A DNA stretch of 64,000 bases from Candidatus Multivoradales bacterium (GCA_965248925.1 CBDFLE010000005.1:640001-704000), one strand, 5' to 3'. Numbered from the stretch's first letter, positions 1 through 64,000 are shown. Notes: generated from the sequence alone by a model not told the origin. Made by a program: numbers and translations.

Positions 1-6
1 AGCACC

Positions 7-1884
7 ATGAAACCATCGTCCTTTGCCAGTTTCGATCCGCGGCAGCACGCCGCTCAGCTAGTGCCGCTGATCACCGAACTCGAGCAAGCCAAGAGCCTGG
101 AACGGCCACGCTACGACCGCATCCTACGGCGCTATCCAAGAGCGGGAAAGGGAGCTTTCTCCAAGAGCGAGATCATTCGCGGCGTTCGTCGGCTGGCGGC
201 CACGTTGGGTTGGGATGAGCCGCGGCAGGAAGAATTTGTCGAGCGTCTCAAACGCAAACCGGTGCGCACCCAGAGTGGGGTGGCGCCGGTCAGCGTGCTG
301 ACCCGCCCCCACCCCTGTCCTGGAAAGTGTATTTTCTGTCCCAGCGACGTGCGCATGCCGAAGAGCTATCTGTCGCGCGAGCCCGGCGCCCAACGGGCCG
401 CCCAGCATGACTTCGACCCTTATGGCCAGACCCTCGGCCGCTTGCTGGCCCTGCATCATCTCGGCCATCGGGTGGATAAGGTGGAGTTGATTGTGTTGGG
501 TGGCACCTGGTCGTTCTATCCCCTGGCCTACCAGATCGGCTTCATCAAACGTTGCCTGGAGGCGATGAACGACTTTGCTAGCCAGCGCGATCGGGCCGAC
601 GCCGGCTCGATTCGCGGTCGGCTGCGCTTTGCTGAATTGGTCGGCGACGTGGTCGGGCGCGAGGCCGGTAGAACCTACAATCAGCGGGTCAGCAGTTTTC
701 TCAGCGAGCAATTGGAAGGCCAGCTGCGCGACGGCCAACTGCTCGAGCCAAGCGAAGGGGCGGAGTGGGCGGAACTGGAGGAGGTGCAACGCCAAAACGA
801 GACGGCAGCGGTGCGTTGCGTCGGCATGGTGCTCGAGACCCGTCCCGATCACATTTCAGCGGCCGAGGTTGTTCACTTGCGTCGCTTGGGCTGCACCAAG
901 GTGCAAATTGGCTATCAGAGCTTGGCGGACGATGTGCTGCGGGCCAATCGGCGAGGTCACGATGTCGCCGCCACCCGCCGCGCCATGGGCTTGCTGCGTC
1001 GGGCTGGTTTCAAGATCCACGCTCATTGGATGGCCAACCTTCACGGCTCCGATCCGCGGCGTGATGTCGAGGATTTCAAGCGAATTTTCGCCGACCCCGA
1101 CTTTCGCCCCGACGAACTTAAAATCTACCCTTGCAGCCTGATCGAGAGCGCCGAATTGATGCGCTACTGGCAGCGCGGCGATTGGCGCCCCTACGACCGA
1201 GCGGAATTGCTCAAGGTGCTGACCCGCTGCATGCTGCTAGTGCCTCCTTGGTGCCGGGTTACGCGAGTTATTCGCGACATACCGGGAGACGACATCTGGG
1301 CCGGCAATAGGGTGACCAACTTCCGCCAAGTCCTCGAACAGGAGCTGGCGCGGCGTGGCTTGGCGAGCCGAGATATCCGCGCTCGGGAGATCGGCCGGCG
1401 GCAGCTCGGCGCGGAGCAGCCCCGGCTCGAAGTGCTGCGCTACGACACCAGCAACAGCCAGGAGATCTTCCTGCAAATGACCACCGCGGAGGGCTGGTTG
1501 TTGGGTTTTTGCCGCTTGGCGCTGCCCGGGGAAGGTTCCTTTATCGAGGAGATTCGGCACAGCGCCCTGTTGCGCGAGCTGCATGTCTATGGGGTGATGG
1601 TGGGACTCGGCGAGCAGCAAGGTGGCCGCGCCCAACACCTCGGCCTGGGCCGGCGCTTAGTCGCCAAGGCCCGCGAGCTAGCGGCGGCTGAGGGTTTCTT
1701 GGACCTGGCGGTGATCTCGAGTATTGGCACTCGCCCCTACTACCGCACTTTGGGCTTTGTCGACGGTGAGCTATATCAACATCTGGCTCTCGCTGAGAAG
1801 CGCCTGCTGCCGCAATGCGGCGTGATAGATTCATCGGACAACGGCACCGCTCGGGCTTCGCGGAGCGTACCGACGCTCGCTTGA
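7..1884 (+). CDS. elp3: tRNA uridine(34) acetyltransferase, Elp3 family (radical SAM + GNAT)
   Basis: KPVRTQSGVAPV, CPGKCIFC (CX3CX2C), MPKSY, ETRPD, KIYP, RVIRDIP, LRELHVYG, QHLGLG and VISSIGTRPYY are hallmark Elp3 motifs. Confidence 0.93.
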   Translation: MKPSSFASFDPRQHAAQLVPLITELEQAKSLERPRYDRILRRYPRAGKGAFSKSEIIRGVRRLAATLGWDEPRQEEFVERLKRKPVRTQSGVAPVSVLTRPHPCPGKCIFCPSDVRMPKSYLSREPGAQRAAQHDFDPYGQTLGRLLALHHLGHRVDKVELIVLGGTWSFYPLAYQIGFIKRCLEAMNDFASQRDRADAGSIRGRLRFAELVGDVVGREAGRTYNQRVSSFLSEQLEGQLRDGQLLEPSEGAEWAELEEVQRQNETAAVRCVGMVLETRPDHISAAEVVHLRRLGCTKVQIGYQSLADDVLRANRRGHDVAATRRAMGLLRRAGFKIHAHWMANLHGSDPRRDVEDFKRIFADPDFRPDELKIYPCSLIESAELMRYWQRGDWRPYDRAELLKVLTRCMLLVPPWCRVTRVIRDIPGDDIWAGNRVTNFRQVLEQELARRGLASRDIRAREIGRRQLGAEQPRLEVLRYDTSNSQEIFLQMTTAEGWLLGFCRLALPGEGSFIEEIRHSALLRELHVYGVMVGLGEQQGGRAQHLGLGRRLVAKARELAAAEGFLDLAVISSIGTRPYYRTLGFVDGELYQHLALAEKRLLPQCGVIDSSDNGTARASRSVPTLA

Positions 1885-1907
1885 CAAGGTCTTTGGAGGA
1901 GCAATCT

Positions 1908-3518
1908 TTGCGCAGAGTTGGCATCTTCGGCTGGGGTATCGTCGCCCCGCGTTCGCCCGATATTGACGCTTTCACCACCAATCTAGATTCGGCGGAGAGC
2001 TGGTTAGAGCCCTTCGATGGCTACGGTCCCGACAATTTCCTGGTCGGTAAACCAGCCTTCGATTTCGCGGTCTACCGACCTTGGATCCTGCAACGCTTCA
2101 AGCCCAACCGCTTTTCCCAACTGGAGAGCAAGATGGGCTTGCCGGTGCAATACGCCATCGGTACTTTCATCCAGGCTCTGGGACAGAATCCCGGCCTCGA
2201 AGACGAGCTTCGGCGGCTCGCATCACAAGTGCGAGTGTACGTCGGCACCGGCCTCGGCGATTTCGGCACCCAATACGAGCAATCGCTGGCTCTCTACCGC
2301 GCCCAACGTCGCTGGAATTGTTTCTGGGCTGATCCGAGTCGCTGCAGCGCTTTGCAGGAGTACGTCGGTGATCGGCGGTCGGTGGGGGATTTGCAGGTGC
2401 CGCCGTCGCCATCGGCGGTGTCCGCGGAGGATCGTATTGAGGCCGAGGACCAGTGGTGGGCCTTCTGGTCCGAGCGCTCCGACGGCCTTGGCCGCTATCT
2501 TGAGGAATACCGGGACATCGAATCGATCGCCGTCGAGGGTGATATCGAATCCGGCAAGCTGGCGGCGATCAAGGAAAAATCCCGCCGCCTGCGCAAACTG
2601 CAACAGCGTTGGGCCGCTCCCGAGCCACCGTGGCAGGCGGTGTCGCCGAACATCTTGTGGAATATTGACAACATTGCCGCCGCTCAGATTTCCATGTTGG
2701 GTGGTCTGACCGGTGCCGCGGTGGCGATTTCAGCCGCCTGCTCGACTTTTGGCGTCACCTTGAAATTCGGCCTCGATGCGATCCGCTCCGGCGAAGCCAA
2801 GGCGGTAGTGATTGGGGCCACCGATCCACCGCCTCACCCGCTGTCCGTCGCCGGTTTCTATCGCGCGCGAGTGATCTCCTCGGATGCCCGCCTGTCCAAA
2901 CCCCTGACCGAACTGCGCGGTACCCATGTCGCTGGCGGCGCCGCTTTGTGGATTCTCGGCGATTGGGAGCACATGACTGGCCTCGGTTTCACTCCTCTGG
3001 GGATGGAGCCGCTAGCGGTGGGAGTGACTTCCGACGCCGACCACATCATCACCCCGTCCCAGGAAGGGCCCATGGCGGCGATGCGCGAAGCTCTGGCGGG
3101 AGCCGATTTGCACGGCTCGCAATTGGTGTCGTGGGATCTGCACGCTACCGCCACCCCGGGGGACTTCAACGAAGTCGAGATGGTGCGTCAGCTGATGAGC
3201 GAGAATGTGCTGGTGACCGCCCGCAAGGGCACCTTCGGCCACGGCATGGCAGCCGGGGGAGGTTGGGAACTGACCGCTCAATATCTGGGCCACGAACGTG
3301 GCCAGGTCTTTCCCACACCACTCGCCGCGGGCGAACTCAACGCCCAGATCGCTGAGGTCCATCGCCGCTTCACCTTCGACCGGGGTTGCCCGGCCCCGGC
3401 TGGTCCGGTGGGTAAGATGTCGATGGGAATCGGTGGCATCAACGCCTGCGTGATCTCCCGCCCGCACTCGGTCTTGGCCGAGGTGAGGGCGTTCGAAGCT
3501 GATGCTGAATCAGCCTGA
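1908..3518 (+). CDS. beta-ketoacyl synthase (FabF-like) with a Trp-rich internal insertion
   Basis: Catalytic Cys (SAACST), His (DLHATAT) and His (TFGHGM), plus GIGGIN. TTG start at 1908 follows GGAGGA; the ORF track begins at 1815. Confidence 0.8.
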   Translation: MRRVGIFGWGIVAPRSPDIDAFTTNLDSAESWLEPFDGYGPDNFLVGKPAFDFAVYRPWILQRFKPNRFSQLESKMGLPVQYAIGTFIQALGQNPGLEDELRRLASQVRVYVGTGLGDFGTQYEQSLALYRAQRRWNCFWADPSRCSALQEYVGDRRSVGDLQVPPSPSAVSAEDRIEAEDQWWAFWSERSDGLGRYLEEYRDIESIAVEGDIESGKLAAIKEKSRRLRKLQQRWAAPEPPWQAVSPNILWNIDNIAAAQISMLGGLTGAAVAISAACSTFGVTLKFGLDAIRSGEAKAVVIGATDPPPHPLSVAGFYRARVISSDARLSKPLTELRGTHVAGGAALWILGDWEHMTGLGFTPLGMEPLAVGVTSDADHIITPSQEGPMAAMREALAGADLHGSQLVSWDLHATATPGDFNEVEMVRQLMSENVLVTARKGTFGHGMAAGGGWELTAQYLGHERGQVFPTPLAAGELNAQIAEVHRRFTFDRGCPAPAGPVGKMSMGIGGINACVISRPHSVLAEVRAFEADAESA

Positions 3519-4980
3519 GCTGCGTTTCTCTGAACGCCAAGCGCAGCAGATCTGTTGGCTGCGGGCGGTAGAGGAAGCCGACCAGGACGGTTTGTTGATC
3601 CCCTTGAAGCTACGCTGGCAGGCTGCTGATGAGAGTCGCCCCGCGGTGATCGACGCTTCTGCCGCGAGTTGGCTAGCGCAGCGCGCAGGGCAGCTCCTCG
3701 ATCACCTTGGCCACACCCTGCCGGGGCAGCAGGCGACAATCGATTGGAGTCGTCCAGGTCGTGGCCTGGCGGCTCCGGTCTTGTTGGTCGCTCTGCTTCT
3801 CGGTGCTTCCAGTAATGCCTTGGGACCCAGTCGACAGGTCAATGTTCTGGCGCTGCCGCTGCTCGGTTTGATCACTTGGAATGTGCTGACGCTGATTCTG
3901 GGGGTGGCTGTTCGCTGGCTGCCACAAAGCCGTGGGGTTGGTTTGGCGGGCCGGCTGGCCAAGCAGTTGCAGCGCTTCGCCAGTCGTTGCCTGGCCCGTC
4001 TGCCGCTGCCAGCGGGCGCTGCTGGCAAAGACCGCAGCCAGCTCTGGCGCCACGCTCGGGCTGCATTCACTGTCAACTGGCTGCCCTTGCAGTTGCCTTT
4101 AGTGGTGATTCGCTGCCGGCGTCTACTGCATCTATCGGCGCTGGCCCTGGTGGCTGGTGCCGTGGCGGGGATGTACCTGCGGGGCATGGCCTTGGCCTAT
4201 CGACCCAGCTTTGAAAGCACCTTTCTCAGTGCCGCCACTGTCGACCGGGTGCTGGCGGTGATTCTGGCGCCGGCGGCAGCTCTTCTAGGGCGCCAAGTTC
4301 CTTCGGTGGCCGGCCTCGGTGGTACCCACCAACAGCTGGCCAATCAGTGGATTCACCTGTGGGCGCTGACCGCGGTGATCTTCGTTCTGGGGCCGCGCTT
4401 GCTCCTGGTGGGCGGCGACAGCCTGGCGCTGTGGCGGCGCAGTCGGGGTTTGCGACTGGTGCTGCCGCAGGCGTATTTGCAGCGGCTGCTGGGAGGTAGT
4501 AAGCGGAGTTTGATCGAGCTGCTGCCCTATAGCCATCAGCCCTCCTCCCAGGCTATTGAGCGGCTCACGCTACTGCTGATGGACCATGCTGGAGCGCGGG
4601 CTGAAATTCGCCTCGCAGCGTCCCTGGACTACGGCGCCGAGGCTCCGGCCGATGAACCGGGCGCGGCGCTGAGGGTGCTGTGGTTTAGTCTCGCCCAGAC
4701 TCCTGAAGTCGAAGTTCAGGGAGAACTCTTGCAGCAGCAGCGCCGTGCCGACGGTAGCCGGCAGCTGTTGCTGATAGTGGACGGCACGACCTATCGACAG
4801 CGCCTGGGTAGGGCCGCCACGGCGGGCCGCCGCTTACAAGAACGGCGGCGGGCTTGGGATCTGCTGGCGGCGGAGTACCAGCTCCAAGTCTTGCACCTGC
4901 AGCTCGATGAAGATCTCGGCGAGGCGCAGCTAGCGGCTTTGCGGCATTCGCTGTGGCCCGCCGCCGAGAGTACGCCCTGA
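3502..4980 (+). CDS. DUF2868-like membrane protein
   Basis: Several TM segments and a YRPSFESTFL motif; directly upstream of a DUF3482-type GTPase, its usual partner. Confidence 0.7.
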   Translation: MLNQPELRFSERQAQQICWLRAVEEADQDGLLIPLKLRWQAADESRPAVIDASAASWLAQRAGQLLDHLGHTLPGQQATIDWSRPGRGLAAPVLLVALLLGASSNALGPSRQVNVLALPLLGLITWNVLTLILGVAVRWLPQSRGVGLAGRLAKQLQRFASRCLARLPLPAGAAGKDRSQLWRHARAAFTVNWLPLQLPLVVIRCRRLLHLSALALVAGAVAGMYLRGMALAYRPSFESTFLSAATVDRVLAVILAPAAALLGRQVPSVAGLGGTHQQLANQWIHLWALTAVIFVLGPRLLLVGGDSLALWRRSRGLRLVLPQAYLQRLLGGSKRSLIELLPYSHQPSSQAIERLTLLLMDHAGARAEIRLAASLDYGAEAPADEPGAALRVLWFSLAQTPEVEVQGELLQQQRRADGSRQLLLIVDGTTYRQRLGRAATAGRRLQERRRAWDLLAAEYQLQVLHLQLDEDLGEAQLAALRHSLWPAAESTP

Positions 4981-4993
4981 GGCAGGAGCGACG

Positions 4994-6523
4994 ATGCAGC
5001 CAACCCAGCAACAGCGTGAGTCCAGCGAGCACTTACCGACGGTGACTCTCAGTCTGATTTCCCACACCAATGTTGGCAAGACCACACTTGTGCGTACTCT
5101 GCTGCGCCGCGATGTCGGTCAGGTGCTGGACCGAGCCCACGTCACTGAGGTCAGCGAAGTCTATGAGTTGGCGCGCTGCGACAGCGGCGTGCTGCGCCTC
5201 TGGGACACCCCCGGCTTTGGCGACTCGGTGCGTCTCCTGCGGCGTTTACAGCGCCATGATCGCCCGCTGATGTGGTTTGTGCAGCAACTGTGGGACCGGA
5301 TCACCGATCGACCCCTGTGGTGCGGTCAACAGGCGGTGTTGAACGTCCGGGACGAGGCCGATTTGGTACTCTACTTGGTTAACGCCGCGGAAGAGCCGCA
5401 GGCAGCTGGCTACGTCGCGCCCGAGCTCGATCTGCTGTCTTGGATGGATCGACCAGTGGTGTTGGTGCTCAACCAAGTAGGAGAAGCGGAGCTGAGCAGC
5501 GAGCTGCGGCGCCAACGGCTGGAGAGCTGGCGGCGGCACGTCGCCCGCTGGCCGATGGTGCGCGAGGTGGTCGAACTCGATGCCTTCAGTCGCTGCTGGG
5601 TGCAAGAGAATCTCTTGTTCGATCGCTTGCAGCCGCACCTGGGGGCAGCCAAGCAAGAGCTGTTCGGCGAGCTGTCGGCGTTGTGGCTGCGGCGCAATCT
5701 GGCGGTGTTCGAGCAAGCGGTCCGAGCCGTGGCCGAATATCTGGCGCTCACCGCCGAGGATTGCGAGTCTTTGCCTCCAGGCTCGACCGGCTTGAAGCGC
5801 ATCTTCAGCGATGGCGAAGCAATGGCGGAAGACAAGCAGCGAGCGATCGAAAGCCTCGGCCAAAGACTGGTGACGCGCACCAGTCAGCTAATGCAGGAGC
5901 TGCTCGACGCCCATCAGCTGGAGGGTGAGGCGGCGATGGAGATCGAGAGCCAACTGGGTGCCTTCTCTGTTGCTGGCGAAGAGGGGCTCGACACCGAACG
6001 CGGCGCATTCTTGGGAGGTGTGCTCAGCGGTGCCCTCGGTGGCCTGGCAGCCGATTTGCTGGCTGGCGGACTCACTTTTGGTGGCGGAGTGCTCGCCGGG
6101 GCTATCCTGGGTGCCCTCGGCGGCGCCGGCTTGAGCCGTGGCTATCGCCTGGTCAAAGGAACCGGTCCGCCGGTGATCGGTTGGTCAGCGGCATTTCTCG
6201 AACGCCTGGTCGCCCAAGCGCTGGTGCGCTACCTGGCGGTGGCGCATTTTGGCCGTGGCCGGGGAGAGTTCGAGGCCCTCGAAGAGCCGCAGCGCTGGGG
6301 CGTCGCGGTGGCGGCGGCGATCACCATCCACGATGCCGAATGGCAAGCCCTGTGGCAGCGCTTCGGCGAGCGAAAAACCAAGCACCCGGAGCCAGTGGCG
6401 CGCTTGCAGTCTCTGCTCGATGCCACCGCGCGGCAGATTCTCGCCACCGGCTATCCTGAGGCGGCGGCCTGGCTCGGCATCGCCGCCGCTGGTTCGGCCC
6501 CAAGCGGCTCCGGCGAAGGTTAG
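4994..6523 (+). CDS. GTPase domain / DUF3482 family protein
   Basis: SHTNVGKTT (G1), DTPG (G3), LNQ (G4-like), Gly-rich hydrophobic hairpin and HFGRGRG. Confidence 0.8.
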   Translation: MQPTQQQRESSEHLPTVTLSLISHTNVGKTTLVRTLLRRDVGQVLDRAHVTEVSEVYELARCDSGVLRLWDTPGFGDSVRLLRRLQRHDRPLMWFVQQLWDRITDRPLWCGQQAVLNVRDEADLVLYLVNAAEEPQAAGYVAPELDLLSWMDRPVVLVLNQVGEAELSSELRRQRLESWRRHVARWPMVREVVELDAFSRCWVQENLLFDRLQPHLGAAKQELFGELSALWLRRNLAVFEQAVRAVAEYLALTAEDCESLPPGSTGLKRIFSDGEAMAEDKQRAIESLGQRLVTRTSQLMQELLDAHQLEGEAAMEIESQLGAFSVAGEEGLDTERGAFLGGVLSGALGGLAADLLAGGLTFGGGVLAGAILGALGGAGLSRGYRLVKGTGPPVIGWSAAFLERLVAQALVRYLAVAHFGRGRGEFEALEEPQRWGVAVAAAITIHDAEWQALWQRFGERKTKHPEPVARLQSLLDATARQILATGYPEAAAWLGIAAAGSAPSGSGEG

Positions 6524-6524
6524 G

Positions 6525-7793
6525 ATGCTGCCGATGCAAGTCTTTTTCACCAACCTGGGTTGCAAGCTCAATCAAGCCGAAGTCGACAAGATGGCGCGGC
6601 GCTTTGTCGCCGCCGGCCACCGCTTGGCGCCCCGTTTAGAGGAGGCGGAGCTGCATGTGGTCAATTCTTGCTCCGTCACCCACTTGGCGGCTCGCGACTC
6701 GCGCAAGCTGGCTCGCCGAGGCGGCCGCTTGGTGGCCGGTTTGCGGACCGTTCTGACCGGCTGTTACGCCACCGGCGCCGCGGACGAAGCCGCTGCTTTG
6801 GTAGGAGTAGATCTGGTGGTGACCAATGAACAGAAAGAGCAGCTGTTGGAGAGAGTTCACGCGGCCTTTCCAGAGATCGTACCGCCGGCGCGAGAGGCGT
6901 TGCCAGTGCCCTATGTGCCGCTGGATTTTGCTCATGCCCGGGCGCTGGTCAAAGTCGAGGACGGCTGCAATATGCGCTGTTCCTTCTGCATCATCCCCTT
7001 CCTGCGGGGGCGCCAGCGTAGCCGGCCTTTGGCCGAGATCGTCGACGAGGTGCAGGCGCTCAGCGCCGGGGGCTATGCTGAAGTGGTGATTACCGGGGTG
7101 CAGATCTCCGAGTATGACGACCAAGGCCGGCGACTCTATGATCTGACCCGCGCCCTGCTCGCCCAGCCGGCCGGCGCGCGGTTGCGGCTGACCTCGCTTG
7201 CGCCGTGGAAGTTTGACCACCGGCTGCTGGCGCTGTGGGCCGATCGGCGCCTCTGCCGGCACTTCCACATATCGCTGCAAAGTGGCTCGAGCCGGACCTT
7301 GCGGCGTATGCGTCGCCCCTATTCGGCTGCCCAGTATGCAGAGTTGGTGGAACGCATTCGGGAGCAGATTCCAGGGGTAGCGATCACCACCGATGTGATC
7401 GTCGGCTTTCCGGGCGAAAGCGACGAAGAGTTCGCCGACAGCCTGGCCTTTGTTGGACGCATGGGCTTTGCCAGGCCCCATCTTTTCACCTATTCCGAAC
7501 GCCCAGGTACCGCCGCCGCCGAGCTTCCTGATGCCCTACCCCCGGCCATCAAGAAAGAGCGCATGGCGGCGTTCAGACAAGTAGCCCTGCGATCGGATTT
7601 AGCTTTTCGCCAGAGCCAGCTCGGCGCCACCCTGGGGGTGGTCTGGGAGGAGCGGCGCGCTGGGCGGTGGAGCGGTCTGAGCGACAACTACTTGCGGCTA
7701 TTCGCCGAGTCGACCGCAGATCTCAGCGGGCGCCAGGGACGGGCGCGGCTGCTCGAGATCGAGGGTCCGGGCGTCACTGCCGAGATCGTATAG
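6525..7793 (+). CDS. mtaB: tRNA N6-threonylcarbamoyladenosine(37) methylthiotransferase MtaB
   Basis: LGCKLNQAE, NSCSVT, TGCY, KVEDGCNMRCSFC, TTDVIVGFPGE, YSERPGT and GLSDNY; start 6525 or 6534. Confidence 0.9.
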   Translation: MLPMQVFFTNLGCKLNQAEVDKMARRFVAAGHRLAPRLEEAELHVVNSCSVTHLAARDSRKLARRGGRLVAGLRTVLTGCYATGAADEAAALVGVDLVVTNEQKEQLLERVHAAFPEIVPPAREALPVPYVPLDFAHARALVKVEDGCNMRCSFCIIPFLRGRQRSRPLAEIVDEVQALSAGGYAEVVITGVQISEYDDQGRRLYDLTRALLAQPAGARLRLTSLAPWKFDHRLLALWADRRLCRHFHISLQSGSSRTLRRMRRPYSAAQYAELVERIREQIPGVAITTDVIVGFPGESDEEFADSLAFVGRMGFARPHLFTYSERPGTAAAELPDALPPAIKKERMAAFRQVALRSDLAFRQSQLGATLGVVWEERRAGRWSGLSDNYLRLFAESTADLSGRQGRARLLEIEGPGVTAEIV

Positions 7794-7802
7794 TCTGCGC
7801 CC

Positions 7803-8213
7803 ATGCCGCCCTCTACAGATCACTTACAACCCGCGACCCATCTCAGAATCGATCCACGGTTCTCTGGACGGCTGGTGAAGTTGGGTCCCGGCGAGGCCGA
7901 AGTGGCTCTTGAGACGGTGCCGGAAATGCTCGCCGACGACCAGGGCCTGGTGCATGGCGGCTTCATTTTTTGCCTGGCAGACTACGCCGCGATGCTGGCG
8001 ATTAACCAAGCGAATGTGGTGCTTGGCCAGGTAGAGATGCGATTCTTGCGGCCGGTGAGAGTGGGGGAAACGGTGCTGGCGAAAGCCGTTCTGGCGGGTC
8101 GGGAAGGTAAGAAGATGAGGGTCGAGGTCACCGTCTTGCGGGGTGAAGAGGAGGTAGCGGCGGGGCAGCTAACCTGTTTTGTCCCTGGCCGGCATGTCTT
8201 GGCAAAAAACTGA
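7803..8213 (+). CDS. PaaI-type hotdog-fold thioesterase
   Basis: GLVHGGFIFCLADYAAM and FLRPVRVG motifs. Confidence 0.85.
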   Translation: MPPSTDHLQPATHLRIDPRFSGRLVKLGPGEAEVALETVPEMLADDQGLVHGGFIFCLADYAAMLAINQANVVLGQVEMRFLRPVRVGETVLAKAVLAGREGKKMRVEVTVLRGEEEVAAGQLTCFVPGRHVLAKN

Positions 8214-8238
8214 TCACTGTTGCTGGAGAAGCTAGAGC

Positions 8239-9990
8239 ATGAGTCAACCATTGAGCGGCGGCGATCTGCTGGCTGAAGTCTTGGTGCAACAAGGTGTCGA
8301 GCTGCTCTTCACCCTCTGCGGTGGGCATATTTCACCTATTTTGGTTAGCGCCAAGCAGCGTGGTATTCGCATCATCGACGTGCGCGATGAAGCCTCAGCG
8401 GCGTTTGCCGCCGATGCCGTTTCGCGCCTGACCGGCGCTGTCGGGGTGGCGGCGGTCACCGCTGGGCCGGGGGTCACCAACACCCTGACGGCGGTCAAGA
8501 ACGCGCAGTTGGCACAGTCGCCGATGGTGCTCCTGGGCGGCGCTACGGCCACCATCCTCAAAGGGCGCGGAGCGTTGCAAGATATCGATCAGATGGCCTT
8601 GATCAAACCGCACGTCAAATGGGCGACGGCGGTGACTCGGGTCAACCAGCTAGTGCCAGCTCTCGAGCGGGCTTTCCTCGAGGCACGGCGTGGCGTGCCG
8701 GGGCCGGTGTTCGTCGAGGTGCCGGTCGATTTGCTCTACCAACAAGACGTGGTGCGGCAGATTTATGGTGTCGGTCCGCAGGCGGCGGCGCCCAAGAGTC
8801 GCAGCGAGTCGATGTTGCGTTGGTATTTGACCCGGCATCTGCGCAAGATCTTCGGCGGCGCCGAAGACAATCGGGCCAGCGAACCGCAGGCAGTGCAGTC
8901 GCCACGGGCCACCGAGGGTCAACTGCGGCACATCGCCGACGCCATCGCCAAGGCCCAGCAGCCGGTTATTTTGGTGGGCAGCCAGGCGGTAGCCGCGGCC
9001 TCGAGAGTCGAAGAAGTGGCGGCCGCCCTCGCGGCGTTGGAGATTCCCTGTTTCCTGAGCGGCATGGCCCGAGGTCTGCTGGGGGCTGGCCATCGCCTAC
9101 ACCTACGCCATCAACGACGAGCGGCGCTGCAGGAGGCCGACCTCATCTTGCTGCTGGGCGTCCCCTGCGACTTCCGCCTCGACTATGGCCGTAGCCTGTC
9201 GCGGCGGGCCAAGCTGGTGTCGATCAACCTCAGCGCTGAAGACTTGAAGAAAAACCGCAAACCTCAAATCGGCGTGCTCGCCGAGCCCGGAGACTCGATC
9301 ATTCGCCTGGCCGCAGTGGTCGAGTCTGGTGCCGAGCGCTGGGCGTCGTGGTTGGCGTCGCTGCGGCAGCGCGACCTGGAGCGTGAAGCCGACATTGATC
9401 GGCGGGCGGCGGTGGCGGCTGGCGGTGGCATTAACCCCCTACGCCTGTTTCGTCAGCTCGATGCGGTGCTGGAAGACGATAGCGTGCTGGTGGCGGACGG
9501 CGGCGATTTCGTCGCCACGGCTTCCTACACCTTGCGTCCGCGGGGCCCCTTGCGGTGGCTCGATCCGGGGGTTTTTGGTACCCTGGGGGTAGGCGGTGGC
9601 TTCGCGCTGGGGGCCAAGCTGACCCGCCCCGAGGCCGAGGTATGGCTGCTTTGGGGGGATGGATCCTCAGCCTACACGTTGGCTGAATTTGACACTTACG
9701 TGCGCCATCAGGTGCCGGTGATTGCGGTGGTGGGCAACGACGCTAGTTGGATGCAGATCGCCCGTGAACAAGTCGAGGTGTTAGGGGATTCCTGCGCCAC
9801 CGATCTACGCCACACCGACTATCACCGGGTGGCCGAAGGTTATGGCGGCAAAGGGCTGCTGCTCGACCGCGAAGAGGATATTCCGCGAGTGCTCGCCGAA
9901 GCCAAGGCCGCGGCGCGTCAGGGCATACCTGTGTTGGTGAACGTGATTCTCGGCAAGACAGATTTCCGCAAGGGCTCGATCTCGATGTAG
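8239..9990 (+). CDS. thiamine pyrophosphate enzyme (acetolactate synthase-like / ILVBL-HACL type)
   Basis: [32 protein letters not shown] and the GDGS...GND TPP-binding motif. Confidence 0.9.
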
Positions 9991-10121
9991 GAGTGAGTCG
10001 CACGGCGCCTCCCTGTGCATGTTTCTTGCACCAAGTAGCGCCGGGATCGAGTGAAAACTTCCTGCCGCCATAGAGCTTTCCTGCTGTCTGGCCGGCAACT
10101 GGTCAAAAAGGACCCAACTAC

Positions 10122-11201
10122 ATGATTAGACAGAGCTTCCACCGACACCTGCCAGCGCACCACGGTGGCGCTAGCGCTGCCTTTCTGGTGCTGCTGCTGG
10201 TGATGGGTGCCGTTACGGCAGGTGCTCAGAGCGTCAAAGAGCAGCTACGGCGCGAGGCCGAGCGCGCCAAGGCAGATGCTTCCGGGTCGCGGACCGTGGA
10301 TCCAACGCAGTGGCCCGCGGTGGTGGCTAAGGTCAACGGCGAGGAGATCCACCGTATCGAATTGATGACCCAGGCCGACTTGATGCGCAGTCAAGTCGTC
10401 AGATCCGGAGGCAGCGATCCGGGGGACTCGACCGCCTTCTACCGCGAAGTGCTCAGCGGTTTGGTGGGCGAGGTGTTGGTGTTTCAGCATGCTCGGGCCA
10501 CCGACAGCGACGCCACCGCAGAGGAGATTGCGCAGTCCATCGCCGGCATGCGTAGCCGCTTCGATAATCAAGCAGTTTTCGAAGCCGAGCTCGAGCGCCA
10601 AGGCACCAACAGTGAACGGTTGCAGCAGCAGGTTCATCGGGCGCTGTCGATCCAGAAGTTCATCGATCAGGTGCTGGCACCGCAGATCACTATCTCGGAG
10701 GAGGCCAAGCGGGCTTTCTACGCCCAGAACAAGGATCGCCTACAGATCCCTGAGCGACGCCGAGTGCGCCACATCATGCTGCTCGCCAGCCGCGATGCTG
10801 CCGAGGATATTCGCGCACGAGCCAATGGCCGCGCCAAGGCGCTACGGGCGCGACTCGGTGGCGAAGCGGATTTCGCCGCGATGGCGCGGGAGCATAGCGA
10901 GGACAAGAGCAGCAGTGAAGACGGTGGTGAGTTGGGATGGGTCGTCCGCAGTGGCCAGCGCCCAGAATTCGAGGCCGCGGCTTTTTCGCTGCGAGAGCCC
11001 GGCGAGATCAGCGGCGTCGTCGAGACAGCCGCCGGTTTCCACATCTTGCAGTTGGTCGAGTCGCAGCCTGCTCGGGCAAGAAGTTATGAGGAGACCGAGG
11101 AACAAATCGGCAAGCACCTCAAAGACGGCGAGATGCAGCGCGCCGTACAGCGCCAGGTCGAGACCTTACGCGGCCGAGCGCAGATCGAGATCGGCATCTA
11201 G
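10122..11201 (+). CDS. exported parvulin-type peptidyl-prolyl isomerase (SurA/PrsA-like)
   Basis: Signal peptide, VVAKVNG, VRHIML, FAAMAREHSED, GGELGW and GFHIL. Confidence 0.9.
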   Translation: MIRQSFHRHLPAHHGGASAAFLVLLLVMGAVTAGAQSVKEQLRREAERAKADASGSRTVDPTQWPAVVAKVNGEEIHRIELMTQADLMRSQVVRSGGSDPGDSTAFYREVLSGLVGEVLVFQHARATDSDATAEEIAQSIAGMRSRFDNQAVFEAELERQGTNSERLQQQVHRALSIQKFIDQVLAPQITISEEAKRAFYAQNKDRLQIPERRRVRHIMLLASRDAAEDIRARANGRAKALRARLGGEADFAAMAREHSEDKSSSEDGGELGWVVRSGQRPEFEAAAFSLREPGEISGVVETAAGFHILQLVESQPARARSYEETEEQIGKHLKDGEMQRAVQRQVETLRGRAQIEIGI

Positions 11202-13414
11202 GAGCCGGGTGACTCTGCTGGCGGCGGCGCTCGGCGAACCGTCAGCGGAGCTCGGCAGGTGATGCCGCCGTTGCGGGCCGAGAACCAAGCAACGTTCTCG
11301 TACAGCGGATCCACCTCGAGCAAGTAGCTCCCTGCTTCCTCTGGCGCGGTCACGCTCAGCCAGGTGGTTAGCTCAGCACCCGCGGCGACCGCCTGGGAGA
11401 GATCAGTGCGTTGTCCCTCGCCGGCCAGCACCTCGCCGTCAGCGCGCAGCCAGTGGTAGCTCATGCGGACTCGGGCGGCGCCGCGGGCTGGCCAGGAATA
11501 GTCGCTGATATTGCGCAGCCGGGCTAGGGCCTGCAGCTGACTACCGGCGCTGACTTCAGCAGGTGCGCTACAGCTCAGCCACTGCAAATGGAATAGATCT
11601 CGTTCGAGTTCGTCGGCGGCGCCCAACCAAGTCAACTCGGCGCCGACGGCAAAGGTGGCGGCCAACGGTGGCGCCGCCGCGGCATCTCGCCAACCGGGCC
11701 TCTCACCCGAACCAGCGCTGAGCTCCAAGCGATAGAGATAGAGTGCGCTGCCAGCGGCCGTGCGCAGTTCACGCCCCGTCCCCAGCGCCAGTCGCAGCCG
11801 TTGCGTGTCGCTGTTACCACCAGCCAGCTGCTGCTGATCCACTGACGAAGCCAGGGTAGTAGTGCTACCTTGCCGCGCCCAGCTGCGCAAGTTGATGGCG
11901 ATGTCGGTCAGCCGACGGGGGCTTTCCAACCAAAGTTCATGCGGTCGCGGTCCGGCGATAGAGAGCAGCCGATCTCTGACCAGCAAGACATCTTTCTTGG
12001 CGAACCACAGCCGGCCCTCGGGCAGCTGCTGGGCCTGCCAGCCGGGTAGTTCGGCAAGGCGCCAGATCTCGAGCGGCAACCAGCGCCAGGGGAAAGCTCG
12101 GGTGTGGGCGGCAAGGGGGCCACCTGGGGCGGCACTGCCAAAGGGTTGAAGGGTTAGGGTGAGTAGTAGAGGAGCAGCCAAAGCAAAGCCCGCCAAAGTC
12201 GCCACTTGCATTCGGCGGCTCTGACCTAGCGGACCGGCAAAGGCAAAGAACAGGGGTAAGGCCGCCAACCACCGCGGCTCGCCAAGTTCAGCCGCCAATT
12301 CCCTCTCCTCAATCTGCCCGGCGAGCAGCAGGCCATAGGCCAGCAACGCCAGCAGCAGACGCCCTCGTCGTCCGGGCGCCGAACCTAGGCCAGCCAAACC
12401 CAAGAGTAGGGCGGGGATAACGAATGGGAAGTAGGGTAGGAGTCCCCGGTAGCGGCCTGCCAAAAACGTCACCAATTGGTGACGCGGCGGCGCGGCCGGC
12501 ACCTTCTCCAGGCTTCTGGCTGACGCTAAATCCAAGGCTGTGGGTACCGTCGGACTAGAGACTCGCACGCGCAGTGCCGCGTCGCTGCTCACGGGCCAGG
12601 CGCGGCCGTTCCAGGCCAAGCTCAGCAAGGCGACCAATGCCAGAGTGGCGCCAAGTCCCAACAGCCAGCGGGCCGCCAACCGCGGGCCGCCGAGCAACAG
12701 CAACTCGACCCACAACAAGGCGCCGACCACCGCCGCCAAGGGCTGGTGGATGATCGCCAGACCGAGGACCGCACCACTCAGCACCAGCCCTCCAGGGCGT
12801 GTTCGGCGACGACCGGCGGCGGGCCACGCCAGGAACAACGCCAGCGCCACCGCTGCCAGAACCAGGATCTCGGCCCGATAGCGGAAAACGTAGGGCCAAG
12901 GCAAACCCAAAGCCAAAGCGCCGCCGGCAAAGAGCAGAGCCCCCCCGCCCAGCTTCCCGTCCTGGCTCAGTAGGCGGGCGCAGCAGTACCAGGCAAGTAG
13001 CCACAGCAGAAGATTCAGCAGCAACGGCCCGGCGGCCCCTAGCGCGGCCCAAAAAGGAGCCGCCAAAAGGGCGTAGGGCAGAGCTTGGGCGTAGGTTGGC
13101 TCCCCTTGCAGCCCGCCTTGCGGGGCAACGGCGAGGGCAATCTGCACTTCGCCGGCGTAGGGGAAGTTGGCATAGAGGGCTTCCAGGTCTGCAACATCCA
13201 GGTGCAGATCGGCTGTGTCCGCTAAGCTAGCTATCTGCAGCAACACCGTGGGTTCGGTGCCGTCCAGGCTCAACGGCCGGCCGGGCTTCTCTAGGGTCAG
13301 AGGAAAGAGCAACAGGGCGGCGGCGATAGCCGCCAGGGTAAGGCGGGTAGTAGACACCTTCAAGAGCGCTCTGGATCCGGTGGGGTGTCCCGCTTCTCGA
13401 CATCGTGGCGCCAC
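11198..13414 (-). CDS. multi-pass membrane protein (GT-C-like) with C-terminal Ig-like domain
   Basis: About 12 hydrophobic segments; C-terminal LRNISDYSWP...SYHW...RTDL...PEEAGSYLL..D..ENVAWFS module; true start probably GTG near 13357. Confidence 0.55.
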   Translation of the reverse strand: MAPRCREAGHPTGSRALLKVSTTRLTLAAIAAALLLFPLTLEKPGRPLSLDGTEPTVLLQIASLADTADLHLDVADLEALYANFPYAGEVQIALAVAPQGGLQGEPTYAQALPYALLAAPFWAALGAAGPLLLNLLLWLLAWYCCARLLSQDGKLGGGALLFAGGALALGLPWPYVFRYRAEILVLAAVALALFLAWPAAGRRRTRPGGLVLSGAVLGLAIIHQPLAAVVGALLWVELLLLGGPRLAARWLLGLGATLALVALLSLAWNGRAWPVSSDAALRVRVSSPTVPTALDLASARSLEKVPAAPPRHQLVTFLAGRYRGLLPYFPFVIPALLLGLAGLGSAPGRRGRLLLALLAYGLLLAGQIEERELAAELGEPRWLAALPLFFAFAGPLGQSRRMQVATLAGFALAAPLLLTLTLQPFGSAAPGGPLAAHTRAFPWRWLPLEIWRLAELPGWQAQQLPEGRLWFAKKDVLLVRDRLLSIAGPRPHELWLESPRRLTDIAINLRSWARQGSTTTLASSVDQQQLAGGNSDTQRLRLALGTGRELRTAAGSALYLYRLELSAGSGERPGWRDAAAAPPLAATFAVGAELTWLGAADELERDLFHLQWLSCSAPAEVSAGSQLQALARLRNISDYSWPARGAARVRMSYHWLRADGEVLAGEGQRTDLSQAVAAGAELTTWLSVTAPEEAGSYLLEVDPLYENVAWFSARNGGITCRAPLTVRRAPPPAESPGS

Positions 13415-14466
13415 CTACGCATGCTCTCCAAGCGGCGTTCGCGCAACTTGATCGCCTCGGCTCGGAGATCGATCACCCGATCCGACTCGTCGAGAATCTC
13501 TACTCCCAAGGTGGTCTCGACCAAGTCTTCCAAGGTCACCAGGCCGCTGATGCCACCGTATTCGTCGGTGATCAGAGCAAGATGCTCGCGAGTTTCGATC
13601 AAGCGACGCATCACCCGACCGATCACCTGGCCTTCTTGGATAAAGAGAGCCTTGCGCAGGAATTTTGTGATCGGAGTCTGGGGATCCTGGTCGTTGGCTG
13701 CCGCGAGCAGCACATCCCGTTGCAATACGAACCCCGTCACGTTGTCGTGGTTGTCTTTGTACAGTGGAATGCGGGAGAAAACCAACGTGTCTTCAGCGGC
13801 CAGAAAATCCGCGATAGTGGCCTCTGCCGGCAACATGCCGATCACCGTCCGCGGGGTCATGATGTCCTCGACCTTGATCTCGCCGAGGCGCAGAACGTTG
13901 CTCATCAACTTCGAATCTGCCGCTGGCAGTGAGCCTTCTCGAGCCGCCAAATTGACCATCGCCGCCAACTCGGCGCGAGAAATGCTGGAGGATTCTTCCT
14001 TGCGCGCTAGCGAGCGGGTGATGAACCGCAGCACCCAGAGGGCAGGTTTGAGCAGTATGGTGAGCCAATGGGTGACCCGCGCCACAAAGCCGACCAGCTG
14101 CGAGGCGTACACCGTGCCGAGGGTCTTGGGGATGATCTCGGTCACTACCAACATCAGCAAAGTCAGCAGGCCGCCGAACAATCCCACCCAGGCGTCACCG
14201 TAGATCGCTGCAACTTGGGCGCCCGCAAGCGCCGCGCCACTGGTATGAGATACCGTGTTCAGGGTCAGGATCGCGCTGATCGCATCGTCCAGGCGATCTT
14301 GTTTGAGTTCGAACAATAGGGCCGCGCCGCGATCTCCCTTGCCCCGGCGGTGCTCGAGTTCCGGCAATCTGGAGGACAGTAGTGTTGCCTCCAAGACCGA
14401 GCACAGAAACGACAGCGTCAGGGTCGCCGCCACGGTGGCGACCAAGATCATCAGGGTCAAACTCAT
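13360..14466 (-). CDS. CNNM/DUF21-CBS domain protein (hemolysin/CorC family)
   Basis: SFLCSVLEA, EIIPKT, IMTPRT, FSRIP and DEYGG..GLVTLED. Confidence 0.92.
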   Translation of the reverse strand: MSLTLMILVATVAATLTLSFLCSVLEATLLSSRLPELEHRRGKGDRGAALLFELKQDRLDDAISAILTLNTVSHTSGAALAGAQVAAIYGDAWVGLFGGLLTLLMLVVTEIIPKTLGTVYASQLVGFVARVTHWLTILLKPALWVLRFITRSLARKEESSSISRAELAAMVNLAAREGSLPAADSKLMSNVLRLGEIKVEDIMTPRTVIGMLPAEATIADFLAAEDTLVFSRIPLYKDNHDNVTGFVLQRDVLLAAANDQDPQTPITKFLRKALFIQEGQVIGRVMRRLIETREHLALITDEYGGISGLVTLEDLVETTLGVEILDESDRVIDLRAEAIKLRERRLESMRRWRHDVEKRDTPPDPERS

Positions 14467-14544
14467 GCCAGTTGGGTCCTCATTTCTGCTCCCCGATCAT
14501 ACCCAAGATCAGTGATCGGCGTCGGGCGGCTTGCGGGGTCGGCC

Positions 14545-15510
14545 TCAACCCTTCGGGTCGGGCTCCACCCAGGTGCCAGTCTTGCCCGCCATGGCGTCGA
14601 TCAAGGTGTCGGCGTCGGTGATCAGCGCTTTGCTGCCGGTGTGTTCGACAAAGCGGCACGCGGCCTCCATTTTGGGCCCCATGCTGCCGGCGGGGAATTG
14701 GCCGGCGGCCAGGTGCAGGCGCGCTTCGCTGGCCGACAGGCGGGCCAGAGGACGCTCGTTTGGCTGACCGAAATTGAGCACCACTTGGGTCACGCCAGTG
14801 AGGATGAAGAGTTCACTCGCTCGCACCTGCTCGGCCAGCACCTGAGAAGTGAAGTCCTTGTCGATCACCGCCTCAACGCCGCGCAACAGTCCCCGCTCGC
14901 TGCGCGCCACCGGTATGCCGCCACCGCCGGTGACGATTACCAAAGCTCCGGAGTCCACCAAGACCTGGATCTGATCACACCCGATAATATTGATCGGCAA
15001 TGGCGAAGGCACCACTCGCCGCCAGCCGCGCCCGATGTCTTCGCGCATCAGCCAGCCTTGCTGCTGGCTTAGCTCGCTTGCTTCGTCGCCAGTATAGGCC
15101 GAACCGACAAACTTGCTCGGTTGGTCCAGGGCCGGGTCAGTGGGATCGATCTCGACCATCGTCATCAGAGCACAGACAGGAGTTTCCAGACCACGTGCCA
15201 GCAGCTCGTTGCGCAGCACCCTTTCGATCATGTAGCCCATTCCGCCTTGCAGGTCGGCGACCACAATGTCCAAGGGAAGCTCAGGTGCTTGGCCGCGGGC
15301 TAGTTCGACGCGGATCATCTGGTTGCCGACCTGCGGTCCGTTGCCGTGGGTGAGAACGACTTGGTAACCTCGCTGCACTAACTCGGCAATGATCTGCAAG
15401 CTGCGCCGCAGATTGCGATAGTCCTGCTCGACACTATCGTCGGTTCCTGCTCGGGTGATGGCGTTGCCGCCGATTGCTACCACGACTCGACGGTCGACAG
15501 CTGGCTGCAT
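14545..15510 (-). CDS. arcC: carbamate kinase
   Basis: VAIGGNA, THGNGPQVG, RRVVPSP, GGGGIPV, VEAVIDKD and GSMGPK; start taken at ATG 15510. Confidence 0.95.
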   Translation of the reverse strand: MQPAVDRRVVVAIGGNAITRAGTDDSVEQDYRNLRRSLQIIAELVQRGYQVVLTHGNGPQVGNQMIRVELARGQAPELPLDIVVADLQGGMGYMIERVLRNELLARGLETPVCALMTMVEIDPTDPALDQPSKFVGSAYTGDEASELSQQQGWLMREDIGRGWRRVVPSPLPINIIGCDQIQVLVDSGALVIVTGGGGIPVARSERGLLRGVEAVIDKDFTSQVLAEQVRASELFILTGVTQVVLNFGQPNERPLARLSASEARLHLAAGQFPAGSMGPKMEAACRFVEHTGSKALITDADTLIDAMAGKTGTWVEPDPKG

Positions 15511-15705
15511 GGGAAGGGCTCCTGAGTCTCGAACACTCGCCGGGGATTCTGGAGGCGGTATTGTAAGCCAATCGGAGGTATGAGAACAGGCCCCGCGCGA
15601 TCGGCCCTTGGCCGCCAGTCGGCCGTCGTTGGCGGCCTGAGGAGACAAGAGCTGCCGTACACGATAGACTTCCCCGGTGAGGGTAGTAGGGGGAAGAAAA
15701 AGCTG

Positions 15706-15767
15706 GCCAGCATGGCAACTAACCGGCGCGGCAACTGACCGGCGCACTAGTTAGCCAGTATGGCAAC
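15706..15767. repeat. short direct repeats in the divergent arcC / response regulator intergenic region
   Basis: ggcaactaaccggcgc and ggcaactgaccggcgc in tandem (15714-15745); gccagcatggcaac and gccagtatggcaac at 15706 and 15754. Confidence 0.5.
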
Positions 15768-16029
15768 AGCTTGGTCTCGGTGATCGCCAACTGCAACTGC
15801 ACTTGAATAGAGCGATCGCATTGAGCGCATTCGAGTTTCTCGTCGCAGTCCAGCGGGCTGGCTGGTGAGGCGTCCGCTTCTCGCGGACCGGCGCTGGCCA
15901 TTCCCCCCCCAAATGCAGCCCGCTGCATGCCGCGGTGCTAGGGTTCAGTACTGTCAAGCGGCAGAGTATCTGAGTACAATTGCGTTACGTCTCTTCTCGT
16001 AGCGAGCAAACTTAGGGAGTCAGGCCGCA

Positions 16030-16722
16030 ATGGGGAAAAAGATCCGCGTACTGGTGGCAGAAAGGCAGCCAGCGACCCGCGAACAGATCCAGAAGTTGAT
16101 CGCCGAGCAGGTGGAGATGGAGGTGGTCAATGTGGCGACCTCAATGGATGAGATTTTCAGTCAGACCGAGCAGGATCCACCGGACGTTCTGCTGCTCGAT
16201 CTGAGCATGCCAGGCAGCGGTTTGCGCGCCCTCGAGCAGCTCGCCGAGTTGCGGCCTGGGATGCGGGTCATCGTCTTGGCGACCCACGTAGAGACGACGC
16301 TTTTGCGTTCGGTACTGGCCTTCGGCTCGCTGGGCTACGTGGTGCACAAAGACAACCACCGCGAGCTGCTGTCGTCGATCAAAAAGATCTGCAGCGGCCG
16401 TTCCTACATCGACGTACCCACCGGTGGCCTGCAACTACCGCCAGGACTAGATCCACGATCACCGAGGTTCGAAGAAGTGCGAGGCAAGTTGGCATTGCTG
16501 AGCAAACGCGAGAGCGAGGTTCTAGAAGCGGTTGCCTTTGGCTACACCAACCGCGAGATCGCCGCTCGCATCGGAGTCAGCGTCAAGAGCGTTGAGACCT
16601 ACCGCTATCGCTTGGCGGAGAAACTCCAGTTCAAAAGCCGCGCGGACCTGGTGCGTTTTTCCCTTGAAGCAGGACTCTTGCAGGTTGGCAAAGAGGTCTT
16701 CGACGGTCCTCTGCCCTCTTAG
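16030..16722 (+). CDS. NarL/LuxR family response regulator
   Basis: REC domain (PDVLLLDLSMP) and LuxR HTH (LSKRESEVL..GYTNREIA..ISVKSVETYR). Confidence 0.93.
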   Translation: MGKKIRVLVAERQPATREQIQKLIAEQVEMEVVNVATSMDEIFSQTEQDPPDVLLLDLSMPGSGLRALEQLAELRPGMRVIVLATHVETTLLRSVLAFGSLGYVVHKDNHRELLSSIKKICSGRSYIDVPTGGLQLPPGLDPRSPRFEEVRGKLALLSKRESEVLEAVAFGYTNREIAARIGVSVKSVETYRYRLAEKLQFKSRADLVRFSLEAGLLQVGKEVFDGPLPS

Positions 16723-16814
16723 CAGCCAGGGCAGGAGGCAAGTAACCTCCAGCCTCGAGCCACCGTACCTCGGCCCTTTTCTCACTTTCAGAATCGCTAG
16801 ATAGTTTCTCGCGC

Positions 16815-17528
16815 CTATTGCTCGATGGGATCGAATTCGGCGAAACCGGCCAAGGCATGGGCTGAAAAGCTGCCTTCGGAGATCCAGTCCCGCAAGAAAA
16901 AGCCATGGTCTAGCATCGGCAGGGCATTGTTGTCTGGCCGTCGGATGTTGGTCATGGTGAAGGCAAAGTCCTCTTGCAGCGCCACCGCACCGTCATTCAC
17001 TCCAACACCTTGCAACAGCGGGTAAGTGGTGAACTTGATCGACCGATCCACCGCCTCGGAACTCTGCAAGGTAGCGGTCGCGCCGAGAGTCGCGATGTTC
17101 GGTGAAAGGGAAGTCAGGAGCGCATTCTCAAAGCTGATTGCCAGTAAATTCTGACCGCTACCATTGAGGCGGAAAGAGGCTACGCCGTCGACATCCCAGC
17201 TATGCACCCAATTGCCGCCACGGGCGCTCAGCGTGTAGCCGCTGATGTGACCGACGAAGGTGAAAGTGGCGGGGAAGATCACCACGCTGCCGCTGCCGTC
17301 GTTGTTGAGGTCGATCATCAGGTCCACATTGACCGCCGAATCAACGCTGAAAGCCGCGGCGTCGTTCAAATCGGCCGGCATTGAGCCGCCGGAGTTGCCG
17401 CGAAAGGTGGGCCCATCGTGATTGTCGTCCGACGCGAAGCTGAATGTAATCGCCGCCACCGGCGATGTGGCCAATAACACGCCAATAGCCAGAACGCAGA
17501 GCCAGCTGGATAAGGATCGTAGTTGCAT
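16815..17528 (-). CDS. secreted beta-rich hypothetical protein
   Basis: Signal peptide ending VAA, then ITFSFASDDNHDGPTF; RBS gaggagg before ATG 17528. Confidence 0.7.
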   Translation of the reverse strand: MQLRSLSSWLCVLAIGVLLATSPVAAITFSFASDDNHDGPTFRGNSGGSMPADLNDAAAFSVDSAVNVDLMIDLNNDGSGSVVIFPATFTFVGHISGYTLSARGGNWVHSWDVDGVASFRLNGSGQNLLAISFENALLTSLSPNIATLGATATLQSSEAVDRSIKFTTYPLLQGVGVNDGAVALQEDFAFTMTNIRRPDNNALPMLDHGFFLRDWISEGSFSAHALAGFAEFDPIEQ

Positions 17529-17748
17529 GAGCTTCCTCCTCAGAAAGCCGTGGTTTGCCCCAGAAAGTGAGCTGAGCAACACATGTTAGCAATCTCTGAC
17601 TTGCCACGGCGATGCAGGAGATTTCTCTCGCTCTGCCGTTTCACTCGCCAGCGAAGCGCGCCTCCGCTGAATCAGCCGCGGCGTCGGGAACACATTCGCT
17701 GGGCAAAGAATTGGAACCAAAACGAGGCAAAGACGGTCCAATATCTAG

Positions 17749-18234
17749 ATGAACCTACTCGATCTTCTGCGCCATGAAGCGCCGCTGAGTCTGGATGGCT
17801 TGACGGCAGGCGTAGCTCTCTTTTGGCCGGTCATCGGAGCCGAGATCCTAGCGGTCGGCAGCCGCTATCGTGGTACGACTAGACGCGGTAGCGTGGCAGA
17901 GGCCCTCTGGCCTCTGCTGCAAGGGCGGCTACTGCTACCAATTCTTCTGTGGGGCCTGATTTCAACTCGCTCGCTTTCAAGGGCGGTCTGGTACGCAAGT
18001 GTTTCGCACGGCCCCTCGTGGGAAGAACTCTTGACCTCCTTGGCGCTATCCATGTTCCACGGCGGCCTATTGCTGGCCACGGTGATGAGCCTTCGCACTG
18101 TGTGGCTTTCACCTCGCGGCCTGCTTGCGGCTCACACTGGCTTGACCGGAGTCCATCGAATCACCTTTCAAATCGTGCTGACTTCGGTAGTCTTCTTACA
18201 GGTTCTCATTCTGCTGATTCTCACCCGACTCTGA
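17749..18234 (+). CDS. hypothetical membrane protein
   Basis: 161-aa ORF with about four hydrophobic segments, filling the intergenic gap. Confidence 0.55.
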   Translation: MNLLDLLRHEAPLSLDGLTAGVALFWPVIGAEILAVGSRYRGTTRRGSVAEALWPLLQGRLLLPILLWGLISTRSLSRAVWYASVSHGPSWEELLTSLALSMFHGGLLLATVMSLRTVWLSPRGLLAAHTGLTGVHRITFQIVLTSVVFLQVLILLILTRL

Positions 18235-18395
18235 CTTGCCAACTGAAGTTGCCGCTAGGAGATCGCCAAGGAAACAGCGTCCTTGGGTTGGCGGTAGGCT
18301 CACCAGGAGCGGCGCCACGAGATTTCTTCATCAGGGGGGCAAGATTGCTAACACTACCCAGGCGAGGGTCCAGGAGGAGTCAATTCCTGGCTTGG

Positions 18396-20282
18396 TCAAT
18401 CTCCCAACAGCAGTTTGAGTCCTTCGATCTTCTGATTGATCTCCCCTAAGCCAAGATCGCGGTAGCGGTTGGGTAGGAAGCGGCTGTCGGTGCATTCCTT
18501 GGTGGCCACCAAATCCATCAACTGCAAGCGCTCGATGTGGGCCGAGGGGCGCATCTCCTCGATCACCCCGGAGACTATTTCGGCCACCGGCTTGGCACTC
18601 TCGCCTTCATCTTGGGTCGCGTGTAAGCGCAAGGCGCGCACCAGGATGCCTTCCATCTCGTTACCGCCGATCTGGTTGTTGTCGGGCAGGGGAGGCAGGT
18701 CTTGTTGGTCGATCTCGAGTCCGACTTTGCGAGTCATGGCCCAGAACAGCTCGTGACGGCTCTCGGCGTCGCCAGGGGGGAAGAGGGGAATGTGCACATC
18801 GAGCCGGCCTTGGCGCTTGAGGTCGACCTCCAGCAGGTCGGGGCGGCTGGTGGCGAAGACCCACAAGATCTTGCCGCGGTTGCGGGTGTCGCTCATCTCC
18901 TTGGCCAGCATGCCGTAAATGCGGCCGGAAAGGCCCGAATCACTCGAATCGCCGCCTCGCTTGCCGGTCATCTGATCGGCTTCGTCGACGAAGACGATCA
19001 CCTGGCCCAGAGCGCGCAAGATGGTGAAGATGCGCTCCAGGTTGCCCTCGGTGGCACCCACCCAACGTTCGCGAAAGTTTTTCATTTCGACCACCGGGAT
19101 GCCGACTTCTCCGGCCCAGCAAGTCACTAAGAAAGTCTTGCCGGTGCCGATGCGACCGCAGAGCAAGTAACCCATGGGCAGGGCGCGAGTGCGGCCGGCT
19201 TTGAGCAAGGCGGCGTCTTGGCGCAACCAGGCTTTGGCCTCGTGATGGCCGGCGACATCGTCGAGGGTGCGCTTCGACTCGATGAAGGCAATGCGGCCGA
19301 AGGCCTCCTTCTCGATCAGCTCTTTCTTCACTCGCGTCAAGTAGTCGCTGGTGATGCGCTCGTCGCCTTCGAGAGCCCGCCGCACCAGGGAGCGGACGTT
19401 GACCCGCGACAGGCCTACCAACTTGGCGGCCAAGGCTTCACGATCGACTTCGCAAACATGCTCGAAGTCTGCCACCTGGTCGGTTAGGTGGTGGACGAAG
19501 CGGCGGATCTCAGCCGCCTTGGGCAGAGTCAGTTTGATTTTTGACGAATAAGGGCTCTCGACCAGCAGCCGGTTGAGATCGGCCAGGTTCTCGGTGATCA
19601 GTACGTTGGCGATCACCGCCTGGGTGATCGACGGATCGGAGCCCCAGTCGAGCAGCCGAATCAGGGTCTGGCTGAGATCACCCGAGAGGTGCAGGGCTTC
19701 GCCCTGGGGGGCGATGAAGTGGGCATAGTCGATCACCACGGCTACTTTCAGTGGCGCCCGCACCCGCTGACCCTGGTCGTCGAGGTCGGTGCGGTGCTGG
19801 CTGCCGCGGATGAAGCGATCGATGATCTCCAACGCCCGCTTGGCGTCGCGCGGCAGCTGGTTGGCTAGGTTCAGGGTCTCCATCTTGTCCTTGCCGGTGC
19901 TGGGCAGGGAGGCCCAAGAGGTACCCTGGAAGGTGTCAAAGGCCTTGAGGAAACGATGCACATGGTCGCCGCCCTTGCGCACCCGGATGCCGCGGCCGCG
20001 GTCGTAGTGCAGCACGACATCGAAGGGAGCGAACATCACCTCGGTGAGGAAGGTGCGCAGCGAGACGTAACGCTCTCCCTTGGCCCCGGTGGCGGCCGGC
20101 GCGGCGACTTCGTCGGCATCGCCAAACGCATCACGGCGCGGATCGCCGGCTAGAGGGCCCGCCGGCGCTGGCGCCGGCACCAGATCAGCGACGTTGCCAT
20201 AGAGGATGAACTGGCTCGCCGAACCGCTGCGAAAGACATTGCGCATTTCCCCGGCCCAGGCCGGCAAGGAGGCTTCGCTCAT
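18396..20282 (-). CDS. classical-clade AAA+ ATPase with degenerate N-terminal P-loop domain
   Basis: Walker A GRIGTGKT, pore loop ERWVGATE, Walker B IVFVDE and SRH ATSRPDLLEVDLKRQGRLD. Confidence 0.9.
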   Translation of the reverse strand: MSEASLPAWAGEMRNVFRSGSASQFILYGNVADLVPAPAPAGPLAGDPRRDAFGDADEVAAPAATGAKGERYVSLRTFLTEVMFAPFDVVLHYDRGRGIRVRKGGDHVHRFLKAFDTFQGTSWASLPSTGKDKMETLNLANQLPRDAKRALEIIDRFIRGSQHRTDLDDQGQRVRAPLKVAVVIDYAHFIAPQGEALHLSGDLSQTLIRLLDWGSDPSITQAVIANVLITENLADLNRLLVESPYSSKIKLTLPKAAEIRRFVHHLTDQVADFEHVCEVDREALAAKLVGLSRVNVRSLVRRALEGDERITSDYLTRVKKELIEKEAFGRIAFIESKRTLDDVAGHHEAKAWLRQDAALLKAGRTRALPMGYLLCGRIGTGKTFLVTCWAGEVGIPVVEMKNFRERWVGATEGNLERIFTILRALGQVIVFVDEADQMTGKRGGDSSDSGLSGRIYGMLAKEMSDTRNRGKILWVFATSRPDLLEVDLKRQGRLDVHIPLFPPGDAESRHELFWAMTRKVGLEIDQQDLPPLPDNNQIGGNEMEGILVRALRLHATQDEGESAKPVAEIVSGVIEEMRPSAHIERLQLMDLVATKECTDSRFLPNRYRDLGLGEINQKIEGLKLLLGD

Positions 20283-20287
20283 CGGGT

Positions 20288-21163
20288 CTATTCTCCTTGT
20301 AGGGCGCTGGGTAGGCGAGGCAAATCGGGGACCGGGCTGTCGAGTTCGCTGCCCAAGTCACCCAGCAAGTCGGCGTGCTGTTCCATCCACAAGCTGGTCT
20401 CCTGCATTGATGAGCTGACCTGATCGAGGCGACTCGACAGCTGATCGGCGCCGCCGCTGACCGCGGTCTCCTCACGGATCAACTCGACTTGGCCCTCGAT
20501 GCGCCGCAACTCGGCATCAATCACATCGAGACTCTCGCGGGCGCGGGCGAAATTATCTAGCCGCTTGCCGGTGATCTCCAACGTGCTCCGCAGCGATCGC
20601 GCCAACGCCGGTTGGGCCTCGGCGTCGATTCCTTCCAGCCGCTCTTCGAGTCGGGTGATCTCGCCGCGCAGGCCGTCCGGGTTGAGATTGTGCAGGTTGG
20701 CCATGATCGCCCGCCGCGATGAGAGCAGGCGGAGAAAGATCCGCAGCATCTGGTTGAGGCCATGATTTCGTAGTTCGCCGACGTTGCCCAGGCTGTCTCC
20801 ACGGTCCTGGCGCAAACCGAGAATGCGGCGACACTGGTCGAGCAGCTGGCGATAGCGCTGCCTGCTGTCTGCCGATAGACGGCTCAAGGTGTCACCGATT
20901 CTGGCCTCATAGTTCTCTTGCACCGCCAGCAAGCGTTCGCCCTGAATCAACTTTTGAAACCTGGCACTGCTGGCCATCCCGAAGAGGTAGGTCAACTCGC
21001 CAGCAGCCCCCAGCAGCCAGAAGCCGGGATTGGCGATACCCAGCACGCCGAAGATGCCCAAGGCCATCCAATTGGCCGGCAACTGGCCCAGCAGTGGCAG
21101 GCTAGCCCTGCGGCTGAAGGCTTCCTTCAGATAGTCGCCGAATCCGAGCGGCCTCGCCATCAA
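20288..21163 (-). CDS. 2-TM coiled-coil hypothetical protein
   Basis: Two N-terminal TM helices followed by a long heptad-rich helical region; translationally coupled within the operon. Confidence 0.75.
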
Positions 21164-22038
21164 TCTGCCTCTGCTTTTGCCAGGGTCCTCGCCACCTCGC
21201 GCACCGCGTCGCGAAAATCACTGCGCTCCTGCACCAACAGCGGATCGGCCAAGCGATCGGGAGGGAAGATATCGTCGAAAGTGTGGGCGATAGTGCCTGG
21301 TGCCGAAGACATTACCCACACCCGGTCACCGAGGTAGACCGCCTCGGAAAGGGAGTGGGTGATCAGGAAAACGGTGGCCTCGACCTCGTGCCAGAGTTCG
21401 GTGATCAAGCGCTGCATTTCATAGCGAGTAGGTTCGTCCAAAGCCGAGAAAGGCTCGTCCATCAAGATAATGCGCGGCTTGAGCACCAGGGTGCGAGCGA
21501 TCGCCACCCGCTGCTGTTGGCCGCCGGAGAGCTGCTTGGGGTACTTCTTCTCGTGCCCATCGAGGCCCACTCGGCGGATCAGCTGCATCGCCCGGTCTTC
21601 CATTTCCGAGCGGCTCAAGCCCAGCTCGCGCTTGGCCAGTTCGAGACCGAAAGTGACGTTACGCAGCACGGTGAGGTGGGGAAAAGAGCTGTAGCGCTGA
21701 AAAATCTGGCCCCGGTCACGGCCCGGCCCGGTGACTTCCTGGCCGCGAACCTTCACCGAGCCCCGAGTCGCCGGATAGACGTCGGGGAAGCCCTGAATCA
21801 GATTGAAAATCGTTGACTTGCCACAGCCGGAAGGGCCGATCAGCGAGATGAACTCTCCCTTGTCTTTGACATCCTCGACGCGAAAATCAACATCGCGAAT
21901 GGCGGTGTAGGCACGCGCCGTGCCGGGATTGAAGGTCTTCTCAACGCTGGCGAATTCCACCACCGGCGGTTCTTGACTCGCCAATCCGGCCGTTGCCTGG
22001 CCGGCTGCCGCGCCAGCCTTCTCCTGGGAGCCACTCAT
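21160..22038 (-). CDS. ABC transporter ATP-binding protein (NitT/TauT family)
   Basis: [27 protein letters not shown] and ITHSLSEA. Confidence 0.95.
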
Positions 22039-23066
22039 CGATGGGCCTCACGGTAGGGAAAGAGCTTGTGGCCGAGCATCTGCCACAGCTTGTCGGTGAG
22101 GAAGGCGACGGTCACGATCAGCAGAATGATCAAATAGATGTGCGGGCGGAGTTCGCCGCGGCGCTGTGAAATGAGGATCATGCCGCCGACTCCCTTGCCG
22201 ATGTCGACCATCTCGACCAGGATGATGTAGCTCCAACCGATGCCAAAACCGAGGCGCATGGCCTGGAAGACATCTTGCCACGACACCGCCAGCAGCACCT
22301 TCAAGACCGCTTGTAGCTTGCTGGCGCCGAGGGTGTAAGCGGTCTTGAGATAGATCTCGTCGACCCCTTCCACCGCGGCGACGATCAACGGCAACATGTA
22401 GATCGAGAAGGCCATGGCCAGAAAAGCGACCTTCTGCTTTTCGTCAGTGCCGAAGAGACTCAAACTGAGTGGCACCAGGGCGGGAATCGGCAAGTAGGCG
22501 CCGAAAACCGCCAGCGGGTTGAACATCGCCTTGATCTTGCTGAAAGCACCCATCAACAGACCCAGGGGAAAGGCGATCGCCAATCCCACCGCGAATCCTG
22601 CTAGCACTCGGCCGAATGAAATTCCCAGATGGCGGACCACCGCCCGATCGAACCACAGGGAGGGGAAGGACCGCGCCACCTCCAGTGGACTGGGGAGGAT
22701 GACCGAGGAGATCATCCGCGATTCCACCGTCGGGCCGGCGGTCACCCCCCACCACAGAGCGAGGAGGGCGAGGATTGGCGTCAGACCCAACAGCCAATGC
22801 ATCCAAGTAGGTACGTCTTCGCGAATGCGCAGCCAGCCGAAGGGGCCGCGCGAGGGTGGAGGAGCGCCCGCCTCGAGCAGTTCGTCAACCTCTTCCTGGT
22901 CGGTAGCCGCCCCTTCTTCGTCACTCTGGCTAGGCTCGTCGCCGTCGTTGTAGAACAAAGACAGCAGGCCGCCGTCGTCGTCTTCCTCCGCTGTGGTTGG
23001 GTTGCCGGCGGCGGATGCATCGACGGGCGACGGCGGCTGGCGCCTATCTTGGCCGCGATCACTCAA
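22035..23066 (-). CDS. ABC transporter permease (NitT/TauT family) with acidic N-terminal extension
   Basis: LPSP, six TM segments and an EAA-like loop ([10 protein letters not shown]). Confidence 0.92.
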
Positions 23067-23070
23067 GGCT

Positions 23071-24801
23071 CTACTGTGACTCCGGCGGGTAAACCGAGAC
23101 CTCGACCCGACGGTTCAAGGCGTGGTTGTCGGCATCGCCGAGATCGGCGGGTTCGTTCCAGCCCATCCCTTCGATGACGAATTTGTTGGGATCGAACTGA
23201 TACTTCTCGACCAAGACCCTACCCACCGCTTCGGCGCGCTCGGCGGAAAGCTGCTTCACGTCCTCGAAGCGCACCCCACGGCCGCGCATTGACCCGTCAG
23301 TGTGGCCGACGATGGCCACCACCGCGCGCTCGTATTGGCCGGCCAGTCGGGCGACTCTTTCGAGGGTGCCGTCGACCGTCGGATCGTAGAGCGTGCCGGT
23401 CAAGCCATTACCGTCGTCATCGTGCTTCGGCTCGTAGAGATTCGATGAGTTGGGGTAGAAGTTGATGCGGATGGTCTGGGTCAGAATCGGCGACTCGGCC
23501 CGCACCTTGGAGTAGGTGGTGGGCACGAAGCTGGTGTGGTATTCATCCTTCTGATGGGCGAAAGTGCCTTCGCTGTCGAGGGCCTTAAGGATGCTGAAGT
23601 CCATCACTTCATCAAAGCGGGCCGGCGTGCCGATCAGGCCCAACTCGCGGTAAACAAAGGTGATGTTCTTCCAGGTCCGCTCGAAGTTGGCGGGCTCGTT
23701 CTGGTTGAGGAAGAACGCCTTGTTCTCGGCGAAGTTGGTGCGGTGGGCGTCGGCTTCCATGCCTTGCACCTCACCGACGGGCATGCCGTAGCCCTCAGAC
23801 ATCCATTGGAAAGCGTTGGCCTTGAAGCTGTCGTCCTGGCCCAGCTGTTCCATCGCCTTGAAGATCCCCGATACCAATCCCTTGACGATCTCCGGGTGAT
23901 CCTTAGCGAAGTCGGCCCGCACCGCCCAGATATCGGCGATCAGCTTGTTGGCTTCCACCGTGGTGGTGAGAATCTTGGTGCCGGCGACCTTCTCCGGGAT
24001 GTTGTAGATGTCCGGTGCCCAGGAGACACAAGCGTCGATCGATTTGTCGGCGACAAAAGCGGCCGCCGCCTCGAACGCGCTGGCAGTGAACTTGTGGTTG
24101 ATCTCGCTCGGTTGAATGCCGGCATTGAGCAGCAGGTTGTTGAGGAAGTATTGCGAGGGGCTGTTCTGAGCATAGACCACCGTCTTGCCTCGCAGATCCT
24201 CGGCGGTCTCGATGTTGCCGCGCACGACGATGCCATCGCCACCGTTGGACCAGTCGATCAGCTGCGGGATGCGGGGCGCGGTGCGTGAGTCCTGCATCAA
24301 GCCGGGGGCGAAGAGCACCATCATGTCCAGGGTGCCCCACAACACATGGCTATTGCCCGAGGCATAGGCGTCGCGGGCCACCACCGGATCGTCGATCAAC
24401 TTCAGATTAACCTTGAAGCCGTGCTCCTTGAAGAAGATGCTGTCCTCGTTGGGAGCGAAACCACCGTTGGCGGCGACGATCGGCAACCAGCCAATCCAGA
24501 CATTGATCGGGAACTGGACAACTTTTTCGCTGTCGTCCCACTTGTAGTTGCTGACCCCCTGTACCGGAGGCAGCTTCTCTGACGCCACGTAGGCGTATTC
24601 GTTGACTGTCGTCACCCCCTGAGTGTCGGGAGCCTCGATCAGCTGCTGGTCTTTGAACGCAGCCAAGTCGATGTCTGCACTGCCCTTGCCTGAAGGCGCG
24701 ATCAGGTCGCGAAAGTAGTAACCCGCGCCACCGAGCAGCGCCAGGATGAAGAGTAGAAGCACCAACTTGCCGAGAGCAGTCGGTCCGGTTTTTTCAGCCA
24801 T
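23071..24801 (-). CDS. membrane-anchored ABC substrate-binding protein (NMT1/SsuA-like) fused to an OmpA C-terminal domain
   Basis: N-terminal TM; WIGW..DWSNGGDGIV binding domain; OmpA motifs VGHTD, LSAERAEAV and NRRVEV. Confidence 0.88.
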   Translation of the reverse strand: MAEKTGPTALGKLVLLLFILALLGGAGYYFRDLIAPSGKGSADIDLAAFKDQQLIEAPDTQGVTTVNEYAYVASEKLPPVQGVSNYKWDDSEKVVQFPINVWIGWLPIVAANGGFAPNEDSIFFKEHGFKVNLKLIDDPVVARDAYASGNSHVLWGTLDMMVLFAPGLMQDSRTAPRIPQLIDWSNGGDGIVVRGNIETAEDLRGKTVVYAQNSPSQYFLNNLLLNAGIQPSEINHKFTASAFEAAAAFVADKSIDACVSWAPDIYNIPEKVAGTKILTTTVEANKLIADIWAVRADFAKDHPEIVKGLVSGIFKAMEQLGQDDSFKANAFQWMSEGYGMPVGEVQGMEADAHRTNFAENKAFFLNQNEPANFERTWKNITFVYRELGLIGTPARFDEVMDFSILKALDSEGTFAHQKDEYHTSFVPTTYSKVRAESPILTQTIRINFYPNSSNLYEPKHDDDGNGLTGTLYDPTVDGTLERVARLAGQYERAVVAIVGHTDGSMRGRGVRFEDVKQLSAERAEAVGRVLVEKYQFDPNKFVIEGMGWNEPADLGDADNHALNRRVEVSVYPPESQ

Positions 24802-24851
24802 CGGAGTTCCTCCGTTGTTTTCTAGTGCAAGAAGTTTCTAACCAGCGGCAA

Positions 24852-25610
24852 TCAGCCTTCACTGACGCCGGGGCCCATGTCCTTGATTGGGACCGCAGAT
24901 TCTGCGGCCGGGGCGGCGCTCTCGTCCACCGGCATATCGAGGCCATAGGTAGCGGCGAACTCGGCCAGCGCCTGGTCGGCCAGCGCAGCTTGTTCGGCGT
25001 CTTTGAGGTCCACTTCACTGATGTCGATCGAGGACTCGGCGACCCGCGCTCGGCCAGCGGCCTTGTCACGGCGCTCGGTGAGGTAGTCCTCAACACGGTT
25101 CAGGGTGTCGCCGGATCCGCCGATCTCGGTGATCATGCCCTGGGCCATCTCTTGCAGTTCGGCCTGGGCTTCGAGCATCTGCGTTTCGCTGAGCATGCGC
25201 TTCAACGAATCGATCTTGGCCTGCGCCTCGCGCACCGCCACATCGCGGGACTTGACCAGCTTCTTGTAGGTGCCATCGGCGGCCTCGAGCTGGCCGCGAT
25301 TCTCCTCCAACTGCTCACGCACCGTCTTCAGTTGCAAGGCGTACTGGCCGGCGGCGGCGCGATTGCCCACTTTGAGGTTGGCGGCGGCCTTGGCGGCCAG
25401 CTGGCTGTCCTGCTTCTCCAGATTCTTGACCTGGCGCATCAAGCGCTCGACAAAGGCCGCGTGATTGGCCAGGCTCTCGTTGAAGCGCGAGATCTGACTG
25501 CGAAGGTTCTCCTTCTCGGCCTCGATCAAGGCCCGCGGGTTGGACTTCTCGATGCCGGAGATAAACAGGCTCAGGAAGCCCTTGAAGAGGTTGCTGAGGC
25601 GTCGAAACAT
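24852..25610 (-). CDS. pspA: PspA/IM30 (ESCRT-III-like) family protein
   Basis: Amphipathic N-terminus MFRRLSNLFKG, then IEKSNPRALIE and long coiled coil; aaggag RBS before ATG 25610. Confidence 0.85.
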   Translation of the reverse strand: MFRRLSNLFKGFLSLFISGIEKSNPRALIEAEKENLRSQISRFNESLANHAAFVERLMRQVKNLEKQDSQLAAKAAANLKVGNRAAAGQYALQLKTVREQLEENRGQLEAADGTYKKLVKSRDVAVREAQAKIDSLKRMLSETQMLEAQAELQEMAQGMITEIGGSGDTLNRVEDYLTERRDKAAGRARVAESSIDISEVDLKDAEQAALADQALAEFAATYGLDMPVDESAAPAAESAVPIKDMGPGVSEG

Positions 25611-25737
25611 GGGCGGCGTCTCCTTCAGACACCGCGGCTTCCTCGAAGGCTGGCCGCGGCTCGCGTCGTTCGCCGGGGAGGGTAGCGGAGCAGCAAAGCG
25701 CCCGGCATCGTACGTGGTGAATTTCAATCGTGGGGCG

Positions 25738-25759
25738 ATTCTAGCAAACATCTAGCCAA
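25738..25759 (-). promoter_or_regulatory. candidate promoter of the pspA operon
   Basis: Minus strand TTGGCTAGATGTTTGCTAGAAT fits sigma54 GG-N10-GC and also an extended -10 (TGcTAGAAT). Confidence 0.4.
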
Positions 25760-26005
25760 TAAGGCGCGTCTGCGGCCACCGACAGAGGTGGCGGCGAATT
25801 CTTCCCACAGCTGTCTAAACGTCGCCTTTGCAGATAGGTACGGCTACCAGACCGGCGCTATTCGGTCAGCCGATCTAAAGCTGCTCTCTTCGGCCGCCAG
25901 GGGTATCAAGAAGGCTTCTGGGGAGTAGCCGCAGTCGGGCGCCGCTCCTTGTCCCGCCTTGGCAAGCGGCTAGCTGGTTGGCGCTAGCGCAACTGAGCCA
26001 GGACC

Positions 26006-27460
26006 CTAGGGCGAAACGCTAGTCCACTCGCTGGTACTGTTGGACTCGAAGCCATCCTCGAAGATCTTGCCAACGGTGCCGGTGTTAACGGTGATACCGA
26101 AACCCGTAGCGGTAGCGAAATCGACGCTGACCGAGATTGACGCGGCGGCATCGACAAAAGTTTCGCCAACCGTCCACATGGTACCCGCATTGTCACCGAA
26201 ATTGGCCGGGGGATCGGCATCGTCCACCGCCCAAGAGGGTTCCGAGCGACCGACCACTACCTGGTGGATAATCACCGCGTCGCCGACGAGTGCTGCTTCG
26301 TAGTCGCCGCCGCGCAGCCGAGCTTCGACTGTGTACCAATGCGAGCTATCGATCGCAATACGCACCAATTGAAAATTGCTGGCGCCGATCAGAGAAGTGC
26401 GGTCGAGCAAGATCTCGGTGCTGCTGTCGGCCGGCGGCTCGAAGCGCCGCGCCGGCGCGAACCAACCGAGGGAGTCCTTGTGGTAGGCATTCACATGCTT
26501 GCCCAACCGGCCGTAGGTGCCGTCCACGACGGAGTAGGAGGTGGCAGAACTCATCACGTCCCAAGGGCTGTCGTAGGGATTGGAATCGCCGTCAAAATTG
26601 TTGGCGTGGGGTAGGCCGAATCCATGTCCCATCTCGTGGGCGATCACCCCTTCGTCGGCGTAGCCCCAGGGCGGCTCCCAAGTCGTGCGCCAAGTCTTCG
26701 CCACCCCATCGAGGGTGGCGAAGCGGCTGCCGCCCCAAGCGCAACAGTCAAGCAAGCCGTTGAGCATGATGTTGATGCCTGCGAAGGGATTGCCGCCGCC
26801 CGAGAAGTCGACAAACGGGTCCGCCGCGGCTGTGCAATCGTTGAAAATAAGATTCAGGTTGGCGTTGGTACCGCTGCCCGGAGTGGGTACGTAGCTGTTA
26901 TGGGTACCGGGTAGGGCCACCCAATCTATTGCCGTCGAGCCGATGATGTCGATTTGGCCGGCTGAGACCTCACGCCAAAAGTGATCCAGCCCGCCGGGTG
27001 CGTTGGCATACATGCCGTTGAAGAAACCCTGGTCCCGCGGCTCGGTAGCTACGTCCGAGAACTTACACAGCAACGATACCCAGGGCTGGGAACCGCTGAC
27101 TACCCCACGCGCATCAGTTTCGCCGAGCAAGCGGATGGCGGCGACGTCAAAGTGCTGCTCGCCAGCGGCGGCTTGGGCGGCGAGGCGGGGGAAAACCCGC
27201 ACGCGCCGACCGTCCCATCTGGCCACGCCACCGCGCAGCAACTCGAAGCTCATGCTCAGCTCCCGGCTGACTCCTTGTTCGTCGGTGAGCAGAATCCTGC
27301 GCGGGGTGGCGATTACGGCACCGGGCTGCGAATCGCCCCAGACGATGCTCAACCAACCGACTACGGAGGGCGCGAGGTCAGCGGCGAGCGTCGGGGCCGC
27401 CAGCAGCATGGTCAGCAGACAGAAGGCGGCGGAGCACGATGGCACTTTGAAGGAGGTCAT
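26006..27460 (-). CDS. secreted metzincin metalloprotease (M6/M11-like) with C-terminal IFEDGFES motif
   Basis: Signal peptide, HEMGHGFGLPH, Met-turn WDVMS and C-terminal KIFEDGFESNSTSEW. Confidence 0.85.
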   Translation of the reverse strand: MTSFKVPSCSAAFCLLTMLLAAPTLAADLAPSVVGWLSIVWGDSQPGAVIATPRRILLTDEQGVSRELSMSFELLRGGVARWDGRRVRVFPRLAAQAAAGEQHFDVAAIRLLGETDARGVVSGSQPWVSLLCKFSDVATEPRDQGFFNGMYANAPGGLDHFWREVSAGQIDIIGSTAIDWVALPGTHNSYVPTPGSGTNANLNLIFNDCTAAADPFVDFSGGGNPFAGINIMLNGLLDCCAWGGSRFATLDGVAKTWRTTWEPPWGYADEGVIAHEMGHGFGLPHANNFDGDSNPYDSPWDVMSSATSYSVVDGTYGRLGKHVNAYHKDSLGWFAPARRFEPPADSSTEILLDRTSLIGASNFQLVRIAIDSSHWYTVEARLRGGDYEAALVGDAVIIHQVVVGRSEPSWAVDDADPPANFGDNAGTMWTVGETFVDAAASISVSVDFATATGFGITVNTGTVGKIFEDGFESNSTSEWTSVSP

Positions 27461-27579
27461 TCATTTTCCTCGGGAAATAATAGCTCAGCGTATGCAAAAC
27501 TCACTATAACACGCATGGACCAGCGGCCGTTGGGGTCGGGCAAAACCTGTCGGCAGCTGGAGTCTTTGTCCCTTTCGCC

Positions 27580-28785
27580 CTAGTTGAAATCGATCTGGTA
27601 GCGGCCTTCAGCCATCAGCAGGACGGCCTGATCGTGTTCAAAGTGCAGCTCAACAGCAAGCACTTCAACCCTTGGTTGGGTTTCCCGCAGATAGACCCGA
27701 TCGATGTGCACCACTGCTTCGGGTCGGCTGAAATCAGCCGCGCCTACCTGCCCGCCGAAGTGGTCGCTGCGTCCGAAGGCGATGTGCAGACCCAGTTTCT
27801 CGTCGAGCAGAATCTCACCTACCGGGCGGACGCCGAAATCCGCCAGCACTCCCAGGCCAAGTTCGGCCAAATTGCCATAGGCCGGCTCGGCACTCAGGCG
27901 GGCAGCCTCGCTTTTGGCGACCGCTCCCCCAGCCTCAACCGCCACCGCTCGATTGCGGTCGATACGGTAGATCACAACTTCGCCGTCCAGCTCCACTGGC
28001 AGGGTGCCGGCACTAAGGCTGGGATCGCCATCCTGCTCCCCTTCATAGGGCACGATGTAGGACTCGCCGGAGGGCAGGTTGCCGGCGTTACCCGGCTCTG
28101 GCAGCAGGCCGCCCGAAGCGTGGGCGGTGCGGTGGCGCAAGTCGAGAATCAGCCGATGAGTCTTGCCGGCGGCAGCGAAGCGAAGCTCGGCTCGCTGGGC
28201 GCGGTCGAGCAAGCCCTTCAGCAGCCGCACTCGACGATCGATCTCCACGTAGTCGAGGCGCAGCGCCGGCACCATGGCGCTGCTGAAACCGGGCAAAGTG
28301 GCGGCCCGCAGCTGGTGCCGCGGCGCCGCCAGCTTAAGCGGTGCGGTGGTCGACAGTTCAGTGGGTGCCAGCAGCAGGTCGAGGCGGTTGAAAATCTCAC
28401 TGAAGGACTCGCCGCGGTTGGGATCGAGCTGATCCGCATCGGTAGGCAGGTCGCCTGCCTGGTAACGCCAGGCGGTCGCTGGCAAGTCGGCGTTGTTCCG
28501 CCGCGCGTTGCGATAGAGGTAGAGTTCGATTTCCAGCCCTAGCTGGTCCTGTTGGGCGCGGAGACGCTGATACCAATCGAGCGCCATTTGCCGCCGCTTC
28601 TGCCAGCCGGAATGGTCGGCCAGTTGGGCATCCGGCAGATCGGTGATGACCGCTAACCGACGATCCTCGTCACGCAAGCTGAAAACCCGGCGGACAAGAT
28701 CGACCAGCTCGTCATCAGAGAGCCGCAGATCACTGGTAGAGGCGGCGGGGGAGTAGGTCATCAGTGGATCCTCACCACGGCTCAA
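27580..28785 (-). CDS. M29-like (thermophilic) aminopeptidase-related protein
   Basis: GNLPSGE, LAELGLG, LDEKLGLHIAFGRSDHFGG and VHID. Confidence 0.7.
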   Translation of the reverse strand: MSRGEDPLMTYSPAASTSDLRLSDDELVDLVRRVFSLRDEDRRLAVITDLPDAQLADHSGWQKRRQMALDWYQRLRAQQDQLGLEIELYLYRNARRNNADLPATAWRYQAGDLPTDADQLDPNRGESFSEIFNRLDLLLAPTELSTTAPLKLAAPRHQLRAATLPGFSSAMVPALRLDYVEIDRRVRLLKGLLDRAQRAELRFAAAGKTHRLILDLRHRTAHASGGLLPEPGNAGNLPSGESYIVPYEGEQDGDPSLSAGTLPVELDGEVVIYRIDRNRAVAVEAGGAVAKSEAARLSAEPAYGNLAELGLGVLADFGVRPVGEILLDEKLGLHIAFGRSDHFGGQVGAADFSRPEAVVHIDRVYLRETQPRVEVLAVELHFEHDQAVLLMAEGRYQIDFN

Positions 28786-29924
28786 ACCGATGCCGCCAGC
28801 TCGACCAACCTGTCGCCGATGACTGCTACACGCCAGCCGCGAAGCGCCTCGGGGAGAATCATCTCGCTGCCTTCGAGGCTGCGACGCAGAGTGTCTTCCA
28901 CGCTGCGTCGGTTGGACAGCAGCTCTGGCGGGACATTGAGCTCAGCAGCCACGGCACTGACCTCCTGGCGCATCCTCGCCACGGTGCTCTTGTAGGGTCG
29001 CAAATCCGCGCCCTGGGAGAGGTCGGGGGGCAGGCACTCCTCGGCTAAGGAGCGTGCATCGGCGACCAACTGTAAGATTCTGGCACCGTAGCGTTGCACC
29101 AAGCCTGCCTCCATGCCCCTTATCTGGCTCAACTGACGCTGGGTTTCTGGCATCCGCTGGGCAATGTCGACCAGCAGATGTTCGTGGATGACGAAGTTGC
29201 GAGGTAGATCCCGGCTTCGAGCTTGCTCCTCGCGCCAAGCGGCGAGCTGCTGCAAGGCGCCGCGGCGTCGCCGGTCGAGGCGGCCACCGCCCTTGATCTT
29301 GCGATAGACCTGCTCCGGCTCAGGTAGGAAACGGTGCGGGTCCATCAATCCCTCAAGATCCTCCTGCAACCAACTCAGCCGGCCGAGCTGCTCGAGTTCG
29401 GCACTCAGTAAGCGATGCAGCGGCAGCAGGTAGAGCACATCGAGCGCGGCGTAGCGTAGCTGGGCCGCGGACAAAGGACGTCGGGTCCAGTCGGTGCGGG
29501 TCTCTCCCTTGGGCAGGGCAACGCCGAAAAAGCGCTCGACCAAGCGGCTATAGCCCAGCGAGTAGCCATGACCGGCGAAGGCGGCGGCGAGCTGGGTGTC
29601 GAACAAAGGCCGTGGAAAATCGTCGCCCAGGCGATGTAGGACTTCGAGATCTTCGCTGCAAGAATGGAAGACCTTGGCCACCTCTCGGTTGGCCAGCAGC
29701 TCCAAGAGGGGTGTCAGATCCAGTTGCAGAGGATCGACCAACCAGATCTGTTGCTCGGTCGCCACTTGCAGCAGACCGAGACGGGCGTAGAAGGTGCGCG
29801 TACGCACAAACTCGGTATCCAAGGCTAAAGCACTGGCGTCTTGCCACTGGGCAGCGGCCTGGTTGAGTTCATCCTGGTTTTTCACCAGAGTGGATGCGAG
29901 TTGGGGAATCGTTTCAGCGGTCAT
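28782..29924 (-). CDS. rnd: ribonuclease D
   Basis: ALDTEF, HSCSEDL, FDTQLAA, TDWTRRPL, YAALDV and an HRDC domain (WREEQARSRDLP). Confidence 0.93.
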   Translation of the reverse strand: MTAETIPQLASTLVKNQDELNQAAAQWQDASALALDTEFVRTRTFYARLGLLQVATEQQIWLVDPLQLDLTPLLELLANREVAKVFHSCSEDLEVLHRLGDDFPRPLFDTQLAAAFAGHGYSLGYSRLVERFFGVALPKGETRTDWTRRPLSAAQLRYAALDVLYLLPLHRLLSAELEQLGRLSWLQEDLEGLMDPHRFLPEPEQVYRKIKGGGRLDRRRRGALQQLAAWREEQARSRDLPRNFVIHEHLLVDIAQRMPETQRQLSQIRGMEAGLVQRYGARILQLVADARSLAEECLPPDLSQGADLRPYKSTVARMRQEVSAVAAELNVPPELLSNRRSVEDTLRRSLEGSEMILPEALRGWRVAVIGDRLVELAASV

Positions 29925-30071
29925 CAGTTCTCGGTAGTAGCTCGGAGTTGATTGGCGGGGTAGCCCGCAAAAGCAGCCGGGGGGCTGCAAGAGGGGAGGA
30001 TCTATCGTCGCCCTATCCTACCAGGCAGGGTGCGGCTATCTCTCCAATCGAGCCTCGGCGTGGGGAGAAAT

Positions 30072-30815
30072 CTAAGGCCTTTTCCGGTGTCGCGCCGCTA
30101 ACAAGTCGGCCCAGCCGTGTCGCTTCGCCTGCCAGCCCGCGATGGGTAAGAGGGCGAGCAGTAACAACGCCAGAAGGGTAGGCCTAAGCTGCGGCCGCAG
30201 GCCATCGCTGGATTCGCCCAGGCGCAACATGCGGTCGGCGGCCCAGCCGTAGGTCAGAGTGCCGGGAACGATGCCGATCAAGGTGGCCAGCGCGAAGGGA
30301 AAGAAGCTGATGCGGGTCAGTCCACAGAGCAGGTTGAGCAGGGTGAAGGGCAAGGACGGCAGGACCCGCAACCAGAGTACGATCCAACCGTCGAACTCCG
30401 CAGTCTGGCGGTCGAGTCGCAGCAATGCTGGATGGCTACTTAGCCTTCGCGTGATCCACCGCCGAGCCAGACCACGCGCTAGCAAGAAAGAACCGCAGGC
30501 GCCCAGCGTGCCACTGCACACAGCGACTCCAACCGCTGGCCACAATCCCAGTATGGCGACAGCGGCGATTAGCAGCAGAGTGGCGGGAATACCTAGTAGG
30601 GTGCCGAGAGCGAAGGCTACCGTCGCTGCCGGATATGCCCAAACGCCCAGTTTCTCCGCCAGCTTGGCCAGAGTTTGCCCAGAGGGCAGTGCCCACTCAG
30701 ACCAGCTCCACCAGGCCAATAGAACTAGCGCTAGAATCCCCACTGTGAGCAGCGCCGGGCTGCGAGGTAAGCGCCGTTGGCGGTTCAGCGGCCCACCCCA
30801 GATCGAGGCTGGCAC
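30072..30815 (-). CDS. TVP38/TMEM64 (VTT/DedA superfamily) membrane protein
   Basis: LRVLPSLPFTLLNLLCG and ATLIGIVPG motifs. Confidence 0.88.
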   Translation of the reverse strand: MPASIWGGPLNRQRRLPRSPALLTVGILALVLLAWWSWSEWALPSGQTLAKLAEKLGVWAYPAATVAFALGTLLGIPATLLLIAAVAILGLWPAVGVAVCSGTLGACGSFLLARGLARRWITRRLSSHPALLRLDRQTAEFDGWIVLWLRVLPSLPFTLLNLLCGLTRISFFPFALATLIGIVPGTLTYGWAADRMLRLGESSDGLRPQLRPTLLALLLLALLPIAGWQAKRHGWADLLAARHRKRP

Positions 30816-30871
30816 CAGCGGGAGCGGCGCCGAGCTGTGGATCTTTTCTTTGCTTCCATCGTAGTTTTATT

Positions 30872-31537
30872 ATGCCTCTAATCGATTTCTTGAGCCACCT
30901 CCGCTATCCCACCACGGATTGGGACTTGGCACCCTACCTTGAGTTGCGCCGCCAGCGCGATGCGCTGCTGCGCTGGCCGGTGGCCGCTCTCGCCTGGCTG
31001 TCGCTGCCTCCAGCCGCGGTCAGCCTAGCTGGAGTGGCCTTGGCGGCCGGCACCTTGTGGACTTTCGGCGCCCGCCCGCTGCTGGCACTCCTGGCCTTTC
31101 TTGGAGCGCTGCTCGCCGACGCGCTTGACGGTGCATTGGCGCGGCGTCTGGGGCGCGGCGATCGCCGAGGCAAGTTGCTCGATCAGCTCTGCGACAGTGC
31201 TACTTTCATGCTGGTACTGGCCGCTTTGGCGCGGAGTGATCTGGTGGGCGACGGCTGGTGTCTGCTCGCCGCTGGAGTGGCGCTGGGTTTACAGCCGCTA
31301 GGAATATGGCATCACAATGCCTGCCACCCGAGCCTCGCCGGCATCTATCCCGGTGCTGGTTTTTTCGCCCACAGCCCAAAGGCCCTGGTGTATGCCGCAG
31401 TGTTGCTCTGGCTGACTCTCTCGGTCAATCTGCTCGAGCTAGCGATCATCACCGCCAACGGCCTGTCGCTGGTCTTCGCATTTGGCCTTGCCGCCAGCTT
31501 GCGCTGGCGCCGTTGCGGTCGGTCCGCTAGCCCCTGA
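30872..31537 (+). CDS. CDP-alcohol phosphatidyltransferase family protein
   Basis: DALDGALAR...GKLLDQLCD signature. Confidence 0.88.
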   Translation: MPLIDFLSHLRYPTTDWDLAPYLELRRQRDALLRWPVAALAWLSLPPAAVSLAGVALAAGTLWTFGARPLLALLAFLGALLADALDGALARRLGRGDRRGKLLDQLCDSATFMLVLAALARSDLVGDGWCLLAAGVALGLQPLGIWHHNACHPSLAGIYPGAGFFAHSPKALVYAAVLLWLTLSVNLLELAIITANGLSLVFAFGLAASLRWRRCGRSASP

Positions 31538-31557
31538 CAGCTACCTTCCCGCGGCCA

Positions 31558-31917
31558 TCAGAAGAGCTTGTGCTCCTGCCTTTTGCCGAGCAGCATCTTG
31601 TGCTCCAGGCGTTGACGATGTGCTTCGTAGAAGGCGAACAAGAAAACCCGCTCGTTGCCTGGCGGCAGTTCTTGAGGCCACTCGATCTTGCGCCCGACGC
31701 GCGAGGCAATCTGCTCCAGCAATTCCTGGTTGGCGTCGTTGGGGAGTCCTGATCGACCATCACCCAGCCGGTGGCACAGCCCAGAGCCATCACCAGGATT
31801 GAGATCACGACCGCCCAGCGCAGCCGCCAGACTTGCGCCGGAAAACCGCGCCAGAAGATCCGCGACCGCCGCCAACACTATCGGCAGCACCGTCCAGCTG
31901 CCGCCAAGGAGCGGCAA
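31558..31917 (-). CDS. small hypothetical protein
   Basis: ORF downstream of mscS with a hydrophobic N-terminus; an overlapping alternative frame exists (31527-31808). Confidence 0.3.
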   Translation of the reverse strand: MPLLGGSWTVLPIVLAAVADLLARFSGASLAAALGGRDLNPGDGSGLCHRLGDGRSGLPNDANQELLEQIASRVGRKIEWPQELPPGNERVFLFAFYEAHRQRLEHKMLLGKRQEHKLF

Positions 31918-31988
31918 CCGGGCCCTACTTCGACCCCAGGGAAGAAAACTCCCTTTTCAGCTCTTTAGGTCGCTGCCCGCTCAGCGGC

Positions 31989-33083
31989 TCAGGTTTCGGT
32001 GGTGCCCTCGCGGTTCACCGAGGGTCGATGGACTTGTAGATCCAGTTGGGGGAATGGAATCTTGATGCCCGCGGCGCGGAAGCGACGGTGCACTTCGCTG
32101 TTGAGACTGTCCAGGGTGCGCCCGCGCAACACCGGTTCCGCAATCCAAGTCAAGAGCTCAAAAGCCAGGCAGGAATCGTCGAAACGGCGGAAGCGAACTC
32201 GCGGTTCGGGATCCTCGCAAACTAGCGGCTCGTCCCGAGCGATGGCCATCAGCGCCTCGCGCACCTGGTCGATGTCGGAGTCGTAAGCCACCCCGACTCT
32301 GACCCGCACCCGGTGTTTCGACCATCTCCCGCCGCGTTCGTTGACAATCTTGGTGTTAGCGAGAATGGAGTTGGGAATCACCACCTCGATATCGTCCCGA
32401 GTCAGGACTCGACTCGAACGGATACCGATTTCCGTGACCTCACCGCGCAAACCGTCCTCCAGGACGATGAAATCGCCGACCGCAAATGGGCGATCCGTGA
32501 GGATCGAAATACCTGCGAAGAGGTTGGCCAGGGTGTCTTTGGCGGCCAGCCCCAAGGCCAATCCGAGAACTCCCGCAGAAGCTAACCAGCCGCTGATATC
32601 GGCCTTCCACGCCAGGAGCAGAAAGTAGACCGCGGCGCCGAACAACAGCACCCGCGCCAGATTGTCGAACACCGGCAGAGTTTGCGCCTGGATCAGCGGG
32701 AAACGGTGGCGATGACGGCTCAGCAGCTCGAGCACCAAATGGGTCAGGCGAAAACCGAAGGCCATCCAGAGCACGATGGCCAGGCTCTTCATCAACGCCA
32801 GGGTGTAGCGGTCCAAGCGCGGATGGTCGGTGATCCCAAGGCGCAGGCTGGCCAGGTGCACACCGATCAGCAGCAGGCTCCAGAACAGCGGCCAACGCAG
32901 GGCCTGTAACAACTGATCATCGACCTCGGTGTCCGTGCGCCGGGTCAGCAGCGGCAGCAAGCGCTGCACCAGTAGCCGGCTGATCGCCGCCCCGGCGAGG
33001 GCCGCAACGATGATGAGCAGGGCCTGTAAATAGCGATTGGGCGCCAGCTGAGTGATGGTCTCTAGAAGAGCTTCGTAATTCAC
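31989..33083 (-). CDS. mscS: small-conductance mechanosensitive channel family protein
   Basis: GLAAKDTLANLFAG, DRPFAVGD, IGIRSS, IPNS and GIKIPFPQ. Confidence 0.93.
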   Translation of the reverse strand: MNYEALLETITQLAPNRYLQALLIIVAALAGAAISRLLVQRLLPLLTRRTDTEVDDQLLQALRWPLFWSLLLIGVHLASLRLGITDHPRLDRYTLALMKSLAIVLWMAFGFRLTHLVLELLSRHRHRFPLIQAQTLPVFDNLARVLLFGAAVYFLLLAWKADISGWLASAGVLGLALGLAAKDTLANLFAGISILTDRPFAVGDFIVLEDGLRGEVTEIGIRSSRVLTRDDIEVVIPNSILANTKIVNERGGRWSKHRVRVRVGVAYDSDIDQVREALMAIARDEPLVCEDPEPRVRFRRFDDSCLAFELLTWIAEPVLRGRTLDSLNSEVHRRFRAAGIKIPFPQLDLQVHRPSVNREGTTET

Positions 33084-33268
33084 TGAATCTCCATCCGGTT
33101 TCTACTGATCATTCTAGACCTAGCTGGCAGTGGCGGCATGCCGACGGTGGACTTTCTATCGCCCGTCGTATGGGGACTTGGCGATCTGGCTATCGAGTTT
33201 ACGCGCCGATCGCGCTTTTCAACATGAAGCCAGAGTCAAGCCAAGCCTCGCAACCAGGAGTTCCAAAC

Positions 33269-36200
33269 ATGCGCAAGAAAGTCGAACCCATGTGGCGCCA
33301 AGAGCTGCGCAAGACCGCCATCGGTGGATTGATCTTCAGCCTATTGATAATGCCTTTCCCGACTGCTGTCTTTGCCCAGGGCGCGGTGGCGGTGGATCGC
33401 TTGGCTGGTGGATCCACCCAGTCGCCGCCCGCGGCTGAGAGCGGCAGTGTGAAGTTCATCGACCCGCCGCTGTTCCTGGATCCAGCATTGGATGCTGATG
33501 CCGACACGCCGGGAGTTCAGCTCGAACTCGAGCTCGACATTGCTTTCAGCGGCACCGCAACCGCTGACCTAGAACTCTACGTCAACAACATTCCGGCGGC
33601 CCTCGATCCACTGTTCTATAACGTCGGAGTCTATGGTGAGCCGGAGATTCACTCCCTGGTGAGTTCAGGATCCTTAACCGTCATGGTGACCCTAAATGAC
33701 GGGCTCAACACTTTCGGCGCGGCCTTGCGCGGCGCCAGCGGCAGCGGCTTGGCGGCGGACGCCACCGGTACCTACGTCGACCCGGACTTGGATGACACCA
33801 CATTCTGGGCCGGGGAAATCGCCGCTGTGTTGTACAGCATTGAGCAGCGAATTTTCGGCTCTACCGCCTCGGCCGGGGACCGGCAAGCCCTGACTGACAT
33901 CACCTCGTCACTGATCGACACCGTGCTATTGGCCCGCGACGATCCCCACGCCTGGATGCAGTTGCTACAGGCCAACACCGACGCCGCTTTGGCACTCTTA
34001 CAGCGGGTCTCCTATTTCGAAGTCACCGGCACCCTCGATGGCAGCGTACTGCCGAGGGCGGCTATCGATGCTACCGAGCAGGTGGTCACCATCGAAGTGC
34101 CCCTGAGCGGAGGCATGAGTGGCATACCCCAGAGCTTCGAACTGACCCTGCCCGACCGCACCCTCTCCGCCGCGGTGGTGACTTCGGAGGCCGGCAGCTA
34201 CAGCGTGCAATTCTCGTTTGATTTCAACGGCGTCAGCGCGACTATCGAGGTGCTCGGCGCGGTTCAGGGTGGGCAGTTGAACCTCGAGGTCACCACCCAT
34301 GACGTGCCGGTCGCCTTCACCCTCAGCTCGAGCGATCTCGACTTGCCGATCGAGTTGGCGACGACCCTCAGTGCTCGCGCGCGATTCAACCAGGGTGACG
34401 ATCTCCAGAGCATCGCCAGTGACTTGCATGCGGAGATCTATGAGATCAATGACTGCATCCTGATCATTATCATCATGTGCCTGGCGGGCGAGGACGGCGT
34501 AGACGGAAGCGATGGCAGCGATGGTGCCGATGGCTCCCCCGGCGCCAAGGGCGCCAAGGGTGAGAAGGGCGAGGCTGGCGATGTCGGCCCCGGTGGCGAC
34601 GGCGGTGCAGGCGGCGCCGGTGGAGCTCTAGGCGGCCCCGGCATCGGCGGACCCGGGGGAATGAAGGGCCTCAAAGGGGTGCGCGGAGGGGCTGGCTCGC
34701 CAGGTGACGGCGGTAACGGCGGCCCAGGAGGCTTCGCCGGCACCGGCGGTCTGGGTGGCACCGTGGGAATCAGCGCTGCCGACCTCAACCCATGGACCGC
34801 GCACTTGCTGTATTCCACCAGCGAAAAGGTGTTGGGGGATGCCTGGGGTGAGTTCAACACCAGCATCGCCGGCTACGAGTTGGCAGTGGGCACCGATGCC
34901 GGTCGGGTCTATGTGTTGACGCCGATCGCCAGCACCGCCCGCCTCGCTCTGCTCGGTGCCGATGGCGGCAGCGGCCTGATCGGCAAGACCGGTCAGGTCG
35001 GGCGCCGCGGCAACGCCGGGGGCACCGGTCTTACCGCCGGCAACGGCATCGCCGGTGGCAACGGCTATCCCGGCATCTGGGGCGGTTTCGCTGGCAATGG
35101 CGGCACGGGCGGGGTCGGTGGGGTGGGCCCCGACAACGGCAATGACGGCAAAGACGGCAATGACGGCCCCGACGGTGCCGATGGCAAAGATGCAACCAGC
35201 TCCGGTCAAGAAGGCGCCGATGGCGGCGACGGTGGCGATGGCGCCCCCTGTGGTGACGGTGGTAACGGCGGTGACGGGGGCAAAGGCGGCAAGGGTGGCG
35301 AGGGCGGCGCCGGTGGCAAAGGTGGCGATGGCGGTAAGGGTGGCACCGGCGGTAAGGGCGGCGCCGGCGGTGTGGGCGGTGTTGGCGGTAAGGGTGGCGA
35401 GGGCGGCAATGCCGGTCCTGGCGGCAACGGCGGCAAGGGCGGCGACGGCGGTAAGGGTGGCAAGGGCGGCACCGGCGGCCTTGGCGGAAGGGGAGGCCAA
35501 GGTGGTGTGGGTGGTCAAGGCGGCAAAGGCGCTCGCGGAGGCCTACTGCACGTCAGTGGCGGCCAAGCGGTACTGATGACTGACGGCATCAATGCCAGCT
35601 ACAGCGCTAGTCAGCTCAACTTCGATGGCACGGCGATCAATGACCTTGAAGCCGATCTTGTGTTCCCCGGCGATAGCCAGCATCGCATCGTGGTGGTCAC
35701 CGAGGGGGGCCGGGTCTACCTGGTCAACGGTTCCAGCGTGCAGTTGATCTTCACTCACAACGCGCCAATCAACGCGGTCGCGGTGTCCGACGTGGTCACC
35801 GTCAACAACGCGATGGAGATTGCGGTTGCGGCCGACAACGGCGTTCTCCTGCTCAGCTGGGACGGCAATCAGTGGAACGGCCTGCCGCTGCACGCCTCGG
35901 TGGGGGCGACGGTCAACGATGTGGATCTGGGGCAGCTGTGGGTCAACAACACACTGATTCCGGTGGTTGCCGCGGTCGATTCGGCAGGCAAGACCTGGTT
36001 GTCGCCGTTCTTGATTAGTTGGAGCTCGGCGTTCCAAATTTTCGCCAATACAGACGGTACACCGCTCAACGCGATCGCCATGCGGTTCTCGGACGACCCC
36101 ACTGCCGGGGCGCAAGGGCAAGGTGGGTTCAGCGGTTCAATGGGCTTGCAGGGAGCTCCCGGACAGTCGGGAACTCCAGGTATCGACGGCCAAGATGGCC

Positions 36201-37405
36201 AGCCCGGTATGCAAGGACAGATCGGTGCTTTCGGCGCCCCTGGCGCCAAGGGCGGGAAGGGTGCGATGGGTGCTGATGGGGGTGCTGGCAATGCTGGCGC
36301 CGATGGCGCGGAGGGGGTCGAAGGGAGTGGTCCCACCGGTTCGCCCCGGTCTCCGGGGACGGACGGCATGGACGGCATGGACGGTGTCGCCTGTGGTGAA
36401 GCTGGCGAAGATGGTGAAGCTGGCGAAGGCGGGGAAGATGGCGAAGACGGGGAACTTGGCATGCCGGGTGCCGATCAGCCCCAGGCCGCCATGGGCGCCG
36501 CGGTGGCTGCCGGCATGGTTGGCACCGTGGGTACAGCCGGAGGGGATGGCCAGGATCGCGAGAACATTCTGGTTCAGAACGGCACTGATGGACCCAACGG
36601 TGGCAACGCTGGACAAGGCTCGACAGGTCCGGGAATTGGCGGCCGGCCGCAGGCCGATCCTGGCGATCCCGGCCTTGACGGTGCCACCAGCGATCTCACC
36701 AAGCCCCTCTCTCCGACCTTGTTCTTTATCTACCTGGCGGGTGAGAACGGCGATCTGACCGAGCTGACTCTGAGCGGTGTGAGCTTCACCTCACGCCTCT
36801 ATTTCTCATCGAGCGAAGGTTTCACTGACGTCAAGCTGGGCTCTCTGGTCAGCAACTCCGCCGGCCCGGAAGTAGCTGTCGGCGGGCGCGCCAACCGGGT
36901 TTGGGTGCTTAGCGGTCCCTCGCTCGCGGGCACCGGTGTGGTGCTGCGAAGCACCACGACCAGCGACGATGTGGAGGAGCTGGTGATCATCCCCGCAGGG
37001 GATGGCGGTGTCGGGGGACCCGGTGGCCAGGGTGGCGGCGGTGGCATCGGAGGTCAGGGTGGCGTGGGTGGTCTCGGCGGCAATGGTGCACGGGGTGGCA
37101 ACGGCGGCGTGGGTGGCTTCGGTGGCCCAGGCGGCGGGGGTGGCAAGGGCGGCAAGGGTGGCAAAGGTGGCAAGGGCGCCAACGGTGGCGATGGCGGTGA
37201 CGGTGGCGATGGCAAAGATGGTGGTGACTCCACAGTGGGTGCGATCGCCGGTGTCGCCGGCGTCCTCGGTGTGGGTGGTCCCCCGAAGACCTGGATCATC
37301 ATCGTCTACATCAAGACCCCTGAGGTGGTGGTGCAAGAAGTCACCGGCCGACTGATAGGCGGCGGTACCCAGGTCGACGCGGTAGGGGTCGAGAAGGGCT
37401 TCTAG
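33269..37405 (+). CDS. large secreted protein with collagen-like / PGRS-like Gly-rich blocks inserted in an apparent beta-propeller
   Basis: aggag RBS, signal peptide ending AVFA, four (GXX)n blocks and repeated blade-like segments. Confidence 0.8.
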   Translation: MRKKVEPMWRQELRKTAIGGLIFSLLIMPFPTAVFAQGAVAVDRLAGGSTQSPPAAESGSVKFIDPPLFLDPALDADADTPGVQLELELDIAFSGTATADLELYVNNIPAALDPLFYNVGVYGEPEIHSLVSSGSLTVMVTLNDGLNTFGAALRGASGSGLAADATGTYVDPDLDDTTFWAGEIAAVLYSIEQRIFGSTASAGDRQALTDITSSLIDTVLLARDDPHAWMQLLQANTDAALALLQRVSYFEVTGTLDGSVLPRAAIDATEQVVTIEVPLSGGMSGIPQSFELTLPDRTLSAAVVTSEAGSYSVQFSFDFNGVSATIEVLGAVQGGQLNLEVTTHDVPVAFTLSSSDLDLPIELATTLSARARFNQGDDLQSIASDLHAEIYEINDCILIIIIMCLAGEDGVDGSDGSDGADGSPGAKGAKGEKGEAGDVGPGGDGGAGGAGGALGGPGIGGPGGMKGLKGVRGGAGSPGDGGNGGPGGFAGTGGLGGTVGISAADLNPWTAHLLYSTSEKVLGDAWGEFNTSIAGYELAVGTDAGRVYVLTPIASTARLALLGADGGSGLIGKTGQVGRRGNAGGTGLTAGNGIAGGNGYPGIWGGFAGNGGTGGVGGVGPDNGNDGKDGNDGPDGADGKDATSSGQEGADGGDGGDGAPCGDGGNGGDGGKGGKGGEGGAGGKGGDGGKGGTGGKGGAGGVGGVGGKGGEGGNAGPGGNGGKGGDGGKGGKGGTGGLGGRGGQGGVGGQGGKGARGGLLHVSGGQAVLMTDGINASYSASQLNFDGTAINDLEADLVFPGDSQHRIVVVTEGGRVYLVNGSSVQLIFTHNAPINAVAVSDVVTVNNAMEIAVAADNGVLLLSWDGNQWNGLPLHASVGATVNDVDLGQLWVNNTLIPVVAAVDSAGKTWLSPFLISWSSAFQIFANTDGTPLNAIAMRFSDDPTAGAQGQGGFSGSMGLQGAPGQSGTPGIDGQDGQPGMQGQIGAFGAPGAKGGKGAMGADGGAGNAGADGAEGVEGSGPTGSPRSPGTDGMDGMDGVACGEAGEDGEAGEGGEDGEDGELGMPGADQPQAAMGAAVAAGMVGTVGTAGGDGQDRENILVQNGTDGPNGGNAGQGSTGPGIGGRPQADPGDPGLDGATSDLTKPLSPTLFFIYLAGENGDLTELTLSGVSFTSRLYFSSSEGFTDVKLGSLVSNSAGPEVAVGGRANRVWVLSGPSLAGTGVVLRSTTTSDDVEELVIIPAGDGGVGGPGGQGGGGGIGGQGGVGGLGGNGARGGNGGVGGFGGPGGGGGKGGKGGKGGKGANGGDGGDGGDGKDGGDSTVGAIAGVAGVLGVGGPPKTWIIIVYIKTPEVVVQEVTGRLIGGGTQVDAVGVEKGF

Positions 37406-37452
37406 AGCGGGTGCGACCACCGTTTGCTAGCGGCCGAGTCTGAGGTTGCTCG

Positions 37453-37486
37453 GGCCCCGGGGCTTGCCTCGGGGCCTTGCTTGTCT
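37453..37486 (+). terminator. probable intrinsic terminator
   Basis: GGCCCCGGGG-CTTG-CCTCGGGGCC hairpin followed by ttgcttgtct, about 50 bp after the stop codon. Confidence 0.55.
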
Positions 37487-37619
37487 GGGCTGGCCCATGG
37501 AACGCTCGCGAATTAGTGTGATCTGCTATTCTCCCGCCGCCCCAAACGCTACCGGGTCGGCTGAAATCGCTGATTCGCGGTGGCTTTCCACGATCTTGGT
37601 CTTCCCGGACTTAATCTCC

Positions 37620-39194
37620 ATGAGCCAGCTTGCCGCCGAAGTCTCTCGCCGCCGCACCTTCGCGATCATTTCGCACCCGGATGCCGGCAAGACCACCCTG
37701 ACTGAGAAATTGCTGCTCTATGGCGGCGCGATTCAACTCGCTGGCGAGGTCAAGGCTCGTGGCGAGCGACGGCGGACGCGCTCGGACTGGATGAAGGTCG
37801 AGCGGGAGCGGGGAATTTCGGTCACCGTTTCGGTGATGACCTTCGACCACGGTAAATGCACCTTCAATCTGCTGGATACGCCGGGTCACGAGGACTTCAG
37901 CGAAGACACCTACCGTACTCTAACCGCGGTCGATTCGGCGGTCATGGTGCTCGATGCGGCGAAGGGCATCGAGGCCCAGACCCTGAAACTGTTCGAGGTC
38001 TGTCGGCTGCGCGACGTACCGATCATCACCTTCGTCAACAAGCTTGACCGCGACGGCCTGGAACCCCTCGAACTGATGGACGAGATCGAGGACAAGCTAC
38101 AGTTGGAAGTGACCCCGGCCAACTGGCCGATCGGCATGGGACAGTTGTTTCGTGGCAACTACGAATTGGCCAGCAATCGCTTGCTGCTCACTAGCGGCGA
38201 ACCGCGAGGAGAAGTTCTCGGCGGACTCGACGACCCCCGTCTCGAACAACACCTCGGTGGATCGGTCGCCGAAGAGCTGCGCGAAAATGCCGAGATGGCC
38301 CGCGAGCTGTGCCCGGCGTTCGATCGCGAGACCTATCGGGCGGGCAACCAGACGCCGGTGTTCTTCGGCAGCGCGCTGCGTAACTTCGGGGTCTTGCAAT
38401 TGCTCGATGCGATCGAGAGCCTGGCACCTCCTCCCTGTCCCCAAGCGACGGCGGAGCGGTTGGTGGAGCCGCTGGAGGAGTCGGTCAGTGGTTTTGTGTT
38501 CAAGATCCAAGCCAATATGGATCCACGACACCGCGACCGCATGGCGTTTGTCCGCCTCTGTTCCGGGCGCTTTCGCCGCGGCATGAAGCTGCATCATGTG
38601 CGCATTGGCAAGCAGCTCAACTTGCGCAATCCGGTGCTGTTCTTGGCCCGCGAAAGAGAGCTGGCTGAAGAAGCCTATGCTGGCGATATTTTTGGCATTC
38701 CCAACCATGGCAACCTGCGCATTGGCGACGCTTTGACCGAGGGAGAGCAGCTCCACTTCACGGGTATTCCGAGCTTTGCCCCCGAGCTGCTGCAGCGGGC
38801 ACGGCCCGAAGATCCGATGCGAGCTAAGCACCTCGGCAAGGCTCTATTTCAGCTCGCGGAAGAGGGCGCGGCCCAGGTATTCAAGCGCAAGATCGGCTCC
38901 GAGTGGATCGTCGGCGTCGCCGGAGCGCTGCAATTTGAGGTCCTGGCCGCCCGCTTGAGCACCGAGTACAAACTCGATGTGCGTTTCGAAGCCACCCAGC
39001 TCTTCACCGCTCGCTGGCTTGAAGCTGACGACCCGCGCTATCTGAAGAAGGTGGTCGACGCCAATGAAATAGCCATTGCCGAGGACCACAATGGCTCTCC
39101 GGTGTTGCTGGCCCGCAATGCCTGGCATCTCAACCGGACTGCCGAAGACTGGCCCGAAGTCCGGCTGCTGAAAACCAAGGAGCAGTTGCGGTAG
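37620..39194 (+). CDS. prfC: peptide chain release factor 3
   Basis: RRRTFAIISHPDAGKTT, DTPGHEDFSEDTYR and FKIQANMDPRHRDR. Confidence 0.97.
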   Translation: MSQLAAEVSRRRTFAIISHPDAGKTTLTEKLLLYGGAIQLAGEVKARGERRRTRSDWMKVERERGISVTVSVMTFDHGKCTFNLLDTPGHEDFSEDTYRTLTAVDSAVMVLDAAKGIEAQTLKLFEVCRLRDVPIITFVNKLDRDGLEPLELMDEIEDKLQLEVTPANWPIGMGQLFRGNYELASNRLLLTSGEPRGEVLGGLDDPRLEQHLGGSVAEELRENAEMARELCPAFDRETYRAGNQTPVFFGSALRNFGVLQLLDAIESLAPPPCPQATAERLVEPLEESVSGFVFKIQANMDPRHRDRMAFVRLCSGRFRRGMKLHHVRIGKQLNLRNPVLFLARERELAEEAYAGDIFGIPNHGNLRIGDALTEGEQLHFTGIPSFAPELLQRARPEDPMRAKHLGKALFQLAEEGAAQVFKRKIGSEWIVGVAGALQFEVLAARLSTEYKLDVRFEATQLFTARWLEADDPRYLKKVVDANEIAIAEDHNGSPVLLARNAWHLNRTAEDWPEVRLLKTKEQLR

Positions 39195-39284
39195 GCCCGG
39201 TTCTGGCATAATCCTCTACCCAACAAGATCTGTCTGGAGGTGTTTGGAGATGCTTGATCCTGAGAACGGCTGCGCGAGGAGCGT

Positions 39285-40274
39285 ATGAACGGCACGGCGA
39301 TTGGCCCGCTGGGCTTCGGTGGCTATTTGCCCGAAAGGGTGATGAGCAATGCCGATTGGGCCGAATTTGTCGACACCAGCGACTCGTGGATTATCGCCCG
39401 TACCGGCATCGAGCGACGGCGGATTGCCGCGGCAGAGCAGAGTACCGTCGATCTGGCCCTGGAGGCATCGCGCTCGGCACTTGCAGACTGCGATCTACGA
39501 GCCTCGGACGTTGACGAGATCATTGTCGCTACCGACACGCCGGAAGTGATGGTGCCGGACACAGCTTCCTTCCTGCAACATCGTCTGGGAGCGCGGGAGA
39601 TTCCGGCCTTCGACCTCGCCGGCAGCGGCTGCGCCGGTTTCGTGCAGGCTCTCGACGTGGCCCGCGCGCGAGTCATGCTGGGGGCCGAGCGAGTGTTGGT
39701 GGTGGGGGTTGAGGTGATCAGCCGGTGGCTGACTTGGAAACGGCGCGAAACCGATGTGCTGTTTGGCGACGCAGCGGCGGCGGCGGTGGTCGGTCGCCGC
39801 GACTTGGTAGCTGAGATTCTATCGGCCTGCGCCGGCACCGATGGCAGTCAGACCGAGATGCTGGGCTATCCAGCGATCGGTACCCGCCATCAACTGACCG
39901 TCGAAGATGTGGCCAGCGATCGACACAAGACGATCATCATGGATGGGCGGGCAGTGTTTCGCCACGCCGTGAGGCGAATGACCCAGGCTTCGCTAGAGGT
40001 CCTTGAGAAAGCTGGTAAGCAGCTGCAAGAGGTGGATCTGGTGATCCCGCACCAAGCCAACTTGCGCATTTTACGGGCTACCGCCGAACGCCTTGGCCTG
40101 CCGCGCGAGAAGCTCTACATCAATGTGCAGGAATACGGCAACACTGGCTCGGCCTCGGTGCCATTGGCGCTGTGGGAAGCGCGGCGCAACGGTCGCATCC
40201 AAACCGGCGATCTGGTGTTGGCGACCGCTTTCGGTGCCGGTTTCCATTGGGCTGCCGTGCTGCTGCAATTTTGA
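39285..40274 (+). CDS. fabH: 3-oxoacyl-ACP synthase III
   Basis: WIIARTGI, GCAGF (Cys), LFGDAA, PHQAN (His), YGNTG (Asn) and AFGAG. Confidence 0.92.
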   Translation: MNGTAIGPLGFGGYLPERVMSNADWAEFVDTSDSWIIARTGIERRRIAAAEQSTVDLALEASRSALADCDLRASDVDEIIVATDTPEVMVPDTASFLQHRLGAREIPAFDLAGSGCAGFVQALDVARARVMLGAERVLVVGVEVISRWLTWKRRETDVLFGDAAAAAVVGRRDLVAEILSACAGTDGSQTEMLGYPAIGTRHQLTVEDVASDRHKTIIMDGRAVFRHAVRRMTQASLEVLEKAGKQLQEVDLVIPHQANLRILRATAERLGLPREKLYINVQEYGNTGSASVPLALWEARRNGRIQTGDLVLATAFGAGFHWAAVLLQF

Positions 40275-40298
40275 ACAGCCAGCAGCTGGCTGGTTGGT

Positions 40299-41876
40299 TC
40301 AGGCGCTGCGGCTGATTGCTGGCTTGCAGCTCTGCAATAGCTGCTCTACTTGTTTGGCGGTCAGTGGCTCGGAGAGCAAGAAGCCCTGCGCCATCTCGCA
40401 GCCGAGCTGCTCGACCATCGCCAACTCACCTTCGGTCTCGACCCCCTCGGCGATGACCTCCAAACCGAGATTGTGCCCCAGCTCGGTGATGGTGCGCAAA
40501 ATTACGGCGTTGGCCGGCTGGCGATCTGCTCGGCGAACAAAGGATCTGTCGATTTTCAGACAAGTCACCGGGAAGCGCTGCAAGTAGCTCAGCGATGAAT
40601 GGCCGGTACCGAAATCATCCAGATAAAGCTCTACGCCGTGGCAGCGCAACCGGCTGAGCACCTCGATCACCCGCCGCGGCTGCTCCATGATCGTGTTTTC
40701 GGTAATCTCCAGGCAGAGCTGACTCGGTTCCAGCGACGAACTCGCGAGTGCATCCGCCACCAAGTCGAGCAAGTCGCCGCGTAGGAATTGGCGACCTGCC
40801 AGGTTGACGCTGATGCTCAGCCGTCCGGCGGCGGGAAAAGCGTCGAGCCAGGCGCGCAACTGCTTACAGGCGGCGGGCAGCGACCAGGACTCGATACGTT
40901 GAATGAAGCCTGTGTGATCGGCGATGTCGAGAAATTCTCCCGGCAACAACAGCCCTTGTTCTGGATGCTGCCAGCGCAGCAGAGCTTCGAATCCTGTAAG
41001 CGGACCGCCCGGCAAGCGGTAGATCGGCTGGTAGTAGAGTTCGAGTTCCTGCTCTTCGATCGCTCGCCGAAGTTCGGTTTCGAGGCGCAGGATCTTCATC
41101 GACCGCGAATGCATGGCTGGCTCGAAAAGACGCTGGCTCCCCGGACCGCCAGCCGTCGATCGGTGCATCGCGGTGCTGGCGTCGCGCAACAAATGCTCGG
41201 GATTCTGGTAAGAGCCGTGACTGATCGAGATACCCATCCCAGCGCTGGTGTAGACCTCGATAGCGGTGAGCTCGAAGGGCTCCGAGATGCGGGCTTGAAT
41301 GCGTTTGGCGGCCACGCGAGCGGCAGCAGTCACCTTGAGACCTTCGATCAGCACCGCGAATTCGTCCGCCGCCAAATGGGCGACGGTATCGCGGCCACGC
41401 ACCGACGCCCGCAGCCGTGCCGCGGCTTCTACCAGTAGCTCGTCGCCGGTGCTATGACCCATACTGCTGTTGAGATTCTGAAAGCGATCCAGCTTCAGGC
41501 ACAGCACCGCGCAAGCGCGCTTACGACTGGCATGAGTGAGAGCTCGGTCGAGCCGGATTAAGAAGAAGGTGCGGTTGGGCAGGCCAGTCAGCGGGTCGTA
41601 GTAGGCTGCCCGCCGCTTGATCGCCAAGTAGCGAGCGCTACCGGCAAGGCTCAGCAACAGCAGGGTCGGCAAACCCCAAAGCCAGAGCCATGCCGCTGGC
41701 TGCTGCTCGGCGGTCAACTCAGGCGGTGCGACTCGGCCAGCCACACTACTGGCTTCTGGCGAGTTGGCGTGGCTCGACGCGGCAATCCACAGGCCGAGCC
41801 CAATCGCTGTGCCGACGAGCCGCCAATGCAGAGCCCCTCGGCTGGGTGTCCGCCCCTTTCGCGTTTTCTTTGCCAT
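40299..41876 (-). CDS. membrane-anchored GGDEF-EAL protein, likely a phosphodiesterase
   Basis: YDPLTGLPNR, degenerate AADEF, intact EALLRW, LDDFGTG and AEGVET. Confidence 0.92.
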   Translation of the reverse strand: MAKKTRKGRTPSRGALHWRLVGTAIGLGLWIAASSHANSPEASSVAGRVAPPELTAEQQPAAWLWLWGLPTLLLLSLAGSARYLAIKRRAAYYDPLTGLPNRTFFLIRLDRALTHASRKRACAVLCLKLDRFQNLNSSMGHSTGDELLVEAAARLRASVRGRDTVAHLAADEFAVLIEGLKVTAAARVAAKRIQARISEPFELTAIEVYTSAGMGISISHGSYQNPEHLLRDASTAMHRSTAGGPGSQRLFEPAMHSRSMKILRLETELRRAIEEQELELYYQPIYRLPGGPLTGFEALLRWQHPEQGLLLPGEFLDIADHTGFIQRIESWSLPAACKQLRAWLDAFPAAGRLSISVNLAGRQFLRGDLLDLVADALASSSLEPSQLCLEITENTIMEQPRRVIEVLSRLRCHGVELYLDDFGTGHSSLSYLQRFPVTCLKIDRSFVRRADRQPANAVILRTITELGHNLGLEVIAEGVETEGELAMVEQLGCEMAQGFLLSEPLTAKQVEQLLQSCKPAISRSA

Positions 41877-42086
41877 TAGAGCCCCAGCTCTCCCCTACTA
41901 CATCTTGCCGGTCTCGGTCCCCAGAGGTTTCATCCCCAGAGGCTGGAAACGGCACGCTTTGTGTTGCGAGTATTCCGCCGGACTAACAGACTATCAGTAG
42001 TTTTGCCCGCCAGGCGGTAGTTTGCCGAACTTGCTTAGGGATCTCGAATAAGTGCAGAATGGATCCGTATCCAAAGGAAGAACATC

Positions 42087-43505
42087 ATGCGAAGACTCAC
42101 TTTCATTCTTGCCTTCTGCTGCGCCCTGGCCCAGGCCGGAGTGCTTCCCAGCCTGTCGCAGGTGGCCAAGTCGGAAGATTCCTCCGTGCTGCCAGAGGCC
42201 GACGCCGAGGTAGCGGCCGGTGCGGTGTTGATCGGCCGCATCGATGGCGATATCACCCTGTCCGAGAGTGCTTACGTCAAACGCCTGATCGATGCCGCCA
42301 AGGAGCGCGATTCGCGCGCCCTGGTGTTGGAGATCAACACCTTCGGCGGTCGGCTGGATGCGGCGGTGGCGATTCGTGACGCGCTACTCGAAGTCGACAT
42401 TCCAACGGTGGCTTTTATCAACAAGCGAGCCATCAGCGCTGGCGCCTTGATTTCATTGGCCTGCGAGATGATCGCCATCAGCCCGGGGGGCACAATCGGC
42501 GCGGCGATGCCGATCACCACCTCTCCCGGACAGCAGCTAGCGGCACCGGTGGAGGAGAAGTACATCTCGTACTTTCGCGAGGAGATGCGGGTCACCGCCG
42601 AAACCCGCGGACGTAATGGCGACATTGCCGAGGCGATGGTCGATGCCGACTACGAAATTCCGGAAATCAGCAAACAGGGCAAATTGCTTACCCTGACCAC
42701 CCGCACGGCGCTCGAACACGGCATCGCCGATATCGAAGCCAAGACCGTCGACGAGGTGCTTGCCGGGCTGGGAATCGACGGGCCGCAAGAAGAGCTGGTG
42801 CGCACCTGGTCGGAAGAGCTAGTGGCCTTCTTGACCAGCTCAGCAATCGTCGCCCTGCTGTCGGCGGGGATGTTCATGCTGGCCTACCTGGAATACCAAA
42901 CGCCGGGTTTCGGTGCCTTCGGCATTGGCGCCATCGGCTGTTTTGTCTTGCTCTACTTTGGTCACTACCTGGTCAATTTGGCAGGTTGGGAGGAGCTCCT
43001 GCTTTTCGCTATTGGAGTCCTCCTACTTGTGGTGGAGATGTTTGTCTTTCCTGGCTTCGGGCTTGCTGGTATCGCTGGCTTGTTGGCCTTGATCGGCAGC
43101 GTCACACTGCTATTGCTGGCCGGTGATTGGAGCGACGTCAGACTCAGCAACCCCTTCAGTCTCGATGCCTTGGTGCTCGTGCTGTGGGCAGCGGTGGCGG
43201 CCATCCTCGGCATGTTTGTCTTGATGCGCATGCTGCCGGACTCCGCGGACAGTGTGTTGGGCGGTAAACTGGTACTCGCTGGTGGTCTGAGGAGTGACGC
43301 TGGCTACCTTTCACACTCTTTGCCTGAGGCGGACAAACCGCTGGCCACCACGGGTATTGCCCTCACCCCGTTGCGCCCAAGCGGTAGAGGTCGCTTCGGT
43401 GACCGCCGGCTTCAGGTCGAGACCGAGGGAGAGTTCATCGACAGTGGTGATGCCATTCGCGTGCTGCGGCACGAACCCGGGAGAATCGTCGTCCGCCGCG
43501 CCTGA
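42087..43505 (+). CDS. long-form NfeD / YqeZ-like membrane serine protease
   Basis: INTFGG, AISAGA, IGAA (ClpP-like S49), TM region and C-terminal OB domain (TPLRPSG). Confidence 0.9.
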   Translation: MRRLTFILAFCCALAQAGVLPSLSQVAKSEDSSVLPEADAEVAAGAVLIGRIDGDITLSESAYVKRLIDAAKERDSRALVLEINTFGGRLDAAVAIRDALLEVDIPTVAFINKRAISAGALISLACEMIAISPGGTIGAAMPITTSPGQQLAAPVEEKYISYFREEMRVTAETRGRNGDIAEAMVDADYEIPEISKQGKLLTLTTRTALEHGIADIEAKTVDEVLAGLGIDGPQEELVRTWSEELVAFLTSSAIVALLSAGMFMLAYLEYQTPGFGAFGIGAIGCFVLLYFGHYLVNLAGWEELLLFAIGVLLLVVEMFVFPGFGLAGIAGLLALIGSVTLLLLAGDWSDVRLSNPFSLDALVLVLWAAVAAILGMFVLMRMLPDSADSVLGGKLVLAGGLRSDAGYLSHSLPEADKPLATTGIALTPLRPSGRGRFGDRRLQVETEGEFIDSGDAIRVLRHEPGRIVVRRA

Positions 43506-43531
43506 GATGGACCGATCAGCGAAGGAGACCC

Positions 43532-44116
43532 ATGCCTGAAGGATTGCTGGCTGTTGTTCTGATGTTGTCGCTCGGCTACCTGCTGCTGGTTTTCGAACTC
43601 TTCGTTCCCGGCGGCGTGGTCGGATTTCTGGGGCTCGGCCTGGTGGCATTGTCCTGCTGGCGTGCCTTCGACCTGGGGGCGGGTTGGGGAGCGGCGGCGG
43701 TGGGCCTGAGTGTAGTGGCCACGGCTGGTGGCATTGTCCTGTTCAATCGTTCAAAAACTGGTCGTGAGCTAGTCCTCGACAATCGCGGCAGCCGGCAGTG
43801 GAGATCGTCGGCCGACGAACTTGACGGGTTGCTCGGTCAACAGGGCATCACCCTTTCCAGTTTGCGTCCGGCAGGTCTGGCCGACTTCGAGGGTCGCCGC
43901 CTCGATGTGGTCTCGGACAGTGAGTTCATCGACCATCAAACGCTGGTGCGAGTGGTCGAGGTAGAAGGCCGGCGGGTCATGGTCGAGCGGGTAGAATCGC
44001 CGAGTGATAGCGCCTCAGGCGATGCTGTTTCTACGGCAGGGCCGATCCGCGGGGATTCAGGCCAGTCGATAAGCGCTGAGCCGGCCGCCGATCTCTCTGC
44101 CGGAACCCCAGTTTGA
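43532..44116 (+). CDS. short-form NfeD family protein
   Basis: ELFVPGG TM region plus LRPAG..DVVSDSEFI OB fold. Confidence 0.85.
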   Translation: MPEGLLAVVLMLSLGYLLLVFELFVPGGVVGFLGLGLVALSCWRAFDLGAGWGAAAVGLSVVATAGGIVLFNRSKTGRELVLDNRGSRQWRSSADELDGLLGQQGITLSSLRPAGLADFEGRRLDVVSDSEFIDHQTLVRVVEVEGRRVMVERVESPSDSASGDAVSTAGPIRGDSGQSISAEPAADLSAGTPV

Positions 44117-44209
44117 GCGTGATAGCTTTCTCTTAGCAGCGGCTGCTCCTGGCGGATTCATTCGTCGGCGGGGGTCCTCGACTAATCAAATATTTGGAGT
44201 CCTACATCT

Positions 44210-45199
44210 ATGTCTTCTCTGCAAGCTCCCATTCTCGTCGCCCTACTGATCGGCTTCTTCTTTGTCTTTGTCTATCTGATTCCGGTCCGTCTGTGGCTGG
44301 CGGCAAGATTCAGCGGCGCCTCGGTGGGGCTGATGCGGCTGATCGGCATGCGCTTTCGGCGGATTCCACCGCGTGCGGTGGTGGAGCCGCGGATCAGCGC
44401 GGTCAGTGCCGGCATCGACCTGGCGATAGCCCCCCTTGAGTCGCACTACCTGGCCGAGGGCAACGTGTCGCGGGTGGTCAACGCCTTGATTTCGGCCGAC
44501 AAGGCTGGCATCCAGCTGACCTTTCAACGGGCGGCGGCGATCGATCTGGCGGGTCGCGACGTGCTCGAAGCGGTGAAAATGTCGGTCAATCCCAAGGTCA
44601 TCACCACGCCGATAGTGGCGGCGGTGGCGAAGGATGGTATTCAGGTCAAGGCGGTCAGCCGGGTGACCGTGCGAGCCAATATCGACCGCTTAGTCGGTGG
44701 TGCTGGCGAAGAGACTATTCTGGCGCGGGTAGGTGAGGGCATCGTCACCACCATCGGTTCGGCCAGGGATCACAAGCAGGTGCTAGAGAATCCCGACATG
44801 ATCTCCAGGACCGTGCTCGACAAGGGCCTCGACTCCGGCACCGCCTTTGAGATCCTGTCGATCGACATCGCCGACGTTGATGTGGGCGACAATATCGGCG
44901 CCAAGCTACAAACCGACCAAGCCGAGGCCGACAAGCGAGTGGCCCAAGCCCGCGCTGAGTCGCGCCGAGCGATGGCGGTTGCCGAAGAACAGGAAATGAT
45001 CGCTCGTTCCCAAGCAATGCGCGCCAAGCTGATCGAAGCCGAGTCCGAAGTGCCGATGGCGATGGCCGAGGCCTTCCGCGCCGGCCACTTGGGCATCATG
45101 GACTACTACCGGATGCGCAATGTGATGGCCGATACCGAGATGCGGGAGTCGATCTCCCGTGACAAGCCACCGACCGACGACGGTCTGGACGATCAGTAG
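44210..45199 (+). CDS. floA: flotillin-like protein FloA (YqfA)
   Basis: [41 protein letters not shown] and GIMDYY. Confidence 0.95.
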
Positions 45200-45208
45200 G
45201 GGAATGGG

Positions 45209-45868
45209 GTGGACGGAGAAGCCATTGGCACGTTGCTGATTATCGCGTTCTGGGTTATTTCTGCCCTGACAAAGGCCATGAATAGAGGCAAGAAAAAGCA
45301 AGCTCAGCAAGCCCCAACCTCCACCCCGGCTCCGCCTCATCCCGCCAGGGCGCCCGCTCCAACGACGCGGCGCAGCGCCCCCAAGCAAACCTTGGGGCCC
45401 GATACCGTGGGTGATTTGCTGCGCGAGATGATCTCCGAGATCAAGGGCAAGCCGCAGTCAGAAGAGGCTGCAACGCCCCCCTGGCAAGAGCCGCAGGTAC
45501 TCTCCGAACACCAGCAGTCCGCTGGCGAGCATCGCCATACCGACAGCGAGACCAGCTGGAGCGCGTCAGAACATAGTTGGAGCTTTGAAGAGCACCGGCG
45601 CAGTGCTGGCGAGCATTCAAGTACCCTCTCCGAACTACGGGGCACCGCGAGTGAACATCGAGGCAGCGCAAGCGAGCATCGGCGTGGCGACGTTGTGGCC
45701 GCTAGGCGCGGGAGTGCCGAAGAAGCGACGAGAAGGCGCCCAGCCCATCGAGCTGGCTCAGTCCGGGCCGCCTTGGCGAGCCGAGGCTCCTTGGCCCGAG
45801 CCATGGTGCTGAAAGAGATCCTCGGCCCGCCGGTCAGCCTGCGCCGCAATCCCGCTGAGATGGAGTGA
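45209..45868 (+). CDS. YqfB-like accessory protein with 7-aa EH repeats
   Basis: N-terminal TM, C-terminal LARAMVLKEILGPP and position immediately after floA. Confidence 0.7.
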   Translation: MDGEAIGTLLIIAFWVISALTKAMNRGKKKQAQQAPTSTPAPPHPARAPAPTTRRSAPKQTLGPDTVGDLLREMISEIKGKPQSEEAATPPWQEPQVLSEHQQSAGEHRHTDSETSWSASEHSWSFEEHRRSAGEHSSTLSELRGTASEHRGSASEHRRGDVVAARRGSAEEATRRRPAHRAGSVRAALASRGSLARAMVLKEILGPPVSLRRNPAEME

Positions 45869-47058
45869 CCGGGGGCATGCAAATGCTCAAGATAGTGCCT
45901 CCCGGAGCAGGGGTCCGAAGGCGACGAACCGCCATCGGGTCACTATTGATTTTGCTCCTAGGAATGCTGTCTAGCTCTTGTCGAACCACCCGCCTGCCGC
46001 CAATCTCGGCCCTCGGTGCTGCATTTGAACCGCTAGCCGATGAACTCGACCTGTGGCAAGAAGCGCGGGCGGAAGAAGATCAGCTGCTGAGCAACTTGAC
46101 GCTTTACGACAATCGGCGCCTCAATGACTATCTGGCGGCAGTCGTCGAGCGACTCAATCCAGCGTCGATGGCGCACAGCGGCCAGCTGCAATATCGGGTC
46201 ACGGTAGTCGAAGATCCCACTCTGAACGCCTTCGCCTATCCCCATGGCAGCATTTATCTGCACACCGGTCTGCTGTCCCGGATCGAAAACGAAGACCAGC
46301 TGGCCACTGTCCTCGGCCACGAGATGACCCACGTCGAGAATCGCCACATGGTGCGGTATCAGCGGGGGGCACAGAACCGCGAGATCGGTTGGTCGCTGGC
46401 CGGTATCGCGGCGGCCATCTTGATCGCCGGAGAGACCGACGACAAATACCGCGCGGGCAACTGGGGCCGTGCCGCCGTGGTGGGGGTTCTGGCCGACGTA
46501 ATGCTCAGCCTCGGCTTGCACCTGGCGGTCAGAGCGTCGGTGCAGGGCTACGGTCGAGAACTGGAGCTAGAGGCCGACCAAGGCGGTTTTGCCAAGCTCG
46601 CCCAGGCGGGCTACGATCCAGGCGAAGCCGCAGTCGCGTATCGCTTACTGGCCAATGATCATGGAGATTCGCGAGCGGCCGAAGGTTTCTTCTTTGGCAG
46701 CCATCCCAAGCTTGCCCGCAGAATCGCCAATGCTGAAGCCTGGGCCGCCACCACCCAGCCGCCCCAGCCGGCCATCGCTACCAGCAGCGACGAGTTTGAA
46801 CAGCTGCTCTTGCCCCTGGTGCGCGACGATGCCGCACTCAACCTGGTCGCCGGCCGCTGGCAGCTAGCACGGGCTCAACTTCAGCGAGTGTTGCGCGGTC
46901 GGCCAGACGATCCTGGAGCCACCCAAATGCTCGGCTGCCTGGATCGAGCAACAGCCGATGCGACGACCAGCGAGCAGAGCCTCGATGAGTGCCTAGCGCA
47001 CGCCGACGCGTTGTCGCAGCCTTCCAGCGATGCGGCTGCCCAGCCCGATGGCCGCTGA
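45865..47058 (+). CDS. M48 family metalloprotease, probable lipoprotein
   Basis: LSSSC lipobox-like site, NAFAYP, LGHEMTH, ELEAD and SHP. Confidence 0.88.
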   Translation: MTGGMQMLKIVPPGAGVRRRRTAIGSLLILLLGMLSSSCRTTRLPPISALGAAFEPLADELDLWQEARAEEDQLLSNLTLYDNRRLNDYLAAVVERLNPASMAHSGQLQYRVTVVEDPTLNAFAYPHGSIYLHTGLLSRIENEDQLATVLGHEMTHVENRHMVRYQRGAQNREIGWSLAGIAAAILIAGETDDKYRAGNWGRAAVVGVLADVMLSLGLHLAVRASVQGYGRELELEADQGGFAKLAQAGYDPGEAAVAYRLLANDHGDSRAAEGFFFGSHPKLARRIANAEAWAATTQPPQPAIATSSDEFEQLLLPLVRDDAALNLVAGRWQLARAQLQRVLRGRPDDPGATQMLGCLDRATADATTSEQSLDECLAHADALSQPSSDAAAQPDGR

Positions 47059-47635
47059 ACCCTTCACCCAGTTGCTCGCCTGGTACAGCGCGGCCCAGGC
47101 CGACGAGAGCATTCGCTATCCGCATGCAGCTTGCCTGGCCACCGTCGACAGCCAAGGCCATTCCGATGCCCGCATTTTGCTGGTGCATCAACTAAGCGCC
47201 GACGGGTTCTTGTTTTCCACCGACAGCCGTTCACCCAAGGCCGAGCAGCTCGCGGGTCAGCCCCGAGCCGCGCTCACCTTCTACTGGGAATCGCAAGAGC
47301 GGCAGGTGCGAATTCGCGGTTTGGTGCATCCCGGAAGCGAGCGAGAAGCGGAGGAGTGCTTCGCAGAACGCCCTCGGGGCAGCCGAGTGACCGCCTGGGC
47401 CTCAACGCAGAGCGCCGGTCTCGACAACCGCGAGGATCTCGTACGAGGCTATAAAGAAAGCGCTGCTCGCTTTGGCTCCACCGACCCCATCCCATCTCCC
47501 CCAACCTGGTCCGCCTATCGCTTGCAAGCCAGCAGCATCGAGTTCTGGCAAGCTTCCCGCCACCGATTGCATCGGCGTGAGCTGTACCAGTTGAATCGTG
47601 CCGGAAGCTGGAAATGCAGCCTTTTGCAACCGTGA
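47048..47635 (+). CDS. pdxH: pyridoxine/pyridoxamine 5'-phosphate oxidase
   Basis: LATVD, SPKAEQL, RQVRIRG, RPRGS, IEFWQ..RLH and LQP. Confidence 0.85.
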   Translation: MAAEPFTQLLAWYSAAQADESIRYPHAACLATVDSQGHSDARILLVHQLSADGFLFSTDSRSPKAEQLAGQPRAALTFYWESQERQVRIRGLVHPGSEREAEECFAERPRGSRVTAWASTQSAGLDNREDLVRGYKESAARFGSTDPIPSPPTWSAYRLQASSIEFWQASRHRLHRRELYQLNRAGSWKCSLLQP

Positions 47636-47669
47636 TTTGCCTGTTGGAATAGAGTTATCGAGTGATCAG

Positions 47670-47884
47670 CCGGCCAGCAATCGACAAACCCACGCCCCTT
47701 CCTTCACGTTTATCGGAAGAAAGACCGGCGCGCTATGCGCTTGGCCTTGGGCGAATTTCTCGCCGCATACCGTACGGCCGCGGAGAAACTTCGAAGTCGT
47801 GGAGCACCCCGAGGATTTCCCGAGAACTCCATCCCGCCAAGACCAGAATTCGTTGACACCACCACCCCTTCTGACTCTTCATAA
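47670..47884 (+). pseudogene. 3' remnant (about 70 codons) of a RAYT transposase gene
   Basis: 47670-47904 is collinear without indels with 61248-61482; it encodes GQQSTNP...RLALGEFLAAYRTAAEKLR..GFPENSIPP..SDSS*. Confidence 0.9.
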
Positions 47885-47885
47885 T

Positions 47886-47945
47886 GTGCCTGGCACCTAT
47901 TTCTGCAGCACCTATTTCTGCAGCGAATTGGCTGGCACCTATTCC
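47886..47945 (+). repeat. REP-like motif cluster (GTGCCTGGCACCTATTTCT)
   Basis: GTGCC-T-GGCAC palindrome at 47886, tandem gcacctatttctgca at 47893 and 47908, tggcacctattcc at 47933. Confidence 0.85.
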
Positions 47946-47951
47946 GGCACA

Positions 47952-48374
47952 TCAAGTCTCTAGTTCACATGTGACTGTTTCCGCGAAACACTTGATTGAG
48001 AGCCCGTTTTCAAAGCGAAAGATCATGTGATACGTCGAATCTGATTCTCTCTGGGTAAGGCATCCGTCCATTACATCTAGGTCATCTGGATGAAGAAAAC
48101 CCAGGAAAGCCACTGTTTCCGCGTCAGCAGAAATTTCCGCATCTGTCAGTAAATCTGTCTTTAACAGTTTGACGCTTGTGAAGCGTATCGATATTTTCTG
48201 TGCAAGCGACACTTCAGGCGGATGTTGCTTAGATAGTACCCACAACAAGACTGTACTGTTCGTAGTTGCATCATACCAGTAGGTCTCGAAATCGTAGTCG
48301 TTGTGCAGGTCTAGCCAGATTGATCCCATGCTAATCGCGTAGTTGTCTCCGATCTCGAAGTTTGACATTTTCAT
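47952..48374 (-). CDS. putative immunity protein for the orphan toxin tip
   Basis: Lower-GC 140-aa ORF whose start overlaps the stop of the toxin-tip frame at 48374. Confidence 0.7.
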   Translation of the reverse strand: MKMSNFEIGDNYAISMGSIWLDLHNDYDFETYWYDATTNSTVLLWVLSKQHPPEVSLAQKISIRFTSVKLLKTDLLTDAEISADAETVAFLGFLHPDDLDVMDGCLTQRESDSTYHMIFRFENGLSIKCFAETVTCELET

Positions 48375-48690
48375 TATTGCTCCCTTGATTTCAAGAGTCT
48401 GTCAACATTCCGCAAATCTGCACTCGTAGCTGGTCGTACCGGACCTACTTGGCTCCGGCTTCCAACTTGTCCCGCACGTGGTCCAGATGGGATAACGTTG
48501 TTTTGAAGAGTTGTTACATGGGGCGTATCAACTCCTCCGTGAGACCGGCCTCGGAGATCTATATTCACACGACCATTCGGGGTCTGAATTGAGACGCGGT
48601 TTCTTCCACCATTTCGAGTTACCAGATCTGAAGCCCGTTGCTCTATCGCTTGAGCTGTTCCTCCCTGGGAAAGGCTCTTCTTTGCCCGCT
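48374..48690 (-). pseudogene. orphan polymorphic toxin C-terminal tip, Ntox24-like (predicted RNase)
   Basis: Open frame read by hand: ...ASDLVTRNGGRNRVSIQTPNGRVNIDLRGRSHGGVDTPHV...ATSADLRNVDRLL; no Rhs core; its upstream edge falls at a REP-like motif. Confidence 0.7.
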
Positions 48691-48707
48691 TGGCACCTAT
48701 TTCTGCA
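48691..48707 (+). repeat. REP-like motif copy
   Basis: tggcacctatttctgca, identical to 47891-47907. Confidence 0.85.
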
Positions 48708-48742
48708 ACTATTCAGCGCCTATACTGGGTCGGGGCGGCAAC

Positions 48743-49117
48743 TCACGCTTTACGCTGATGAGGAAGTACGGTGGCCTTCCATGCCAGCCGAACCAAAGCG
48801 ACAATCACCGCCCAGCCTACAATGTTTGCTGAAAAGTAGAACACCATATGCAGCCAAAACCAGGTTCCCTCTGAATGAGCTACCCAATAGTAGGGCGTAA
48901 TACCGAAGATTTGCGGAAGATACTTCCCCGGAAGTCCCAAGAGCTGAAACTTGTGGAGCAGCGTCAAATAAGCGCCTTCAATGAGTGCGTCGTGGGTATA
49001 CGCCATCTCTATCAACGAGATTAGAAAGTGCTCTGCACAGCCAAGTATGATTCCCAGAGGCAGCACTCGCCGGAATTCGCAGATGAAGGAATTCAATGCT
49101 TTGTTCTCCTCGTGCAA
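48743..49117 (-). CDS. putative membrane immunity protein for Rhs-A
   Basis: Lower-GC hydrophobic ORF overlapping the Rhs-A stop codon. Confidence 0.55.
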   Translation of the reverse strand: MHEENKALNSFICEFRRVLPLGIILGCAEHFLISLIEMAYTHDALIEGAYLTLLHKFQLLGLPGKYLPQIFGITPYYWVAHSEGTWFWLHMVFYFSANIVGWAVIVALVRLAWKATVLPHQRKA

Positions 49118-52100
49118 CAGGGTCTAGCCAAGAGGTCACGATGCAGATTCTCGTAGCGCAGAGCGTCGGAGTTGGTGTTTGTCCCCCGTCTTGGCATATT
49201 GAAAAGGAAGTAGGCACTGGCATGACCAAACTCATGCACGAGTGCGGTGCCTGGGCTAACGGGAAAGGAGCCAGGCACGCCTTTGAAACGCCCTCTCGTG
49301 AATTCTCCTTCTACAAACGTCTTAGCGACCTGCTTGGGGTTGATGCGAATCAGAATATCGCCACTCCGCGGAGTACCAACCGGTGTTGAGAACGTAACGG
49401 CGCCGCCAAACTCAGAAAGATTATCGGAAGTGATGTCGACAATGACACCAGTCTCCGTGCCTATTGCCGCCCCAATCAGCGCTGCTGTCGGGTTCGAGGA
49501 TTCCGTGAAGAGATCGAGATCTCCTCCAGCGTTGATCTGGTACTCACCGTCGACCCCTGTGGCGACCAGGCTGCTAGCCAAGTTGGCTACTCCCGCCTCT
49601 CGGAGAGCCGTACGGAGAGCCTCCAACTCGGCTTGTACTTCGTTGATGCTGTCACCAACTGCAAAGATGATATTCCCGGTGGGATCAACGAACTTCAGTG
49701 GATTTCCGGCAGCGTACGTGTACCGATTCCATCGCCTGGGGTCGTGGCGAGCTTTATCTATAAGTGGAAGAGCATCCGCGCTCAAGAACCGCCCCACGAC
49801 CGGACTACAATGCCGAGCATGCATGTAGTCGAGGTCTCCGTTGGCCCCCACCCCATTCTCATCCCGTTCATGGCCGGTAAATTTCAGCTGAAACTCATCC
49901 GAGCTAGCGCTGGTCGCCTCCTGCCCAAACGGGTAGTAGCTGTGCAGCGCCACCTGGCTACCGCTCTTGGTCACCTGCCGCGGAGATCCAAGATGATCGA
50001 GATGGAAGCTGTAGGTCTCCTCCACACCGTTCGCGTCGGGGTCAACTGAAGCTAGCATCTGCCCACCCCGATAGACGTAGTCCCGCTCCCACTCGAAGCT
50101 TTCGCCCCGCGGATGGGTGAAGACCCGCAGCACCTCATTGCCGAGCCCGCGCAGGGTCCAGGTCTCGCTGGCGGGGCTGCTGACGCAGCTGCTGCCGGCG
50201 GCGCTGAAGCAGCTGAAGGTGACGATGCGCTCGTCATCAGCGTTGTAGATGTACACGCTCGCCTGGTCGGTGTTGCTTTGCAGGTGCTTCATCATGTTGG
50301 CGGCGTCGTAGGTGTACTGGTAGATCTCCGAGCTACTGTAACGCACGCGGGTCAGGTTGCCGCCAGCGTCGTACACCGTGCCGCTGAGGCCGAGGCGGTT
50401 GGTGCTGCTGCTCGGGCTCATGGTCTGGCTGGCGCCGTGGGTGACCATCTGGGTAAGGTTGCCGAAGTTGTCATAGCTCGCGGTCTGTAGGCGGTCGTTG
50501 CTGCCGACTTTTACCTCGCCGCTGACCAGGCGCTGGAATCGGTCATAGCGATATTGCAAGGAGCCGATGCGGTGGATATTTCCGGCTCCGTCGTAGTCGA
50601 AGGTGCCGGTGTCCCAGCCGGCGTTGGTAGAGATGCGCTCGGGCCGGGCGAGGCCGGAGGGATCGACCTGGTAGGTTTCGGTGATGCCGCTCTGGTGGCT
50701 GATCTGGGTCAGCATGCCGCCGCTCTGATAGCTGAGGCTGGAGGCGAAGCCGGGGACCGCGGTGAGGAAGCCCTTGTCGTAGGCGAAGCTCACCTGCCGC
50801 GGCGGGCTGACCTGGTCGCAGCTGTCGTTGCTGTGCAGGCAGTCGGGATAGTCGAGGGTCGCGAGGTTGCCTTGCAGGTCATAGGAGAACCCACTCTGGA
50901 AGGCGTAGTGGCCGACGCCGAGCTGATAGCGGGTCTGGCGCTCGGACATCCGGCCGCCACGACCCGCGTAGACGAAGCTCTCGGAGATTCGGACATCGAG
51001 GAAGCCAGGATTGGCGTTCAGCGGATTCACCAGATCCACCCAATTGTGGCGGGTGGTCTGCACCAGCTTGCCGGCCCGCTTGTCGGCACCGACGTTCTTG
51101 CGGCCGTAGCGGAACTCCTTGAGCTTGCGCGGCGAGCCACCGTTGCTCTCGTCAACTCGGATCAGGCGTCCGGCTGGATCGTAGAAGTAGTCGAGGTCGA
51201 ACTCGGTGGAGCCGCCGATGCGTTTGCTCAAAACGCTGCCACGAGCATCATAGGAATAGGTCGTGGCGCCGTTGCCCACTGGGCCGACTTCGGGATGGGT
51301 CTCGGAGGTCAGGAAGCTGCGACCGTCATAGTTGAAGAAGCGTTGCTGGCCACAGGTCGATCCAGTCCGATTCTGGCAAACGTGGGTGAGCCGCGAGCCG
51401 GCGTCGTAGGCGTAGCGAGTCAGCAAGCCGCCCGCGTTGCAGCTGCCATTCCAGGCCGCCGATCTGCCTTCACAAACCTCGAACAATCGGCCCTGGCCAT
51501 CGGAGATCTCGGTGTTGTAGGTGTCTTCTTGCACTCCGGAGGCGAGCATCACTTTGAACCGCCGCGTCTTGGTGCGTTCGCCCTCGTAGCTGAGGAATGT
51601 GGCCGGCTGGCTTGGTGGGGTGATCCTGCCGGGGCGGCCGAAGTTGTCGTACTGCTCGTACTTGGTGACGCGGCTGTCGGAAGTGGCGTTGAGGGTCCAC
51701 ACCGATTCCGCGGTCTTCCAGGCCCGTGGGTTGAAGCTCATGTGGCGGTACCAGCGCACTCCGCCGGGCAACTGCACCTGCTCTTTGACCCTACGGCCGA
51801 GGCCGTCGAAAGTGTGCTGGCGGTAGGCCAGCAGGCCGGAGCCCGAGCAGGCGGCGGTGGTGACGCACTGCTCTTCGGTCAGCAGCGGCATCAGGTTGAA
51901 GTTGCTCTGGGTGGCCAGCCGGTAGGTGTAGCGGCGCACCGCCTCGCTCTCGGGAAACTCGTGGGTCAAGCGGCCCTGCCGGTCATAGAGGAAGTCGATC
52001 TTGACCCCGGCGCTGTCTCGGCTGCGTTTGACCAGGCCGGTGTTCTTGTCGAGATCGTAGTCGGCCAGTTTGAGTAGCACTTCGCTGGTGGCGCAAGGGT

Positions 52101-54192
52101 TGACCACCGTCGAGTTTCTCAGCACGCCGTACTGGTAGCCGTAGTTGGTGCGGTAAAGGGCGCCGGATTGGGCCGGGTTGATGCTGCCCAGGCTTGCGGT
52201 GCTGATCGCCTGGCTGTCGCCGCCGTATTGCAGCTCAGAGGCGACGAAGCCGGTGCTGCCAGCCTGCACGAAGATGCTCAGCAGGTCGTTCGACTGCCGC
52301 GAGCCACCTGCCAACACCCTGCGTTTGCGCAGGAAGCCGTTGACTAGCGCAAAGTCATACTCGGTGGATTCGGTGACGCCGTTCTCGGTCACCGATTGCG
52401 AGTTGAAGGTCTCCAGCACCCAGGGCTGGGTCTGGCCGAACATGGCGAAATCGGTGGCCGGATCGATGGCGCCGGTGTCGCTGTTGGCGATCAGGTAGGA
52501 GCCGCGATTCTGGTTGTAGAAGGTCTCGCTCGCGCGCACGTTGCCGCTGGCGAAGTTGCCGCCGGTGGTGGTGGTGCGGAAATGGCCGAGGCCATCGAAG
52601 TCCGAGTGGGTGACCTCGCGGAACTTGTCGCCGTCGTCGTGGTAGATGACTTTGCGGTACTTCATCCGGTGGTTGCGGTCGGCGTAGGTCCCGGATGGAC
52701 CGTCGTTCTCATACTCCAGGAAGATCGAGCGGCGCTTGCTGCCGCTGGCCACCGAGCCCTGGTAGATCTCCTGCGACAAGTAGGGTGGGTTGTTGTTGAA
52801 GTAGTCGTTGGTGCCCGGCGTGCAGCGGGTGAAGGGCAGGCCGAAACCCTGGCGATGGATGCCCGCGGAGTTAAACCAGTGCTTTGTGTCGTTGCCTAGC
52901 GGGTCGGTCAAGGTGAGCGTGTGGTAGCAAGAGATCTGGCCGGGGCCGAGCACTCCCTGGGGGTCGTAATCGTAAGTCCAGGTGCCGTGGGGCGAGTTTG
53001 GATAGTCGCTGTCTTTGAGATAGGTCGACTTGGTGGCCACGCCGGTGCCGGTGTTGGCCCACTCGCGGCCCTCGGGCACATCTGGGCTTTGGGCGTGGAA
53101 ATCGATCTCTTGGTACTTCCAGCCAAAGGCACCATCGGTGGGCAGGCGGAGGAACTTGATGCCGCCCGAGAGTTTCTCTCCTACATTGTCGGTGTGGTAG
53201 TAGTCCATTTGGTAGAACGAGTCGTCGGGCAAGACCAGGCGTTCGAGCAGGCGGACGCCGGAAAGGGTGTCCCCTTCGGGCACACACGAAGGCTGCGCGC
53301 CTTGGCGCTCCAGGTCGACCGGGCCGGAGTAGACTAGATCGTAGACGGCGCTTTGGTTGTTGAAAGCGGCGAGGGTGACCTTCTCCAGTCGGCCGGCGGT
53401 GAAATCGAGGGAATGACTCCTGTTGGCGGAATCGGTGACGCTCCAATCGCCGCCCGAGGCGTAGGCTATCTTGACCCAATGGCCGAAGCGGTCGAGCATC
53501 TTGGTCACCCGCCAATCGAAGCTGGTGTGGCTGATGTTATGGAATTCATGCATCTCACCACTTGGGAATTCCACCGTCCGGCAATCCTGGTCGAGCAGAT
53601 TCGACGGCGTCTCGCAGGGGCTCGAGGCGAATGGGTAGTAGCGCATTCTCAGGTAGGTACTGTCGCGGGTGAACCAGGTGTTGGGCTGGGTGCCGGCGGG
53701 CGGGTAGGTGCCGCTCTGGGCCGGGTGGAGGAAATCGTGGAAGGCGTGTTGCCCGCCGTCAGGGCTCAAATAGGAAAACCCGCTGAAGGGTGGCGCGGGA
53801 TTGCCGCCTTCGGAGCGCACCAACTGGCCAAGATTGACCCGCCACCCCCAGCCAGAATTCGCATCGAGATCTTGAATCGGCAAGTTGTAGGAAACCAGCA
53901 TCTGGTTGGGCGGCGTGCCCTCGGTGCAGCTCTGTTGGTCGTCAAAGTCCCAGCCGCTGGAGTTGTAGGTCAGGGTGAAGCCGTAGCTCAGAGTGGGACC
54001 CACCGGGTAGCTCTGGCCGAGGGGCAGGCGGAGCGACAGATTCCCCGAGAAGAGGTTGATCGAATCGATGGCGCCGACTTGGAAGGCGGTGTCGGCGGTG
54101 ACGCCCCGCTGGTGGCTCTGGGGCTGTTGCGCGGCGGTCGGCCCGGCGAGGGCAACGTAGAGAAGTGAGGCGATGAGAATTTTCTGTTGCAT
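49093..54192 (-). CDS. Rhs/YD-repeat polymorphic toxin A with signal peptide and C-terminal zinc metallopeptidase-like tip
   Basis: Signal peptide, YD repeats, core DHLGS..YYPFG..KFTGHERD..GRFLS..NPLKFVDPTG, and tip with HEFGH...EN. Confidence 0.93.
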   Translation of the reverse strand: MQQKILIASLLYVALAGPTAAQQPQSHQRGVTADTAFQVGAIDSINLFSGNLSLRLPLGQSYPVGPTLSYGFTLTYNSSGWDFDDQQSCTEGTPPNQMLVSYNLPIQDLDANSGWGWRVNLGQLVRSEGGNPAPPFSGFSYLSPDGGQHAFHDFLHPAQSGTYPPAGTQPNTWFTRDSTYLRMRYYPFASSPCETPSNLLDQDCRTVEFPSGEMHEFHNISHTSFDWRVTKMLDRFGHWVKIAYASGGDWSVTDSANRSHSLDFTAGRLEKVTLAAFNNQSAVYDLVYSGPVDLERQGAQPSCVPEGDTLSGVRLLERLVLPDDSFYQMDYYHTDNVGEKLSGGIKFLRLPTDGAFGWKYQEIDFHAQSPDVPEGREWANTGTGVATKSTYLKDSDYPNSPHGTWTYDYDPQGVLGPGQISCYHTLTLTDPLGNDTKHWFNSAGIHRQGFGLPFTRCTPGTNDYFNNNPPYLSQEIYQGSVASGSKRRSIFLEYENDGPSGTYADRNHRMKYRKVIYHDDGDKFREVTHSDFDGLGHFRTTTTGGNFASGNVRASETFYNQNRGSYLIANSDTGAIDPATDFAMFGQTQPWVLETFNSQSVTENGVTESTEYDFALVNGFLRKRRVLAGGSRQSNDLLSIFVQAGSTGFVASELQYGGDSQAISTASLGSINPAQSGALYRTNYGYQYGVLRNSTVVNPCATSEVLLKLADYDLDKNTGLVKRSRDSAGVKIDFLYDRQGRLTHEFPESEAVRRYTYRLATQSNFNLMPLLTEEQCVTTAACSGSGLLAYRQHTFDGLGRRVKEQVQLPGGVRWYRHMSFNPRAWKTAESVWTLNATSDSRVTKYEQYDNFGRPGRITPPSQPATFLSYEGERTKTRRFKVMLASGVQEDTYNTEISDGQGRLFEVCEGRSAAWNGSCNAGGLLTRYAYDAGSRLTHVCQNRTGSTCGQQRFFNYDGRSFLTSETHPEVGPVGNGATTYSYDARGSVLSKRIGGSTEFDLDYFYDPAGRLIRVDESNGGSPRKLKEFRYGRKNVGADKRAGKLVQTTRHNWVDLVNPLNANPGFLDVRISESFVYAGRGGRMSERQTRYQLGVGHYAFQSGFSYDLQGNLATLDYPDCLHSNDSCDQVSPPRQVSFAYDKGFLTAVPGFASSLSYQSGGMLTQISHQSGITETYQVDPSGLARPERISTNAGWDTGTFDYDGAGNIHRIGSLQYRYDRFQRLVSGEVKVGSNDRLQTASYDNFGNLTQMVTHGASQTMSPSSSTNRLGLSGTVYDAGGNLTRVRYSSSEIYQYTYDAANMMKHLQSNTDQASVYIYNADDERIVTFSCFSAAGSSCVSSPASETWTLRGLGNEVLRVFTHPRGESFEWERDYVYRGGQMLASVDPDANGVEETYSFHLDHLGSPRQVTKSGSQVALHSYYPFGQEATSASSDEFQLKFTGHERDENGVGANGDLDYMHARHCSPVVGRFLSADALPLIDKARHDPRRWNRYTYAAGNPLKFVDPTGNIIFAVGDSINEVQAELEALRTALREAGVANLASSLVATGVDGEYQINAGGDLDLFTESSNPTAALIGAAIGTETGVIVDITSDNLSEFGGAVTFSTPVGTPRSGDILIRINPKQVAKTFVEGEFTRGRFKGVPGSFPVSPGTALVHEFGHASAYFLFNMPRRGTNTNSDALRYENLHRDLLARPCCTRRTKH

Positions 54193-54206
54193 AGTCTTGG
54201 ACTCCT

Positions 54207-54641
54207 TCAGCAGCCGCTGCCGGGGCAGGTGCTATCCCATTGATTGGCATTGCCAGACTCAAAGTTGTCGCCAAAGAGCACGGCGATGGACTTGACGGCG
54301 ACGGTGGCCGAGGTGCTGTGGTGGGTCTCGTCTTCGATGCGGTAGGTCAGGGTGCAGTTGGCATCGATCGAGGGGTTGGGGGTCAAGCGGATCAGATCGA
54401 GCACGATCTCGGTGCTCGCCGGGCAGGTGCTGGCGAGGACGGTGACAGTCAGGGCTTCGCCGTCGGGCTCGGTGTCGTTGGCCAGGACATCAATCAGGAT
54501 CGGGGCGGAGGCGGCTTCGGCGTTGTCGCCCGAGGCGATGGGGGTGCTGTTGCATTGAGCGTGGGCGGTGGCGGCGGCGACTGCGACTGCCAGTAGGCAG
54601 GCGGCGTTTAGGATCGAACATCTGGGGATTCTGTCTCTCAA
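54207..54641 (-). CDS. small secreted Ig/cadherin-like domain protein with C-terminal LFGDNFES motif
   Basis: Signal peptide, PIASGD..IDVLANDTEPDGEALTV..LTYRIED and LFGDNFESGNANQW; ends 14 bp before the Rhs-A start. Confidence 0.8.
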   Translation of the reverse strand: MRDRIPRCSILNAACLLAVAVAAATAHAQCNSTPIASGDNAEAASAPILIDVLANDTEPDGEALTVTVLASTCPASTEIVLDLIRLTPNPSIDANCTLTYRIEDETHHSTSATVAVKSIAVLFGDNFESGNANQWDSTCPGSGC

Positions 54642-54978
54642 GGCTACCTCACTTTCTGGAAGATTCTAGATTCGTTCTCTTGCTTGGACTGGCCCTAGGC
54701 CCACCAGGTTCCCGCTCGACTTTGTTTCGTCAAACAAGCTATGGGAAAAGATGTTAGAGACCAAACGGTTCATTTTGGCAGGCTGGAAATGAACCGTTTC
54801 CCCTCGATCCACTGAATGACAGAGATTGCACGCGAGGGAACTCCTTGTTTTCGATATTCTGATATTGTCTACATATATCAATGGTCAAAATCGCGGCGTG
54901 CATTCGATAGCCGCACATCCAATCCCGAGGTCATTCGGCGGGCACTGCTCGCGCAACTCGCAAAAGACCAATAAGCGC

Positions 54979-55488
54979 TCACTCCACCACGGCACTCCGC
55001 CCCCGCAACAGCACCACCACCCGAGCAGCACACCTCGCGAGATCGTCTCCGACCTCCAGCGACTCAATCCAGCCGCTCAGCCGTCGGCGTGCTTTTCCTG
55101 TCGGCCGGTGCGCCTGCTGCTCCCATCCCGAAATCGTCTCTGGTGCCACGTCGATGACCGTGGCGAGAGAGCGCTGCGAAAATCCGAGCCTGCGCCGCAA
55201 AGCCATCAGCAGCTCAGCCACATTCTCGGGCTCAGGGTTTGGATCGTAGCCAAGCCAGTCCGTGAGTGCCGGCCAAAACCGGACTTCCGGGTAGCCCCTG
55301 TCATGTTCCCAATTTACTATCGAACCCAGACAGACGCCGAGCGTTCGGGCAACGTCTTTCTGCAACTGACCACGATCAAGCCGACATCTCTTGATGTGGT
55401 TACCAATCGTAACAAGTTCTCGCGGATACCCCGCAATCTTGGGGATACGTCCTCTCAACTGGACATGGCAAAAGGGGGCCGCAATCAT
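54979..55488 (-). CDS. tandem XRE-family helix-turn-helix protein
   Basis: IGNHIKRCRLDRGQLQKDVARTLGV..IVNWE and LRRRLGFSQRSLATVIDV..ISGWE; start uncertain. Confidence 0.8.
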   Translation of the reverse strand: MIAAPFCHVQLRGRIPKIAGYPRELVTIGNHIKRCRLDRGQLQKDVARTLGVCLGSIVNWEHDRGYPEVRFWPALTDWLGYDPNPEPENVAELLMALRRRLGFSQRSLATVIDVAPETISGWEQQAHRPTGKARRRLSGWIESLEVGDDLARCAARVVVLLRGRSAVVE

Positions 55489-55970
55489 GCAAGTGCGGGC
55501 ATTTGGGGGACGATCGGCATCACTGCAAATGCTCGCCACAGATGATCGAGCGCTATCGCAGTCGGGTCTCAGGGCCGCTGCTCGACCGCATCGACATGCA
55601 TGTCGAGGTACCCGCGGTGAGCCTTGCCGAGTTGCGCAGCGAAGCCACCGAAGGGACTCGGGAAGTAGCGTGGAGAGTGCGCCAGGCGAGAGAGATCCAG
55701 CGCAGTAGATTCGGCTCCCAGACGGACCTGCCGGTCAATGCCTCCCTGGGGAGCGACGGCATCGAGCAGCATTGCGTGCTAGCGCCCGATGCCCAGCGCT
55801 TGGTCGACACCGCCTTCGACAAGCTCAAGCTGTCGGCACGGGCACTCAGCCGCATCCTCAAGCTATCCCGCACCATCGCCGACCTCGACAGTTCGGCGGA
55901 GATTCGGGCAGCGCATGCCGCCGAGGCCATTCAATACCGCAGCCTGGACCAGCGATCGGAGCGAGGCTGA
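55488..55970 (+). pseudogene. comM: 3' fragment of comM / YifB Mg-chelatase-like ATPase
   Basis: CKCGHLGD..CKCS..YRSRVSGPLLDRID, LSARALSRILKLSRTIADL and AEAIQYR; everything upstream of the NPCxCG position is missing. Confidence 0.9.
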
Positions 55971-56400
55971 TGCCACGTTTACCACGCTACTTGCCGCGTC
56001 CCGGCTGCTTGGTCGAGATCACCCAGCGGACTCTGCAAGGGCTCTACCTCCTACGACCGAGCCGGCGTCTCAATCAGCTTCTAATCGGAATTCTTGCCAA
56101 AGCCCAGCAAGAAACCGAGCTCGCCGTCCATGCGATCGCCGTCCTCTCAAATCACTTCCACCTACTCGCTTCACCGGCTGCCTATTCCGACGAAACTGAC
56201 CAGCCATTCCGATCGAAACCGACCACTTGTCGGAGCGAAGCGACGCTGGCGCTCTCCTCAGTTGTAAGTGTCCACTTTCGCTGTAGCTGGAGCCCTCCTT
56301 CCGGCTCTTCTTCTTGATTGATTGTATTCAAATAACCCGTCGTCGGGGCTGTGCGTAGCTGTGGGAAACGCAGGTTGGGGGGCAGGGGGGCGTTTTCCAA

Positions 56401-56437
56401 GCGGTTGTGGGAATCGCAGAGCGATTTCCACAACCGC
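56401..56437. other. 17-bp stem hairpin downstream of istB
   Basis: gcggttgtgggaatcgc-aga-gcgatttccacaaccgc, with one G-T pair. Confidence 0.7.
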
Positions 56438-57299
56438 GGCAGCTTCCACAGTCCATCTTGGGTCGGGTCCGGATCGGGCCGCAGGCCCGCTGATGGGTCA
56501 GGATCGGCGATCGCTTCAGCATGCTCTTGGATCTCACCTTGCCTCTCGCTGGGCGGCCTTGCGAATACCGCCGGCTCTCTTCGCCCGCATGGAGTCACCG
56601 TCCACCGCGAGCTTGTAGGCGCCGTGGACAATGCGATCGAGGATGGCGTCGGCCAAGGTCGGATCGCCGATGACCTCGTACCAGCTCTCAACCGGTAGCT
56701 GGGAGGTCACCAGCGTGGAGCGGTTGCCGTAGCGGTCCTCAAGAATCTCGAGCAGGTCGCGCCGCTCGCTGGCCCCGATCGGCGCCAGCCCCCAGTCGTC
56801 GAGGATGAGCAGGTCTGTGCGAGCATAGCTCTTGAGCAGCTTCTCGTAGCTACCATCACCCCGCGCGATGGCGAGCTGGCGAAACAGCCTCGGCACCCGC
56901 AGGTACAAAGCGGTGTAACCCTCCCGACATGCCTTGTGCGCGAAGGCGCAGGCGAGAAAGGTCTTGCCCACCCCGGCCTTGCCGGTGATCAGCACGTTGA
57001 GATGCTCGGCGATCCACTGGCACGAGGCCAGGCGCAGGATCTGGCCTTTGTCCAGGCCCCTCTTGGCTCGCCAGTCGATGTCTTCGATGGCCGCCTGCTC
57101 GCGCAGCTTGGCTTTTCGCAACCGCGCTATCAAGCGGCGGCTGGATCGCTCGGTCGCTTCGCGCTCGACCAGCAGCCCGAGGCGCTCTTCGAAGGAGAGC
57201 TCTGAGACATCGACCATCGACAGCTGCTCCTCAAAGGCTTTGGCCATACCGTGGAGCTTCGGAATGTGTCAATGAAAGTGAGACACTTTCTTCTGGGAA

Positions 57300-58421
57300 T
57301 TAGTACGGAATCGGTAGTGGCTCCGGCACCATCGCTTTCAGCGAGGGCGCGCAGCCAGGGGTCTCGCCTGGTGCGTCGTTGTGTACGCGGTGTGTCACTA
57401 CGTTCTCGGTATCGACTGGGTCAGTGCTGGCGGCGGTGGTCGGCGGGTTGATCCAGACCTTGTCACTGGGCTCCGGCAAAGCCGGCGCTCGCCGCTTGAA
57501 GCGGCTTGGATGAGCGGCTGAGGCGGCGGCGAGGACTTCTCGACGTTGCTCCAGTACTGAGGCCGTGAGGCCGTAGTGGACGGTCTCTGGCGTCAACAAG
57601 CCGAGTCCTGTGTGGTAGTGCTGCGTGTTGTACCAGCCGATGAACGAGCGGCAGAATGCTCGTGCATCTTCCAGTGATCCGAAGCGGTCGGGAAAGCTCG
57701 GATGGTACTTGAGCGTCTTGAACTGGGCCTCAGAGAACGGATTGTCGTTGCTCGTGTAGGGCCGGTTCAGCGACCGTGTCATCCCGAGATCGGCCAGCAG
57801 TAGAGCCACTGGCTTGGATGTCATGCTCGAACCGCGGTCCGAGTGCAAGGTAAGTCGATCTCGCTCAACACCTTGCTTCTCAACACTGTCGGCGATCAAC
57901 CGCTTCGCGAGCCCTCCGGACTCGCGGCAGGCGAGCATCCAGCCGACGATGTAGCGGCTGAAGACGTCCAGAATTACGTAAAGGTAGTAGTGGGTCCACT
58001 TCACCGGGCCCTTGAGCTTGGTGATGTCCCACGACCACACCTCGTTCGGCCCTGTGGCCAGCAGTTCGGGCTTGGTGTAGTTGGGATGACGCCGCTGACG
58101 GCGTCGCTCGCGCAGCTCGCCCTCAGACTCCAGGACCCGGTACATGGTGCGCACCGAGCAGATATGGCGCTGATCCTCGTCCAGCAGCGCCGCCCAGACT
58201 TGACGCGGCGAGCGGTCGACGAAGCGCTCCGAGTGCAACACATCGAGGACCTCCTGGCGTTCAGCGGGCGTCAATGCCAGCGGCGGTCGAGGCCGCGTTG
58301 ATAGCTGCGGCCCTGCGCTCTGCTGCCGACGGCGGCGATAGAAAGTGGCTCTGGGGACCGCCAAGGCGACGCAGGCTGCTTGCACCCCCACCGTCTCGGC
58401 CAGCGGCGCCACAGCGCTCAT
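57300..58421 (-). CDS. IS3 transposase OrfB (DDE)
   Basis: WSWDIT, LDVFSRY, HSDRGS, DNPFSEAQFKTLKY and WYN..H. Confidence 0.93.
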   Translation of the reverse strand: MSAVAPLAETVGVQAACVALAVPRATFYRRRRQQSAGPQLSTRPRPPLALTPAERQEVLDVLHSERFVDRSPRQVWAALLDEDQRHICSVRTMYRVLESEGELRERRRQRRHPNYTKPELLATGPNEVWSWDITKLKGPVKWTHYYLYVILDVFSRYIVGWMLACRESGGLAKRLIADSVEKQGVERDRLTLHSDRGSSMTSKPVALLLADLGMTRSLNRPYTSNDNPFSEAQFKTLKYHPSFPDRFGSLEDARAFCRSFIGWYNTQHYHTGLGLLTPETVHYGLTASVLEQRREVLAAASAAHPSRFKRRAPALPEPSDKVWINPPTTAASTDPVDTENVVTHRVHNDAPGETPGCAPSLKAMVPEPLPIPY

Positions 58422-58882
58422 GGCTGGCTCTCGCTCGGCTCGATCCCTAGCAGCCGGGAAAGTTTTTTTTGGACATCGATGATCGTCTCGGCTTTGTACA
58501 GCTGATGCTTGAGCCGGGCATTCTCACGCTCAAGCTCCGCGACGCGGCGGGCCTCGGCAGAGACCGGTCGACGCTTGCGACCGCGCTTCTTCGACAGACC
58601 GGCCAGAGCTCCCGTGTCGCGCTGACGGCGCCACGTCGACAGTAGCGAGGAATACAGACCCTCCTGGCGAAGCAGGGCGCCAATCTCGCCGGGCTTGCTA
58701 CAGGCGTCGGCGGCCTGGACGATGCGCAGCTTGTACGACGCGCTGTACCGCCGCCGCTTCGCCTTCTCAGCTACCTCGGGATCTGGTCGGTCAGCACCCA
58801 TATCTCGCAGCTCGTGGCTTGGACTCGCCATGGTGATTGCTCTCCACACCCTCACTAATTTCTCGGTACTTGAGTGTCTCAC
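58418..58882 (-). CDS. IS3 transposase OrfA
   Basis: RRRYSASYKLRIV..LLRQEGLYSS..WR and VQKK; A8 slippery tract at 58463-58470 suggests a -1 frameshift. Confidence 0.88.
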   Translation of the reverse strand: MRHSSTEKLVRVWRAITMASPSHELRDMGADRPDPEVAEKAKRRRYSASYKLRIVQAADACSKPGEIGALLRQEGLYSSLLSTWRRQRDTGALAGLSKKRGRKRRPVSAEARRVAELERENARLKHQLYKAETIIDVQKKLSRLLGIEPSESQP

Positions 58883-58935
58883 TTACATTGGCACAGAGGG
58901 CTTGAGCGCGGCGAGTTGATCGAGCGTCGCGTGCC

Positions 58936-60510
58936 TCAGCATGGCGGCGTCTCCTCGCGGCGCGCGGCACTGTAGTAGCTGGCGCCGCGGACGTTGCGGT
59001 GCTCGATCGGCGCCGTCACTTCGGTGGGCTCGGGCGCTGCTTGCTGGTCCAGGCCGCTCTTCAGGATCGACTTCACGCTCTTGTAGGACAGGCCGTGAAT
59101 GGCGAGCGCGCGGCGGCACGCAGCCTCCAAACGATTGGCACCATAGGTCTTGCCCAGGCGCATCAGCCCCAGACACGAGCGAAAGCCGTGCTGAGGATGG
59201 GAGCGGTTAAGCATGATGGTCTCCACCAGTTCGGCCGTCGCCTGGCCTGTTTTCGCCGCCCAGCTGATCAGCCGTGTCGGTGTCCACTCCAGGTACGCCT
59301 GGTGCGCTTTGGGCATGTGCTCGCTCTGGGTCGTGTGCCGACCCCGACACCGATTGCGACGATGAGCAGCCACACGCTTGCCGCGATCGAGCACCTCCAC
59401 CAGTTGCGCCGTCGCCCGCAGATCGAGCTGCTTCTTGATCAGCTGGTACGGCACACTGTAATAGTGGCCCTCGAACTCGACGTGGTAGTCCGGGGCAACG
59501 CGTACCTTCTTCCATTCGGCAAGCTCGTAGGGCTGGAGCGGCAAAGCACCCAGAGCAGGACGATCGACCTGCTCGAACAGCGCTCGGCGCGAGACGCCCA
59601 ACACCTTCAGCGGACGGTCGTTAAGCTCGACCAGAAGCTTCGCGATGCTCTCGTTGAGCTCTCGCAGGCTGAAGAACTGCTGGTTACGCAGCCGGGCCAG
59701 AATCCAGCGCTCCACTTGCAATACACCGTTTTCGACCTTCGCCTTGTCTTGGGGCTTCCTCACCCGCGCCGGCACCACCGCCACGCCGTAGTGCTCGGCC
59801 AACTCCGCGTAGGTGCGATTGATCTCCGGCTCGTAGCGGCACGGGCTGGTCACGCCGCTCTTCAGATTGTCCGGCACCACCAGCTCGCTCACCCCGCCCA
59901 GAGCCGCGAAGGTCCGCACATGAGAGCCGAGCCAGTCCTCCAGGCCCTGGCTCCACGTTGCCTCGGCATAGGTGTAGTTGCTCGCCCCCAGCACCGCCAC
60001 GAAGATCTGCGCTTCGCGCTCTTTGCCAGTCGCCGGGTCGATCACCCTCACGGTCTGTCCGGCGTAGTCGACGAACAGCTTCTCGCCCGCCCGGTAGGCT
60101 TGGCGCAGGCACACATCCAGGCGACCTTCCCAGATCCGGTACAGCTGACAGAAGCGGCTGAAACCGTAGCCGTCGGGATGGTCCTCCCGGTACTCTTGCC
60201 ACAGCAGCGACAGGGTTACGCCCTTCTTCTTCAGCTCGCCATGCACCTTGGTCCAGTCGGGCAAGGCTCGCTGACCACCCCTCCGAAGCGGCTGCGGCCG
60301 AGGGTACAGGCGTTGCTCCAGCTCAGCGTCGCTCAAAGCTGCTACTTGCTCCCAGCTCAGGCCTTCAACCTTGGCTCGCAGCAGGTAGTTGCACACCGTC
60401 ACGTGGCCCAGCCGAACCGACCGTCCGATCTGGCGGTGCGACAGGCCATGCTGCCATTTCAGTCTCAGTACCTCGCGTATCTTGCGCATCGATGTCCTCA
60501 CTCTCGGCAT
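58936..60510 (-). CDS. istA: IS21 transposase IstA
   Basis: MRKIREVLRL, LFVDYAG, LGASNYTYAEA, VPDNLKSGV and KPQDKAKVE. Confidence 0.95.
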   Translation of the reverse strand: MPRVRTSMRKIREVLRLKWQHGLSHRQIGRSVRLGHVTVCNYLLRAKVEGLSWEQVAALSDAELEQRLYPRPQPLRRGGQRALPDWTKVHGELKKKGVTLSLLWQEYREDHPDGYGFSRFCQLYRIWEGRLDVCLRQAYRAGEKLFVDYAGQTVRVIDPATGKEREAQIFVAVLGASNYTYAEATWSQGLEDWLGSHVRTFAALGGVSELVVPDNLKSGVTSPCRYEPEINRTYAELAEHYGVAVVPARVRKPQDKAKVENGVLQVERWILARLRNQQFFSLRELNESIAKLLVELNDRPLKVLGVSRRALFEQVDRPALGALPLQPYELAEWKKVRVAPDYHVEFEGHYYSVPYQLIKKQLDLRATAQLVEVLDRGKRVAAHRRNRCRGRHTTQSEHMPKAHQAYLEWTPTRLISWAAKTGQATAELVETIMLNRSHPQHGFRSCLGLMRLGKTYGANRLEAACRRALAIHGLSYKSVKSILKSGLDQQAAPEPTEVTAPIEHRNVRGASYYSAARREETPPC

Positions 60511-61451
60511 CCAATCCTCCTTTCAAGGAGGCTGGAATACCCCAATTGTGAGGAGCGCGCTACCGTCGAACTCCGCCGTGGCCAGGATTCCGATCCAATC
60601 TGACCACCCATTCCGATCGACCCGGAAAAGTGGTCACTTTCGATCGGAATCGATGGTCAGATTCCGTTGGAATCACTGGTCACTTTCAATCGGAATCGGT
60701 GGTCGGTTTCCGTCGGTGCAGGCACCGGCCACCGTCGAACAGATTGCGCGATTTATGGGACACCTCAAGACCAACATAGCCAAAGAAATAGGTCGTCTCC
60801 ACGACTGGCCCGGCTCGATGTTCGACCGGCGCTACACCATGATTCCGGTCAGCGACGAAGAGGAAGCTCAGATCAAGCGCCTCGAGTACCTCCTCTCTCA
60901 AGGCTGCAAAGAAGGGCTCGTGACGTCACCCCTCGAGTGGCCGGGAGCCCACTGCGCAGGAGCGCTCCTGACGGGCTATCCGCTGAGGGGAATCTGGATC
61001 GACCGCACTCGGCAATGGGCGGCGAGCCAGCGCGAGGCCGACACCGGGGAATCCGACTTCGTAACCGACGTCGAGCTAAAGCTCGACAACCTGCCATGTT
61101 GGAAGCATCTTGCGCTAGAAGCCCAGCAGCAACACATCTTGGAGCTCATCGAGAAGATCGAGAGAGATACTGCAAGACTCCATCAAGACCGAGGAACCGA
61201 GCCCCTCGGCGCATTCCTCGTCGGCCAGCAGCAGACACATCGACGCCCCGGCCAGCAACCGACAAACCCACCCCCCTTCTTTCACGTCTATCGGAAGAAA
61301 GTCCGGCACGCGATGCGCTTGGCCTTGGGCGAATTCCTCACTGCATACCGTACGGCCGCAGAGAAACTTCGAAGCCGTGGAGCACCTAGCGGATTTCCTG
61401 AAAACTCCTTCCCGCCAAGACCAAAATTCGTTGACACCAACACCCCTTCTG

Positions 61452-61513
61452 ACTCTTCATAATGTGCCTGGCACCTATTTCTACTCTTCATAATGTGCCT
61501 GGCACCTATTTCT
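61452..61513 (+). repeat. 31-bp perfect tandem duplication containing the RAYT stop codon and REP-like motif
   Basis: actcttcataatgtgcctggcacctatttct at 61452-61482 and 61483-61513; partial gcctggcacc at 61631. Confidence 0.9.
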
Positions 61514-61649
61514 GGCCGGCGGCTTCTCGACAGGTTTCGGGCACTGGAGGGCTTCGAGGCAGAGGATCTGCCTGCGCTATCTACTTCCCAAGCACACGTA
61601 AGCCGGACCGAAGCTGGGCTGCTACGAAACGCCTGGCACCCGGTAGGCG

Positions 61650-61775
61650 GACCAACGATGTCGACTCAGTTGTGCCGCGTGGTCTGCACCAGCTTGCCGG
61701 CACCGACGTTCTGGCGACCGTAGCGAAACTCCCTCTGCCGCTGTTGAGTGCCCCCGTTGTGCTCGGCGACCCGCC
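61650..61775 (-). pseudogene. degenerate internal Rhs core fragment
   Basis: RVAEHNGG..EFRYGRQNVGA-GKLVQTTRHN*VDIV matches Rhs-A at about 51030-51160, with a 12-bp deletion and Trp changed to TGA. Confidence 0.8.
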
Positions 61776-61825
61776 ACCAGAGAACATAAGGTGCTCTGGC
61801 AGTCTTGCGGTCGGAAGAAACCGTG

Positions 61826-62320
61826 TTATGACTCTGTCTTGAGCCAGCTCTTCTCTTCGTCAGCAAGTTGTCCGACATTCAGGGCCGACCGGTGTACTCG
61901 CCGTAGTGACGCGGCAGCTTCATCAACAGACTCTTCTTCAGCCACACATCGAGCAAGACCTTGCGAAGACGACGTTAGACGCTCTCGATTGAGAGAAACC
62001 GCCTTTTTAAAATAGAACATACCCTTTTTGGAATCGTCTTCGACAGAATGGTAAAACCATCCTAACTCCTCCAATACCAGAGAGTTACTCGGTTCGAATT
62101 CAAGAGCCTTGTGGAGCAGGGCCTTTGCGCACTCAAGAGAGAAGCGACTATTCTCAGACCCAAGCTGTATCGCTCTACTAAAGGATAAAAGGTCGATAGC
62201 CTGCAAGCAATGCGCCTTGTCGGCGACTGACAATATCTCTGCCGCGTCATCAAAGCAGCCTTCCAACATGAGCTTCGAAACTTCCTGCCTTTGGCATTCC
62301 CCAAATGTGCGTACACTCAT
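61826..62320 (-). CDS. TPR-like putative immunity protein for Rhs-B
   Basis: Lower-GC ORF starting just after the Rhs-B stop; ALEFEPSNSLVLEELGWFY TPR-like helix pair. Confidence 0.7.
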   Translation of the reverse strand: MSVRTFGECQRQEVSKLMLEGCFDDAAEILSVADKAHCLQAIDLLSFSRAIQLGSENSRFSLECAKALLHKALEFEPSNSLVLEELGWFYHSVEDDSKKGMFYFKKAVSLNRERLTSSSQGLARCVAEEESVDEAAASLRRVHRSALNVGQLADEEKSWLKTES

Positions 62321-62324
62321 TGGT

Positions 62325-64000
62325 TCACCCTTGCCCACCAGTTCCTTGGTTTCTGAGTTTGTCAATCAGTCGTCTTGAGTTGTCGGCCAGTTTCTTCATT
62401 TGCTTTGCAGCGTGCGCCGCGGGGCCCTTTCCGCGAGACATCTTGGAGATCGTATTGTAGGTCTCATTCGCCAAGTTTGAGTGGTACGATTTGGATCGCT
62501 TGAGCTTTCCGCTGATCAGATCTCCGATTTTTCGATTGCCAAACCCACCGGGGCCTACGGGCATCATGCCTATTTTGCAAACTCCGGCATCGACACAATC
62601 CATGAAGTTTCCGCCCTGTGGTAATCTAAAGGATTCCAGGATCAACGCCGTAAAACTTTTCTTTGTTCCCTCTGAGGAGGTCCCTGCCGTGACTTGTAAA
62701 TCGCGATCTGAAGGAATGGATGTGGAATCCGTCGAACTCTCTTGTGAAAACTCACTGATCACATCGATAGATGATGAAAAACAGAGCCCTAGCAAACAAG
62801 GGTCAATAATAAATGCAAATCCGTCAAGCGGTGTTGCCCCAGAAGGATCATTGAAGAGAAGGGGACGATTGTTAACATAAGAAACACGATTCCACGAGCG
62901 GGATTGCGGGATGGGAGTACCGTCGGTAGCCGGATCTACACTCAAGAACCGCCCCACCACCGGACTGCAATGCCGAGCATGCATGTAGTCAAGCTCACTC
63001 TTCGCCCCCACGCCGTTCTTGTCTCGCTCATGCCCGGTAAACTTCAGCTGAAACTCATCCGAGCTAGCACTGGTTGCCTCCTGCCCAAACGGATAGTAAC
63101 TGTGCTGCGCCACTTGGGTGCCATTCTTCGTCACCTGCCGTGGTGTACCGAGATGATCTAGATGAAAGCTGTAAGTCTCTTCGACACCACTGGCGTCCGG
63201 GTCTACCGAGGCTAGGAGCTGTCCACCCCGGTAGACGTAGTCCCGCTCCCACTCGAAGCTTTCGCCCCGCGGATGGGTGAAGACCCGCAGCACCTCGTTG
63301 CCGAGCCCGCGCAAGGTCCAGGTCTCGCTGGCGGGGCTGCTGACGCAGCTGCTGCCGGCGGCGCTGAAGCAGCTGAAGGTGACGATGCGCTCGTCATCAG
63401 CGTTGTAGATGTACACGCTCGCCTGATCTGTGTTGCTTTGCAGGTGTTTCATCATGTTGGCGGCGTCGTAGGTGTACTGGTAGATCTCCGAGCTACTGTA
63501 ACGCACGCGGGTCAGGTTGCCCCCAGCATCGTACACCGTGCCGCTCAAGCCGAGGCGATTGGTGCTGCTGCTCGGGCTCATGCTCTGGCTGGCGCCGTTG
63601 GTGATCATCTGGGTGAGATTGCCGAAGTTGTCATATGACGCGGTTTGCAGGCGGTCGCTACTTCCCACCTTGGCCTCGCCGCTGACCAGCCGCTGCAAAC
63701 GATCATAGCGGTAGGTCAGCGAGCCGATGCGGTGAATATTGCCCGATCCGTCGTAGTCGAAGGTGCCAGTGTCCCAGCCGGCGTTGGTGGAGATGCGCTC
63801 GGGCCGGGCGAGGCCGGAGGGATCGACCTGGCGAGTTTCGGTGATGCCGCTCTGGTGGCTGATCTGGGTCAGCATGCCGCCGCTCTGGTAGCTGAGGCTG
63901 GAGGCGAAGCCGGGCACCGCGGTGAGGAAGCCTTTGTCGTAAGCGAAGCTCACCTGCCGCGGTGGGCTGACCTGGTCGCAGCTGTCGTTGGTGTGCAGAC
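62325..64000 (-). CDS. Rhs polymorphic toxin B (5' part beyond the window) with unrecognised basic C-terminal tip
   Basis: 62941-64000 is collinear with Rhs-A 49781-50840; NRPLLFNDPSG core end, then an unrelated tip. Confidence 0.92.
   Translation of the reverse strand, partial: LHTNDSCDQVSPPRQVSFAYDKGFLTAVPGFASSLSYQSGGMLTQISHQSGITETRQVDPSGLARPERISTNAGWDTGTFDYDGSGNIHRIGSLTYRYDRLQRLVSGEAKVGSSDRLQTASYDNFGNLTQMITNGASQSMSPSSSTNRLGLSGTVYDAGGNLTRVRYSSSEIYQYTYDAANMMKHLQSNTDQASVYIYNADDERIVTFSCFSAAGSSCVSSPASETWTLRGLGNEVLRVFTHPRGESFEWERDYVYRGGQLLASVDPDASGVEETYSFHLDHLGTPRQVTKNGTQVAQHSYYPFGQEATSASSDEFQLKFTGHERDKNGVGAKSELDYMHARHCSPVVGRFLSVDPATDGTPIPQSRSWNRVSYVNNRPLLFNDPSGATPLDGFAFIIDPCLLGLCFSSSIDVISEFSQESSTDSTSIPSDRDLQVTAGTSSEGTKKSFTALILESFRLPQGGNFMDCVDAGVCKIGMMPVGPGGFGNRKIGDLISGKLKRSKSYHSNLANETYNTISKMSRGKGPAAHAAKQMKKLADNSRRLIDKLRNQGTGGQG

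Follow-up and report, generated by a model that had tools for sequence, protein, structure and literature searches.

A short palindromic motif that punctuates an Rhs polymorphic toxin locus in Candidatus Multivoradales bacterium is supported by our analysis as the cognate end sequence of a family of Y1/HUH elements with terminal inverted repeats (TIRs). Since this family is scattered over the genome, the link of the motif to toxin genes looks like hitch-hiking, and we consider it probable that the Rhs linkage arose because members of the family were carried along in duplicated tandem blocks, and not because they form a dedicated cassette system.

The Rhs locus and its motif copies

The window analyzed here is a stretch of 64,000 nucleotides (GCA_965248925.1, CBDFLE010000005.1:640001-704000), in the last part of which an earlier note had proposed that a RAYT transposase and REP-like motifs capture or shuffle Rhs toxin/immunity cassettes. 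The features of this part are the following:

47670-47884 (+): 3' remnant of the Y1/HUH RAYT-like gene, approximately residues 244-313; 86% aa identity to an intact copy
47886-47951 (+): solo core ATAAT-GTGCCTGGCAC-CTATTTCTGCA, then the right-half duplicates GCACCTATTTCTGCA and TGGCACCTATTCCGGCAC
47952-48374 (-): 140-aa ORF without a family match; judging from its position, a candidate for the immunity gene of the orphan cassette
48374-48700 (-): orphan toxin fragment, 5'-truncated; Pfam Ntox24, 26.9 bits, profile positions 45-78 of 91
48691-48707 (+): right half of the core with its flank, TGGCACCTATTTCTGCA; 17-nt direct repeat of 47891-47907
48743-49117 (-): 124-aa ORF without a family match; judging from its position, a candidate for the immunity gene of Rhs1
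49093-54192 (-): Rhs1, 1699 aa; shares 97.8% identity with Rhs2 and Rhs3 in its core and N-terminal part
54207-54641 (-): bacterial Ig (Big_9) ORF directly upstream of Rhs1, in the repeated block
54979-55539 (-): XRE-type HTH gene, in the repeated block
55413-55970 (+): comM/yifB (Mg-chelatase-like ATPase) fragment, 5'-truncated; its stop overlaps the ATG of the Y1 gene
55970-56178 (+): 5' portion of the Y1/HUH gene, encoding residues 1-70 including the HUH motif NHFHLL
56179-60722 (-): IS21-family element with IstA (58936-60510), IstB (56534-57247) and a 7-bp target duplication
~57256-58899: IS3-type element nested in the IS21-family element
60723-61462 (+): 3' part of the Y1/HUH gene, catalytic Tyr in LEYLLSQG
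61464-61513 (+): full unit CTCTTCATAAT-GTGCCTGGCAC-CTATTTCT, present twice as a 31-nt tandem duplication
61647-61773 (-): orphan Rhs-core fragment, 74-80% identical to 51021-51159
61826-62365 (-): 179-aa ORF without a significant family match; judging from its position, a candidate for the immunity gene of Rhs2
62325-64000 (-): 3' part of Rhs2, which runs past the window to ~C5:707352

The region has the hallmarks of an Rhs polymorphic toxin locus: an Rhs core with RHS repeats (68 and 36 bits for Pfam RHS_repeat), a C-terminal tip that varies (that of Rhs1 is unique), a small ORF downstream, and orphan remnants of truncated toxins. The small ORFs between the toxin-side genes belong to no Pfam family, and it is their position that suggests immunity genes. 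The Rhs genes are convergent with both occurrences of the Y1 3' end and motif. The leftmost Y1 remnant (47670-47884), directly after a pyridoxamine-phosphate oxidase gene (47030-47635), forms the left edge of the block array, and the whole region appears to be the left part of a tandem array with three Rhs blocks. The conserved block order would be Rhs core and N-terminus, HTH gene, truncated comM fragment, 313-aa Y1/HUH gene and motif, with unique toxin tips, candidate immunity ORFs and orphan remnants apparently placed between the blocks. The Rhs blocks are 97.8% identical over 6,398 and 4,911 nt, the identity stopping at the tip, and the stretch from the HTH gene through the comM fragment to Y1 is 99.6-99.7% identical between block copies; comM is full-length only at C5:1437500-1438297.

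Both occurrences of the Y1 3' end are followed by GTGCCTGGCACCTATTTCT, each with local duplications. This 19-mer is found exactly at 47886, 61464 and 61495 and with three mismatches at 48686 (a match was obtained in 0 of 100 shuffles), while the positions 47908 and 47933 hold right-half copies, (G)GCACCTATT...; a single core folds only weakly (-2.4 kcal/mol, z -0.6). All four 19-mer copies lie on the + strand and none occurs in the first 47 kb of the window, allowing up to three mismatches or as exact sub-motifs, both as had been noted from the sequence. Six of the seven copies counted there are real, although two, placed at 61465 and 61496, are each one base off, and the seventh ("partial 61631") belongs to a different four-copy repeat. 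The repetition of the layout is likewise genuine, as a 235-nt repeat (47670-47904 and 61248-61482) with 91% identity, but since both copies lie inside the 97.8%-identical tandem Rhs blocks, it does not constitute independent evidence.

A Y1/HUH family with terminal inverted repeats

Sequence comparison supports the assignment of the gene as a Y1/HUH RAYT-like nuclease, in line with its original identification as a RAYT. An intact 313-aa paralogue matches Pfam Y1_Tnp with 30.7 bits (cut-off 23); intact copies are present at C5:709130 and C6:3632714, and the one in the window is broken at 56178/60723 by the 4.5-kb IS21-family element. The HUH and Y-x3-Q motifs align to those of ISDra2 TnpA, and H62, H64 and Y123 are invariant among the 30 homologues compared. 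For the AF2 model (pLDDT 86), the best fold match in the PDB is E. coli TnpAREP (4er8_A, TM 0.73). The family is multi-copy and was found in 35 of 41 related genomes (Acidobacteriota), with 21 matches in the present genome and up to 55 in one relative.

Elements of this family carry 14-bp TIRs, GGTGCCASCCGATT...AATCGGSTGGCACC. In the present genome, five copies of ~1.4 kb have the ends GTGCCACCC...GGGTGGCAC and show duplications at both junctions. Y1 copies with full flanks from other genomes share a common consensus and mirrored flanks; among 67 such copies, GGTGCC is found within 220 nt upstream in 31, and GGCACC 180-400 nt downstream in 46. Both ends were found only at the level of the family: the Y1 copy in the window has no left TIR, and in this copy and its near-identical paralogues the stop of the comM fragment overlaps the ATG and the core is on the 3' side only. 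The motif ATAAK-GTGCC-T-GGCAC-CTNTT probably represents the outermost parts of both element ends abutted, i.e. a minimal "solo" element or joint. The pairing of gene and motif suggested from the sequence thus stands, the motif being the family's cognate end sequence.

The closest known kind of system is that of TIRtron/TIRYT and REPtron/RAYT, our family being RAYT-like in fold and TIRtron-like in organisation. As described in the part of Di Nocera et al. 2013 (PMC3733652) available to us, TIRtrons combine a RAYT-like Y1 gene (TIRYT, TIR-associated tyrosine transposase) with TIRs instead of REP hairpins, and further TIR copies are scattered alone, in pairs or clustered; the paper also singles out a clear-cut group in Acidobacteria, to which our family may belong. 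The present family shares the RAYT-like gene flanked by TIRs (at the family level, not in the window copy) and end copies dispersed singly, as dimers and in clusters. It differs in its TIR consensus, GGTGCCASCCGATT, whereas most TIRs in that account have GGGGWSAS; because other TIRs reported there are unrelated to GGGGWSAS, the difference is compatible with TIRtron membership. It also differs in its 313-aa protein with a conserved C-terminal half, in the window copy that has no left TIR and adjoins a solo palindrome, and in palindrome-centre duplication breakpoints and kb-sized bracketed segments, of which the available part of PMC3733652 makes no mention.

REPs are described, in the accessible part of Corneloup et al. 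2021 (PMC8266576), as 20-50 nt palindromes preceded by GTAG and present in hundreds of copies, and RAYTs typically occur once per genome according to the portion of Bertels et al. 2017 at hand. Our family resembles REPtrons in the Y1 HUH fold with HUH motif and catalytic tyrosine, in a gene-associated short palindrome dispersed in intergenic DNA, often as tandem clusters, and in the CT dinucleotide at the inferred break, as found at TnpAREP cleavage sites in the sources available. However, the palindrome here has 11 nt, folds weakly and lacks GTAG, its copies number tens and not hundreds, the gene family is not single-copy, and in the window copy and its near-identical paralogues the cognate repeat lies on one side of the gene only; the curated cut-off of NCBIfam NF047646 (REP_Tyr_transpos) is also missed (45.2 vs 80 bits). 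IS200/IS605 elements share the Y1 HUH fold with the Y-x3-Q tyrosine motif, but Table 1 of PMC6006769 (the part consulted) gives transposases of ~150 aa and elements with subterminal hairpins and without TIRs. Membership in that group was rejected on the basis of the NCBIfam NF033573 (IS200) score (14.5 bits, cut-off 55), the protein length of 313 aa and the presence of TIRs.

Distribution of the motif and its relation to Rhs genes

The exact 11-mer has 70 copies in the genome, 55 of which carry the WAAK signature and form 21 arrays of 1-7 cores; the reversed 11-mer gave no match. Signature copies are also present, 1-7 each, in 10 of 40 relatives. At nine array loci not adjoining Rhs, a scan of the flanks covered 20 ORFs, 14 of them with a Pfam family, and found mostly ordinary or housekeeping genes (MeaB, EF-G, FAD oxidase, M16 peptidase, MacB, FGE-sulfatase) and one pair of PIN-domain genes. 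Four of the 15 Y1-family matches outside the repeated blocks, distributed over three loci, have an Rhs gene within 5 kb, with which each is convergent.

The proposal that the Y1 enzyme and its motif form a dedicated, integron-analogous system for capturing or shuffling Rhs toxin/immunity cassettes draws on several observations. The motif stands at the distal border of each variable tip region in five block copies; the 17-nt repeat TGGCACCTATTTCTGCA brackets the orphan toxin/immunity pair (47952-48700), as direct CTTCATAAK-core-CTATTTC units do a 2.8-kb Rhs fragment (C5:1440546-1443390); and Rhs-like sequence lies within 3 kb of 8 of the 21 arrays, against a background of 5.8% of the genome. 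However, five of these eight arrays are copies of one junction and the array at C5:1443400 has the same flank, the other 13 are far from any Rhs, and the enrichment that the proposal predicted is no greater than that of unrelated insertion sequences (6 of 24 IS21 and 5 of 29 IS3 copies also lie within 3 kb of Rhs-like sequence). The expected linkage of RAYT homologues to Rhs loci fares no better: among 79 homologous loci from other genomes, only 3 lie within 10 kb of an Rhs. Two of the three outcomes that the earlier note named as refuting its proposal, a genome-wide scatter of the motif and homologues unlinked to Rhs, were thus observed. The kb-sized segments between direct core repeats include non-toxin ones (a TPR gene and an ORF without family), and the Y1 copy in the window is broken. 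The likeness to integrons is one of layout only, a small-cassette array with a repeated short site at the edges: a Pfam scan of 20 ORFs (45.8-64 kb) revealed DDE transposases and the Y1 gene as the only recombination-type enzymes and no site-specific integrase, and the tyrosine-recombinase integrase, attI, attC and common promoter of integrons have no counterpart among the parts found there, the "cassettes" being the usual Rhs tip and orphan units. We rejected the integron-like array, as the site repeated in it is the end of a transposon and is found at loci that have no cassettes as well, and with the motif spread genome-wide we regard a dedicated Rhs system as very unlikely.

E. coli Rhs elements possess displaced orphan tips and resident H-rpt/ISAs1 insertion sequences. 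The locus studied here resembles them in its conserved core, variable tip with a small downstream ORF, orphan toxin fragments and downstream transposase genes, but its resident transposase is of the Y1/HUH type and the end motif of this transposase coincides with the block border. Under the hitch-hiking explanation that we prefer, the Rhs linkage would go back to one ancestral juxtaposition of comM-Y1 beside an Rhs fragment, which would still be present at C5:1437500-1443520, and would then have been amplified via duplication and recombination among Rhs paralogues.

Breakpoints at the palindrome centre

Duplication breakpoints cluster at the centre of the palindrome, which is a real feature: GTGCC is the last part retained in 9 of 13 left partial copies, and GCAC the first in 16 of 23 right partial copies, at unrelated loci as well. 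All five copies of the conserved block end within ~10 nt past the core, with four different continuations, and at C5:1443386 and C6:4648492 Rhs fragments break off 7-14 nt from a core. The placement of the motif at cassette edges in the earlier note was sound, in that the copies mark rearrangement breakpoints, including edges of the toxin/immunity region. Five block ends so near the core are unlike random borders, which suggests that the core had some part in shaping the variable regions. The enzyme may nick single-stranded DNA at C^T in the palindrome centre, perhaps also at the CT just 3' of it, and repair or strand transfer at the nick could give rise to local duplications and, at times, to rearrangements on a larger scale; such nicking would account for block borders, and certain truncated Rhs fragments, that end at the motif. 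The more specific possibility that a TIRYT-like Y1 enzyme cuts GTGCC-T-GGCAC at the central C^T and joins the cut 5' end to a nearby 3'-OH, making micro-duplications and sometimes bracketing kb-sized DNA, i.e. HUH-driven local capture or duplication, is speculative and we rate it as quite unlikely.

Three other explanations of the motif deserve consideration. The palindrome GTGCC-T-GGCAC with its ATAAK/CTNTT flanks might be a dispersed REP-like target into whose centre Y1 elements insert, the true ends being ASCCGATT...AATCGGST and the solo cores empty sites. In full elements GTGCC indeed lies at one side and GGCAC at the opposite side, the outer flanks being mirrored as in solo cores, and the sequence inside GGTGCCA differs among subfamilies while the outer part is invariant; nevertheless, two of the five-copy elements have ~8 nt of common flank beyond GTGCC and GGCAC, suggesting that the moved unit reaches further outward, and solo cores are far commoner here (55) than in Y1-rich relatives, one of which (G011) has 55 protein matches and 2 cores. 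We consider this explanation unlikely, and judge similarly the idea that the motif had no role in Rhs evolution, the first duplicated segment having ended at a core by chance, followed by ordinary homologous exchange and decay. With blocks that are 97-99.7% identical, whole variable regions can be swapped by homologous recombination that uses the Y1 stretch on one side and the Rhs core on the other, and Rhs neighbourhoods gather mobile DNA of all kinds; four different sequences following the core, independent Rhs truncations adjoining cores and palindrome-centre breakpoints at unrelated loci speak against this idea. A role of the motif in regulation, as a sigma-54-type promoter (TGGCAC-N5-TTGC) or as a terminator, seems scarcely credible, even though it contains TGGCAC and many arrays are found where two genes converge: GG and GC are spaced by 13 in the window copies and by 10 in others, versus 12 in the sigma-54 consensus, the motif in the window points away from any co-oriented gene, the weak hairpin lacks a T run, and neither function would explain the duplications and the element ends.

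An "integron built by a Y1 nuclease" would, if true, be a new way to assemble toxin arsenals, but the evidence points to a link with Rhs that is mostly hitch-hiking. What emerges is that a Y1 transposase family of Acidobacteriota with TIRs has a well-defined sequence signature, apparently not described before: its element ends shrink to an 11-nt palindrome, around which the DNA is repeatedly duplicated with breaks at the palindrome centre. This provides a concrete predicted cleavage site for the TIRYT class of HUH enzymes, the substrates of which are apparently uncharacterised in the part of the literature available to us, and may show how these enzymes reshape adjacent DNA. If HUH-driven capture or duplication does occur, it would fix where the variable toxin/immunity region of Rhs loci ends distally and so speed the turnover of cassettes.

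Motif copies, toxin genes and the Y1 gene in the window

A 235-nt repeat occurs twice in the window (47670-47904 and 61248-61482, 91% identity) and ends, as GTGCCTGGCACCTATTTCT, in the motif ATAAK-GTGCCTGGCAC-CTNTT, which is built on the palindromic 11-mer core GTGCC-T-GGCAC. The earlier note had described this layout accurately, and its statement that the first 47 kb are free of the motif agrees with our scan of the window: exact copies of the 19-mer are found at 47886, 61464 and 61495, all on the + strand, a copy with three mismatches at 48686 (+), and none in the first 47 kb, with no match in 100 shuffled controls. The supposed partial copy at 61631 is part of another repeat, which has four copies and a hairpin resembling a terminator (…AAGCCCGACCAAAGCCGGGCTGCTACGAAACG…) and is found at window 61570-61640, C5:965545, C5:1245987 and C6:1750049 (C5 and C6 are contigs of the source genome, C5 being that of the window); two of its copies lie directly 3' of a GGCACC element end.

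Features around the motif copies (window positions)
47908 and 47933: right-half motif copies
48374-48700, - strand: Ntox24 toxin fragment
49093-54192, - strand: Rhs gene (Rhs1)
62325 to beyond 64000, - strand: Rhs gene (Rhs2, 3' part)

Small ORFs without family lie between the Rhs genes and the Ntox24 fragment, and Pfam searches at E 0.1 gave no match for three Rhs tips and two small downstream ORFs.

The window copy of the Y1 gene is interrupted at 56178/60723 by a 4.5-kb IS21-family element (56179-60722; IstA and IstB, 7-bp target duplication), with an IS3-type element nested between IstA and IstB at about 57256-58899. An intact 313-aa paralogue, P0002 (C5:709130-710068), is encoded ~5 kb past the right end of the window. 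It scores 30.7 bits against Pfam Y1_Tnp (cut-off 23), 45 bits against the NCBIfam RAYT model, below the cut-off of 80, and 14.5 bits against the NCBIfam IS200 model, below the cut-off of 55. Its HUH and Y-x3-Q motifs align to ISDra2 TnpA; in 30 homologues H62, H64 and Y123 are invariant, with conservation in the C-terminal half as well. The best match of its AlphaFold model (pLDDT 86) is 4er8_A, E. coli TnpAREP bound to a REP hairpin (TM 0.73), followed by the IS608 and ISDra2 transposases. Thus, in fold and motifs, the initial reading of a RAYT-like HUH nuclease is correct.

The Y1 family and its element ends

The Y1 family has 21 matches in the source genome and is present in 35 of 41 related genomes, with up to 55 matches in one; named homologues are annotated as "transposase" or "RayT" and derive from MAGs of Acidobacteriota (Thermoanaerobaculia, Holophagales). 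Element structure is seen in five ~1.4-kb source-genome copies of a 37%-identical Y1 paralogue, with ends GTGCCACCCAAGTCG...CGAGGTGGGTGGCAC and local tandem duplications spanning both junctions. Among 67 Y1 copies from other genomes with enough flank, GGTGCC occurs within 220 nt upstream in 31 and GGCACC 180-400 nt downstream in 46, and the end consensus is (R)A|GGTGCCASCCGATT and AATCGGSTGGCACC|TNTT, with mirrored outer flanks. On the strength of these mapped ends and their consensus, the motif appears to be the outer halves of the two element ends, abutted; it may be either a minimal element (or joint) or an insertion target.

The organization of the family resembles that of the TIRtrons/TIRYTs as described in PMC3733652, i.e. 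RAYT-like genes flanked by TIRs whose copies are dispersed and clustered; an Acidobacteria group is noted among TIRYTs there. It departs from RAYT/REP systems on several counts: GTAG is absent, the palindrome is short and folds weakly, the gene is present in many copies, and the protein scores below the cut-off of the curated model. From IS200/IS605 it differs in length and in ends. No row of Table 1 in PMC6006769, compared by eye, matches the combination of NHFH, Y-x3-Q and 313 aa. Among the literature matches listed, supplements aside, none concerns the motif in a bacterial context (by title, all those listed for the 11-mer are on human or mouse), and the only one to treat RAYTs as well as Rhs makes no connection between the two.

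Origin of the repeated layout and relation to Rhs genes

The two occurrences of the layout in the window are not independent, as they belong to near-identical tandem Rhs blocks (Rhs, HTH, truncated comM and Y1, ending at the core). Window 49781-56178 is 97.8% identical to C5:702941-709338 over 6,398 nt, the Rhs1 block is 97.8% identical to a third block over 4,911 nt, and the stretch from HTH to Y1 is 99.6-99.7% identical between copies. Full-length comM/yifB is found only at C5:1437500-1438297, within a locus (L002, C5:1437500-1443520) in which comM/yifB is followed by Y1, one core, a 2.8-kb Rhs fragment and then three further core units; its Y1 gene is interrupted near the 3' end by a 1.27-kb IS4/IS5-like element. 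L002 is the probable ancestral locus. Given the block identities and the single full-length comM, the Rhs-linked copies look as if they descend from this one comM-Y1-Rhs juxtaposition, having spread as Rhs paralogues duplicated and recombined with one another. In a relative from another genus (L008, G011:C21:104300-108208) a 51%-identical Y1 gene begins directly after the comM/yifB stop, perhaps as part of an orthologous comM-Y1 pair that has become fixed; a tblastn search of the 79 homologous loci with the comM fragment gave no match in the output obtained, which we read as 0/79. Reads from four runs of one sample, kept as contigs, were also analyzed, and every read joint can be matched to a paralogous copy at another place in the genome.

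Read joints (window positions) and the paralogous copies they correspond to
47904 to 62410: C5:1440545 junction
52094 to 61486: C5:1443390 junction
56171 to 60723: uninterrupted Y1 copies
57255 to 58900: IS21 copies without the nested IS

The motif is not confined to Rhs loci. The source genome has 70 exact copies of the 11-mer, at 31 places; about ten are singletons without flanking signature and at chance level (control palindromes: 0-47). Requiring the WAAK signature leaves 55 copies, grouped in 21 arrays (reversed control: 0), and 10 of 40 relatives have 1-7 signature copies each. We scanned 20 flanking or enclosed ORFs at nine array loci away from Rhs, the flanks at C6:1089097, C6:1090013, C5:1072672 and C6:4648499 being left out. 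Families were assigned to 14 of the 20, none of them Rhs or a polymorphic toxin: DUF2071, FAD oxidase, MeaB, LPG synthase, a halogenase-like FAD enzyme, EF-G, two PIN-domain proteins, HTH_18, FGE-sulfatase, TPR, MacB/FtsX, M16 peptidase and DUF6249. The two PIN-domain genes (toxin-antitoxin type) enclose a seven-core array (L022, C6:2177223-2177488), the only one away from Rhs with toxin-like scanned flanks. At C5:2057623, an 1813-aa open frame contains a core that lacks the ATAAK signature but shows a local duplication (GGCACCGCAGATCGCG twice); a 1,032-bp tandem duplication of the frame repeats this core at C5:2058655. Core strand shows no consistent bias relative to GC skew (negative-skew halves: 6 loci +, 4 loci -), and a sigma-54 promoter reading of the motif was rejected for its spacing.

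Enrichment near Rhs holds as a count, with 8 of 21 arrays within 3 kb of an Rhs-like tblastn match, vs 5.8% of the genome, but copies of a single junction, the Y1 3' end, account for five of the eight. The array at C5:1443400 is not independent either, because it retains the CTTCATAA flank of that junction. Moreover, IS elements are equally near: about a quarter of the IS21 IstA copies (6/24) and a sixth of the IS3-type copies (5/29) lie within the same distance. Rhs neighbourhoods of this genome collect mobile DNA in general. Rhs-like sequence is found within 5 kb of 10 of the 21 Y1-family hits. Six of the 10 belong to the repeated Rhs blocks; the other four, from three loci, are among the 15 hits outside the blocks, and all four are convergent with the Rhs gene. 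The proposed linkage fails elsewhere, as Rhs lies within 10 kb of only 3 of 79 homologous Y1 loci in other genomes.

Matches confined to the end of the Rhs core (Rhs1 residues 1408-1512) form two series, seven at C5:921625-974204 and three at C6:3503453-3519128, spaced 7.5-12 kb apart and each adjoining a full Rhs gene; large orphan tip modules may be arrayed at these sites. GC skew on C5 turns from positive to negative near 750 kb, which places the tandem Rhs array ~50-100 kb from the probable replication terminus.

Rearrangement at the core

In the arrays the core is constant, and locus-specific flanks of ~8-12 nt are duplicated along with it. Partial copies break at the palindrome centre. 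Nine of 13 left partials end at GTGCC (eight run straight into the flank, one retains the central T), three end ~1 base earlier and one is a point-mutated full core; 16 of 23 right partials start at GCAC (eight of them GGCAC), the remainder being two GGTAC, one CCAC, one mutated full core and three unrelated. All five block copies end within ~10 nt past the core, with four different continuations. Core units in direct orientation also bracket four larger segments.

Segments bracketed by cores
47891-47907 / 48691-48707 (window): 17-nt direct repeats around the orphan cassette
C5:1440546-1443390: 2.8-kb Rhs fragment, 96.2% identical to Rhs2
C6:2382503/2384542 (L023): 2.0-kb unique segment, 397-aa ORF without known family, low GC3
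C6:4371956/4373538 (L025): 1.5-kb unique segment, TPR-repeat gene

At both L023 and L025 the sequences immediately flanking the two core units are identical (12+7 nt and 10+8 nt, respectively). A core on its own forms a weak fold (-2.4 kcal/mol, z -0.6); two cores side by side pair well (-10.1 kcal/mol, z -4.7).

According to PMC8266576, TnpAREP enzymes cut single-stranded DNA at CT beside their own palindrome, forming a 5'-phosphotyrosine link, and the cut end can be transferred to an unrelated 3'-OH. A CT lies at the centre of the core, and most arrays have a second directly after GGCAC-C. The Y1 enzyme could cut at the central CT (or after GGCAC-C), and half-core junctions and tandem units like those seen would then result from strand transfer, or from error-prone repair where a fork has stalled.

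The proposal that a RAYT/REP pair captures Rhs toxin/immunity cassettes in an integron-like manner survives in part: judged by sequence, the motif is the predicted cognate end of the Y1 transposase family, and it is a local rearrangement hot spot. A system dedicated to Rhs cassettes is very unlikely, and a modest role for core-dependent breakage in shaping the variable regions is doubtful, if less so. Block duplication, together with Rhs flanks that act as sinks for mobile DNA, is the main explanation for the association of the motif with Rhs genes.
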